Assembly (NCBI RefSeq): GCF_006345805.1
Contig: NC_043017.1
Location: forward strand, 24,986,001-25,050,000
Length of the DNA stretch: 64,000 nt
DNA from: Octopus sinensis
Taxonomy: Eukaryota
Direction: 5' to 3'
The notes below the pieces were generated by a model. The model saw nothing but the letters and a program-made list of their open reading frames with translations, ran no database searches and was not told the origin of the DNA. A program made the translations under genes and the position numbers. This document shows positions 1 to 64,000 of this stretch, piece after piece (position 1 is the stretch's first letter; the number at the start of each line of letters is the position of its first letter).

Positions 1-112
1 CCTGTTGTGTAGCATGTCAGAGACTATACTGTCCACCATAGCCCTTGTTTAACCATTTTTATACCAAGCTGCCAGAAACAGCCCTTGGTTCTATGATTTC
101 TCTCTTTATCCC

Positions 113-520
113 TTTTACTTATTTCAGTCATTTGACTGTGGCCATGCTGGAGCACCACCTTTAGTCGAGCAAATCAACCCCAGGATTTATTCTTTGGAAG
201 CCTAGTACTTATTCTATCGGTCTCTTTTGCCGAACCGCTAAGTTACAAGGACGTAAACACACCAGCATCGGTTGTCAAACGATGTTGGTGGGGGGACAAA
301 CACAGACACACAAACGTATATACACACACACGTGCATATATATATACATATATATGACTGGCTTTTTTCAGTTTCCGTCTACCAAATCCACTCACAAGGC
401 TTTGGTCGGCCCGAGGCTATAGTGGAAGACACTTGCCCAAGGCACCATGCAGTGGGAATGAACCTGGAACCATGTGGTTGGTGAGCAAGCTACTTACCAC
501 ACAGCCACTCCTGCACCTAT
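113..520 (-). mobile_element. tRNA-derived SINE, family 1 (CORE-like ggcaccttgggcaagtg body)
   Basis: Reverse complement has a tRNA-like head (A-box tggctgtgtgg, B-box-like ggttc..tccc), an internal (TA/TG)n tract and a ...gactgaaac-aagta tail. Many copies occur in the window. Confidence 0.85.
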
Positions 521-620
521 AAACTATAAACTATGATATAAACTTCCCGTTTTAAAGTAATCTAAATCAAAACCTTCCCTCAAAATTTCCCGTTAATCTA
601 TGTTTCAAACACCAGTTTAA

Positions 621-1059
621 CCCTTTAGCATTTAAACCGACCATACCCGTCCCAAATATTCTACAGCTTTTATATTCAAACTGGCCATATCTAGCCTCTC
701 ACGCCTATCCTATGATGACGTTCTAAAAATAAACATTGTTAAAACCTGGAAGCTTTAACCCTTTCGTTACTGTATTTATTTTGAGATGCTCTGTGTTTCT
801 TTCAATTATTTTAAATATAACAAAGAATTTAGTAAAATAACTTCGTTATCATTCAGCTAGTATTAGGAATATAAATTGCGACCAAGGTTTGGTGGTATAT
901 TTTGATGCAAAACTTAAGAAAACAAGACATTTGTATTACAGAGCCAGAGCCGGTTTTGGCCGGGTTGGTAACGAAAGGGCTAAGATAATGCATGATTAAT
1001 TCAAAACAATTCAGATAAAAAAAAGGAGCATTACATTTGATAATCTGTATACTAAAGGG
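621..1059. mobile_element. TTAA-flanked MITE family A with a nested family B MITE (759-979)
   Basis: TTAA|CCCTTTAG...CTAAAGGG|TTAA ends; the inner element has TTAA|CCCTTTCG...CGAAAGGG|CTAA. Confidence 0.85.
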
Positions 1060-1659
1060 TTAATAATGACAAAATTATTTTACTCATTTCTTCATAACTT
1101 TCCAAATTGAAACAAAAGCAGTGTGTTTCAGTAGAAATATGGCAATGAAATGTTTCAGTCCTACTGCCCAGCACCTTGAGCAAGCATTTTCTGCATAGCC
1201 CTGTGCTGATGAAAGCCTTCTGAAAGAAGCTTGTAGTACATGATTACATGTAGGTGTGCGCTTTTGTCACCTCATTGCGACAGACATCATGTGATTGTTG
1301 TAAGCACTTCTTAGAGGAGGACCATCATATGAATAGTGGCATTTGTTTCCTGTCATCTGCAAAAACAGTTTAGCCAAGAGGAAATATTATCTTCCTTTCA
1401 GATAGGTGAGGAGTGGTATTAGGAAGGTCATAATCAGGTCATAGAAAGTTTGACCCAATGCCAATATGGGAATGTGGACATATAAATGATGATGACTACG
1501 ACAATGTAGTAGTAGTAGGTAATGATAAAGATTCAAATTTCATAAAAATGCATCCTGCCTACAGTCATTTGTGCGTATGTGTCTCCATTTGAATTCATGG
1601 TTACTTGTTGGTTTTCTTATTTGTTTGTTGAACATACGTATGTGTATATATGTGTATAT

Positions 1660-1718
<59 letters not shown>

Positions 1719-2250
1719 TGTATATATATACATATGTGTATATGTATGTATATATATATGTATGTATACATATGTATATATATATATATGTATGTATATA
1801 CATATGTATATATATATATATATGTGTGTGAATGTATGTTCAACAAACAAATAAGAAAGCCAACATATAAATATACACACTTATATTTATTGATTTATAT
1901 TATTAAGCACAAACAGATGTTGTTTTCTCATTGGAGGTATTCAATCGAATCTTAAAGAAAAGGAAAAAATATACCCCCGTCTGTTGTGTGTGTGTGTGTG
2001 TGGTGTGTGTGCGAATGAAAGGAGGACTGAGTTGGTTGGTAGAACTTGTGGTCAAAGTGGGCCAAAGAAAACTTAGCACAAAACGGAGCATAAAGCAGAG
2101 ATGTCAGAAAGAGAGAGAGATAATAATAATAATAATAACAATAATGATGATGATGATGCATGGTGACAGAATTAGTTTTGTGCATCTTTTATCTTTTACT
2201 TGCTTCAATCATGTGACTGAGGCCATGTTCATATTGCTCTAGTCCACTCA

Positions 2251-2480
2251 GCTGGTTGGCAGAAACGTTAGCACGCCGGGCGAAATGCTTTACGGTATTT
2301 CGTCTGCGTTACGTTGTGCGTTCAAATTCCGCCGAGGTCGACTTTGCCTTTCATCCTTTTGGGGTCGATAAATTAAGTACCAGTTACGCACTGGGGTCGA
2401 TATAATCGACTTAATACCTATGTCTGTCCTTGTTTGTCCCCTCTGTGTTTAGCCCCTTGTGGGTAATAAAGAAATAGGTA
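2251..2480 (+). mobile_element. tRNA-derived SINE family 2 (gtcgactttgcctttcatcctttcggggtcgataaattaagtacc core)
   Basis: Head tggcagaaacgttagc...gttcaaattcc. Near-identical copies at 26968-27200 and 62508-62730. Confidence 0.85.
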
Positions 2481-2638
2481 TGAAATAGGTGGTACCTGTA
2501 TTTCAAAGGGCCAGCCATGTTACATTCTGTGTCACGCTGAATCTTCCCAAGAACCACATTAAAGGCATGTGTGTCTGTGGAATACTCAGCCACTTGCATG
2601 TTAGTTTTACAAGCAAGCTTTTCCATTGATCAGATTAA

Positions 2639-3532
2639 CCCCTTGATGCCGGTACTACCTGAAGCATGCGAAACACTGCTCTGGTTTTTTTTTATCTAAC
2701 CAGGCCACACAAACACACAAGTGCCAACGAGCTCACGTCTGTTTACGTTCACTGTTTCAATAACATAGCGTCGTACATTTACGTCTACAGGTTTATGAAA
2801 ACGGACTATGTGATGGTATTTATCATAATATGATATGCACGAGTTAGTTAGTTAGTTAGTTAATTTGGCTCAAAAGCAAATAGCAAGGCCATGTAGGGGG
2901 ACATGGAGTTAAGTACAGGGTGGTGTTCATGTAAAGAGTTCAGGCCACTTGAGGTCAAGGGAGGCTTTGAACAAAGCGGTCATCGGCATCTTCACCATCT
3001 CATCTGGCAGCTTGTTCCACGGATCTGCAACTCGGACGGAGAAAGCTCCTCTCCTTCGATTGAGATGAAATCGTCGCAGGTAGAGCTTTTCAGAATGACC
3101 CTGCAGCCGACGCTCTGGAGCAGGAGTGAAGAACAGCTCTTTTGAGAGGTTACACTTTCTGCTTATGATGTTGTGGGCGAGAATGAGATCACCACGGCGG
3201 CGGCATTTTTCAAGAGAATAAAGGTCCCAAGAAGAAGAGTTATGCGTGTGGTACAACTCAAAACGCGGTATTATGCATGTAAAGTATCCGCATGTCATTG
3301 GCTTACTGCTAGTCTCATGACTTGAACATAACCTAAGATAGCTAAGATAATGCACGGGACGGCGTGCATGCGCACCTCAAGAGGTAAAGTACACGATAGC
3401 GAACGTAAACATACGTCAGCCGCTAAAAAGTCCATGATAGATGTAGGGATGCTCTACATTGTATATTTACGTTAACCACGGGTAGGCAAGCAAAAGTGTG
3501 ATCGCATATTTGCGTCAACCGTTGTCCAGGGG
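2639..3532. mobile_element. piggyBac-like non-autonomous element (TTAA target duplication), interrupted by the CR1 fragment
   Basis: TTAA|ccccttgatgccggt ... accgttgtccagggg|TTAA, with imperfect 15-bp TIRs. It splits an older repeat (cagattaa...ctggaaccc). Confidence 0.6.
2842..3349 (-). mobile_element. 3' end of a CR1/L2-group LINE with (TAAC)n tail
   Basis: LEKCRRRGDLILAHNII...LQGHSEKL...RRGAFSVRVADPWNKLPDEMV...FKASLD is the CR1-type ORF2 C-terminus. (GTTA)n at 2843-2862; flanking ATGCACG duplicated at 2835-2841 and 3350-3356. Confidence 0.85.
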
Positions 3533-4118
3533 TTAACTGGAACCCTTGTCATAATAAGCAACAGAGTACTCGTTAGTCCACTTAGACAATTGTACATGGT
3601 TTCAGTAAAACGTTGGCAAACATTTGACTCAATACAGCCAAACTATTAACTCTAATTATTGTCATCGTTATAATAACTATGTCATTGTAATAATTAATTG
3701 TCATTAAGTGCTATGATCATTAGGAGTCACCTCCTCCTAGCAGATGAACATCAAAGATTTCCATTCTCACACATGCACCATATTACGGAATAGTCCAGTC
3801 CTTGATGTTATCAAACCAGTTTGTCCTAGATCTTCCCCTTCAGCATTTACCATTTTATTAGTACATTTGAGATGCAAAGGAATACTTTCGTAATTTGAGT
3901 TGTTGTAATTTTAGTCCATAAATTAAATTGCTCTCCTTTCATAAAAATTAGTTATTTCCTGTGATGTTTAATCATAATTGGCCCAAATTAAAATGGTTAA
4001 TTGATTAATAAATACTAAATGGTTACTAATTTTTAACCAATATACAGCTAAATTTCTAGACATTGAATTTACTTGTGTGTTTTTGTGTCCATACACACAC
4101 ACACTCACTCACTCTCTG

Positions 4119-4149
<31 letters not shown>

Positions 4150-4270
4150 AACATAGTCATACAGTGCAATTTAAGCCGTTAACTGCATAACAAATAACTA
4201 TTATTAAGAACTCCATATCTATTTCCTTTTGTGTATTGTAATTGTATCCTTTGTCATAAATCCTGGATTT

Positions 4271-4313
<43 letters not shown>

Positions 4314-4353
4314 CACATATATAGATACACACACCACACACACACACATATAT

Positions 4354-4393
<40 letters not shown>

Positions 4394-4442
4394 CATCATC
4401 GTTTAGCGTCCGCTTTCCATGCTGGCATGGGAAATATATATA

Positions 4443-4492
<50 letters not shown>

Positions 4493-5748
4493 CTGAACCC
4501 TCATTCATCGTCTTCAATGAGGGAATCCACCATATATATAGATCACATGCACACGCACACACATTTATGCTCATATATTCATTCATTCATACATGCAAAG
4601 ACACAGTAACTCAGTTTTTTTTAAAGATTGAATGCATCAATTCTGTATTAATTAAACATTTTAACTTCGCCCAATTATATTTTAAAATTGATTTTAAAAA
4701 ATGACCAAATTTGACAAATGAAGAATATATATATATATATCCATATCACACACACACACACACACACATGCATATACAAAATTATCATTTTAATGTTCAG
4801 TTTTCCATGCTTCTGTGTGTCAAACAGTTTATTGAAGCAGGATTTCTAGTCAGATGCTCTTTCTGTCCCCAACCTTCACCTTTTTCCAAACATGGTAATA
4901 ATCCCCCTTGTGGCCAAACATGTTTTTCATGGAAGACTGGAAAAAATTATGGCATTGCTTGTATGATGATGATGATGCTCATTCACAGCCTTCAAATGAT
5001 GTTTAGAGAAGGGTACACACAAACACATAAACATACATACATATCTCATCAAGAATCTTGCAAAACAAATACATAAACTATATATATATATCATCATCAT
5101 CATCATCATCGTTTAGCGTCCACTTTCCATGCTAGCATGGGCTGGACGATTTGACTGAGGACTGGCAAACTAGATGGCTGCACCAGGCTCCAGTCTGATC
5201 GGGCAGCGTTTCTACAGCTGGATACCCTTCCTAATGCCAACCACTCCGAGAGTGTAGTGGGTGCTTTTACGTTTCGAAGCTTTAGGTGTAGGGGGAATTT
5301 GAAGAAACTTGAACGGAAATGATCTTTCGGTAGAATGAAAGACCATTTGAGGAAAAGCGTTTACGTAGTGTGAAATTGTCACGAAATAAAATTTATTGAA
5401 CAGAAATGTTGTTGTATATTGCTTTGAGACTTGTAGGAAAATATTCATTTAACAAAAAGAAAAAAAAAAAGAAAAACCCACAAAGCCCAAAAGAAAAACG
5501 GGAACACACAAAGAAATACAGAACAAGAAAATCCCTAGAGCTGTGGAATGTGTGAGAAATCTTTCATTCTTGTTATCTGCAAAGATAGACACACCCTAGA
5601 AAAAAAACCCTGTCTCTGCAAAATTTATGAGCAATCCTTTGTCCGTAGTATTATTTTAACAATGTACAAAGTAATATACACACTGGATGAATTTTAATAC
5701 ACGTTTTACTTCTGGCGACAGCTATGGTTTTTAATGAATTAACATGTA

Positions 5749-5967
5749 TGAGGTGGGTGCTGAAAAGTTCCTGGCTTTAAGGGTATCATGAATAATTTGG
5801 TTGGAGGCCCAACTTTCTAAGTTCTTTTACAAGGCTTAGAAAAACTGAAGGACTGCTGCAATAAGTGTGTTAATCTGAGAGGGGGATAGGTTGAATAAAA
5901 TCATAATTAACTGAGCCTCCTGTATTTTCTTTTACCCAAAGTCAGGAACTTTTCAGTACCCACCTCA
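5749..5967 (+). mobile_element. Mariner-derived internally deleted element (MITE)
   Basis: About 30-bp TIRs tgaggtgggtgctgaaaagttcctggcttt / aaagtcaggaacttttcagtacccacctca, with TA at the left. The interior retains a mariner C-terminus-like stretch (GLEKLKDCCNKCVNLRG). Confidence 0.75.
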
Positions 5968-6740
5968 TGTGTGTGTGTAAATATATATATATATATATAT
6001 ATATATCATCATCATCATGCATCCATTTTCCATGCTGGCATGGCTTAGACGTTTTGACTGGGGACTGGTGAGCCAGGAGGCTGCACCAGGCTCCATTCTG
6101 ATCTAGCAATGTTTCTACAGCTGGATGCCCTTCCTAATGCCAACCACTCCAAGAGTGTAGTGGGTGCTTTTTTTTTTTAAAGCCAAGTATTTATCCTCTT
6201 TTGCTGAACTGCTAAGTTATGCTGACGTAAACATACCAACACCATTTGTCAAGTAGTGATGGGGTGGGGTGGGGGACAAACAGACACAAAGACACACACA
6301 CATAGATACATACATATATATGACAGGCTTCTTTCAGATTCCATCTACCAAATCCACTCACAAGGCTTTGGTTGGACTGAGGCTATAATAGAAGAAACTT
6401 GCCCAACTTAACTTGGAACCATGTGGTTGGGAAGCAAGCTTCTTATTTCTTTATTGCCCACAAGGGGCTAAACAAAGAGGGGACAAACAAGGACAGACAA
6501 AGGGATTAAGCAAGCTTCTTACCACAAAGCCATGCCTGGGAAATGTTTTGAGTAAATATGCAAATAAAGCTCCTATTCCATTATGTCAGGGACAGTCTAA
6601 TGATGCTGATGGGTGAACCAGTTTTTTGGGGTTGCATTGAGCTGTACTGATATAATGTAGGATAAATATAACAACAACAATAATCCTTGGAAGGAATTCA
6701 TAAACATTTAATACATCACTGTGTGTTTCCACAAATCATG

Positions 6741-6761
<21 letters not shown>

Positions 6762-6772
<11 letters not shown>

Positions 6773-7414
6773 ATGCCTCCTGGCATGTATGTATAATTAT
6801 GCCCTCTATATATAATTAATATGTTCAATAAGAAATAATTATTTTCGAAATTTTTTCTCTTATGAGGTTTTTACGCTATCTACCTGACAATTTCTTGTTA
6901 AGTTTTCCTTATTAAGTATTGTCCTTAATTGCAAAATGCTTATTCCGAAAAAACTTTTCCTCTCCCGAAATGCAATTTTGTAAAAGTCTGCCATTCACCC
7001 GATGTAATATATATAAACTCACCCATGTGCTTCGTTGATGTTGATCAGTTAGCTGTTCGGCTAAGCGAGGCAGGGTCGTTGTTTATTTATAATACATTCA
7101 GGCCTGCTGATGATTACGTAAGTATGAAATCACTGGATACAGGCCTATATTTTTAAATGTCTTACTTTGAAAAATTGCATTCGGTGGGATTAGTAATATT
7201 TTTGGTAGAAATGACTGATTGTCCCTCCTAGCGTTTGGCATGTATATATAATGCCTCCTGGCATGTATGTATATTATGCCCTCTATATATAAATTAATAT
7301 GTTCAATAAGAAATAATTATTTTCGAATTTTTTCTCTTATGAGGTTTTTACGCTATCTACCTGACAATTTCTTGTTAAGTTTTCCTTATAAGTAGTTGTC
7401 CTTAATTGCAAAAT
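6762..7414 (+). mobile_element. Partial tandem repeat (about 175-bp direct repeats, 478-bp period) carrying a hammerhead; Penelope pLTR- or retrozyme-like
   Basis: 6762-6937 and 7240-7414 are near-identical (atgtatatataatgcctcctggcatg...gtccttaattgcaaaat). The unit is embedded in (TA)n on both sides and has the hammerhead between the repeats. Confidence 0.6.
7100..7146 (+). ncRNA. Type I hammerhead ribozyme fold
   Basis: Stem I AGGCCTG/CAGGCCT (7 bp), core CTGATGA, stem II T-TAC(GTAA)GTA-T, GAAA, stem III ATC(ACTG)GAT, cleavage triplet AUA at 7137-7139. Deviation: U.U at the 10.1-11.1 position. Confidence 0.7.
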
Positions 7415-7417
7415 TTT

Positions 7418-7448
<31 letters not shown>

Positions 7449-7543
7449 TATATGTATGTAGCTGGGAAATCATAAATCCGAAAAAGAAGCACATTCTAAG
7501 TTATAGAGCAGTATAGTATAAAGATAAATAAGACTGGTCTGTA

Positions 7544-7601
7544 GGATTACCCTGGCTTTCACGTCCATAAAGCGCTTAGCTTTACAGCGTATCATCAGAC
7601 C
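7544..7601 (-). ncRNA. Hammerhead ribozyme fold, left arm of a palindrome
   Basis: Minus strand GGT-CTGATGA-T-ACG..TAAAGC/GCTTTA..CGT-GAAA-GCCAGGGT-A-ATCC. Stem II is intact; stems I and III are partly degraded. Confidence 0.5.
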
Positions 7602-7625
7602 AGAGGCCATGTGCCAACAGGTTTT

Positions 7626-7687
7626 GGGATCTGATGATATTGCTCTAAAGCCAAGCACTTTATGGACGTGAAACCCAGGGTAATCCC
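7626..7687 (+). ncRNA. Hammerhead ribozyme fold, right arm of a palindrome
   Basis: Stem I GGGAT/ATCCC, CTGATGA, long stem II with TAAAG/CTTTA and a degraded base, GAAA, near-palindromic stem III ACCC(A)GGGT, GUA triplet at 7680-7682. Confidence 0.55.
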
Positions 7688-8111
7688 ATAGACCAGCCTT
7701 ATCTATCTTCATATATATGATATATATATATATATATATTTATTTCTACACCAGCTGCTATGTTGTTGTTGTTTTTGTCTCATTTGGTCTAAAGTCGTAA
7801 GACAACCATCGTTATATTTTGTTTATCCATTACTGTTTTCAATTTCGTTTTCGTCTCTTGTATTTACATCCGTCTTGTGCGTTCACATTCCTGTCTTCTA
7901 CCAAGAAATCTAATGCTTACAGCTTAGTTTTTTTTCTTGGGGCTGGCCGAGTTGGAGCAAATATCAGAATTGAACAGCCGAAATTTGCTATGATGATTCG
8001 GTGTCTGACTGAAGATTGAAGGCTTCGAATGATTTGTCTGTGTTCCGTGTTCGTCCCTTCCTGTATTTCACGTTCATTATATATAAAAACATTTATTCTT
8101 ATATATATATA

Positions 8112-10333
8112 TCATCATCATCATCATCATCATCATTTAGCGTCCGTTTTCCATGCTAGCATGGTTTGGACGGTTCAACTGGGGTCTGGGGAGCCCGAAG
8201 GCTGCACCAGGCCAGTCAGATCTGGCAGTGTTTTCTACAGCTGGATGCCCTTCCTAACGCCAACCACTCCGAGAGTGTAGTGGGTGATTTTATGTGCCAC
8301 CGACACAGGTGCCAGACGAGGCTGGTGAACGGCCACGCTCGGATGGTGTTTTTATGTGCAACCGACACAGGTGCCAGACGAGGCTGGCAGACGGCCACGC
8401 TCGATGGTGTTTTTTTGTGCCACCGACACAGGTGCCAGATGAGGCTGGCGGACGGCCACGATCGGATGGTGTTTGTTACGTCCCCAAAGCACGGAGGCCA
8501 TCTATGCGGTACTGGCTACGGCCACTTTCGGATGATTTTCTTGTGTGCCACCGGCACTGGTACCACACAGATACAAATTCCATTGATGTTCATCTATTTT
8601 GATTTGTTTTGATTTGATTTTCACTTGCCTCAACAGGTCTTCACAAGTGTCACAAGAAGGAAGGTATGCACAGGTGGACTGACTACGTCCCAGGTAGGGG
8701 CCACGGGTTATGGCCTGACTAGTCTTGCTGGGTCTTCTTCGGATGGTGTTTATGTGCCACCGACACAGGTGCCAGATGAGGCTGGCGAACGAACGGCATG
8801 ATCGGATGGTGTTTTTTACGTGCCCACAGCACGGAGGCCAGTCGATGCGGTACTGGCTACGGCCACGTTCGGATGGTTTTCTTGTGTGCCACCGGCACTG
8901 GTACCACAAGATACAATTCCATTGATGTTCATCCATTTTGATTGATTTGATTTGATTTGATTTTCACTTGCCTCAACAGGTCTACACAAGTGTCACACAC
9001 TTGCCTCAACAGGTCTTCACAATGTCATAAGTAGGTGTCACACACTGCCTCAACAGGTCTTCACAAGTGTCATAAGTGGAGGTAGCATAGGTGGACTGAC
9101 TACGTTGCCGGGGTCTTCGATGGTGTTTTTATGTGCCACCGACACAGGTGCCAGATGAGGCTGGCGAACGGCCACGATCAGATGGTGTTTGTTGTGCCCA
9201 CAGCACGGAGGCCAGTCGATGCGGTACTGGCTACGGCCACGTTCGGATGGTTTTCTTGTGTGCCACCGGTACTGGAACCACAAAGATACAAATTCCATTG
9301 ATGTTCATCTATTTTGATTGGATTGATTTGATTTTCACTTGCCTCACAGGTCTTCACAAGTGTCACACACTTGCCTCAACAGGTCTCCACAAGTGTCACA
9401 CACTTGCCTCTGCCTCAACAGGTCTTCACAAGTGTCACACACTTGCCTCAACAGGTCTTCACAAGTGTCATAAGAGGGAAGGTATGCACAGGTGGACGAC
9501 TACGTCGCCGGGTCTTCGGATGGTGTCTTTATGTGCCACCGACACAGGTGCCAGATGAGGCTGGCGAACGGCCACGATCGGATGGTGTGTGTTGTGCCCA
9601 CAGCACGGAGGCCAGTCGATGCGGTACTGGCTACGGCCACGTTCGGATGGTTTTCTTGTGTGCCACCGGTACTGGAACCACAAAGATACAAATTCCATTG
9701 ATGTTCATCTATTTTGATTTGGTTTGATTTTGATTTTCACTTGCCTCAACAGGTCTTCACAAGTGTCACACACTTGCCTCAACAGGTCTCCACAAGTGTC
9801 ACACACTGCCTCTCTGCCTCAACAGGTCTTCACAAGTGTCACACACTTGCCTCAACAGGTCTTCACAAGTGTCATAAGAGGGAAGGTATGCACAGGTGGA
9901 CTGACTACGTCGCCGGGTCTTCGGATGGTGTCTTTATGTGCCACCGACACAGGTGCCAGATGAGGCTGGCGAACGGCCACGATCGGATGGTGTTTGTTGT
10001 GCCCACAGCACGGAGGCCAGTCGATGCGGTACTGGCTACGGCCACGTTTGGGTGGTTTTCTGTGTGCCACCGGCACTGGTACCACAAAGAATACAATTCC
10101 ACTGATGTTCATCTATTTTGATTTGTTTTGATTTGATTTTCACTTGCCTCAACAGGTCTTCATAAGTGTCACAAGAAGGAAGGTATGCACAGGAGGACTG
10201 ACTATGTCCCAGGTAGGGGCCACGGGTTATGGCCTGACTAGTCTTGCCGGGTCTTCTCACGCACAGCATACTTCCATAGGTCTCGGTCTCTAGACATTTC
10301 CTTAGTGAGACCTAAAGTTCGAAGGTCGTGCTT
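8112..10333 (-). mobile_element. 5'-truncated RTE-type LINE: ORF C-terminus, tandemly amplified 3' UTR and (GAT)n tail
   Basis: Minus strand 10333-10245 reads KHDLRTLGLTKEMSRDRDLWKYAVREKTRQD*. The UTR contains ggcgttaggaagggcatccagctgtagaaa. (CAT)n at 8112-8136. Confidence 0.75.
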
Positions 10334-10577
10334 CGAAACCTTTAGCGACTGAAGAAGGGTTTTTTTCTTTGTGTTAATTGTCCTGTACTCTATTTTTTTG
10401 CTGTTTTTAAAAAAATGTCCAGTTCCTTTGGTTTGTGTCTATGTTTTCATTTCTCATTGTGTTCGACGTCCTTTTGGTGTCCTGTACTCATATATGCGTG
10501 TATATGTACATGTACAGGTAGGTACGTACATATATGTTTATATATATGCATATGTTTTATTTTATTTATTAATATAT

Positions 10578-10618
<41 letters not shown>

Positions 10619-11344
10619 GCAAGCCATGATCCTATGAGGGCATTAGTACCAAATATGAGCAACTCGACTGTGATGTAGAGAGAACACCCGTGAAATGATG
10701 ATAATGTGCATGGGGGTGGATTTTCTTTTTGATAAACTTTCTCTTAGTTTTCTGTTCTCTCTAATATTCAGTTTCTTTTTATACTTTTACTCTCTCCTCT
10801 TTTGCTTTCTTTCACTTTCTCTCTCTCATTTCCTTTCTACCCCTTCTCTGTCTGTCTATCAATTTCCATCTTACCCTATCTATGTCTCTCGGGGGGGGGG
10901 GGTTTCCTTATTCTCCCCCCCTCTCTCTTTCTCATTTCCTTTTCCTCTTCCCTTTCAATCTCTTCTCACACTAACCAGCATCCCTTCCATTTTCTCATCA
11001 ACACTTGTTGTAATCCTTTCCCCCCCCCCGTCACTTTTCTTCAAACCCTATCCCATATAACTAGGGATCCCAGCAAGCAACAGTTCGACCCCCCCCCACC
11101 GACTCCGACCCCCCCCCCCCGCCATGTACCCTCCACAACACCTTCCGTTGCTGATGCGTATTGATGATATGATGAGTCAAACTTTCATTTCATGATAACA
11201 GTATTCTGTTGTTGCTAACAACGAAGAAGCCACCACCACCACCACCGCCGTTACCCTCACAATTGCCACAACCACTGCCATTAACCATCACCATCCTTGT
11301 TGCTACCAACAGTATTACCACCACCAACACTATTACTACTACTA

Positions 11345-11860
11345 CTACATCTACCACCACCACTACTAATTGCCACTGCTACCACCACTACCACCACCAC
11401 CACCACTACTAATTGCCACTGCTACCACCACTACCACCACCACCACCACTACTAATTGCCACTGCTACCACCACTACCACCACCACCACCACTACTAATT
11501 GCCACTGCTACCACCACTACCACCACCACCACCACTACTAATTGCCACTGCTACCACCACTACCACCACCACCACCACCACTACTAATTGCCACTGCTAC
11601 CACCACTACCACCACCACCACCACTACTAATTGCCACTGCTACTACCACCACTACTACTAATTGCCACTGCTACCGCCAACACTACCACTACTAATTGCC
11701 ACTGCTACCACCACCACCACTAATTGCCACTGCTACCACCACCACCACCACCACTACCACTACTAATTGCCACTGCTACCACCACCACCACCACTACTAA
11801 TTGCCACTGCTACCACCACTACCACCACCACCACCACTAATGCCACTGCTACCACCACCA
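11345..11860. repeat. Minisatellite, unit of about 43 nt (ctaattgccactgctaccaccact(acc)nacta), about 12 copies, in an (ACC/ACT)n field spanning 11230-12230
   Basis: ctaattgccactgct is directly repeated with a variable (ACC)n spacer. Confidence 0.9.
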
Positions 11861-12383
11861 CCACTAATATTACCAATACTACAATCACAACCAAACTGTG
11901 CCACCACCGTAGCAGCTACTACAACCACTTTTATTACAACACTACACATGCTATTACCACACTACCACCACAACAACAACAACAACCACTACACAAAGAC
12001 TCCTTCCCTCAAATGCCATTGTTTCTACCATCAGCACTACTACTACTACTACCACTGCTCTTACTACTGTTACCATCACAGTTGCCACTGACATCTGCTT
12101 TTTCATAACCATTGCTGCTGCTACATTCACCACTACCACCGACAGTACTGCTGTTACTTTCACCATCACCTTCACCACCACTGCTGCTCCACCGCCACCA
12201 CCACCACCACCACCACTACCATCACTATTCCTGCCATCCATCAACAACTATTCCTATAGATTTCTTTAAGAAAACCATTTCATTTTTATTTCACCTTTTC
12301 ACCTGCTCTGCTTTGTGTTATGCACTCAAGAAATCTGTCTTTTTTGTGTCTTTTCTTTCTCTCTCTGTCTTTGTCTATCTCTG

Positions 12384-12416
<33 letters not shown>

Positions 12417-12764
12417 TATATATCTCTAATTCATTATGTCAATGTATGTAATGTGGTAATTGTGCTGGTAATGGTGGGGAGTATGTGTTGTGTGACTGTG
12501 TGCTTAGATGACCTTATTTACAATGAAGTTGAACTATAGCTGCCCTCTCTCTCCAATAGTTATCAAATGTATATATATTTCCAATAGTAGAGAGAGACAG
12601 AGAGAAAGAAAAAGAAAGAGAGACAGACAGAGATAGAGGTGGCTAGATAGAGACCAGATAAGGCAGACTTCAGATATGTTCTGAAAGTATTGAGCACAAT
12701 GATTAAATTTTAGTATTTAATTCTTCATTGTTTCATCAAATATTCCTCTGTTGTTATATAGTTT

Positions 12765-12817
<53 letters not shown>

Positions 12818-12898
12818 GTAAAAACGGTAAGATAACAAAAGAAAGAAAGAGACCTCAATATTATGTAAATAGAGGAAATTTATCTGTAAAATGATATA

Positions 12899-12989
12899 TG
12901 ACAATTATTCAATAGCCAAGATAAAACTCTGAGTTTCGGATGCCGAGGTGGAAACTCAGAGTTTTATCTTGGCTATTGAATAATTGTCA
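12899..12989. repeat. Perfect inverted repeat, 39-bp arms, 13-nt loop
   Basis: tgacaattattcaatagccaagataaaactctgagtttc / gaaactcagagttttatcttggctattgaataattgtca. Confidence 0.95.
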
Positions 12990-12994
12990 CATAT

Positions 12995-13074
<80 letters not shown>

Positions 13075-13079
<5 letters not shown>

Positions 13080-13465
13080 AGTGGATGTGTGGTAAGTAGC
13101 TTGCTAACCACCACATGGTTCCGGGTTCAGTCCCACTGCGTGGCACCTTGGGCAAGTGTCTTCTGCTATAGCCCCGGGCCGACCAATGCCTTGTGAGTGG
13201 ATTTAGTAGACGGAAACTGAAAGAAGCCCGTCGTATATATGTATATATATATGTGTGTGCGTGTATGTTTGTGTGTCTGTGTTTGTCCCCCTAGCATTGC
13301 TTGACAACTGATGCTGGTGTGTTTACGTCCCTGTTACTTTGCGGTTCGGCAAAAGAGACCGATAGAATAAGTACTGGGCTTACAAAAGAATAAGTCCCGG
13401 GGTTGAGTTGCTCGATTAAAGGCGGTGCTCCAGCATTGCCGCAGTCAAATGACTGAAACAAGAGT
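13075..13465 (+). mobile_element. tRNA-derived SINE family 1, near full length
   Basis: aggagtggatgtgtggtaag...ccgggttcagtcccactgcgtggcaccttgggcaagtg...gtcaaatgactgaaacaag. Confidence 0.9.
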
Positions 13466-15155
13466 ATATATGTAGTTGTTATAAATATAGTTTTAAATTA
13501 TTGCTATTATTTAGTTTCAGGGTCAGCTCTGATGCAGCTGACCTGTGATCAAAGGCATTCCAGCTGGAGCCATCCCATGGCCGCAGCTGGAATGCCTTTT
13601 CTGTACACTATCTGACTTGTCCTTTTCTCATCTAGAGCTTTTGCTATCATATGCTGAACAGGCATATGTCTCATAGCTTTCCAGATATCATCTTCCTATT
13701 TTTTCCCCTTATTAGCATAGTGTACCGGGAAATACATTATCTGTTTTTACAATTCTATATTTCCGAGATGAGGAATTTGCATTACTCAATCAGTATGGAA
13801 TTGACAGAAGACATCAATGTAGACCCCATGACAGTGGTTCCCTGCAAAAGTAGTACTGAGGTTACTTGAACTAAATTCAAAATTTCATATATATATATGA
13901 GAAGGAGACCCCCTTCAGTCATGAATGACCATGGGATTGCACCTAGAAAGTTACCCTAAAAAAATCACTCTATCACTGTTTATGGGCACAGTGTAGCAGA
14001 TAAAGGTATTGGTTAATGCAGTCACCTAGAGGTTTGAGTTCAATCCCTGGCCAGGCACTAAGTTGAATCACAAGACACCTGAAAAAAAGCTCGAGTGTAC
14101 ACAGCTGAAACATGAAAGCAACAATCAAGATGAGTACACCAGTCCAACTAATGTAAATGGTGTATTTCCTTTTTTAAATTTAGTATGATACAATTTGAAG
14201 ATTTGGCTTCTATTTCTAGCAGGTCACGTGTCCCCATAGAGCAGGCATGGCTAACCTTTTGCAAGAAGCAGGTTGTATGAGGGATGACTCATCATCAAGC
14301 ATGCCACACTGCTAAAACATTTCAAGATATTTTTCCATTGAGCTAACCATTAAAATCTTGCTGGCCACATGTGGCCCAGGGGCTGCAGGTTGCTTATGGT
14401 TGCCGTTGAGGCCTCTTTTCCATTTGCTTAACATCTTCAGAGAAGTAATTCCTGGCACATTTCTGAAATTCCAGACCCAATTCTAACAAGTGCCCGAAGC
14501 TTGCTTTGCAACCACATGGTTTAGGGTTCAGTCCCACTGCACAACACCTTGGACAAGTGTCTTCTACTGTAGCCCTGAGCCAACCAACACTTTGTGTGCC
14601 AGCATCAAAGGTAAATGTTAAACGATGATGATAATGAAACTGTGCAAAAGCCCTTCGTGTGTGTGTGTATATATATATAACATATGTATGAATATATGTG
14701 TATACATACACACACACATGCACAGGTGTTTGTGTTTGTCACTCACGGTATAACAACTTGTTGGTTTGTTTACATCCCTATAACTTGGCAGTTTGGCAAA
14801 AGGGATTGATAGAATAAGTATCAAGGTTTAAAAAAAAATATCAGTGTCGATTTGTTCAACTAAAAGCATTTAATGTGGTGCCCTAGCATGGCCACTGCCC
14901 AATGACTGAAATGAGTAATGATTAAAAGATAAGTGATAGTAATAAGTATATTGACTGATAAATCGGTGGAAAGATAAAGAAAAAAAAAAGATTACTGAGT
15001 TCATATCAAGTTCGCTTGAACCTATCGGTTAAAATTGGTTGTGAAAATAGTGAAATCCTAAGTCAAGTGGTTCCCACCACTTTTTATTTAAATGAGTTTA
15101 CCCAGGGATCTCTTTTAATATGCTTATCCCTATGTTTTAATATACTTATCCTTAT

Positions 15156-15465
15156 GCTCAGTGGTTAGAGCATCGAGCTAACGATCGTGAGGTTGTGAAT
15201 TCAATTCCTGGACTGGGCTGCGTGTTGTGTTCTTGAGCAAGACACTTTATTTCACGTTGCTACAGTTCACTCAGCTGTAGAAATGAGTTGCAACATCACT
15301 GGTGCCAAGCTGTATCGGCCTTTGCCTTTCCCTTGGGTAACATCAGTGGCATGGGGAGGGGTGGCTGGTATGCATGGGCGACTGCTGGCCTTCCATAAAC
15401 AACCTTGCTCGGACTTGTGCCTCGGAGGGTAACTTTCTAGGTGCAATCCCATGGTCATTCATGAC
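15156..15465 (+). mobile_element. tRNA-derived SINE family 3
   Basis: Head gctcagtggttagagc...gaattcaattcctgg, body gtgttcttgagcaagacac. Reverse copy at about 54965-55255; related heads at 33070-33315 (-) and 31205-31480 (-). Confidence 0.78.
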
Positions 15466-17237
15466 ATATGTATATATATATGAAATTTTTAATTTAGTTC
15501 AAGGAACCTCAGTACTACTTTTGCAGACTCCAGGTTGGGAACCACTGCTTGTTGCAGATGGAATTTGTTGAGGCATATTTTCTAAAGTCGGAAGCCCTTT
15601 CTCACCTGTTTCTGAGTAAAGTAATATTTTCCTATGACCAGATATACTTTCATGAAAGGCTGGAAATGGACATCAGTTGCATGACAGTAACAATCATTTA
15701 CATCATCATGTGATGTCAGTACAAGGAAACAGTAACACTGCCCACCACACTTAATCTGTTTCTGTCTGTCTGTCTATTCCTCTGTCTGTCAATTCATCTG
15801 TCTGACAGTCTATGTAGATGTCTGTCTATTGTCTGTCAATCTATCTATCTATCTACCTACGTACACACATGTATGCACATTGAACTTCTTTCAGTTTTAA
15901 TTTATTAAATCCACACAAGGCTCTTTTAGTCAGCCTTGGGCTATAGCAGAACACAACAGTGCAAAATGCCAAACAGTGACGCAGAATCCCAAACTTCTTA
16001 CCACACAGCCATACCTGCTTCTAGCAGTACCTACACCTCAACGTGTAAATTAATTAAAATAAATGCTATTGCCTTGAGCAATGGAAAAATTCCAATGTTT
16101 TTAGCTCAGTCTCTGTATCAAGAAAAACAAGACAGAGTTCATGTGCTGTTATCCAGATTTTTCTTTCCCTCACCTTTAATCTTTTACTTGTTTCAGTCGT
16201 TGGACTGCAGTCATCCTGGGGCATCACCTTGAGGGGTTTTAGTCAAACAGATTGACCTCAGTACATGTTTTTAACCCTTTAGCTTTCAGATTATTCTATC
16301 AAATTTAATGCTTATTTATTCAACTGTCTTGAATTAATCACGTATTACTTTGTAGCTAAGACATTTTGGTGGGATGATAGTCATTTTTAGAATGACGTTG
16401 TAGGGTAGGTGTGAGATGCTGGATCTGGCTAGATGGAACATAAAACAAGTTGAGTATTTGGGCCAGATATAGCTGGTTTAATGCTGATGGATTAAGTCTG
16501 GCACTTATTTTATCAGTGTCTTTTGCTGAACCACTAAGTTACAGGGGCATAAGCAAACCAACAATTGTTCTCTGGTGGTAGTAGGGGTATAGACACACAC
16601 ACACACATGTCAGGTTTCCCCACACTTTTACCAAATTCACTCGCAAGGAATGAGTCAACCTGGGGCTATAGTAGAAGACATTTGCCCAAGGTGCTGCATA
16701 GTAGGACTGAACCCAAAACCATATGGTTGCAAAAAGAGCTTCTTGACCACTTGACCATCCCGGCTCCTAAAAAAAAAAAATTATTTGTTTAATACATTTG
16801 TGATGTTCATTCATTCATATTTTTTTTCTGTCCTCAAATGTTTTAAATATTTTAGAAAAAGATAATTGATAGAGCTCTGGTCAGCAGCTGGCCAAGACAC
16901 CAACAGTTTGTATCTAGTTTCTGGTATTACATTGTGTTTACAATGAAGACAACTCACAATATCGTTTACAACAACAATGAATCCATTTAACTCCAAATGA
17001 GAAATGTTAGGGGTATGCGAGCATCCCTCACATTGCGCAAGTACTGCAAAAACCATGACGATGTAGGATTCCATAATGCAAAATGTATTTTTGATTAGTT
17101 TCATCCATTTGTATATTGTGCATCCATTTTTCCATGCTGGCATGGGTCAGACAAATATGTCGAAGTATTGTTTTACAGCCAGGTGCTCTTCCTGACATTA
17201 ACCATGACCTGTTTTTCAAGTAAGGGGTCACACATAT

Positions 17238-17841
17238 CAATGGTTCTCAACCAGCGTCCATATGGCCCTTGGAGGTCCATATACGATTTTGTTGTTGAAA
17301 ATTGCGGGCGATAAATTGGTTATACTTCTACAATATACAAAGTATTTTACCTCGAATGTTGGGCCACACTGAGATGAGGGACGAGGTGGTGAAGCATGAT
17401 CTTCGAATGTTGGGCCTTACGGAGGCAATGAAAAGTGACCGAGACCTTTGGCGATATGCAGTGATCAAGGAGACTCATCAAACCAAGTGAAATTGTAGTC
17501 ATGGCTGTTGTCAGTGTCATATAAATGACCCCCGTGAAATCGTAGTGTGACTGTTGCTTGTGTTATGTAAGTCATGGAGTGGCGTTAGGAAGGGCATCCA
17601 GCTATAGAAACCATGCTGGAACCTGGTGCAGCCCTCACGCTTACCAGTTCCAGTCAAACCGTCTAACCCATGCCAGCATGGAAAGCAGACGCTAAATGAT
17701 GATGACGATGATGAATTCATAATAGTATTTAATTATAAAAGTATAACAAGGATTTTAAAAACCTCAAATGGCTATGAGGGTCCACCTGAGTAAAACAAGA
17801 ATCAAAGGGGTCCATAGGTGAAAAATAGTAGAGAACCACCG
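17238..17841. mobile_element. hAT-like MITE with an RTE 3' end inserted
   Basis: Imperfect TIRs caatggttctcaac / gtagagaaccaccg and repeated ggtccata subterminal motifs. Confidence 0.4.
17360..17715 (+). mobile_element. 3' end of an RTE-type LINE
   Basis: EMRDEVVKHDLRMLGLTEAMKSDRDLWRYAVIKETHQTK*, then the same UTR and (GAT)n tail. Related 3' ends at 5094-5270, 6006-6170, 25230-25650, 34520-34870 and 58860-59215. Confidence 0.75.
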
Positions 17842-18145
17842 CTATACACCATGTGGTGTTGAAGGCAGAATATGAACGCCCAATCCACATCAGCATGGAA
17901 CATGGACATTCGATGATGATGATGAGAGTTGGACACAGGAGCTAATGATTCTTTGTCATTTGGAAAGTTTTGTCTTGTTTAGGACGATCTGTATAAGTGA
18001 AGTAAATTAATGATGTAATATTTCAGTAAAAACTGAAACCTTGTTACAAGCATGATTTCCAGCCATTGTAGTATTACTTATGTTTTATTTTCTGAATTCA
18101 CTTGTTGAATGACTGCTTGATGAATAGCAATCACACACACACACA

Positions 18146-18187
<42 letters not shown>

Positions 18188-18644
18188 AATGCTGGTCATT
18201 CATAGCGTCCTTGTGGGATGGGTGGAAGAGTTGGTTATGAATATATATATATAAATTTTTGTATTTTCTACTTACCACAACAATATATTTAGTTGAGTGA
18301 GTTTTGTCCCAAGTTGCACAGTGATGTCATAGAGAAAAATGTCTGTTTTGACGTTAAGAAATGTAGATTTAAAAAATTTTTAATAATGGATATTATGTAG
18401 ACCAAAAACAGCTGAACATCCGTAACCAACACACTGTAAGCATACAATGAAGTTAGGGTTAGCTCTGTTAGGAGTTATAGAGGGACGGTCAACAAGTACA
18501 AATGTAAAGTGAACGTAATTGTTTGAAATAGTGAGTAGGCATGCAAACCTAATTACATACAGGAATACCTCAGCTTATGTTGATAATTGATTGGTTGAAT
18601 GCATAAAAAGGACGTAACATGGAAAACATTTTTTTTTTTTTTTT

Positions 18645-18832
18645 TTTACTTGTTTCAGTCATTTTGACTGCGGCCATGCTGGAGCACAGCCTTTAGTCGA
18701 GCGAGCAAATCGACCCCGGGACTTATTCTTTGTAAGCCCAATACTTATTCTATCGGTATCTTTTGCCGAACCGCTAAGTGACGGGGACGTAAACACACCA
18801 GCATCGGTTGTCAAGCAATGCTAGGGGGACAA

Positions 18833-18865
<33 letters not shown>

Positions 18866-19039
18866 CATATATACGACAGGCTTCTTTCAGTTTCCGTCTA
18901 CCAAATCCACTCACAAGGCTTTGGTCGGCCCGAGGCTATAGCAGAAGACACTTGCCCAAGGTGCCACGCAGTGGGACTGAACCCGGAACCATGTGGTTCG
19001 TAAGCAAGCTACTCACTACACAACCACTCCTGCGCCTAT
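18645..19039 (-). mobile_element. tRNA-derived SINE family 1, young full-length copy with poly(A) tail
   Basis: High identity to the copies at 113, 13075 and 38013; T-run at 18628-18647. Confidence 0.9.
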
Positions 19040-20757
19040 TTGTTTAAAATTTATCAACTCAGATGTTTTAATAAATGGGTTGTACTTAGTTTTACATGCA
19101 TTTCATTTAATTTCTCCACTTCAATATTTGTGTTGCGGTGTTTCTAATTTTTATACTTTTAAATATGTTTGCTGAGGCTGACATAAAGTTGGATAAATGA
19201 ATTGAAATTGAGCTTTATTTTCCCCATTAATTTCTGTAAAAGAATGATATAAAGTAGAAAAAGATCAAACGCAAAACAGATTGAGGCATGTGTGTGTGTA
19301 AAGATACAGGCATGACTGTCATCATCCTCATCATCACCATCATCATCATTGTTTAATGTCCACCTTCCATTTAGGAGCTGACCAGATAGAAGACTACCCT
19401 AGGCTACTGTGTCTGTTTTGACAAGGTTTTACACCTGGATGCCCTTCCTAATGCCAACTGCTCTACAGAGTGGACTGCGTGCATTTTACATGGCACCAGT
19501 GCAAGTGCGGTCAGTTTTGGCATGGTTTTTACAGCTGGATGCCCTTCCAAATGCCAACCACTTTACAATGTGGACTGGATGATTTTTACGTGGCACCAAC
19601 ACTGGCAGGGTCACCAAGTAACTTGCAAGACAAAGAATTTTGAGAGGAGAGGGGGACATCGGATCCTCTGTTAGATTATGAAAGGTTAGAGTGTGAGAAA
19701 TTTGATTTTCAACCTCATAGTTTCAGACTCATTTCCATTGTGTGGAATCAGTGAGGGGGGGCTGGTGCGCATTGATGCCATCGAGAAGTAGACCCCGAAA
19801 CGGCGCACATTCTCTCCTGATGACCCCATATACTTACTAGCTTCCGGTATACAGAGCTTTTGACTGGAAGCACTTGCATGTGCAAGTTGTTTGCAAGACA
19901 TAGCTTCTCACTGATCAAAGCTTTGTGAGTGAATTTGGTAGAGAGAAACTGAAAGAAGCTTATTGTGTGTGTGTGTGTGTATAGGTGTATGTATGTATGT
20001 ATGTATGTATGTATGTATGTATGTATGTATGTATCCTTGTCTTAACATCATGTGATTGTTATAAATGAATGTCAGTCATTTCCAAAATTCTGCAAAAATA
20101 TATTTGGTCATAGGGAAATATTATCTTGCTTGGGATCAGGTGAGGAGTGGCAACAGGAAATGATATCTGGTCATAGAAAACCTTCCTCAATAAACTCTGT
20201 TTGACCCCTGCAAGCATGGAGAAGTGGACATTAAAATGATGATGGTGGTGTATGAATATATGGGATGGTTGAGTGTAGTCTTTACCACCCCATCACTCTA
20301 AGCGGGATGAAACTTGCAATGCTTACATCATCAGTTGTCCAGTGCATTGGTAATAACATTAATTTATGACCTGTAAACTTTGGAGTTTTCAAAACTGAGA
20401 GAACAAACACAACATGTAATAGCTTATCAGGCGATGTTGTCATGATGACGCTTGTTGCCATAGAAACTTAATACTAAAGATGGTATCAATTTTGGATTTG
20501 ATAAGATATTGATTAATGTATATCTCTGTTTGGGAAGAGGTGTAAAGGACATCTGCACTTGAATTTGAAATTAGGATGTACCTGAAAGGATCAATGTAAA
20601 TAATGGGGGAAACCAATGCTGCTTTTTATTGCTTAGTATATTTTTTTAATCTTTTTTTTTTGCTTGTTTCAGTCATTGGGCTGCAGCCATGCTGGGGCAC
20701 TATCTTGAAGGGTTGGCTTAGTCAAATAGCTTGACCCCCATTATTTATTTTTTTTAA

Positions 20758-20978
20758 CCCTTTAGTGTTCACATTATTCTACCATAATTAATGCTTTTTT
20801 ATCCCCATTGTCTTGAACTAATCATGCATTATCTTGTAGCTTTGAGATTTTGATGAGGTAGCTGTTAATTTTTAAAACGAAATTGTAGGGTTGGTGTGAG
20901 AGACCAGATCTGGCCAGTTTGAACATAAAACAGGCAGAATACTTTTGGCCGGATATGGCCGGTTTAAATGCTAAAGGG
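20758..20978. mobile_element. TTAA-flanked MITE family A (piggyBac-like), about 220 bp
   Basis: CCCTTTAG/CTAAAGGG TIRs with TTAA. Other copies at about 16275-16491, 24001-24221, 39507-39718, 45626-45844, 47675-47895, 48094-48313, 50593-50797 and 62043-62262. Confidence 0.85.
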
Positions 20979-21867
20979 TTAAATCTAGTACTTATTTTGC
21001 AGTCTCTTTTGCCAAATCACTAAGAGGATGTAAACAAATCAACACTGGCGGTCAAGCAATGGTGAGACACAAAAACAGACACACACACATGCACTCACAC
21101 ACACACACACACACACACATGACAGCCTTCCACACAGTTTCTGTCTTGCAAATATACTCACGAGGCAGTGGTCAGTCTGAGGCTATAGTAGAAGACATTT
21201 ACGCAAGGTGCTCTACAGTAGGACTGAACCCAAAACCACATGGTTACAAAGTGAGCTTCTTAACCACATAACCATGGTGGTTTTAGTCAATATATTAAGT
21301 ACCAGTTATATACTGCAATCAAATCAATTGACTACACTGTTTTCCTTCTAGATAATTAAATAATTTGTGCTGGGGCTGGCTGACTCAACAAAGGGTGTTC
21401 AACAGCAGCCAAGAATATTATAATAACCAGTTCTGTGTTGTATTGACTTAGTTTATTACAACCATGACCTTCTCGCTGAAAATAGATATGATATGGAGGA
21501 ATAATTCACTGCAGTGGCAGTGTTGTAGGATTGATATATGATTCATGCTGTTGATGTCAATCATAATTATGTTGATTAATATTGATTTCTTTCTTTGATA
21601 AAGAGCCAACAAGGGAGTCTAGGCTGACAGAAGAGCCTCTGTATGGTTGCCTAGTCTGTTAGAAATACCAGTCAGATATCCCTCAAATTGCAACCTTTGA
21701 TTTTTTTTTTGTTTTTGTTTTTTAACTTTTTTAAGGACACATTGGTCAATTTAGTCCTTGATACATTATTCTTGAAAATAAGGAGATTGGATGGAAATGA
21801 CATAAATGCATTTAACCATGGATTTGCTCACTCAAAACCAATATGGGCTTACACTGACACCACCACC

Positions 21868-21905
<38 letters not shown>

Positions 21906-22630
21906 CACACATATACACACACACTATATATGTATAAAAACATAGAGGTTTGACATGAATATCTAATGTGATTTCAGTTTCCTGACCTTCCTCTTGTAGT
22001 ACAAATTTCAGCATGCAAGAAATTATGCGTATGTGTTGGCATTAATATGTATGCTTCGCATTATACAAAATAGCTGTGTCTTCACAAATTAATGCAAATA
22101 GGGCAGGCTAACTCTAGAATTATGGAACTGTGATATTCTGGTGATCTGACATGCTAGCCTTTTCTGTTCACATTAATTTGTAAAGATACAACTATTTTGT
22201 ATAATGCAGAACATACATATTAATATAAACAGATATACTTAATATCCTTGTATGCTGAAATTCATACCATGTGAAGAAGTGTGCAAAACGGCTGTAATCA
22301 TATGGAAATCATATGGTTAAGTAAATATTTATTCCTCTCTCAAACCTCCTGACTTTGTTTTGTCTATTCCTCACTGTGTAATTTCATCACTTGGATTTTC
22401 TGGATTTCCAGCCACATTGATCCTTGACATTGTATTATTTTGTATTTAATTACTATGTGGACTGGTAGCTGAGTCTGTAAGAAGAGCTTTCTGTGAAAGC
22501 CACATTTTATACTACTCACACACATATATATATACACACACACACACATACATACATGGAAAGCGGACATTAAACGATGATGATGATATACACAGACACA
22601 TACACACATATAGACACACACACACACACA

Positions 22631-22693
<63 letters not shown>

Positions 22694-22800
22694 ATGAGTA
22701 TCAAAGATGCACAGGTGCCAATTCATTACACCCGTTTCAAGCGGTTCCTTTAATTTATTTAATGAAAATAAGACAAGGTAGAAAATGCTAAAATAATTTT

Positions 22801-22836
<36 letters not shown>

Positions 22837-23495
22837 TACATACATTTAACACACCAGGCAAAATGCTTAGTGGTATATCATCCATCTATATATTCATTCT
22901 GATTTCAAATAACGCTGAGATCAACTTCACCTTTCATCCTTTTGGGGTTGGTAAAATGAGTACCAGTTAAACACTGGAGTTGATATAACTGATTTACCCC
23001 TCCCCCGAAATTGCTGGTCTTGTGCCAAAATTTGAAAGCCATATTTGGCAGAAGTAACAATGGCCTAAGGGCCAAGAGTTTAGTGTGTTTAGCACTCACA
23101 ACCAAACGCACACACACACACACATCTATATATGACAGTCTCTGTGCAAGATACGTCATCTATTTGTGTACTTTTGATGATCGGTGTAGCAGAAAATTAT
23201 TTTTAACACACCAGAGAACATACAAATAATCAAATTAACACTACTTGGAAGAAAATTTATTTCAAGTCTTGCTCTAACATAATTTTAGAGATTTAGGGGA
23301 GGTTTATTTTGAAGCAAGATTAGATATGATATCTTACGTAGAATATATATATATTATATCGTATTGCTTTGAACCAGTCACATCTTAATTTCTTGGAATT
23401 TTTGCCAGAAGCAGTCCACAACTATGGGGTGTGAGGTGGGGTTTCTTAATCATATTGCCTCTCTTCTCACATTTTAAGCTTCAATAATCATTTAT

Positions 23496-23538
<43 letters not shown>

Positions 23539-23547
23539 CATCATTAT

Positions 23548-23759
23548 GGCGGTGAGCTGGCAGAATCGTTAACACACTGGGTGAAATGCTTAGTGGTATT
23601 TCATCTGCCACTACGTTCTGAGTTCAAATTCTACCAAGGTCGACTTTGCCTTTAATCCTTTCAGGGTCGATTAAATAAGTACCAGTTACACACTGGGGTT
23701 GATGTAATCGATTTAATCCCTTCCCTCAAATTTGAGGCCTTGTGCTTCCAATAGAAAGG

Positions 23760-23802
<43 letters not shown>

Positions 23803-24895
23803 GTAGTAGTAGTAGTAGTAGTAGTGTTGTTGTTGTTGTTGTTGATGTTATTAAGGTTGTTAGCTGGCAGAATTGTAAGCACATCAATCAAAATATTTGG
23901 CAGCATTTCTTCCGGCTTGTTGCATTCTGAGTTCAAATTCTGTCAAAGTTGACTTTGCCTTTCATCCTTTCAGGGTCTGAGAGCCCATTGTTATTATTAA
24001 CCCTTTAGCATTCAGATTTCTCTGTCAAATGCAAAGCTTCTTGATTCACATTGATATGCATTAGTTGTACCTTGCCTTTGTAGCTTTGAGCTTTCAATGA
24101 TGTGATTGCTTACTTTTAGAATAATATTGTAGGGTAAGTGTGAGAGACCAGATCTGGCCAATTTGAACATAATACAGATAGATTATTTTGGCCAGATATG
24201 GTTGGTTTAAATCCTGAAGGTTTAAAGTCTGAGCTGGTAGAATCATTATGGTGTCGGACAAAAATCTTTGTGATATTTGTTCTGGCTCTCCATGTGATTT
24301 CAAACCCCACCTTGATCAACTTTGCTTTTCTTCCCTCCAGGGTCGGGTCAGTAAAATACCATCCAAGTTTGTTGTCAGCGTAATTAATTAGCCTCTACCC
24401 CTAAACTTGCCAGCCTTGTACCAAAGTTTGAAACTATTCTACTTATTATTAAGAAAATCAGCTGTCAGAATCATTAGCATATTGAATAAAATGCTGAGCA
24501 ATAATTCTTCCAGCTCTTTTATGTTCTGAGTTCAAATCCTGCTTAGGTCAACTTCGCATTTCATCTTTTCAGAGTCAGTAAAATAAAGTACCATCAAGTA
24601 CTAATGTCGATGTAATTGACTTACCCCCTCCCTTCAAAACTTCTGGTCTTAGAAAAGACTATCGTTATTATGATGCTTGTTAAGGTGGTGAGCTGGCAGA
24701 ATCATTAGCATGCCAGGCAAAATGCTTAGCAGCATTTCACCCATCCTTATGTTCTGAGTTCAAATTCCACTGAGGTTGACTTTGACTTTCATCTTTTTGG
24801 GATTGAGAAATGAAGTACCAGTGGAGTCCTGGGGTTGATCTAATCCACTGTCCCCTTTCCCCTAAATTTCAGGCCTTGTGCCTATGCTAGAAAGG

Positions 24896-24946
<51 letters not shown>

Positions 24947-25180
24947 GATTTGGCAGAATAATTGCTGGATAAAATGCTTAGTGGCTTTTTTTCTGGCTTT
25001 ATGTCCTGAGTTCAAATATCACTGAAGTTGACTTTACCTTTCATCCTTTCAGGGTCGACAAATTAAGTACCAGTGAAACACTGGGGTCAATGTAATTGAT
25101 TGGGCCCCTTCCCCCCAAATTTCAGGCCTTGTACCTTTAGTAGAAAGGATTATTATTATTATTATTATTATTATTATAGT
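23548..25180 (+). mobile_element. Head-to-tail cluster of about six SINE family 2 copies separated by (ATT)n tails
   Basis: Repeated ggtgagctggcagaatc...gagttcaaat...gactttgcctttcatcc...aaggattattatt at about 23548, 23860, 24230, 24460, 24685 and 24950. Confidence 0.8.
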
Positions 25181-28038
25181 ACCCATGAAATTGTAATCAT
25201 GACTGTTACCGGTAGCATAATCTTTGAAATGATCTTTGAATGTTGAGCCTCATGGAAGCAATGACAAGTGACCAAGACCTTGGCGATGACAAGGGATCAA
25301 AACCTTGACGATAGGTGACCGAGGCCTTGGTGATGACAAGTGACTGAGACCTTGGCAATATGCTGTGTTTGAGAAGAATCATTAAACCAAAAAAAACTGT
25401 TGTTGTGACCATTGCCAGTGTCATGGAGATAGTACTTCTGAAATTCTAGTCATGGCAGATATCGGTGCCATGTAAATGGCACCCATTACACTCTTGGAGT
25501 TGTTGGCGTTAGGAAGGGCATCCTGCCATAGAAACCATTCCAAATCAGACTGGAATCTGGTACAGCTTTCTGGTTTACCAGTTCCAGTCAAACCGTCTAA
25601 CCCATGCCAGCATGGAAAGCAGATGTTAAGTGATGATGATGATAATGATGGTTTTTAAGGTGGAAATCAGGCATAAACATTGGAGCATCAGAAAAAAATG
25701 CTCTGCAATATTCTTTATGGCACTTTTACATTCTGAGTACAAATTCCACTGGGGTCAATCATTCTGGATCAATAAAATACAGGACCAGTCACACACATGC
25801 ACACGCACACATAACCGGCTTCTTTCAGTTTCCACCTACTGAATTCACCTTCCAGTCATTGGTTGATCCCTAGAGCTGTAATAGAAGACTCTTGCCCAAG
25901 GTGCCATGGGACTCAATCCTAAGCTACATAGTTGGGAATCAAGCTTCTTACTCATCCAGCCGTTCCTTTGATGTTGATAGAAACAATTTTTGTTTTTGTT
26001 GCTTTCCGATTTTGTTTAGATCTGAGTTCAGATAAAGGTCAGGCGTGAACGGAGAAAATAAATATATATATAAATATTTTTCAGGAAAAATATTAAAAAA
26101 AAAACATACAACAAAACATCATTAACTTACCAAAAATCAAAATAACAAAATAGGGAGAAAAAAAACCTCCCAAATAACAAAGAATAATTAAAAGCAGTAG
26201 TAGCTACCTCGATCAACATAATTTCACTAAAAGAATGTGTAATATGCACATCCCCCCACACACGTGTATGTGTGTGTTACCTTGTTTCTGTTTAGCTGTT
26301 AGGGATGTTGAATCTACTGCTGCTGCTGTTGTTGCTACTGGTGATGATGGCGCTGCTGCTATCGATGCTGCTGCTGCTGCTATATCGTTGGCTTCTTGGA
26401 ATGTTGCTTGACTTCAGGATATTTCTTTTTATTTAACTCTGTGGATTAGGAACAAGACAGCATTGTTAGCTTGAGACTATGACTCATTGCATTGCGTGTG
26501 TGTATACATGTGTGTGTGTGTGTGGCTGTGTGATGGACTCTCCCATATATGTGTGTGTACATATGGTGGATTCTCCTTTATATATGTATATGTATATGTG
26601 TGTGTGTGTGTGTGTGTGTTTATCTTGTTTCAGTCATTGGACTGCAGCCAAGCTGGAGCACTGCCGTGAAAGGGTTTAGTCAGTATTATTTTTTAAACCA
26701 TGGTTACTTTTGTTGGGGTTTCTTTAGTTGAACTGCTATGTTATACGGATGTTAACAAAGCAACACTGGTTGTCAAGCAGTGGTGGGAGACATAACACAA
26801 AGACAAACACACACAGATATATACAGTTCCTGTCTACCAAATCCTGTCTCAAGGCTTTAGTCAGCCAGGGTTCAGTCCCACTGCATGGCACCTTGGGCAA
26901 ATGTTTTCTATAGCCTTGGGCTGACCAAAGCCTTGTGAGTAGATTTGGTTGACAGAAATGGAAAGAAGGTGGTGAGCTGGCAGAAATGTTAGCACGCCGG
27001 GTGAAATGCTTAGCGATATTTCGTCTGCCATTATGTTCTGAGTTCAAATTCTGCCGAGGTCGACTTTGCCTTTCATCCTTTTGGGGTCAATAAATTAAGT
27101 ACCGGTCACGCACTGGAGTTGTTGTAATCGACTTAATCCCTTTGTCTGTCCTTGTTTGTCCCCTCTATGTTTAGCCCCTTGTAGGCAATAAAGAAATAAG
27201 AAATGGAAAGAAGCTTGTTGTCTGTGGGTGTGTATGTGTTTGTGTTTGTTCTCTCTCACCCCCATTCCCTGCTTGACAACTGGTGTTGGTGTGTTTACAT
27301 CCCTGTCACTTGTTCGGCAAAAGGGGTGAACAGAATAAGTACCAGGCTTTAAAAAAAAAAAGCACTAGGGTTAATTTGTTTGACCAAAGTTCCCCATGGC
27401 AGTGCTCCAGCATGGCCACAGTTTAATGACTTATTTTAATTTTCTCCTTGAAATTGAAAGCAGAAGCATATATGCACATATGTATATAATTTATAAAAGG
27501 AAAGCACTTTGCACGTGCACATGTACTCATGCACACACGCATGTACACACACAAAATTTATATTAAATTTCCAAAAGTTATATTGGATACTGAGCAGTAG
27601 TTTTGGTCGTGGTGGTAGCTATGGCAATCAACATCATTAATTTTAATCTTTTAATCAGCAACTACAACTGTAACAAAGCGTAGAGGCTGGTGTTAATTAA
27701 GTACACAGTGGTTTGACTACTCAGTTAATTACAAGGTCATTTACTAGTTAAAACCCCACACTGCAAACCTATTATGTTCTATCCTTGTTGGGAAGAAAAT
27801 ATATTCTTCCACATATTTTGGTTCAGTCTAGCTGAAAATAGTCACATCATTACTGAACTAGATTTCAACTGGATGGCTATGTATGTATGGAGGGGAGCAT
27901 CCTTCTGATAGGTTAAGAAGATGGCTTTGCAATTACATGGTTTCAGGTTCAATCCCAACACAAGCAAGTGCCTTCTACTATAGCCCCAGATTAAGCATGA
28001 ATTTGTTAGATGGAAACTGTATTGAAGCCCACCATATA

Positions 28039-28720
28039 CAGGGTGCGGTGAATAAATTGTGTAAATTACGCAAAAATGAAAATAACAATGACATCTCATT
28101 TTAACATAGATATCTACCAAAATTACATAAAAATATCTTGAAATACTTAATGGTAAATTTATTGCTTCAGCAACAGCATCCAGATGACTTCAGAATTTCC
28201 TGCAACTCTTTGGGATGGTCTCCATGTTTAAGTTGGTAAATGCTGCCATAATCCTTGCCTTCAGTTCATCTTTGGTGTTACAAGGAGTTTTATTGGTCTC
28301 TCGCTCAATTACATCCCACACATAATAATCAAGGGGGTTGCAGTCTGGGGGTTTTGGTAGCCAGATTTTAGGGGTGATGTGGTCGCAGAAATTGTCTGAC
28401 AACCATGACTGGGTTCTCCTGCTTGTGTAGCATGGTGCAGTGTCCTGTTATCAGACATACGGTCTTCCAGCAGCCACCGTCTTGATCCAGGCACTTGATG
28501 TAGGCCTCCGGGTTGAGTATGAGGCCGTGTGGGAAGATGTATGGAGGCATGTCACCATCACTAGTGATCATTCTAAACACCATGATGTTGACTGGATGTT
28601 TGATTTTTATCACTCTTGGTACATGTTTTGGGAACATGGCAAGTGCCGTCTTCTCTCTTGCACACAGCATCTGATGCATCTTATACCCAGTTTTCCTCTT
28701 AAATCATTTACATTCTGTTA
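28039..28720 (-). mobile_element. Tc1/mariner (maT/DD37D-like) transposase remnant, 3' half with TIR
   Basis: Frameshifted VNIMVFRMITSDGDMPPYIFPHGL and PDCNPLDYYVWDVIERETNKTPCNTKDELKARIMAAF; TA|cagggtgcgg end. Confidence 0.85.
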
Positions 28721-28971
28721 CGTGAGCACACTAGCTTTACCCATCCAGTGGAGCATGCTGGCTTCATTTCTTTCAAGCCTTCACAAGTCCTCTGTAGTCA
28801 AAGGCCATATTTCACTGCCATGGTACATAGCGGAAACAAGTAACCGAAATATGGCATATATGTCCATTACCCATTTTTTCATCTTTGATCTCCATGTTTG
28901 TTTACATCTGACGTCTCAGATACAAAACGTCATAACAGAATCAGTGCTGGCTATGATTTCTATAGAAAATC

Positions 28972-29052
28972 TGTAGAGATGACCTTAACACGTGAATCTA
29001 TTAAAAGAATATATATATATCTTTTAATAGATTCACATGTTAAGGTCATCTC

Positions 29053-29056
<4 letters not shown>
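28972..29056. repeat. Inverted repeat, 37-bp arms (1 mismatch), (AT)n loop
   Basis: tgtagagatgaccttaacacgtgaatctattaaaaga / tcttttaatagattcacatgttaaggtcatctctaca. Confidence 0.95.
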
Positions 29057-29096
<40 letters not shown>

Positions 29097-29314
29097 CATA
29101 CATATATATATACATACATACATACATACATACGGTGTTACTTATCATTTGACGAGTAATGATGCAAATATTCTTTTGCCATTCTGCGTAGAATATTACA
29201 TGGGTGTAATAATTTGTATGTTTGAAATCAGGTTTATATTACTGAGCAAGTATGTTTGGATTAATAAATTAAATCCAATTAAAAATTAAATCATTTCTTT
29301 TTCATTTGTTTCAG

Positions 29315-29452
29315 ATCGATTTGATCATCACTGCCCATGGGTTGGCAATTGTGTCGGAAGGAGAAACTATAGATACTTCTACCTCTTCATATTGTCTTTA
29401 TCTGTTCTGTGTATTTACATATTTGCTTGTGTTTTGACTCATCTTATATTGC
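29315..29452 (+). CDS. ZDHHC14: DHHC palmitoyltransferase (ZDHHC9/14/18 subfamily), catalytic DHHC-CRD exon, 138 nt
   Basis: Acceptor ttcatttgtttcag| and donor |gtaagt. Translates (D)[45 protein letters not shown](R), containing the DHHC catalytic motif followed by a transmembrane helix. Closest in my recollection to vertebrate ZDHHC14; orthology is probably to the whole 9/14/18 group. Confidence 0.97.
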
Positions 29453-30049
29453 GTAAGTATTTCACATTTTGTTTTCCTATTTGGTTTGCAAGTTTCTGAA
29501 TGTGAATTCGTGGGTTGAAATAAATTTTGTCATGTCTTGGGACAGTCATCACGCCAATAATAATAATAATAGCACAGGCACAGGTTCAGTTCCACTTCTT
29601 TATTGACTCATCAATTGGTTAAATATCTGTCCAACTAAGTTGGCCAGATAGTTGACCAATTGACTAATGATAATCAAGTGGAATTCAACCTATCATTATT
29701 CAGGTGGCAAGCTGGCAGAATTGTTAGCATGCCAGGCAAAATACTTAACGGTATTTTACCCGTTGATACACTCTGAGTTCAAAATCAACCATGGTTGACT
29801 TTGCCTTTCATACCTTTCAAGGTCAATAAATGAAGTACCAGTTGAACACTGGGGTCGATGTAATCAACTATCCTCCTCCCCCAAATTTCAGGCCTTGCGC
29901 CTATAGCAGAAAGGATTATTATTATTATTATTATTTTGTGGTTGATAAAATCAATCCCAGTGGAACATTGGGGTTAATGTAATCGACTTTCTCCCGACCC
30001 TTCAACATGCTAGCCTTATATCAAAATTTGAAACCAATGTGTGTGTATG

Positions 30050-30120
<71 letters not shown>

Positions 30121-30319
30121 TCCCACACACATACAAACAGTAAATTGGTTGTAACATTACATAAGTGGATCAAGAGCTAAGTGTTCCAGGCACTTAATGA
30201 AACTTTTAATAAATGACATGTACAAAACTTTCAAAATACTTAAGTAACTTTATAGCCAATTTAATGTGTGTGTATGTAAATATATACACGCACACACACA
30301 CATGTATATATACATACAT

Positions 30320-31190
30320 ACAAATTGCAGTAAATAAATTGTGTAAATTACGCAAAAATAAAAATAACACTGACATCTCATTTTAACAGATATATTTATC
30401 AAAATTACATAAAAATATCTTGAAGTACTAAAGAGTAGATTTATTCAATAAAATCACCATTGGCTTCAACCACAGCCTCCAGACAACTTCGGAATCTTCA
30501 GCAACTTTTCTGTAAGGTCTCCTTGTTTAAGTTGGTCAATAATGCCATAATCCTTGCCTGCAGGTCATCTTTGGTGTTACAAAGAGTTTTGTTGCTCTCT
30601 CGCTCGGCTGCGTCCCACACATAACAAGGTGGGGTTCCTGTCTGGTGAGTTAGGTGGCTAGATGTTAGGGTTGATATGGTTGCAGAGATTGTCTGATAGC
30701 GATGACTGGGTTCTCCTGCTTGTGTGGAATGGTGCAGAGTCCTGTTGTCAGCCACAAAGTCTTCTAGCAGGTACCCTCTTGACCCAGGGCAGCACTACCT
30801 TCTCCAGGCCCTTGATATAAGCATCAAGTTGAGTATGATGCCATGTAAGAAGATAAATGGAACCCTAACATCGCCATTACCAGTGACCACTCCAAACACC
30901 ATTTGACTGGGTGTTTGATTTTTATCACTCTCAGTACATGTTTTAGGGACACGGCAAGCCAACTGTTGTTCTGTGTGTTCTCCATCTGTTTGTATTGGAG
31001 CTTCAAGTGTGAATGCTGAACAGTACAGCATGTCGCTTCCAAATTTCTGGAAGAGTGAATTGCATCATGATGCTATTTTCTCACAGACAGTGCCCAACTG
31101 ACCCTACTATACTGTGTAGTCAACAAAATCAAAAACAAACAATGTGCATGTGCAAAATTAAAAATATAAAATTTACCCATCACACCCTGT
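30320..31190 (-). mobile_element. Second maT-like Tc1/mariner remnant, internally deleted
   Basis: QMVFGVVTGNGDVRVPFIFLHG and VWDAAERESNKTLCNTKDDLQARIMA; opposite end ...catcacaccctg. Confidence 0.8.
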
Positions 31191-31749
31191 GTCTATATAT
31201 CACGTGATCACGTGACCGACCAGACCATCAGATGTTGCTACACATTGCTGGTCACAATGTGTTCGCATTGTTTTAGCCTTCGAATGACGCCACCCCGCTG
31301 GCTAAGCGAGCAGGCCAACAGAAGAAAGAGTGGTGAAAGAGTACAGCAGGGATCACCACCCCCTGCCGGAGCCCCGTAGAGCTTTTAGGTGTTTTCGCTC
31401 AATGCCTGGTCTGGGAATCGAAATCGCGATCCTACGACCACGAGTCCGCTGCCCTAACCACTGGGCCATTGCGCATCCACGTGTCTATATATATATGCGT
31501 ATGTCTTAAGCTGATATCTATTGGCAAAATAATATAAATATCAGCTAGGAGATCAATAAACTGGTGCTTTAAAAGATAATACTTTGTGTTTTCTTTTTGT
31601 TCTGCTTGAGTGGTACAGATGCTCCATTATATGCTATTACTGCACCTGCCTTAGTAAATGCATTGAAGCAGTGATTGGTCCATTGGAAACCTATAACCAA
31701 TGACATTATTGTTCATATAATGCATTAAACCATACAAAATATATCCACG

Positions 31750-31782
<33 letters not shown>

Positions 31783-33604
31783 CTTTATAGATGTTTATAT
31801 CCTTATACACACATGCATAGACGTATAGTTATTTTAGTTATTATAGCGTAATTTGTAAACAATAGGGTCCTGGTTATTGGCTATAGTTTTCCAAAGCTCC
31901 GATCACTGATTTATTACCCTTCTGATAAGGGACTGTAATTGCCTTGCTCAGTGCAGAACAGCAATTATCTGAAACACTTTGTGGAGCATCTGGTTTTTTT
32001 TTATTTTTCTCACCGATGTTTATATCCTTCATTGATGTACATTGGAAAGCACGCGCACGCGCACATGTGTGGACAGTGGATCTATGCTCAGTTTCCTTCC
32101 ATCAAATCATATTGATAAGATATTGGTCAACCCGAAGCCATGGTAACCCTTGTTCAAGGTATCATGCACTGGAAATGATAATGGAACTGCAATAGATACT
32201 GTTTGCATGTCTTACACACACACACACACAAATATATGTATAATACATATATGCAAATGCACATATATACACAAGTAACGAACACACATATTTACACACA
32301 CACACCACACACACACATCTCGTAACAGATAATAGAAGGGATATAAACATTTCATCATAATCTTTGGTGGGGATTAGAGGATTAGAAGTAATAAGGAAAA
32401 GGATGTAAAAAATGCATGTATTTTACATTTGGTTGTTTGTTTTTGGTTGTTGTTGTTGTCTACTTATGAAATTCTAAAAATTTCTAGTCTGTGCTAATAA
32501 TGTATAGCACTATTTCATTCTTTTTAGAATCCATCAACATGACGCAGCCTGTCGTATATTTTTTAAACATTTTAAAGCATTGTGAAATTTTGGAAAAGAT
32601 AAGATAGAAAACTAATTGGAGGATATGGCAACACGGGAGCTGCTATGTAGTTGCGTAAAATCTCTTCTGTAGCTTAGACAAGAAGGGCTCATTGCATTAT
32701 ATGCTTGAAGGTGCTCTAACTAAAACATATGTCTATGCAGTCAAAATTGCCCCAGCTGGCCAGTAAGAGCTCAATAAGGACTGTACTGGCATTAAACAAT
32801 TGAATATTTACAGGAACCCTTTGAGTTACATCTTAATATATATATACATATATATATATATATTATTTTGAACATATATATAGGCACACATATGCTTATA
32901 TACATATATATGTTTATACCGTCATGTGTGCGTGCACACACACACACACAGTCAATTCAGTTATATTGCAATTTATGAGCAAAAGCAGCTAAATTTTCCT
33001 CAGTCACAGACTATTGTTTTACTAATTGAGAAAGAGCATATTAAGTATGATGTAGAGATGGTTCCTTCCTTCTTCTCGAGCCATGCCAGGCTCATAAGGG
33101 CCGGTTTCCCGGTTTCAATGGCGTAGAAATTCCCCACCTGGATGGGATGCCGGCCTGTCGCAGGATCGCTCATTTTTGCCAGCTGAGTGGATTGGAGCAA
33201 CGTGAAAATGAAGTGTTTTGCTCAAGAACACAACGCATCGCCCGGTCCAGGAATCGAAACCACAACCTTTCGATCATGAGTTCAACACCTTAACCACTAA
33301 GCCACACACCTCCACTTGTAGAGATGGTCCTGGTTGGTGACAGGTCTACTTGATCAGGATCCGTCTGTAGCTAGACAATAACAACTTGTTGAATAATTAA
33401 TGCTTAGACTAGCAAGTTTGCTTGCTATGCTGCACTAATGAAACATATACGGAATTGATTTGCCAGTTGCAAGATCTTGTGTGGATATCTCTAACGATGA
33501 CTAATCAACAAACTTTACTTTCTCAAATATCTAACATGAAATTAACTTCAATCCTAAGTTATTTCATAAACATTCAAACTTAAGATCAAAGAATATATAA
33601 GTGT

Positions 33605-33982
33605 TAGGAGTGGCTGTATGGTAAGTAGCTTGCTTACCAACCATATGGATCTGGGTTCAGTCCCACTGCGTGGCACCTTGGGCAAGTGTCTTTTGCTATT
33701 GCCTCAGGCAAACCAAAGCCTTTGAGTGGATTTGGTAGACAGAAACTGAAAGAAGCCCATCGTATATATATATATATATGTATGTATGTGTGTGTATATG
33801 TTTGTGTGTCTGTGTTTGACAACCAATGCTGGTGTGTTTACATCCCCGTAACTTAGCAGTTCGGCAAAAGAGACTCATAGAACAAGTACTAGGCTTACAA
33901 AGAATAAGTCCTGGGGTCGATTTGCTCAACTAAAGGCGGTGCTCCAGCATGGCCACAGTCAAATGACTGAAACAAGTAAAAG
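33605..33982 (+). mobile_element. tRNA-derived SINE family 1
   Basis: Same head, body and tail as the other copies. Confidence 0.88.
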
Positions 33983-34465
33983 TGTAAAGTGTAAGCAGGC
34001 AACTAACCCCTGCTCCTTAAAATTACTGGCCTTGTGCCTAAATTTGAAACTACCACCATCATCATCATTATTATTATCTTGATACAATTTATGAAGATGC
34101 TTGACTTAGGGGTGAGGGTATTCAGCTTGTGTTCCGTGTCCTCTTGAAGCAAACGTGCTTCTTCCAGTACTACTGTCCAGTTTGTATTTATGTTTATGTG
34201 AGGTATGCATTCAAGTTGAAAATTCTGGAAATAGTTTTTTTTACAGAGTAATTATTATATCAAAAACATGAAGTTAGGAAAATTTTTTCGGTGCTAGTTG
34301 TCCACCGTTACACACATTTCATTTGCTAATAGGAATTACGAAGTTTCTTACATGTTGGATAAACATGTTTATTCAACATGTATAACTTTTTAATTCCTTT
34401 TAGCAAATGAAACATGTGTAATGGTTAACAAATAATACCAACAATCTTTTTGAACTTCATGTTTA

Positions 34466-34511
<46 letters not shown>

Positions 34512-34961
34512 CACACATACATCATCATCATCATTGTTTAATGTCCGTTTTCCATGCTAGCATGGGTTGGACGGTTCGACTGGGGTCTGGGAAGCCAGGA
34601 GGCTGCGCCAGGCTCCAGTCTGATTTGGCAGTGTTCCTACAGCTAGATGCCCTTCTTAATGCCAACCACTCCGTGAGTGTAGTGGGTGCTTTTTGCATGC
34701 CACCGGCACAGGGGCCAGAGGAGGCTGGCAAAAGGCCCCGATAGGTTGGTGCTTTTTACATGTCACCAACACAGACGCCAGTCAGGCAGCACTGGCATCA
34801 GCCACATTCAGATGGTGTTTTTACGTGCCACCAGCACGGGTATCTTAACTACAATTTCCATTTGATTTTTATTTTGATGTTGGTGTTGACGTGTGTGTGT
34901 TTGTGTGTGTAAAAAGTAGAAGAGTCAAAAGGAAGAGTAAGTACAGTTAGGCAGCTTTTTA

Positions 34962-35066
34962 ATCACTACAAATGTTTCGATACATACATATCCTCATATA
35001 CACAGGATTTAAAGTTCGTAACTATTTACTTGTATAAGAAGATCTATAAGTATCTCCTCAGGCAAT
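34962..35066 (-). ncRNA. Hammerhead ribozyme fold with an extended stem II loop
   Basis: Minus strand ATTGC-CTGAGGA-GATAC...(about 66 nt)...GTATC-GAAA-CATTTGT-A-GTGAT. Stem II is 5 bp, stem III is ACA(TT)TGT, triplet GUA, stem I is 5 bp with two G.U pairs. Confidence 0.5.
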
Positions 35067-36036
35067 ACTCAGTTAATGTCTCCGTAAGTAAATCTAGTTT
35101 CCTTGCTACAACATCCATGGCTTCTTCCTTTTGACTCTTTTACTTTTTACCTTCACACACAAGGAATATCTAAGACTAGAATTGGTAGTATACCATAAGA
35201 ATACTACTAGCTGTTTGGGAATTCTAAGAGTGAACGAGCCCTATTTGTACTCTGATACATTCTTAACAGAACACACCTCAAATATATATATATACACACA
35301 AAAAGGGTGAAATATAATTAATTTAATAAAATTAATAAATTTCACCTGGTAGTTTTTTCGGTATGGAAATGACCATATTTGGTAAGGTTGCTCAAAACCA
35401 CATATATTTTCGGTATGTGGTTTTGAGCAACTTGTTGCAATTAACCCTTTATTATAATTAAAATAAATAAATATATATATATATACATATAAACGCAGAG
35501 TAGATGAAACAGAGGCAGCTGAAGAAGGGGAATGTTCCTTGTGTTGTATGTCTTCTACTCTATTTTTTAGTTGTTTAAAAAAATGTCCATTTCCTTGGTT
35601 TTGTGTTTATGTTTTCGTTTCTCATTGTGTTCGACGTTTTCTTGGTGTCCTGTACCCATATATGCATGTATATATATACATATAGATGTAGGTACGTACA
35701 TATATGTATGTATATATGCATATGTTTTATTTATTATTTTGTTACATATATATATATATATATATATATACAAAATATTCAGGGTGAATACTTGATGACT
35801 GTAAGCCAGTTAGTGGTGTAGGTGATAGGGTATATTTATCAAAAGAAAAACAGGATGCAAAGGATTTAGCAGTATATATATATATATATATATAATATAT
35901 ATATATATATCTTTTAAATTTGTTTATGGGAAACGTTTTTAAGATGCTGGCCACAGTCTAATGATTCTGACTGGTGAACCAGTGTTTTGGGGGAGTTGCA
36001 TCGAGCTGTGCCAATATAATGTAGGATAAATATAGT

Positions 36037-36185
36037 AATAATAACAATAATCCTTGGGTGGAATTTCTAAACATTTAATTCATTGCTATGCGCATTTCCA
36101 CAAATCACGAGACACGATTTGCAGAAACACGCGTAGTAATGCATTAACTGTTTAGAAATTCCATCCAAGGATTATTGTTATTATT
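36037..36185. repeat. Imperfect palindrome of about 150 bp
   Basis: 37-bp outer arms with 1 mismatch (36037-36073 / 36149-36185) and a partly paired interior. Confidence 0.9.
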
Positions 36186-36189
36186 ACTA

Positions 36190-36409
36190 CTACTATATAT
36201 ACATATCGCGTGTGTACTATTGGCGATTTTTTTTTCCTCCATCTTCCCTTCTCTGGATCTTTCCTTTTCCTATGTTTCTGACGAAGAGCTCTGCTCGAAA
36301 CGTTAAACCCTCCTTCTTCCCTTCCTTCCTGAGCGTCCAATAATACTATATTTGTTCCACGTCCTCACGTTGTTGTGTTTTCTCTTTGTGTTTTCATGTT
36401 TGGATTAAC

Positions 36410-36410
<1 letters not shown>
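36190..36410 (+). mobile_element. Penelope-like non-autonomous repeat containing the minimal hammerhead
   Basis: Pyrimidine-rich body around ctgacgaagagc...gaaacgtt, ending in (TA)n. Family assignment is inferred from the hammerhead type. Confidence 0.45.
36274..36308 (+). ncRNA. Minimal type I hammerhead ribozyme (Penelope-like)
   Basis: GTTT-CTGACGA-A-GAGC(TCT)GCTC-GAAACGT-T-AAAC. Stem I GTTT/AAAC, an extra A after the core, and loopless palindromic stem III ACGT typical of dimer-acting PLE hammerheads. Confidence 0.6.
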
Positions 36411-36457
<47 letters not shown>

Positions 36458-36506
36458 CACGCATGAGCAAAATACATCCACTTATGACCTGTTGTTCTTT
36501 TTCCAG

Positions 36507-36555
36507 GTGCTCAGCAAAATAATTTTCTCACAGTAATGCAAGAATCTCCAGCAAG
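36507..36555 (+). CDS. ZDHHC14: ZDHHC 49-nt exon ending in a U12 (AT-AC) donor
   Basis: Acceptor gttgttctttttccag|. Reads (R)AQQNNFLTVMQESPA(S) in phase with the upstream exon (C|GT = Arg), aligning with the ZDHHC14 segment SQQTGFLNALKDSPAS. Followed by |ATATCCTTTT. Confidence 0.93.
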
Positions 36556-36565
36556 ATATCCTTTT
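36556..36565 (+). other. U12-type (minor spliceosome) 5' splice site, AT-AC subtype
   Basis: ATATCCTTTT matches the U12 donor consensus RTATCCTTT exactly at the point where protein similarity stops. Confidence 0.93.
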
Positions 36566-36725
36566 GAAAATCTAATACAATATTACAATGTTTATGTTTG
36601 ATGATATTACATTTTCATGAAAATTTCTGAATTTCTTTCTTTTTGTTTTTTTTTTTTGGATTTTCAATTATCTAGACAGACTTGTCGACTGCTCTTCGAT
36701 TGAGATTAATGATAACCGCATCTAC

Positions 36726-36778
<53 letters not shown>

Positions 36779-36957
36779 CTTTATTTCTTTCTACATGAAT
36801 AAACTTGACTGCTTGTATTATGTACCTTTTCCTCTTCTCATTTTAAATTTAGAAACACATACACACACACTAATATATATATATATATTTATTAATACTT
36901 AGCAGAAGCAATGGAGTGACGGTTACACACACACACACACACACATATTCATACATA

Positions 36958-37030
<73 letters not shown>

Positions 37031-37424
37031 ATAGGCATATATAGTGTGAATGTGTAAAGAAAAAAAAATGTAAACTATAACCAAATGAAAAATTATGAAT
37101 TGTTGATGTAGAAACATTTAATTCCATCTTTTCCATGTCTGTCTTTCTCTTTCTCTCTCTCTATTTCTCTTTCTCCCTCTCTCTCACTCACTCACTCACT
37201 CTCTCTCTCTCTCTGTGTCTCTCTCTATTTAATAAGAATAATTCATTGAACTTCTAAATATAATATCTCTTGCATCATTCAGAGACTGGTAACGTGATTG
37301 ATGGAGGTGTAGATGCTGTTGCAGTTGTTATTTCAGTCAATCAATCAATTAATCAATCAATAATTGTCTGTTTCTGGCAGGCATGTTGCTGGTTTCCAAG
37401 GCTGTCTCTTTCTCTCTCTCTCTT

Positions 37425-37462
<38 letters not shown>

Positions 37463-37649
37463 ACTCTCTCTCTCTCTCTCACACACACATACACACACAC
37501 ACACATACACACACACACACACACTCACTCACACACACACACACACATGTATATATATGTGCGTGTGTATGTTTATATATGTATGTGTGTATATATATTT
37601 TTGTGTATACCTGTGTGTGTACATGCATATATATGCATATCTATTTGTG

Positions 37650-37685
<36 letters not shown>

Positions 37686-38012
37686 CATTTGTGTGTGTGT
37701 TGCTAACATAGATGATACATGCAAAATAAAGAGTACCTATTGATTATTTTTTTTTAATCAAACAAATTAAAAAAAAAAGATCAATACTTCAGAGGATACA
37801 TATATTGACCAGTTGGTGGGACATTTAATTTCACCTCTAGATAAACATATGATAAATTTTTGGCGGTTTACTGCTTCTTGTTATTATAGTGTTACTTTAT
37901 TTTCTACTTAATTTGTAATTTTTTTAAGAATATTCAATTAAATACATAAAATTTGAAGTCAGAATTTAAGGGGATGCAACTAGATTCATTTATTCATTTA
38001 TTCATTTATTTA

Positions 38013-38404
38013 TTTGTTTCAGTCATTTGACTGTGGCCATGCTGGAGCACCGCCTTTAGTCGAGCAAACCGACCCCAGGACTTATTCTTTGTAAGCCTAG
38101 TCTCTTTTGCCTATCAGTCCCTTTTGCTGAACCGCTAAGTTACGGGGACGTAAACAGACCAGCATCGATTCTCAGTGATGTTGGGGGAGGGGGCAAACAC
38201 AACACACAAACATACACATATATATATATACATATATGCGACGGCCTACTTTCAGTTTCTGTCTACCAAATCCACTCACAAGGCTTTGGTCGGCCCGAGG
38301 CTATAGTAGAAGACACTTGCCCAAGGTACCACGCAGTGGGACTGAACCCGGAACCATGTGGTTGGTAAGCAAGCTACTTACCACACAGCCACTCCTACGC
38401 CTAT
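38013..38404 (-). mobile_element. tRNA-derived SINE family 1
   Basis: Full-length reverse copy. Further diverged copies lie at about 6170-6450, 14490-14920, 16200-16780, 20660-21270, 26620-27430, 42670-43040 and 47090-47480. Confidence 0.88.
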
Positions 38405-38489
38405 TGTAGATGTAGATGTTTTTGTTTTAACCTCCACTAAATCAGAAGAAACAAAAAAAAAAATGTGTCTTCATTAGTTTCAAATACTT

Positions 38490-39480
38490 CCAGACAATCA
38501 GGGCAGATTTCCATCCTTCCCTTCTTCAAATCAGGCATCAGCTGCCTAGGTACCCCACTTGGCACACACTTTCTGGTCCCTAAGGTCTTCCACCATCTTC
38601 TAGAATGCATTGACTACTGTTCACTTGTACACCAAGCTCACAGATGGTGACTCTTCAGTTTGCGTGATTCACTTTGTCCATTCACTCGCGATTCATGTCA
38701 GTAGCTGCAGCTGATGACCTCCTGTTGCATAGTTTGTCTGTCTTCAAATGCTGATTTCCATGTACTAAGCCTTCATTTCTGGATCTCAAAGATGCGGCCA
38801 TATTTCATCTCCTGTCACCAGATTGGGAAAAATAAATCGCATCTTCATTGGGTTCAAATGCTTCCATCTGACCAGAGCAGATCTCCACCCTTCCCTTCTT
38901 CAAATTGGGTGTCATCTGCCTAGGTACCCCTCTTGGTACACACTTTCCAATACCTAGAGTCTTCGACCATTCTCTGTAATGCATTGAATGCAGTCCATTT
39001 GTGCAGCAAGCTCATGGATAGTGTCTTGTCTATCTGCACAGATCATCTCGTCCACTTGCTTGTGATTCAGGTCAGTCGTTGCAGCTGATGACCTCCTACT
39101 GCACAGTTTGTCTTGAAATGCCAGTTTCTATGTATGAAGCCTTCATTTCTGGACCATAAAGATACAGCCACATTTCATCTCCTGTCACCAGACTGGGGAA
39201 AATAAACCCTGTCTTCATTGGATTCATATACCTCCATCTGGTCAGAGCTGATTTCCACCTTTCCTTCTTCAAATCGGATGTCATTTGCCTAGGTACCCAA
39301 CTTGGAACACACTTTCTGATTTCTAAAGTCTTCCACCATTTTCTATAATGCATTGACTACAATCCACTTGTACAGCAAGCTTGAGGATAGTGACTCATCT
39401 GTCTTTGCGAATCACTTTGTCCACTCACTGGCAGTTCATATCAGTAGTTGCGGCTGATGATTGCCACTGTGTGGCATGTC
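38490..39480 (-). mobile_element. Three tandem copies of a mariner transposase fragment of about 370 bp
   Basis: RKCVPSWVPRQMT...LVTGDEMWLYLYGPEMK carries the mariner WVPR and TGDE motifs. The anchor gcctaggtaccc occurs at 38544, 38918 and 39287. Confidence 0.8.
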
Positions 39481-40416
39481 CTCAAGGTTAATTTGTTCAT
39501 CTTTAACCCTTTAGAATCCTGATTAGTCTGTTAAATATAATGCTTTTTCAATCACATTGTCTTGAATTAATCATACTTGTATGTTCAAAATTTTGATGAT
39601 GTGACTATATTTTTAGAATGGCATTGACGGGTAGATGCAACAGGCTTGATCTAGCTGGTTTGAACATAAGACAGGTGGAATATTTAAGCCAGATTTGGCC
39701 AGTTTAAATGCTAATGAGTTAAACTTCATTGATCTGCTCACATTGCTTTTGTCAATGGTGTGTCTCTAAGTAACTAATAAGCCTTCTGTGGACGTCAGAC
39801 AACCTGTACACCTTCGTTAAGAATTGTTGTAATTAAACAGAGTGCCTCTTTATGTCTGATATTGCCTCAGTTATGTACCCTGGACTTTTTATATAGTACT
39901 GTGCCTATGTTAGAAACAGTTATTCTTGTTTTTCTCACCTGAAACATTTGTAATAAGAGTTAACTAATGCAAAAGTTTTATCCTCAATATCCCCACCTTT
40001 TTTTTGTATCTCATGATTGAAAGAAGTTTCATATTTTATATCATTCCTGCAATTGTTCTTGGATTTCCCATGCAAAATTGCTTAGTCTCCTGCAAACCAT
40101 GTGATTACTTACTTGAGAGTATTCTGTTTGGATAATATGCTACAGCTGATCAACTGAGCATTTTGGTTCCAAACTCATTAGGAACTTGGTGGTTGAATGG
40201 TTTATTAAATTTAGCTGAGAGGGAACGTTACCGGTAACTAAAAGCTACAAGTCAATTTAAGAGCTACCATGCAACCACTTGACCTGCTAGAAATAGCACA
40301 GCCAAATCTCCCATCATATAATATACTGTCTTAAAAAAAAAGGAAGGATATATTGGACAATGAAGTCAATGTCAGATTAGGTCCAGAAAATTTATAAAAG
40401 GAAAAAAATTGGTTAA

Positions 40417-40636
40417 CCCTTTTGTTACCAACCCAACTGAAACCAGCTCTGGTTCTGAATACAAATGTCTTGTTTTCATAAGTTTTGAATTAAAATCTTC
40501 CACCAAACCTTAGTCACAATTTATGTTCCTAACACTAGCTTAATGATAACTAAGTTATTTTGCTAAATTCTTTGTTATAGTTAAAGTAATTGAAAGAAAC
40601 ACAGAGCATCTCAAAATAAATACAGTAAAGAAAGGG
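40417..40636. mobile_element. TTAA-flanked MITE family B
   Basis: TTAA|CCCTTT...GAAAGGG|TTAA; same body as 759-979 (reverse) and 57548-57768. Confidence 0.85.
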
Positions 40637-40912
40637 TTAACCAATGGTTGAAATATTTGAACAGAGCTGACTTTAAGGAAACTACTGTAACCAAACTTCC
40701 ATTGTCATTGTCATCATTTCTTCAATATCTAAATATTATTTTTCAGTCACATCACCACCACCACCACCACCACCAATACTACCATTAACATCATCATCAT
40801 CATCACTCTTGCTTTCCCATACCAACTTGGGCAATGTTTTATCGTTGGACACCAACTGTTTTTGCCATAATACATTCATTATATGTATTTTTTTTTTATT
40901 TATTTATATAAC

Positions 40913-41294
40913 ACTAGCAGTATCGCCCGGCGTTGCTCAGGTTTGTAAGGGAAATAACTATAAAGCATTTTTAGAGAGTTATAGCCAAAAAATAACAAAA
41001 AAATGGAAAAAAATGATGGTAAATTTTTTTTTAGTTAAAAAAGGTGGAGTTGCGTCCCCTAGACAGTTTGCGGTTTGTGTTTCTGATTCTCGACCCCATG
41101 TCGAATTTATCGATTTTTTTCAGAACTGGGGGAACTTTTCAAAATTTTCGCTGCGTTAGTTTTGAATTATGACATTGGGCTATGTGTGTGTCAAGTTTCA
41201 TCAGAATCGGTTGAAAGCCGTGGTCAGGGTGAGGGTACAAGCAAACAGACACACAGAAACACGCACAGACAAACTGCCGTTTATATAGAGAGAG
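40913..41294 (+). mobile_element. Non-autonomous Helitron-like element (Lep1/MINE-type ends)
   Basis: Starts actagcagtatcgcccggcgttgctc and has a 3' part gtcaagtttcatcagaatcggttg...acaagcaaacagac...aaactgccgtttatatag. No TIR or TSD seen. Confidence 0.5.
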
Positions 41295-42291
41295 ATTTTC
41301 CCTCCAGATTCTGAAACAACAGATGATCTCTATATTCATAATGATCACTTTATTTTAAAATACTCATTATCATATTCGTCATCATTTGTAATTTCTTTAT
41401 TCATTGACTTTTATAAATCTTACTCGTTAAAGTAACCAAATCCAATTATTTTTTCATTGTGTTTTTGGTTAATTTCACTAAAATAAAACCAAACCATTGT
41501 AGCTTTCTCCCACACATTAATTAAGCTCAGCTAAACAAACGATGAAATCATAGACAACAAAATGGTTGGTACTAATTATTAAACTGCAGCACAGTAAGTA
41601 GATTCTAATTACTTTACCTTTTTGGTGTAAAAAAAAAAATTTTTGCTGTTTTTTTGAGAATAGGTTTATTTTCATATTTTATTATTTTTCTTCCTTTTGA
41701 GATTTAGAATAACTCTTCACCTACCACCTGATGAATATTCTCGGCGTGGAAGCACATCTGATATATAACTCTGTCCATAGCCATTTTGGTTGTTCTGTCA
41801 AAGAGGAAAACAAAAACAAAAAAAAACCTACTCCACCTCTCAGCTTTTTCCACACATTACTTCAAATTTTGTTCTCTGTGTGTGTGTGTGTGAAATTATC
41901 AGAGTAGAATCATTTCTCTATCATCTGTTGCAATGTCCCTCCCTTGAACATCCCCTCCCTCTATCTTTCTGTCTCTGTCTACATTGTTGTTGTTCCCTAA
42001 CAACCAGCCTTCCGCATTTCCCACTTGCCCGATTCCTGATCCTTTTATGTTTCTGAAATGCCCTTCCCCATCAATGGTATCAGCCGCAGCCCTGTTTCAA
42101 CTTTGCACTTAAGTCACGTGAAGCGGCGTGACTCATCGATAATTATCAGGAAACATTCCCCCTTTCAAAACCTGCCCCTTGTCCGTATTCATTCCCTTTC
42201 ACATGTTGATCTATGAAAAGTCTGATTTCTTTATAACTCATTTCCTCCATTCTTGTGAAAAAAAAAAACTTTCTGAGTGAGCTATTAGAGA

Positions 42292-42340
<49 letters not shown>

Positions 42341-42610
42341 GCAACAACAAAATGAAGTATCGTTGTTCAAACAGGCAAACTCTTCTACAGTGTTGTTTAT
42401 CATGAGATGCATTTAAGATGTGACTAGATTCTCTCTACTTTTGATAATCTTTGTTTTTGATATATTCTAAGTGAAAAAAAAAAAAAAAGGCAAAGGCAAA
42501 AATTAAATTTTCAATGTTATAAATTAACAATTAATCTTAGATTAATGGAATTCACTGCAATTTTTATTTATTTATTTAAATGAGTCAGTATCTTTTTATT
42601 ATCATATTTT

Positions 42611-42655
<45 letters not shown>

Positions 42656-45600
42656 TTTATTTCTTTATAGGTGCCAGTGTGAGTGTGTGGTAAGAAATTT
42701 GCTTCACAGCCACATGGTTCCAGGTTCAATCCTACTGCATGGTACCTACTATAGTCTGAGGCCAATCAAAGCCTTGTGAGTGGATTCGGTAGACGAAAAC
42801 TGAAAGAAGCCTATTGTATATGTGTGTGTGTCTATATTTGTCCCCCACTACCACTTGACAACCAGTGTTGGTGTGTTTACATCCCTGTAATTTAGCAGTT
42901 TGACAAAAGAGACCAATAGAGCAAGCACCAGGTTTAAAAAATAAGTACTGGAGTTTATTCATTTGATTAAGATTCTTCAGGACGGTGCTCCAGGATGGCC
43001 ACAGTCTAATGACTAAAACAAAAGATAAGAAATAAAAGATATCTAACCCTTCTCACAAATCCTTATGTATCTATCAAGTTCCCTCTGCGACAAGTGTTAC
43101 CATACCTTACACTTGAATTTCATGACTAAACTTTATTAAATGCTTTGTTCATGGCTTACCCCAAGGTTTCCCTACCAGATGATCTTGCCTTTAAAATCTG
43201 CCCTGCCATTCTTTCCTCTGATATTCTAGTCACATGCCTGTAGTACCAGAGCTGTGGCCTTTCAATCAAATAAGAAGCAGTTCGGTTGAAGCAGCTCCCT
43301 GATCTTTGCACTCTATCAAGGAACAAACTCTAGCAACCTTCCAGATGAACCCTATTTTGGTTATGCAGGGCTCCAGCTGGATCATTTGCTGATGGTTCTA
43401 TCAGAATAGAACCCTCTGGAAAGTACCTCTGATGACGCTTCCTTCATGACCCCCCCCCACCCAGGAGTATGTGGGCAATGAAGATAGAAGTTTATTTAAC
43501 TACAGTACTCTAGTACAGGTTTTCACTAATGCCTCTATCTCTTGCTTTAGCTTCTATTTCTAGCAGGTCACTATCTTACAAACAGTCTTATTTCAGATTT
43601 TTTCCCTCTCTCCTGGTTTAATTAGCAGACAATTTAATTAAATCATTTCTCATTATCTTTTCTCTCTTAGTGGACTGGTTTTAGATAAACAATCGTAAAA
43701 CACCAGCTTAACGGTGTTTTAGTATTTAATTCCATTGTCCTGCCATGAAAGAGTTGTCAGTTTACATAGGTCGCCCTCTCAGGATTGAGGAGATAAACAC
43801 TATTCACATATGGACGTTGAATTTGATAAACTGTACACTTTCTTTACTATTAAGCTGTAGCTCTGAACAAACAGGATATTTTCTGTCTATTCTCTTCATC
43901 TGCTAATACTGCTTCAGTTGTCTTATCTCTTTGTCTGTTTTCTTACAGCTTAATCAGAAAAAGAATAACACTACACTTAACCTTTTATAAAGTCTTTGAA
44001 ACTGATTTTGAAAAAAAAAAGCAATGGGGATACTACACCTCATTGATCGATGTAGTTGGTTGTGTGCGTCTTATAGACAAAAATAGGTAGCATTCTATTA
44101 CGTCTTGTTTGCATTTTGTGGCCTGTTCTGATCTCTTTTTTCTTAAAAATCCTCTTAATTCTATTTCAGTCATATTGTGTGTGTATGAATGAGAAAGGTT
44201 TTATTCATTCAGTCATCCAAACTAAAATACTTATAATAAAAACCCTGCCTCCCCAAGGGCATATCAGGTTTCTTTTCTGTTCAAAAAAATAATAAAATAA
44301 GTGATTATCCCCCAAAAGGTTATTTCCTTTCCTTACAGGAAGCTGTCATTCTTCATTTATTCCATTTACTGTATTGATTCCTGTCGTGGTGGTCCACTTT
44401 TTTAGATGCTTTGATTTCCAGTAATTCTATCCTATAAGCATTTATAACTTTCTCACTTCATGATTGAATACTTGCCAGATTAGGAAGTGCATCCACAAGG
44501 GAAAACCCTACTTCAATAATGCAACTTATTTCAGCTGTGTATGTGTGTGTTAGACTTTAGTTATCTCTTAACTTTGGCTGTCCTTATTACAACGATGCTA
44601 GTGTAAGTATATCTATCTCTGTAACTGAAACTCTGCTAGCACTATCTCACCACCTGTTACATTCTCCCTGTGCAACTTCTACCTCACACTACTTCTCTGC
44701 AGGAATGGAATAGACTCTAAGAAAAAAGAGAGACAGCTGGACAAACAGACAGATGGAGTTGATATTTGTTACATCACTGTCTAACAAATAAAACTCAGTC
44801 AGTGCATGCAGGCTGTCCTCAGTATTCAATAAGGGAGCTTCTACAGAGTTGTTTGATCTGATAGAAACAGTAGCCACAATCTTCCTCAAATCATCCTCAA
44901 CTATCTTAAAGGGTATATTGAACAGTTTATTAAGTTCTTAATGCCAAAAAAAGATGGGATAGTTACACCTGGAATATCTTTCGTCATAGGTCTGTTTGAT
45001 CAGGTCTGATCTGGGTTAACCAACAACGACAAGGAAGTTTAATCTAAGCCAACAAGCTAGAAATAACAACTAAATTCCCATCAGATCACACTCAAATTAA
45101 GAACACGTTGAACTTCACATGTGTGTGTGTGTGACTAAGAGGAAATCACCTGCAGTGTTTTTCTTCTTTTTCTTTTTCTAGCAATTAAAAAGTAGTAATT
45201 ACGATATATCAGGTGTTAGGTTTTACCTGTAATTAAGTCTTGGACATTAATGCAGCAACCAGAATAATTAATCGCAAAAACATCATCAAAATGCAAGATA
45301 TGTCTATAAGATATAAATTCATATTTAATTAACAAAATGATTTTTGTATTAGTCACAGTGGTGATGGTAGTGGTAACAGCAAAGGTTTTTTTTTTTCTTA
45401 GTTTCATTTTTAATCACCATAAAGCTCAATATTTTCAGCTAAAGAAAAAAGTCTTCATAATCTAGGATTCTGCTACCTTGGTCGAATGGACAATTTTCAA
45501 CAGTATTAAGGATGTCACATACAGAAAGACATGAGTTGTGGCTTTCATTCTTTACCAAACAGCATTAACTGTGAAGAAGGTAATCCTATGAAATGCCACA

Positions 45601-47010
45601 TGTCTTTCTCTCTAAACAGGTTTAACCCTTTAGTGTTTAAACCGGCCATATCTGGCCCAGATATTCTACATGTTTTATATTCAAACTGGCAATATCTGGC
45701 CTCTCACACCTACCCAACAATGTCATTCTAAATATAAACAATCACATCATTGAAACCTCAAAGATATAAGATAATGCATGATTAATTCAAAACATTTCAG
45801 TGGAAAAGTATTACATTTAACAGAGTAATCTGAACACTAAAGGGTTAAAGAAAGTAACATTAGCTGCCTCACCTTTATCACTGCAGATATTCTGACTAAG
45901 GGCAAAAGATGAGATCTTAACCCCACTGACACTAATGAAACTCAACTAGATTGAAACTGCAATCCTTAGTTATAATTCTTCTTAATTATTTTAGAGGAAC
46001 TACATTTCTTCCAAATTGTTTCAGGGCAAAGTTAGACATATTGCCTTTACAACTCTTTAATTTAAAGAGATGCAAGCAATTTCAGTCACATACTTATGAT
46101 GGTAGTAGTTTTATCTAGCAGAAGAGATCATTAGGTGATGTCCAACATTCTTTGAATGTTTTGACCTTAAACCACAATATCCTCTAGTTGGTGGTTTGGG
46201 CAGTAATGACCAGTTTTCTTGTGTATCATCTGCATCCCTGCTCAATTCTTCCTCCCACTTGTTCCTGAGCCAGCAAAAGGCTCTTTCTTCTACTCCCCGC
46301 CAACCTGTGTTCAACTATTTCTCTTTCCTTCTCTGCCACTGTCTTCGCTTCCCTTCTTAGATTTATTAAATATTTGATTTAGAAATGTGCATTTAAATTA
46401 CGATTGCTGCATCATTTGTAAGAGCCAAAACAAATGTTTAGTATTTGTTGCAGATGGCAGAAAATGGGTGAAATGCCAGAATTTTACAACTCTGTGGAAA
46501 ATAATTTTAAATAATGTATTTAATAATAAAAAAAAAAAGCCATCCTTTTTCTTATCGCAGCATGGCTGCTCCATTTATTATAAATTTATTATAAATATTT
46601 TTGCATTAAATTTAAGAACAATTGTATTTAACAGTGAATTGTATAACTAAGGGCAAAAAATTGTTGGATTGTTAATTGTTAATGTTAAATTTGTTTGTTT
46701 TCTCTCTCTCCCTCTCAGCTCACTCATTTTCTCTCTCTTTCTCTCTGTCTGGCTCTTTTTTTATTGCAAAGGAATGGAAAAAGCAGTCTCATTTTTTTTT
46801 TTTTTTCATTTTTGTATAAGAACTCTTAAGAGTTTTTGCTGTTGCTTATGTGTTAGAGGGACGAATTTCATTTCGACACATGTCAAGAACATACATGTTA
46901 CTGACATGGCTGAAGACAGTCAAAGTGCATCTTGACATTCTCATGAATCACTGCTGAGGTTATGTTTGCCTTGCTTCAATGTATAACATGACACATCTAT
47001 GAAAAGATGA

Positions 47011-47042
<32 letters not shown>

Positions 47043-48819
47043 AATAAATCTCTTTTGATCACCAGAAGTTATAAATTACTGGACTTTTTTATTCTCTCGT
47101 TTAAGTCATTTTACTGCAGCCATACCTTTAAGGGTTTTAGTAAAAAAAAATTGACCCCAGGTGTTATTTTGATTTTTTAATCCTTGTACTTATTCTGTAG
47201 GTCTCTTTTGCTGAACCACTAAGTTACAGGGACATAAACACACTAACACCGCATGTCAAGCAGTGATGGGACAAACACAGGAGCAAAAATACACACACAC
47301 ACACACACACACACATACATACATGCACAACAGGCTTCTTTCAGTTTGTGACTACCATATCCACTCAGTTGGCCTGAGGCTGAGGTAGAAGGCATTTGTC
47401 CTATGTGCCACACAGTAGGACTGAACCCAGAACCATATGGCTGGGAAGCAAACTTTTTACCACACAGCCATTCGTGAGCCTATATGTAGAATATTTTTTA
47501 ATACATTATAACTGAAACACTCCAATTTCCAATACTCAGAGTTGCTTGTTTCCAATCATCAGTTGGTAAATTGAGTCTGGTTTTTTTTTTTTTTAAATAC
47601 CCACTGTCTGAATATTTTTTTAAATACGAAATGAAAGTTGAAGAAAACGCTTATATTTTTGTTCCTTCATTTAACCCTTTAGTGTTCGCATTATTCTGCC
47701 AAAATTAATGCTTTTTTATCCAAATTGTTTTGAACTAATCAGGCATTATCTTGTAGCTATGAGATTTTGATGAGGTAGCTGTTAATTTTTAAAATGATAT
47801 TGTAGGGTCGGTGTGAGAGGTCAGATCTGGCCAGTTTGAATATAAAACAGGCAGAATACTTTTGGCCGGATATGGCCGGTTTATATGCAAAAGGGTTAAA
47901 AACATTTATGGAGGACACGTGCAAAAATGGCTGCTTCAAGTTCGCATTTTAAAAATTTCATTTCTGGTTTTGTTATGGTTTTGTTAATATTATTACAAAT
48001 ATCATAAACTCCATACAATCAAAGTCATAAAATTGTGTTGCTGTTTAAACATTAGATATGATATACAGATGGCTATTGAAGAGTTTTCTGTAACCCTTTA
48101 GCATTTGGATTTCTCTGTCAAATGTAATGCTTAATTTATTCACGTTGTTTTGAATTAATCACACATTGTCTTTTAGCTTCAAGATTTCAATAATGTAATT
48201 GTTAATTTTGAGAATGACTTGTAGAGTAGATGTGAGGGGCTGCACCTGGCCAGTTTGAACATAAAGCAAGTAGAATATTTGGGCCAGATACAGCCAGTTT
48301 AAATGCTAAATTGTTAAACATTGAACTGGAAGTCTTGAATTGGAAATTCATCCCCTCCTATGTTTGCGCCCTATGGTTATCTGTGTTTCTGTCTATCTAA
48401 ATCAAATATGATTGTTATTTTGTTTTCTGTAACCCTAGTTGATGATGTATTTTGGATTTGGTAGCTGACTGTGTTTAAATGTCCGTCCTCTAATTTGATG
48501 TATCGAATATTGAAAAAATAGACAAACCATTAATTTTCTCCATTTGCATTTAACGAGGATGAAGATTTATTATTGAAAGAGAAAAGGAACATCATAAAAT
48601 CTCTCTGAATGATAAAATTCGTTACCGGAAAATCCATTTAATTTTAGTAGGAATTATTTGTAAAAGTATAACTATAAATACATTGATTAAGTACTGGTCA
48701 TTGGTCAATTATCTTCATATTGTCTGTCTTTACATAGACTTTAAGAAAAATACCAACCATTTTAGGTAATAAATTATCATATAACTCCTTCATAATTACC
48801 AATGCACCTCTCTCTCTCC

Positions 48820-49290
48820 CTCTCTTACTCCATTCCCCCACTAGCCTTTTTTTCTCCCCTCTTCATTTTTTCACCATCTCTTTCCTCTTCTCTCTTTCTC
48901 TCCCTCTCATATCTCTCTGTCTCCTCCTCCTCTTCTTTTCCCTCTCTCCCTTTCTCACTATCTCTTTTATTCCCCGTTTTTCTATCACCCTTTAGCTTTC
49001 CCCTTTTCTCTCTCCTCTCTTCCTTTCCTTTTCCTTTCCTTTCTCTCCCCCTCTCCTCACCCCCCTATTTTTCTATCTCCTTTTCTCTCTCTCCCTTTCT
49101 CCTTTTCTCTCTCTCCCTTTCTCCTTTTCTCTCTCTCTCCCTTTCTCCTTTTCTCTCTCTCCTCCTTTCTCCTTTTCTCTCTCTCCCTTTCTCCTTTTCT
49201 CTCTCTCTCCCTTTCCCCTTTTCCCTCTCTCTCCCTTTCTCCTTTTCTCTCTCTCTCCTCACTCCCCCATCTCTGTGTTTTCCCCCTTTT
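48820..49290 (+). repeat. Polypyrimidine (CT-rich) tract with about 22-nt tandem units, just upstream of exon A
   Basis: ccctttctccttttctctctct repeated at 49080-49260. Confidence 0.9.
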
Positions 49291-49428
49291 TTTTTTTACA
49301 TTACTCTGGCCAATCATGGTATTGTCCAGGGAACAGAACATTGTCACATTCCTGCTGCACATTGCAATCATGTTAGCTTTCATTCATTTATTATTATCAT
49401 AAATAACTATTTTTTTTCCCACCGATCC

Positions 49429-49447
49429 TTCCTTAACCTTTCTGCAC
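49429..49447 (+). other. U12 branch point TTCCTTAAC plus AC acceptor for alternative exon A
   Basis: TTCCTTAAC at 49429-49437 followed by ctttctgcAC|. There is no AG between the in-frame TAA (49434-49436) and the exon. Confidence 0.93.
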
Positions 49448-49550
49448 TATTATCGAAGCGATTGTCTGCTTCTTCTCTGTCTGGTCAATTATTGGATTGG
49501 CTGGCTTTCATACCTATTTAACCACATCAGAGCAGACAACCAATGAAGAT
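49448..49550 (+). CDS. ZDHHC14: ZDHHC alternative exon A (103 nt; TM4 + TTxE motif)
   Basis: AG|T gives Ser, then [34 protein letters not shown]. Ends at a phase-0 U2 donor |gtgagt. Confidence 0.95.
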
Positions 49551-51635
49551 GTGAGTTACTATTCATTTCCTGAATGCAAACGATCTTTATATATTATATA
49601 TCGGTTGAGTTCTGCATCAAAGTTGGTTTTTTTTTTTAATCCTTCATCTTTTCAAAAAAAAAAAAAATTTTTTTTGTGGTATATTCTTCTTATTGTGGCT
49701 TTCGTTTGCATGAGCCAAGGGTCATCTAAATATTACTACCTCAATATTAACTGCATATGTGTCTGTCATGACTGTTGTTGCTTTGTGAACATTGCTATTT
49801 AAATCTTCATCGCATTGTCATTTCACTTTCATTTCACATGATCTTTCCTAAATCATCATCATTATAATAATAATAATAATAATAGCTGTTCAGTTACAAT
49901 AGTTTTATCCAGCTGCATAAAAATTCCAGGTTAATTATGAATTAAAATTGAAGTTACCTATGTTGTTTGTCTGTTGATCCGTTTTCCTGCTTTTGGTTAC
50001 TTTTTCCTTTCTTTATTGTGAGATCCTTTATTTGAAGTTTCATATTGAAACAGCTTATGTTCCTCACTTCCTACCACTTTTTTTTTTTACTTTTAGTTTG
50101 GTCAATTTATTGTACCATTTTTTAAAATGAGAAAATCATTATTTCCTCTCATGAGTTTCATTCTTTTTTATTTATTTAAATTTTGTTTCTAATTCAGAGC
50201 AGGGCCACTTATTTGATTGGCCTTCAAGCACCAACGGGCACACCTCAGCCTCTGTCCCATAGCTGTGCTATCTCCTTTCTCTGCCTTTTCTATCACCACT
50301 ATAATGGCTTCTGCTCCTTTGAGCTGGCTGGTTTTATACATCCATCAAACAGGCATTCCCAGCCCATTTTCCCCTCTACATCTCATCACCCTTGGTGCAT
50401 TTTACAGTAATGACTATGCCAAGAGTCATGGTATCTGTTCAGTTCCTTCAGACTGAGCAAAGAAAAAACAAAAAAAAAAAGATCTACTGATAGTTAGGGG
50501 TCACCAAGGATTTCCTAAAACACAAGGTCAACTTGAAAATGTGTGTTTCTGATCATTGACATAACCAGTCATCTTAGCTGTTTGTTGTTTAACCCTTTAG
50601 CATTCAGATAATTCTGTCAAATGTGATGCTTATTTATTCACATTGTTTTGACTTAATCATGCATAATCTCATAGCTTTGAGATTTCAGTCTTTAGAATGA
50701 CAGTGTGTGGTGCGTGTAAGAGGTCAGATCTGGCCAGTTTGAAAATAAAGCAGGAAGAATATTTTGGCTGGATCTGGCTGGTTTAAATGCTAAAGGGTGA
50801 AACTACATGTTAAAGAAATAAAAATTGCAGCAATAATGGCTGCTCAGTTTTGACACATCCTCTCCAACCATGTCACACATTAAAGACACACATTTACAAA
50901 GTTTTTTGTTTTTGTCATTCTTTACTCTCCCTACGAAATGCTATGCAGTATTTATTCCGATTCTCTCTGTTCTGGGTTCAGATCTCAGAGAGATCATCTT
51001 TGGCTACCCATATCTATGCCGCCAAAGACGGAGGCTTCCACTCGAGGGCCAATGAGGCTTGGCACTAATGTCATCACAGATACTGCTATCGGAACGTAAG
51101 CAGAAGGAACAAATACCACAAGGTATCTCATTTGGCACTCTAGTACCTCTATCAGTCCACCTCTTTGGATTGGTACTTTCTTGTTGATCCCGAAAGGATA
51201 AAAGGCAATGTTGGCCTCAGCGAGAATTGAACTAAGAGCACAGCGTATCAGACTGCCAGGCAGTTTATCCTGTGGCCTGGTGGTTAGGCTGTTGCAGTCA
51301 TGATTGCAAGATTGTGGTTAGCATTCCTGGACCAGGTGGTGCATTATGTTCTTGGGCAAAACACTTCACTTCTTATTGCTCCATCCACACAGCTGTAAAC
51401 AAGTAAATTCTGTGACAAACTGGTATTGCATTCAGTGGGAACATTGTCACTTTTACCCCATAGGAACTGGGTAACTGGCACTGTGAGTCTTAAGGACCTG
51501 AGAGAGTAATATCCAGGAATTGATGAAGATAACAATGAGTCTATCCAGCGCTCTAACAAGTCTGCTAATTTGCCATCTTTGAAGTGACAACCAGGAATCA
51601 AAACATATCTGAAGGAATTTGCCAGGAGCTGATTT

Positions 51636-51666
<31 letters not shown>

Positions 51667-52814
51667 TCATCTCTCTCAGATTAATTTTACTCTGAGATGC
51701 TCCATAAATTCTAGATAAGAATATTAACTATCATTCTTTTTTTTTTTTTCCTTTTTCTGCTCATTATTAAAATCTTACATATATTTTTTTAATCATAAAC
51801 AGCTTCCGATTCTGTCAGCTAGCAGACAGAAATAATATGGTACTTCTTGTGTGCTAAACTAACAGACTACATACCAACAAGTCAACCCCACACCACAACA
51901 AAACCCTCACCAACCATCCGTCTCTCCCTCTGCTCCTGTTACTGTTCTTCTTTTTTTTATTCCCCCCTCTTTCTGCTTGCTGTTGTAGTTTTTAACATTG
52001 TTGCAGAATTGCTACAATTCATGTTAATGTTCTGCAGAGGCAGAGACGGAATCATTTTTAGCAATTCAACAACAAAAATCAAAAAAAAAAAAAAAATCAA
52101 CTGTGATATTGAAATTGACAAAAATTCTTATTACCACTCAGAAATAATTTATTCTATTAATTTAATTGAATTTAATTTTATTTTCTTCATTTCCACTTTC
52201 AGTTGTATTTTACAAAACCCGTACCCAAACAAGCATGTTCCCACCCACATACTTTTTTTTTTTGCCAAATATGGCAACCATACATAAATTCTGTTCTTGT
52301 TGTTACTGTAGCTGTTGTTGCTGTTACTGTTGTTTGTTGTTGCTGTTCGTGTTGTTTCTGTTAAATGCAATAAACATATATATTTTTCTGATCACCGACC
52401 CGTTGCCAAATATCAGAACGAATTTTACATTTCCCCATCAACCATCCATTACAAATGGATACATACCTGCTCGGTTTTTTATTTTTTTAAACCATTATTT
52501 GTTGAAAATTCATTCCCCAATGTCATTTTATGGAGAAGGGAAAAAACACATAAACAAATAAAGCCCGAAACATTTGTCTTTGATAACTACCCCCTGAACA
52601 GCCCCTTCAATGCCTATAAATGACATTTGAAGTCTGTTAAGGCTGCTGATAGATTTGCAAGAACATGAAACAAATTTCTTTTTTTTTTTACACAGGAAGG
52701 GAAGATTTTTTTTTTTTACCAGTTTTGCCATTAGTTTTGTGGAGAATATCAATTCTTCATTTATTAGTTATAGATTTTCTTACAAAAAACATTATTATCA
52801 TTATTGATTCTGTG

Positions 52815-53490
52815 AGCTGGCAGAATCATTATTGTGACTGATAAAATGCTTAGTGGCTCTTTACATCCTGGGTTCAAATCTTACCAGGGTCAACTTGGCC
52901 TTTCATCCTTTTTGGGCCGATGAAGTAAGTACCAGTTGAGCACTTGAGTCAATGTAATTGACTTATCTTCCCTTGGCCTTGTTCCATAAATTTGAAATCA
53001 TCATCATCATCATCATCATTATTATTAAGGTAGCGGGCTGGCAGAATCATTAGCACACCTGTTGAAATGCTCAGCAGTATTTTGTCTGTCACTATGTTCT
53101 GCGTTCAAATTCTGCCAAGGTGGACTTTGCCTTTCATCCTTTCAGCGTTGATAAAATAAGTACCAGTCAACTATTGGGATCAGTGTGATCGACTGTCCAA
53201 CCCCCCACAAAAATCCAGGCCATGTGCCTATTATAGTAGGAATGATTATTATTATTATTAAGGTAGTGAGCTGGCAGAATTGTTAGCAAGTTGGGTGAAA
53301 TGCTTAGCAGTATTTCATCCGTCTTCCTGTTCTGAGTTCAAATTTTGCTGAGATCAGCTTTGCCTTTCATCCTTTCAGGGTCGATAAAATAAGTACCAGT
53401 TGGGTGCTGGGGTTGATGTAATTGACTATCTGCCTCCCCCAAACTTCAGACCTTGTACCTATAGTAGAAAGGATTATTATTATTATTATT
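52815..53490 (+). mobile_element. Head-to-tail cluster of three SINE family 2 copies between exons A and B
   Basis: Heads at about 52815, 53030 and 53265, each ending in a (CAT)n or (ATT)n tract. Further copies at 29705-29930 and 57775-57990. Confidence 0.8.
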
Positions 53491-54413
53491 ATTATATTAT
53501 TATTATATGCAGTGAATTGACAGAGTTGTTTGAGAGGACAGCAAAATACTTTGTCTGCCTCTTAAACATTTGAGCTTAAATTTTTGTCTAAGTTAACTTT
53601 GTTTACCATAGTTCAGGGCCAGGAAAATAATACTAACAACCTAAAACTAGCAGTCTTGTACCCATGTTTAAAGTCATTCGAATTCTAAGAGCATCAGACA
53701 AGACACCTTGTGGTATTTCTTGTGACTCTTTTCAACAGAAACACTGTAATAAAAGGTTCTTTGATACAAACTTACTGTTTTAAAGCGATCTATATTTAAG
53801 TCCCCCCATATAAATCTCATGTTAACCTATGTTCCAAACTCTTTAATAATGACCTAGTTATTTTAATAAACTCTTCATTATTTTCATAATTAATTGAAAC
53901 AAAGCCATTGTATTTCAACTGAAATCTGGTAATGAAAATTTTAACGGTATTCAGTTGTATCTCTCTACATAATGGCGGTGCCTCAGCATGGCCACAGCTC
54001 GTGAGCTGAAACTAGATAAAATACAATAAATAAAATAATAATTTCAAATTTATCTGTTGGGAGCAGAGGGAGAGATGGGCTGAATAAAATCAATACCGGT
54101 AATATACTGATATATTTTCAGTGTGGCTATTATACCTTTCTTTTATGTGCTTTTGTAAAGAAAGTAAAAGTTTGCTTTAAAAGTTGTCAGAGCTTTCCCT
54201 GTCTCTGTCTGTACTGTACAGGCAGTTAAGCTTATATTCTCATTATTTTTCTATTGTAAAGCTTTTTAAAGTAATTTTTAAAAACTTATTTTGAGACTAT
54301 TGTACGCAGTGTTTTCTTTTTACACACAAAAAAAAAACCAACAAACAAACAAAATCTCTGTGCTTAGTCTATGAATGTCTATGTGTGTTGTTTCTGCTAT
54401 TGTATTGTGAATG

Positions 54414-54432
54414 CTCCTTGACTTGGTCCTAC
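54414..54432 (+). other. U12 branch point CTCCTTGAC plus AC acceptor for alternative exon B
   Basis: CTCCTTGAC at 54414-54422 followed by ttggtcctAC|, the same 10-nt spacing as for exon A. In-frame TGA at 54419-54421 and no AG before the exon. Confidence 0.9.
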
Positions 54433-54535
54433 TATGGTGGAAGCTGTAATTTGTTTCTTTTCTGTGTGGTCTGTTGTTGGTCTTGCTGGCTTCCATACAT
54501 ATCTGGCAGCCTCGGAACAGACCACAAATGAAGAC
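54433..54535 (+). CDS. ZDHHC14: ZDHHC alternative exon B (103 nt; paralogous TM4 + TTxE exon)
   Basis: (S)[34 protein letters not shown]. Same length and phases as exon A, 26/34 aa identical. U2 donor |gtaagt. Confidence 0.95.
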
Positions 54536-56185
54536 GTAAGTATAAACCAAATTGTTCTTAATAGAGAGAATACAAAGAAAGAAAAAGGAAAAAGATAATT
54601 TCATTTTCAAACAAGAGAGAAAGACATTGATGCAATTTGAAGGCTTAGCCTTTTTAGATTATAAAAAAATCTGATATTTTTATTAGATATCTATTGACTT
54701 GTCCTAAATATTTTTTCTCATAAGTAAATGTTGGTAAATTTAATATACCCCATTTCCCTTAATATATATATATATATAAGTTAGCAAAAATTTAGATTCA
54801 AATGAATATGGTACTTAATTTAGATGCACCAGAATTCTGTATGGTGTTATCCATAAAAATCCGTGGGGTGATTATAATTAAAATAAGCAACAAGAATGAC
54901 TCCGGTAATTTGGTACGATTGTTTTGTACTACATCATTTTATTTAACTTTTAATAAAATAGAAAGTTACACTCCGAGGTACAAGTCCGGGCAAGGTTGTT
55001 TATGGAAGGCCAGCAGTCGCCCATGCATACCGGCCTCTCCTCTCCACGCCACTGATGCTATTCAAGGGAAAGGCAAAGGCTGATACAGCTCGGTACCAGT
55101 GATGTCGCAACTCATTGCTACAGCTGAGTGAACTGGAGCAACGTGAAATAAAGTGTCTTGCTCAAGAACACAACACGCAGCCCGATCCTGGAATCGAACT
55201 TACAACCTCACGATCATAAGCTCGACGTTCTAACCACTGAGCCATGCGCCTTCACTAATAAGTACCAGTCAAATTAATGGTGATCGATATGGTTGACTAG
55301 ATCTCCCCTTAAAGTCTGTAACTTATTTCTCTGTGGTAAATCATTGCTATCACAATGGACTCAGGCTAACAACTTGATGGAGATGGCCTGGACAATTTCA
55401 AGGACCTTTTTTAGTTGTTTTACTGTGCTTCTTTTTGTGCCAGTGCCATGTAAAAGCACCCATTACATTCTGTAAAGTGGTTGGCTTTAGAGAGTGCATC
55501 CGGTTGTAGAAACCTGCTCAAACAAACATTGGATTCAGCACAGTCTTTTGGTTCTCACAGGTTCCTGTCAAAGTGTCCAGTTTATGCATGGTAAAATAGA
55601 CATAGACTGGCTGTGGAGAGCAAATCTCATTCTTTTGGATGTAAGCTGGACCTTGTCGGCAAAATAAGCATCAACAACATTCTTAAGTTAGACTAATCAT
55701 CTACCATAGCCCCCCCCCCTCCTCAAGTCAGCAGGAACATTGGCATGACATCTGCTTGTTCTGTGGAATGTTTGTGTTATTGTGGTGTGGCCATTTGTGC
55801 TTACCAAACAACATAAAAGAAATTTTTCTAAGACAGTTTCCATTCTCACTGTTAGAGTCATAGTATTGTTGAAGACGAGAATAAAATAACAATGTCAAGT
55901 TGTCTCATTTCACATCTTTTCCACTTCATTCTGATGATTCATGCCTCTTTCATAAATCAGTTTTTCTCTCTGTGGTTCCTGTAACATTATATATATATAT
56001 ATATATGTATATATATGAACTTTATTGAAGCTGTAGAGATTCACAAATTTTTGTTTTTTAATATGACCTGTCTGATGATTGGTTTTGTGAAGTTTTTGCA
56101 GCTCCAATATATAATTATTGTACTGTACTTTTGGTATTCTAGTACTATTTTCTCCACCTTGTCTTGCACCTATGTGCTATGATAC

Positions 56186-56232
<47 letters not shown>

Positions 56233-56263
56233 GGTTTGGAGATGATATACAGGTATTATATAG

Positions 56264-56460
56264 TAGAAGAAATAAGATACTCAGAAATCTGGATGGTTTT
56301 ATATTTATTATGTCACATGTTTTTATGAATCATATATTAGCGCTTGACTCCACTAGAGTGGACACAAGCTGTAATATATGATTTATAAAAACATCTGACA
56401 TATTAATAAATATCTGTAAATATAAAACCATCCAGATTTCTGAGTACCTTATTTCTTCTA
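56264..56460. repeat. Fold-back palindrome of about 200 bp in (TA)n
   Basis: 44-bp outer arms with 1 mismatch (56264-56307 / 56417-56460), a degenerate inner stem and centre ccact-ag-agtgg. Confidence 0.9.
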
Positions 56461-57297
56461 ATATATATATGTATATATGTATGTGTTTTAAATTGGTCCC
56501 TGAAATCATTGTTTTACTAAACTATTTATGACATATTTGCTGTCACAAACTACTTCCTCAACTACGTTTATTATACTAAACAGTTTCCCAAAATGTATTT
56601 GTTTTATTAAACTACTTTCTGAAATATAATTGTTTTACTAAACTGTTTCCTAAAATATTAAAATATATTATTAATTGCATATGTATTTTCAATTAACTTG
56701 CAAAACAATCATATTTTGGAGGGTTATATATGTTGGTATAATGTAATATACTATGTCTAACTGTAACTTTGTTTGATAGTATATTGTATGATATATCTTT
56801 AACTGTATACCTTAGCTTATGTGATATATCTGTAACTTTATTAGTATACTATGCAAGGTGTTGTCCAACTGGAATCCTATGTTAATTCATATTGTAATGA
56901 AACGTTGACTGATATTTCATTTTAAATATTAACCCTTTAGAAGGGGTAGTTTCAAGCGGGTTAGTATTAATAGAAGTTAACCCTTTAACTGCAAAATTAA
57001 ATTTCTTGGTTATCCCTGTGATAATGCTAAATATCTACCAAAATATAGACTTGGTATTTCTGCAAGTTCCAAGTCACATTGCCTCAATAAACGTGACATA
57101 TCTTGGCCAAAAATAATTTCAAACACGACATTCCTCAGCAAAAGATAGAATGCTATATAAAACTTGTTTTTGCAGTTAAGGGGAATGAAATTGTGAATGG
57201 TTATATCTGATTTCCTTCTGTTATTATCTAAACTTTAGTATCTCGTCACGCACACAGCCACATACATATCGCACTGACATATTTATTTCATTAATAG

Positions 57298-57407
57298 ATA
57301 AAAGGTTCCTTTTCATCCAAGAGAGGACAAGATAATTTTAATCCGTATAGCAGAGGGTCCATTTTTAAAAATTGCCTTGTTGTACTATGTGGACCCAATC
57401 CTCCAAG
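57298..57407 (+). CDS. ZDHHC14: ZDHHC exon, 110 nt, cytosolic C-terminal conserved region (PaCCT-type NPY..G...N motif)
   Basis: Acceptor tttcattaatag| and donor |gtaagt. [36 protein letters not shown](S) continues NED-IKGS as in ZDHHC9/14/18. Confidence 0.96.
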
Positions 57408-57547
57408 GTAAGTTTTGCTAATGGTTAAAATTTTTTTTTTTTACTAATGCCTCATTTTGTAAATTTTTAAAAATTCAACTTGTATTTACTTGTGTTTCTT
57501 CAAATTATAATTCATCTTGTGTAATCGTTGTTGTCATTATTATTTAA

Positions 57548-57768
57548 CCCTTTCAATACCAACCCGGCTGAAACCGCCTCTGGCTCTGTAGTACAAATGT
57601 CATGTTAACATAAGTTTTGAATTTAAATCTCCCACCAAACCTTAGTCACAATTTATGTTCCTAACACTAGCTTAATGATAATGAACTTATTTTATTAAGT
57701 TCTTTGTTATATTTAAAACAATTGAAAGAAACACAGAGCATCTCAAAATAAATACAGTAACGAAAGGG
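57548..57768. mobile_element. TTAA-flanked MITE family B
   Basis: TTAA at both ends; body matches 40417-40636. Confidence 0.85.
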
Positions 57769-59520
57769 TTAAAGCAATGAGCTGGCAGAACTGTTAACAT
57801 GAGACAGAAGTTTAACAGCATTTCATTTGTTTTCATGTTCTGAGTTCAAATTCCACCAAGGTTGACTTAGCCTTTCGTCCTTTTGGGGTCAAGAAAATAA
57901 GTACCAGTTGAGCACCGGGATTGATGTAAATGACTAGTCTCCTACCCACAAATTTCTGACCTTGTGCCTATAGTAGAAAAGATTATTATTATTGAGGGCA
58001 ATGGAATTAGCAGAATCATCAGGACCAGCCAGAACCATGAGAATTTTGGACAGAAGGCCTTGCAGTATATGCTTTTCCCTTTCTAATTCCTAAGTTTATA
58101 TTCTACAGAAGCCAATTTCATATTTCATCCTTTTGTGTTCAGTTAATTAATTAATTAATTAACAGTCCCAGGAATTATTAGAGTGTTGGCTCTGTTGCCT
58201 TGCTGCATCGATTCTGTCCTAGCTCTTGCCATTTTGAAAGCAATACTTGCAGGAACACTGATGCTAAACTGTATTCACCATTGTCTCTTCCTTGGATGAC
58301 ATGAGTGGGCATATTGAGGGCAGACTGGCATGCATTAAAATCTTGCCTGGTTTGCCCCTTGGCGAAGAACTTTACAGGTGCAGATCCTTAGTCTTATAAG
58401 ACATTTGGATATCCCAGATCCCAACCACACAGTTTCAGATTTGGTGCCACTCTACTATAACTCCAGACTGTTTAGTACCTCATGAGTAAGTCTGGTAGGT
58501 AGAAACTGCAAGCGAAGCCTGTTGTAAATATGTTGGCTTCGTCATCATCATTATTTAATGTCCACTGTTCTGTGTTTGCATGGGTCAGAGGGAATTTTGG
58601 GGGTAGGTTTTCTACAGCTGGATCCCCTCCCTTTCACAAACCCTCATCTATTTCCAAGCAAGGTAATATCTCCCCATGGCTGAATCTCATTCCTACGCAA
58701 AACTGGAAACGAGCAGCACCTCTTATATGACAGTGGTGCTTGTTTACAGCCATCACATAATGTCAAAACACATGGAGATACAAATGCACAAATACATGTA
58801 TTTATATATATGCACACACATATACACAAATAAAATAAATATATATATTGAAAAATATACATCATCATCATCATCGTTTAACGTCCGTTTTCCGTGCTAG
58901 CATGGGTTGGACGGTTCGACCGGGGTCAGGGAAGCCAGGAGGCTGTGCCAGGCTCCAGTCTGATCTGGCAGTGTTTCTACAGCTGGATGCCCTTCCTAAC
59001 GCCAACCACTCCGTGAGTGTAGTGGGTGCTTTTTACATGCCACCGGCACAGGTGCCAGGGGAGGCTGGCAGCAGCCATGATCGGATGGTGCTTTTTACGT
59101 GCCACTGGCACAGAAGCCAGTCCATGCGGCGCTGGCATTGGCCACGTTTGGATGGTGCTTTTTACGTGCCACCGGCACAGGTATCACAACTACTATTTCC
59201 ATTTGATATTCATTTCGATTGTATATAAATAAGACATTAAATGATGATATATGTGTATGCATGCACACACACACATATATGCACTATACACATATAAATG
59301 CAAATATATATTTAAATACACACACACACACACACACAAATATCTCTCTACCTACCTATCTATATACTTACCTATCTATCTACCTACCTATCTATCTACC
59401 TATCTGTCTGTCTGTCTAATATATACCTATCTGTCTGTCTGTCTAATATATATATATTTATTTATAGCACACTGTACACACAAGTAATGGAATTTTTATA
59501 AAATCTCTTTCTCTTTCCAG

Positions 59521-59659
59521 TTTAATCGACCGGAGAGGTTACGTTGTACCTGACAGTTCTCAGATACACAGTGACAGCTTCAACAGCTGTGTAAAAGAAA
59601 GTAACTCTGTCAACGTCAAACATGAATATTATGGTTCGACAACAGTGACGGAACAAAAG
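59521..59659 (+). CDS. ZDHHC14: ZDHHC exon, 139 nt
   Basis: Acceptor ctctttctctttccag| and donor |gtgagt. (S)LIDRRGYVVPDSSQIHSDSFNSCVKESNSVNVKHEYYGSTTVTEQK; SLIDRRG is the subfamily hallmark. Confidence 0.93.
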
Positions 59660-61249
59660 GTGAGTGACATACACAACACAACACAACACTGCTTTGTTGG
59701 CAAGTGACCATAAGCGTTTGCATTTCGTCTTTTTTCTTGCCGAAACCATTGGATCTGTTTTTGCCTCTGTGTGTGTCTTTGTGTATGTCAGTGATGTCCA
59801 TGACTATGCATGCATGCATGCATGTGTGTGTGTATGCACATACATAAATATGTGTATGTGTCTGTATATGCGTGAAAGTGTGTATCTGCATGCATGTGAG
59901 CATGTGTGTCTATGTGTGCAAGTTTGTAAGTGCACGTGTGTATATGCGTATGTATGTGTGTGTGTGTGTGTGCATATACGTGTGTGTGTGTGTGCATATA
60001 CGTGTGTGTGTGTGCACGTGTGCACCTCTGCATGTGTGTGTGTCTATGTGTGGATGTGTGCTTATGTATATGTGTGTGATGTGTGAATCCATGCTTGATT
60101 AAGAGTCTGGCTGAATGGTTAAGAAGTCTACTTTGCACTCATAAAATTCCAGGTTCAATCTAACATTGTGGAATTTCGGACCTGTGTCTTCTACCATAGT
60201 CTGTGGGTACATCGCAATCTTTTGAGGGAGGAAGCCAAACCTTGAGGAACGAATAAGGAGAATCTTGCTTTGCTATCATGACATTCCATATTCAATTACA
60301 CCATGTGGCCCTTTGGGCCACTATCTACTGTCAAGCTTTGTGAATAAAATTAGGTTATTGGAAACTGTGTGGAAGCCTGTTGAATGAACTATACTTTTAA
60401 TTCTATTGGCCAGCCTTATTAAACTCAGTCTGACACTGATTCTACCTGCGAATTATATTAAGTGTACACACTCTTGTTCATACACACATATACACATGCA
60501 CTTTTGCACATGCATACACTGTCATGCACTCACACACACACACACACACACACACACTTTCTCTCTCTCTCTCTATTTCTCTCCACACATACAATGGGTC
60601 TCATACAATTTTCACCTGCTGCTTTCACTCACAAGGTATCAGTCAGCTCAGAGCTACAATACACACACACACACACAAACACACAAATATATATACTCGC
60701 ACACACACACACACAAACACACAAATATATATACTCGCACACACACACACACACACACACGAGGATCCATTTCCTTGTACCAACATTCCAGAAAATTCCA
60801 ACATCAAACGCAGCTTCCTGTCCATTTAGTAAGGCAGGCTAGAATTCTTTGTTTGCCTAACTTAATCAATTAGCATTGTGACATTTACTTGTATATTCTT
60901 TGGGGGGGTTTTTTTTCTGTGCTTTTCTGCTGTATTTGTTGTCATTGACTCTCTTCCTCTCTACTGTATTCTTCAATTTCATGTTTAGCAAATATCGCTT
61001 AATGCCTTTTTGATTCCCAAATGCCACCTTATCCATATTAGCTGTCTGTTTGATCAGGTTTTAGTCTGTGTATATAAGGATATATAAAACCGATTATTTT
61101 TGGGTTTGTTGTGTTGTTTTTTTTGCATACACATGCAAATATATAGATATATACACGTGTGCTTGTGTATATATGTATTGTGTATATATATATATATATA
61201 TATACATGCATATATATAGATATATACACGTGTTTGTGTATATATGTAT

Positions 61250-61297
<48 letters not shown>

Positions 61298-61637
61298 TAT
61301 ATTGTGTATATATGTGTATATATATGTGTGTGTGTGTATATATATATACATATATATAAGTAAATATATATAATATATATATATATGTATATATATATAA
61401 TATACACTGTGTGTGTGTGTTTATATATATATATACTTTTATTTGTTTCAGTCATTAGACCAAGGCCATACTGGAGCACCACTTTCAAGGGTTTTTTAGT
61501 CGAAAAATTCAACCCCAGGACTTATTCTTTGCAAACCTACTACTTATTCTATCAGTCTCTTTTGCCAAACCGCTAAGTTATGGAGGTGTAAACACACCAA
61601 CATCGGTTGTCATAGTCATATATTTATCTGATCAGTT

Positions 61638-62375
61638 AGGCACAGGCGTGGCTGTGTAGTAAGAAGCTTGCTTCCCATCCACATGGTTTCCAGTTCAGTC
61701 CTGCTGCATGTCACTTTGGGCACGTGTCTTCTACTATAGCTTCAGGCCGACCAAAGCCTTTGTCAGTGGATTTGGTAGATTGAAACTGAAAGATGCCCAT
61801 CCTATATGTGTGTTAGTGTGTGTGTGTGTGTGTGTGTGATTGTCCTCCACCACCACTAGACAACCAGTGTCAGTGGATTTGGTAGATTGAAACTGAAAGA
61901 TGCCCGTCCTATATGTGTGTGTGTGTGTGTGTGTGTGATTGTCCTCCACCACCACTGGACAACCAGTGTCAGTGTGCTTAAGTCAGTCCTTGTTACTTAG
62001 TAGTTCAACAGTAGAGACCGATAGAGTAACTACCAGGCTAAACCCTTTAGTGTTCTGATTATTCCATCAAACATAATGCCTATTGATTCACATTGATTTG
62101 AATTAATCATGCATTATCTCATATCTTCAAGATCTTGATGGTGTAATTACTTAATGTAGAATAACATTGTAGGGTAGGTGTGAGAGCCTGGATCTGGTCA
62201 GTTTGAACATAAAACAGATTAAATATTTTGGCCGGATATGTACCGGTTTAAATACTAAAGGGTTAAGAAAAAAAGTACTTGGATCAGTTCATTAGACTAA
62301 AAACTCTTCAACATAGGTGCTCCAGCATGGCCACAGTCTAATGACTGAAACAAGTAAAAGATAAAAGTTGTTGTG
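61638..62375 (+). mobile_element. SINE family 1 copy with an internal tandem duplication of about 105 bp and a MITE insertion
   Basis: gtcagtggatttggtagattgaaactg...ccaccact.gacaaccagt occurs twice (about 61762-61968). The copy is interrupted by the TTAA-MITE at 62043-62262. An inverted partial copy lies at 61437-61610. Confidence 0.8.
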
Positions 62376-62811
62376 TGAAAGGCACAACCTCGCATGATGC
62401 GCAACAGAACTAGCGTTGCCATCTCAGTTGGCCAGTTGCAATTATCAGATGTGCAGAGTATGCATCAGCTCTCCTGACCTCTTGAAAAGCCATCATTATA
62501 ATTTGGTGACGGCGAGCTGGCAGAAACGTTAGCACGCCGGGCGAAATGCGTAGCTGTATTTCGTTTGTCGTTATGTTCCAAGTTCAAATTCCGCCGAGGT
62601 CGACTTTGCCTTTCATCCTTTCGGGGTCGATAAATTAAGTACCAATTACGCACTGGGGTCGATGTAATTGACTTAATCCTTTTGTCTGTCCCCTCTGTGT
62701 TTAGCCCCTTGTAGGTAGTAAAGAAATATATAATTTTGAAGTTTTAACTGTTTTTATTCATCTGTTCTCTTTTTCTTTCTTCTCTCTTTTTTTTTAAAAT
62801 TTTATTTGAAG

Positions 62812-62959
62812 ACGAATAACAAAGGAACCAACACAGCACAAGATCTGGACTGCACGAAGACAAACGGCAGGCTGGACAATGAATTAGTAACCAAGCATGA
62901 CATGATCAGCTACCAGTCTCCAGATGGTCGCATAAACAATCGTCTGCCTCCCATAAATG
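62812..62959 (+). CDS. ZDHHC14: Probable ZDHHC C-terminal tail exon (148 nt, or read-through to TAA at 62980-62982)
   Basis: Long pyrimidine tract then ttatttgaag|. Phase-0 open frame TNNKGTNTAQDLDCTKTNGRLDNELVTKHDMISYQSPDGRINNRLPPIN in unique, more GC-balanced sequence. Possible donor G|gtgaga. No homology that I can confirm by eye. Confidence 0.62.
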
Positions 62960-63122
62960 GTGAGATTTTGCCATTCATTTAAAATCAAGAAAACAAAGAT
63001 TTCATACATGCAGTCATAACACACACACATTCACACACACACTCACACACACACACAATGTGCTTGCTGCCCTATATGCTGAGCAGTACAGAAGGAGCTA
63101 AAAATGCAAAAAATATTGTGTT

Positions 63123-63179
<57 letters not shown>

Positions 63180-63797
63180 TTTATATATATATATATACAC
63201 ATTTATATATATATATATATACACACATTATATATATATATATATATATATACATACATACACACACTCTCAAACATGCACATATATAGATATACACACA
63301 CATACACGCACTCATACATGTACATATATACATGTGTGTGTGTATATATATGTACACAATACCTGGGACATGGATTTGGCACATGGAAACTGCAGGAAGC
63401 TTGTTGTGTGTGTGTGTGTATCCATGCAACATTTATGCCCATGAATGTTGATCTTTCACATTTATCACCATTTGAATGAAGCAGTGATGATGTTGACATT
63501 CCATGGTGTTAACATTATAGGTTGGGGGGGTTGCACTGCACCTTTAAAGATATTTTGAATAAAATGGGTGAGGGTTCATGGCAAGAGGAGCATCCATCCA
63601 TAAAACCCTGCCCCAATTAACTCGATATCCATGCCTATGTTAGCATGGCAAAATGCATGCTCAACAAAGAAGTATATATATATAGTATATTGGTATATGC
63701 AGAGAACAGCTTTTCTTTCAAACATTTATATATAAAGACAAATGATTGACTGAAGTTAAGCTTAAACACAGTGCCCATTTCATACAACAGACATGAA

Positions 63798-63834
<37 letters not shown>

Positions 63835-63851
63835 GTATATATAAACATATA

Positions 63852-63985
63852 TGACTCTTTAGTCCAGCTTGGTTGTCCTGAAAGGGTCATCAAAATAATG
63901 TATCTCTTCCATGACATGAAGGCCTGGATCAGTGTGGGTGACAAACTTTCAGAACCAATGTCTGTTGGCAATGGTGTCAATGCAT
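63852..63985 (+). mobile_element. RTE-clade reverse transcriptase fragment
   Basis: LVQLGCPERVIKIMYLFHDMKAWISVGDKLSEPMSVGNGV resembles the RTE RT segment LGCP.KFI.II..FHD.M.A.V......S.PF.V.NGV(KQG). Confidence 0.7.
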
Positions 63986-64000
63986 TTTAACAGCTAGCCT

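What the first reader, a model, noticed from the sequence alone, without database searches (positions are those of the whole stretch)
36556..57297. Mutually exclusive duplicated exons in a zDHHC palmitoyltransferase, locked by U12/U2 spliceosome incompatibility
Seen in sequence: the 49-nt exon ends |ATATCCTTTT (U12 AT donor). Two 103-nt paralogous exons follow (A 49448-49550, B 54433-54535). Each has a U12 branch point (TTCCTTAAC; CTCCTTGAC) 10 nt before an AC acceptor, no AG acceptor after an in-frame stop, and a U2 GT donor (gtgagt; gtaagt). The next exon has an ordinary AG acceptor. Established: minor and major splice sites do not normally pair, and this incompatibility enforces the JNK (MAPK8/9/10) mutually exclusive exons. 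Inference: including both would need a GT(U2)...AC(U12) intron and skipping both an AT(U12)...AG(U2) intron; both outcomes also shift the frame (103 nt). The gene should therefore always use exactly one exon. Choosing B removes a 17,877-nt minor intron containing exon A; choosing A removes a 7,747-nt major intron containing exon B. I know of no description of this arrangement in a DHHC gene or a mollusc, but could not search.
Basis: partly seen in the sequence, partly recalled or inferred. Interest (0 to 1): 0.95.

Follow-up and report, generated by a model that had tools for sequence, protein, structure and literature searches.

The report
U12-locked alternative exons in octopus ZDHHC
An octopus palmitoyltransferase gene carries two alternative copies of the exon for its fourth membrane helix, wired so that the rare minor (U12) and common major (U2) splicing machines can only ever include one; it is a new example of a mechanism already known in human genes, and it is shared by molluscs and a ribbon worm.

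Summary
The window is the Octopus sinensis/vulgaris ZDHHC9/14/18-family gene. The 49-nt exon (36507-36555) ends at |ATATCCTTT. Exons A (49448-49550) and B (54433-54535) are 103-nt paralogues. Each has a TCCTTRAC branch site about 10 nt before an AC acceptor, no AG within 59 nt upstream, and a GTRAGT donor.

RefSeq isoforms X2 (A) and X1 (B) differ only in this exon. RNA-seq contigs from cuttlefish (three sequencing runs) show exactly the predicted AT-AC junctions. All 295 models or transcripts that could be scored have exactly one copy. Joining both exons or skipping both gives premature stops.

- **It is not a cephalopod speciality.** The same architecture occurs in abalone (2 exons), scallop (3) and a nemertean (5). 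Alternative versions are annotated in chiton, other snails, mussels and oysters. Amphioxus has one exon behind the same AT-AC intron, and ZDHHC18 is a listed vertebrate minor-intron gene.
- **The mechanism and this topology are already described.** Known human cases are MAPK8/9/10, MAPK14, CEP170, CRTC1 and TMEM87A/B.

Verdict: a real, ancient, apparently undescribed new member of a known kind. Interest is moderate (about 0.55), not 0.95.

The parts
29315..29452 (+). DHHC exon ([12 protein letters not shown]... through TM3), ordinary AG acceptor and GT donor
   Evidence: It is part of the window-encoded 228-aa stretch that matches O. sinensis ZDHHC9 isoforms exactly.
36507..36555 (+). 49-nt constitutive exon e1 (..AQQNNFLTVMQESPA + AG of the Ser codon)
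   Evidence: conserved with cuttlefish over 36495-36565
36556..36564 (+). U12-type AT-AC 5' splice site ATATCCTTT
   Evidence: The same AG|ATATCCTTT is found in cuttlefish, abalone, scallop, Lineus and amphioxus and in mouse and human ZDHHC18 (PMC6717393 supplement).
49429..49447 (+). U12 branch-site motif TTCCTTAAC and AC acceptor of exon A; no polypyrimidine-AG
   Evidence: conserved with cuttlefish from 49430
49448..49550 (+). Exon A, 103 nt: (S)[34 protein letters not shown], which is TM4 plus the TTxE motif. This is the ancestral-like version.
   Evidence: Present in XP_029649027.1 and O. vulgaris CAI9738206.1. 34/34 identical to cuttlefish A, 32/34 to abalone and oyster versions.
49551..49556 (+). 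U2-type donor GTGAGT of exon A
54414..54432 (+). U12 branch-site motif CTCCTTGAC and AC acceptor of exon B
   Evidence: 36 nt upstream of B are conserved with cuttlefish
54433..54535 (+). Exon B, 103 nt: (S)[34 protein letters not shown]. This is the more often annotated and assembled version.
   Evidence: Present in 11 of the 13 retrieved Octopus models that match the window-encoded sequence exactly. 33/34 identical to cuttlefish B.
54536..54541 (+). U2-type donor GTAAGT of exon B
57298..57407 (+). Next constitutive exon ([17 protein letters not shown]...), ordinary ...ttaatAG acceptor
59521..59659 (+). Downstream constitutive exon (LIDRRGYVVPDSS...)
62812..62959 (+). Downstream exon (TNNKGTNTAQ...RLPPIN)

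Best explanation
Exons A and B are a tandem duplicate of the exon encoding transmembrane helix 4 and the TTxE motif of a ZDHHC9/14/18-type (Erf2-like) S-acyltransferase.

**Ancestral state.** The ancestral gene had one such exon behind an AT-AC U12-type intron, and amphioxus still does. Vertebrate ZDHHC18 is a listed minor-intron gene with the same AAG|ATATCCTTT donor. The duplicated unit carried the U12 branch site, the AC acceptor, the exon and its U2-type GT donor.

**How the lock works.**
- The single U12 donor after the 49-nt exon can pair only with one of the U12 acceptors (A or B).
- Each alternative exon's U2 donor can pair only with the U2 acceptor of the next constitutive exon.
- The A-to-B interval is a hybrid (U2 5' site, U12 3' site), and so is e1-to-next-exon (U12 5' site, U2 3' site). 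Neither spliceosome should remove either one.
- Exactly one exon is therefore included.
- As a second safeguard, the 103-nt length makes double inclusion, double skipping or use of the in-exon cryptic AG produce premature stops.

**Shown versus inferred.**
- Shown: the sequences, the paralogy, one-at-a-time use at exact AT-AC junctions, deep conservation, and the frame consequences.
- Inferred: that the minor spliceosome removes the upstream intron, that incompatibility rather than decay of aberrant mRNAs does most of the work, and any functional difference between the two TM4 versions. TM4 lines the acyl-chain pocket in DHHC9, so tuning of acyl selectivity is the leading guess.
For: **Splice signals.**

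**Open reading frames.** Both isoform ORFs are intact. Including A and B together, skipping both, or joining A to the cryptic AG inside B all give stops.

**Isoforms.** RefSeq isoforms differ only in this exon.

**Transcripts.** Nucleotide-level junctions come from three independent cuttlefish RNA-seq assemblies mapped to the cuttlefish genome:
- e1 45242-45290 joined to A 58264-58366 or to B 65713-65815
- then joined to 69277 onward

**Copy number in products.** 295 models or transcripts have one copy and 0 have two.

**Conservation.**
- The same architecture is found in cuttlefish, abalone, scallop (3 exons) and Lineus (5 exons). All 14 alternative exons keep CCTTRAY; 13 end in AC and 1 in AG.
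- Amphioxus has a single exon with the same AT-AC intron.
- ZDHHC18 is listed as a minor-intron gene with 5' site AAG|ATATCCTTT (PMC6717393 supplement; bioRxiv 10.64898/2026.08.20.745718).

**Gene-model failures.** Gene models, apparently from GT-AG-only predictors, fail at this intron, for example read-through 'SPARYP..'.

**Selection.** Exon A is 34/34 aa and exon B 33/34 aa identical between octopus and cuttlefish, although A and B are only 71% identical in DNA.

**Function.** TM1, TM3 and TM4 form the acyl pocket of DHHC9 (bioRxiv 10.1101/2022.12.12.520165). The octopus protein matches DHHC9 structure 8HF3 at E = 5e-134.
Against: - No read-level counts were available, so low-level A+B, skipped or cryptic-AG products that are degraded cannot be excluded.
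- One of the 296 full-length proteins screened showed no copy of the exon motif and was not examined, so a skipped-exon model among them is not excluded.
- U12 dependence rests on consensus matches only.
- The U12 acceptors must be kept simply so that each exon can be joined to e1. Their conservation therefore does not prove selection for exclusivity.
- The 103-nt frame rule alone would hide most errors.
- Minor and major sites occasionally cross-pair, or U2 uses the pyrimidine-rich U12 branch region (PMC8329584).
- What chooses A or B is unknown.
Confidence: 0.8

Rival explanations
1. Exclusivity at the mRNA level is mainly the result of frame-shift plus nonsense-mediated decay. On this view the U12 status of the upstream intron is an inherited passenger, and hybrid introns are in fact spliced at some rate but the products are destroyed.
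For: - 103 nt is not a multiple of 3, and every aberrant combination gives an early stop.
- An in-exon AG 10 nt into each exon could serve a U2 spliceosome.
Against: - The A-to-B interval has no AG within 59 nt upstream of B, and no separate polypyrimidine tract is evident by eye in that sequence.
- e1's donor ATATCCTTT is a poor U1 site.
- JNK-type hybrid introns were shown experimentally not to be spliced (PMC1874599).
- The two mechanisms are not exclusive, so this is a matter of share rather than of kind.
Confidence: 0.12
2. Choice and exclusivity are directed by competing intronic RNA structures: a docking site near e1 pairing with selector sequences before A or B, as in insect Dscam or 14-3-3 zeta.
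For: - Clusters of 3 to 5 exons, as in scallop and Lineus, are classically handled this way.
- A 36-nt block upstream of exon B is conserved with cuttlefish, longer than the 18 nt upstream of A.
Against: - Octopus-cuttlefish comparison of about 35 kb against 77 kb found no conserved intronic block other than those abutting the splice sites.
- The splice-site logic alone already scales to any number of copies.
- Short selectors could have been missed by BLASTN.
Confidence: 0.05
3. One of the two exons is a dead copy, an assembly duplication, or belongs to a second gene copy.
For: Exon A is rare: it is in 2 of the 13 retrieved Octopus models that match the window sequence exactly, and in 3 cuttlefish-type contigs against 44 for B.
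Against: - A and B are only 73/103 nt identical, and both lie between the same flanking exons.
- Both are 33-34/34 aa conserved in cuttlefish, in the same order.
- Both occur in spliced transcripts with identical flanking exons.
- A is the version closest to the single exon of outgroups.
Confidence: 0.01

Closest known systems
Human/vertebrate JNK genes MAPK8/9/10, exons 6a/6b (Letunic 2002; Chang et al. 2007, PMC1874599)
   Same: A tandem-duplicated exon sits next to a U12 intron, and the interval between the two copies is a U2/U12 hybrid intron that cannot be spliced, so one exon is chosen. Chang et al. propose that the hybrid intron arose by duplication of an ancestral exon together with part of its adjacent introns.
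   Different: - In JNK the U12 intron is downstream, so the U12 5' site is the duplicated element and the hybrid is U12 5' site plus U2 3' site. Here the U12 intron is upstream and the branch site plus AC is duplicated.
- JNK uses GT-AG U12 termini; this case uses AT-AC.
- JNK exons are 72 nt and keep the frame, so there is no frame-shift safeguard.
- JNK has two exons only; this gene has 2 to 5.
Human MAPK14, CEP170 and CRTC1 MXE clusters (Hatje et al. 2017, PMC5740500, Appendix Fig S18)
   Same: The U12 site is on the 5' side of the MXE cluster. CEP170 and CRTC1 use AT-AC introns, so the topology is the same as here.
   Different: These are different genes. According to that paper the CEP170 and CRTC1 MXEs are not found in other species, whereas the ZDHHC cluster is shared by mollusc classes and a nemertean. 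Those are two-exon clusters.
TMEM87A/TMEM87B exon 11/11a (Olthof 2019; review PMC8329584)
   Same: Interlocked U2 and U12 sites give mutually exclusive alternative exons with tissue-specific use.
   Different: A U2 3' site is embedded in a downstream U12 intron. I did not check whether those exons are paralogous.
Vertebrate ZDHHC18 (and probably ZDHHC14) minor intron
   Same: - Mouse and human ZDHHC18 are listed with minor-intron 5' site AAG|ATATCCTTT and TCCTTRAC branch sites.
- A mammalian ZDHHC18-like read-through model (P0113) places an ATATCC-type donor right after '..TPA', the position it has in octopus.
   Different: Vertebrates have a single exon and no MXE. They instead have three paralogous genes (ZDHHC9, 14, 18), each with its own TM4 sequence.
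Docking-site/selector MXE arrays (insect Dscam and similar)
   Same: Arrays of more than two mutually exclusive homologous exons.
   Different: Those depend on competing RNA structures and U2 introns only. No such conserved elements were seen here.

Membership tests
U2/U12 spliceosome-incompatibility mutually exclusive exons | Two or more homologous tandem exons of equal length and phase, with exactly one in each mature mRNA | tested here: met
   - A and B are 103 nt, phase 1, 26/34 aa identical.
- Isoforms X1 and X2 differ only there.
- 295 products have one copy and 0 have two; one further protein showed no copy and was not examined.
- Cuttlefish transcripts carry A or B.
U2/U12 spliceosome-incompatibility mutually exclusive exons | The constitutive site on one side, and the matching site of every alternative exon, are U12-type | tested here: met
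   By consensus only. The e1 donor is |ATATCCTTT. A has TTCCTTAAC-8 nt-AC and B has CTCCTTGAC-8 nt-AC. The same holds in five other species.
U2/U12 spliceosome-incompatibility mutually exclusive exons | The sites on the other side are U2-type, so the inter-exon interval is a hybrid intron | tested here: met
   The donors are GTGAGT and GTAAGT. The next exon has a ...ttaatAG acceptor.
U2/U12 spliceosome-incompatibility mutually exclusive exons | The hybrid introns are not spliced: no double-inclusion or double-skip junctions at read level | tested here: inconclusive
   None was seen among annotated or assembled products, but no read-level data could be examined. One protein with no detected copy of the exon motif was not examined.
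U2/U12 spliceosome-incompatibility mutually exclusive exons | Removal of the U12-side intron depends on U11/U12/U4atac/U6atac | not testable with these tools
   Needs knock-down or a minigene experiment.
U12-type AT-AC intron | 5' site /ATATCCTT, branch site TCCTTRAC close to the 3' end, no polypyrimidine-AG, AC terminus, exact junction confirmed in mRNA | tested here: met
   - Sequences.
- No AG within 59 nt upstream.
- The junction is fixed by the Ser codon AG|T in the proteins and at nucleotide level in cuttlefish.
- ZDHHC18 is a listed minor-intron gene with the same AAG|ATATCCTTT donor.
ZDHHC9/14/18 (Erf2-like) S-acyltransferase | DHHC cysteine-rich domain, four TM helices, TTxE motif after TM4, close similarity to DHHC9 | tested here: met
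   - [12 protein letters not shown] and TTNE are present.
- Pfam PF01529 is recorded on the Octopus protein.
- 8HF3 ZDHHC9 matches at E = 5.1e-134 over residues 54-353.
Docking-site/selector (competing RNA structure) MXE cluster | Conserved intronic docking and selector sequences able to pair | tested here: inconclusive
   Octopus against cuttlefish BLASTN shows no conserved intronic block away from the splice sites. Short elements could have been missed, and no folding test was done.

The most novel reading that the evidence does not exclude
The lophotrochozoan ZDHHC9/14/18 gene carries an ancient, expandable array of TM4 exons: 2 in cephalopods and abalone, 3 in scallops and mussels, 5 candidate copies in a nemertean.
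- One-of-N choice would be guaranteed purely by spliceosome-type incompatibility, without RNA-structure selectors. That would make it the largest and oldest U12-locked MXE array I know of.
- The alternative TM4 helices, one wall of the acyl-chain pocket, would give one gene enzyme variants with different acyl-chain or substrate preferences. This would be the splicing counterpart of the vertebrate split into ZDHHC9, 14 and 18.
Probability: 0.3. Interest if true: 0.7.

Novelty: new member of a known kind. Interest (0 to 1): 0.55.

Why it matters
Spliceosome incompatibility is a textbook but very sparsely populated way of enforcing mutually exclusive splicing; one survey counted five human clusters. 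This case adds several things:
- An example outside vertebrates, in a different gene family.
- An evolutionary series with a clear starting point: one exon behind an AT-AC intron in amphioxus, and the same minor-intron donor in vertebrate ZDHHC18.
- Expanded states with 2, 3 and 5 copies. These show that duplicating 'U12 acceptor + exon + U2 donor' automatically yields a one-of-N switch.
- A possible reason why this minor intron has been kept for so long in these lineages.

For palmitoylation biology it points to TM4 as a module that evolution repeatedly swaps. That can be tested directly by comparing the acyl-CoA selectivity of the A and B isoforms.

Practically, it marks a site where gene models apparently built by GT-AG-only predictors go wrong.

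Tried and rejected
**Protein search, first attempt.** A 134-aa query returned only proteins of 233 aa or less and no cephalopod transcript. The tool appears to cap hit length near 1.75 times the query. A 348-aa chimeric probe (Batillaria N-terminus plus the window-encoded part) then found the Octopus and cuttlefish-type proteins.

**Locus look-ups that failed.** The look-up of encoding contigs found no gene on record with these products: P0167, P0146, P0270, P0321, P0177. No genomic loci were therefore obtained for Ostrea, Mytilus, Liolophura or Owenia.

**Single-motif statistics.** ATATCCTT and TCCTTRAC-N-AC are at chance frequency in the window. Only their exact placement and the composite pattern are informative.

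**Search for conserved docking or selector elements.** Octopus-cuttlefish BLASTN found nothing beyond the splice-site-proximal blocks.

**Helix-face idea.** I considered whether the 8 A/B differences lie on one face of the TM4 helix. Simple 100-degree-per-residue arithmetic (my own, not a tool result) does not place them on one face, so I dropped it.

**Orthology of exon B.** Identities to the second version in other molluscs are 26-29/34, too close to its identities with the first version to decide. The exon order in scallop also differs. Whether there was one ancient duplication or several recurrent ones is left open.

**Transposase-like ORFs.** Pfam scans of ORFs in the introns that looked transposase-like to me gave no hit.

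**Literature.** Searches for a description of MXEs in any ZDHHC gene, or of U12-based MXEs in molluscs, found none. The only ZDHHC entry seen in the human MXE catalogue is an unrelated ZDHHC2 candidate.

Full report
**1. The observation**

Reading the window at the stated coordinates confirms every element.
- **Exon e1.** The 49-nt exon (36507-36555) follows an ordinary ...ttccag| acceptor and ends ...CCAGCAAG|ATATCCTTTT.
- **Exon A.** It spans 49448-49550 and is preceded by TTCCTTAAC, 8 nt, then AC. It is followed by gtgagt.
- **Exon B.** It spans 54433-54535 and is preceded by CTCCTTGAC, 8 nt, then AC. It is followed by gtaagt.
- **Next exon.** It starts at 57298 after ...cattaatag|.
- **Peptides.** In phase 1 the two exons encode [34 protein letters not shown] and [34 protein letters not shown].
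- **Divergence.** They are 73/103 nt and 26/34 aa identical, with 15 synonymous and 8 non-synonymous codon differences. This is an old duplicate under purifying selection, not an assembly artefact.
- **No upstream AG.** There is no AG within 59 nt upstream of either exon. The first AG lies 10 nt inside each exon and is out of frame.
- **Intron sizes.** They are 12,892 nt (e1-A), 17,877 nt (e1-B), 7,747 nt (A-next), 2,762 nt (B-next) and 4,882 nt (A-B).

Taken singly the motifs are at chance frequency. However, both TCCTTRAC-N-AC matches in the 64-kb window end exactly at the first base of the two paralogous exons. A composite DNA-only pattern found only true copies of this exon on the + strand of about 315 kb of window plus related loci.

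**2. What the gene is**

With either exon, the exons in the window join into an uninterrupted reading frame: [12 protein letters not shown]...SPAS[A or B][17 protein letters not shown]....
- The B version is an exact substring of Octopus sinensis 'palmitoyltransferase ZDHHC9' isoforms and of an O. vulgaris protein. The A version is exact in O. sinensis X2 (XP_029649027.1) and O. vulgaris CAI9738206.1.
- The protein matches the solved human ZDHHC9 structure 8HF3 at E = 5e-134.
- The alternative exon corresponds to TM4 plus the TTxE motif. In the DHHC9-GCP16 structure paper, the acyl pocket is formed mainly by TM1, TM3 and TM4. The residues around the acyl tail are the variable ones, and the four GCP16 interfaces described there involve TM2, TM3, the polyproline helix and the zinc-finger motifs; TM4 is not mentioned (bioRxiv 10.1101/2022.12.12.520165).

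**3. Are both exons used, one at a time, at AT-AC junctions?**

- O. sinensis X1 (exon B) and X2 (exon A) are both 540 aa and differ only at the eight A/B positions.
- Logan RNA-seq assemblies of a cuttlefish (98-100% identical to the Acanthosepion pharaonis genome locus L002) give nucleotide-level proof in a sister lineage.
  - Contigs from SRR20545816 and SRR20545813 join e1 (...CTCCAGCAAG) directly to TATCATAGAAGC (exon A, 58264-58366).
  - A contig from SRR9970006 joins e1 to TATGGTTGAAGC (exon B, 65713-65815).
  - Each then continues into the next exon at 69277.
  - The excised sequences therefore begin ATATCC and end AC.
One showed no copy of the motif and was not examined.
- The only two-copy product is a 281-aa Nucella gene model (P0408). 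It begins inside the first copy and joins the two copies at an in-exon AG, so it looks like a prediction artefact.
- Including A and B together, skipping both, or using the cryptic AG in B all run into stops within a few codons.
- Exon B dominates: 11 of 13 Octopus models, and 44 against 3 cuttlefish-type contigs. Exon A is the version closest to the single exon of outgroups.

**4. Evolutionary context: wider than the finding**

The architecture is not a cephalopod invention. Genomic loci show the same parts: a donor AG|ATATCCTTT, alternative 103-nt exons each behind CCTTRAY-N-AC and followed by GTRAGT, then a normal polypyrimidine-AG exon.

| Species (locus) | Copies of the exon |
|---|---|
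| Cuttlefish (L002) | 2, same order as octopus |
| Abalone Haliotis rufescens (L003) | 2 |
| Scallop Pecten maximus (L001) | 3 |
| Nemertean Lineus longissimus (L005) | 5 open copies; one has CAG instead of CAC |
| Amphioxus (L004) | 1, behind the same AT-AC intron |

- RefSeq isoforms carrying alternative versions of this exon exist for a chiton, Pomacea, Physella, Littorina, Mytilus (three versions), oysters, clams, Dreissena, Mya and scallops. A scallop isoform uses the third version.
- Priapulus, horseshoe crabs, amphioxus and vertebrate ZDHHC14 show one version only.
- Mouse and human ZDHHC18 are listed as minor-intron genes with 5' site AAG|ATATCCTTT and TCCTTRAC branch sites (PMC6717393 supplement).
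- Read-through gene models betray the same ATATCC donor after '..SPA' or '..TPA' in Batillaria, a mammalian ZDHHC18-like model and Branchiostoma belcheri.

The likely history is as follows. A bilaterian-age AT-AC intron preceded the TM4 exon. In the mollusc and nemertean lineages, the unit 'U12 branch site + AC + exon + GT donor' was duplicated once or several times.
- One version, I[IV]EAI[IV][18 protein letters not shown].., is nearly invariant from chiton to octopus at 30-32/34. This argues for a duplication before the mollusc classes diverged.
- Orthology of the second versions is unresolved, and scallop exon order differs.

**5. Mechanism**

- The lone U12 donor can use any U12 acceptor.
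- Every alternative exon's U2 donor can use only the U2 acceptor of the next constitutive exon, because all intervening acceptors are U12-type.
- Inter-exon intervals and the skip-all interval are U2/U12 hybrids.
- For the JNK2 hybrid intron, experiments showed it is not spliced and that flanking intron sequence sets the default exon (PMC1874599).
- Here the 103-nt length adds a frame-shift safeguard that JNK's 72-nt exons lack.

I could not test minor-spliceosome dependence or measure leakiness. I rate the combined explanation at about 0.8. 'Mostly nonsense-mediated decay, with U12 a passenger' is the main rival (about 0.12).

RNA-structure selection has no support. Octopus-cuttlefish intron conservation is confined to 18 nt upstream of A, 36 nt upstream of B and about 10 nt after e1. 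What selects A or B is unknown; the longer conserved block before B is the only lead.

**6. Comparison with what is known, and novelty**

U2/U12 incompatibility as a cause of mutually exclusive exons is established for MAPK8/9/10 and TMEM87A/B (PMC1874599, PMC8329584).
- Hatje et al. counted five human clusters. They noted that in MAPK14, CEP170 and CRTC1 the U12 site is on the 5' side of the cluster, with AT-AC termini in CEP170 and CRTC1 (PMC5740500 and its appendix).
- Neither the mechanism nor the mirror topology is therefore new.
- The alternative isoforms are already in RefSeq.
- I found no paper describing MXEs in a ZDHHC9/14/18 gene or U12-locked MXEs in molluscs.

I classify it as a new member of a known kind. 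Its added value is an unusually deep and wide phylogenetic distribution, expansion to 3-5 copies, a clear single-exon ancestral state, and a position in the enzyme's acyl-binding wall. It also parallels the vertebrate solution of three paralogous genes.

**7. Verdict**

- Observation: confirmed.
- Interpretation: supported, with the corrections above.
- Interest: about 0.55. It is a neat, publishable comparative-genomics and splicing case, not a surprise in principle.
- Most novel reading still open: a scalable one-of-N array, independent of RNA structure, that tunes acyl selectivity. I give it about 0.3 probability.

Noticed in passing
L005 (Lineus longissimus) 5424-5526, 7248-7350, 8345-8447, 9095-9197, 9960-10062: There are five tandem, open, 103-nt versions of the TM4 exon between the ATATCCTTT donor (ends 3405) and the next exon (11727). 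Each has a CCTTAAY branch motif and a GTRAGT donor. The fourth has a CAG rather than CAC acceptor. Only the first two appear in the RefSeq isoforms retrieved (P0321, P0320). Versions 2 to 5 are very divergent (13-18/34 identical to the octopus exons).
   Followed up: partly
L001 (Pecten maximus) 19817-19919, 20379-20481, 24293-24395: Scallops have three versions of the exon. The third type (..FHTFLVATEQ..) is used in Argopecten irradians isoform X3 (P0344). It shares the FHTFLVA motif with Lineus exon 2 and with human ZDHHC9 TM4 (FHTFLVAL). This could be shared ancestry or convergence.
   Followed up: partly
Proteins P0088, P0113, P0338, P0154, P0158, P0277, P0408 (other species): Many deposited gene models are wrong at this AT-AC intron. 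Some read through the donor (..SPARYP..), some skip e1, some insert spurious exons, and one fuses two alternative exons at an in-exon AG. This is a systematic annotation failure at minor introns.
   Followed up: partly
window 48877-49258: A pure-pyrimidine CT-rich tandem repeat (period about 24, 91% matches) lies 190-570 nt upstream of exon A. BLASTN (low-complexity filter on) showed no match to cuttlefish. Whether it affects use of exon A is unknown.
   Followed up: no
window 54397-54432: The 36 nt upstream of exon B are conserved with cuttlefish, twice the length of the conserved stretch upstream of exon A (18 nt). This may be a regulatory element for the predominant exon.
   Followed up: no
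window 62959 and beyond; proteins P0241-P0254: O. sinensis has at least 13 annotated isoforms. Apart from the A/B choice, they differ by small C-terminal cassette or alternative-site events just after ..RLPPIN, whose exon ends at 62959: N/DGC/G variants and optional NKTRSVLYESSSPKF. The O. bimaculoides model XP_014786603.2 reads through the donor at 59659.
   Followed up: no
window 28190-28679, 30498-31042, 39096-39353 (minus strand): ORF fragments in the introns looked to me like Tc1/mariner-type transposase remnants, but Pfam gave no match at E<0.01. Short SINE-like ORF motifs (..GFGRPEAI.EDTCPR..AVG.NP.PCG.) recur many times across the window.
   Followed up: partly
tool behaviour: the search for homologous proteins returned no hit longer than about 1.75 times the query length. 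Short queries therefore miss full-length eukaryotic proteins.
   Followed up: yes
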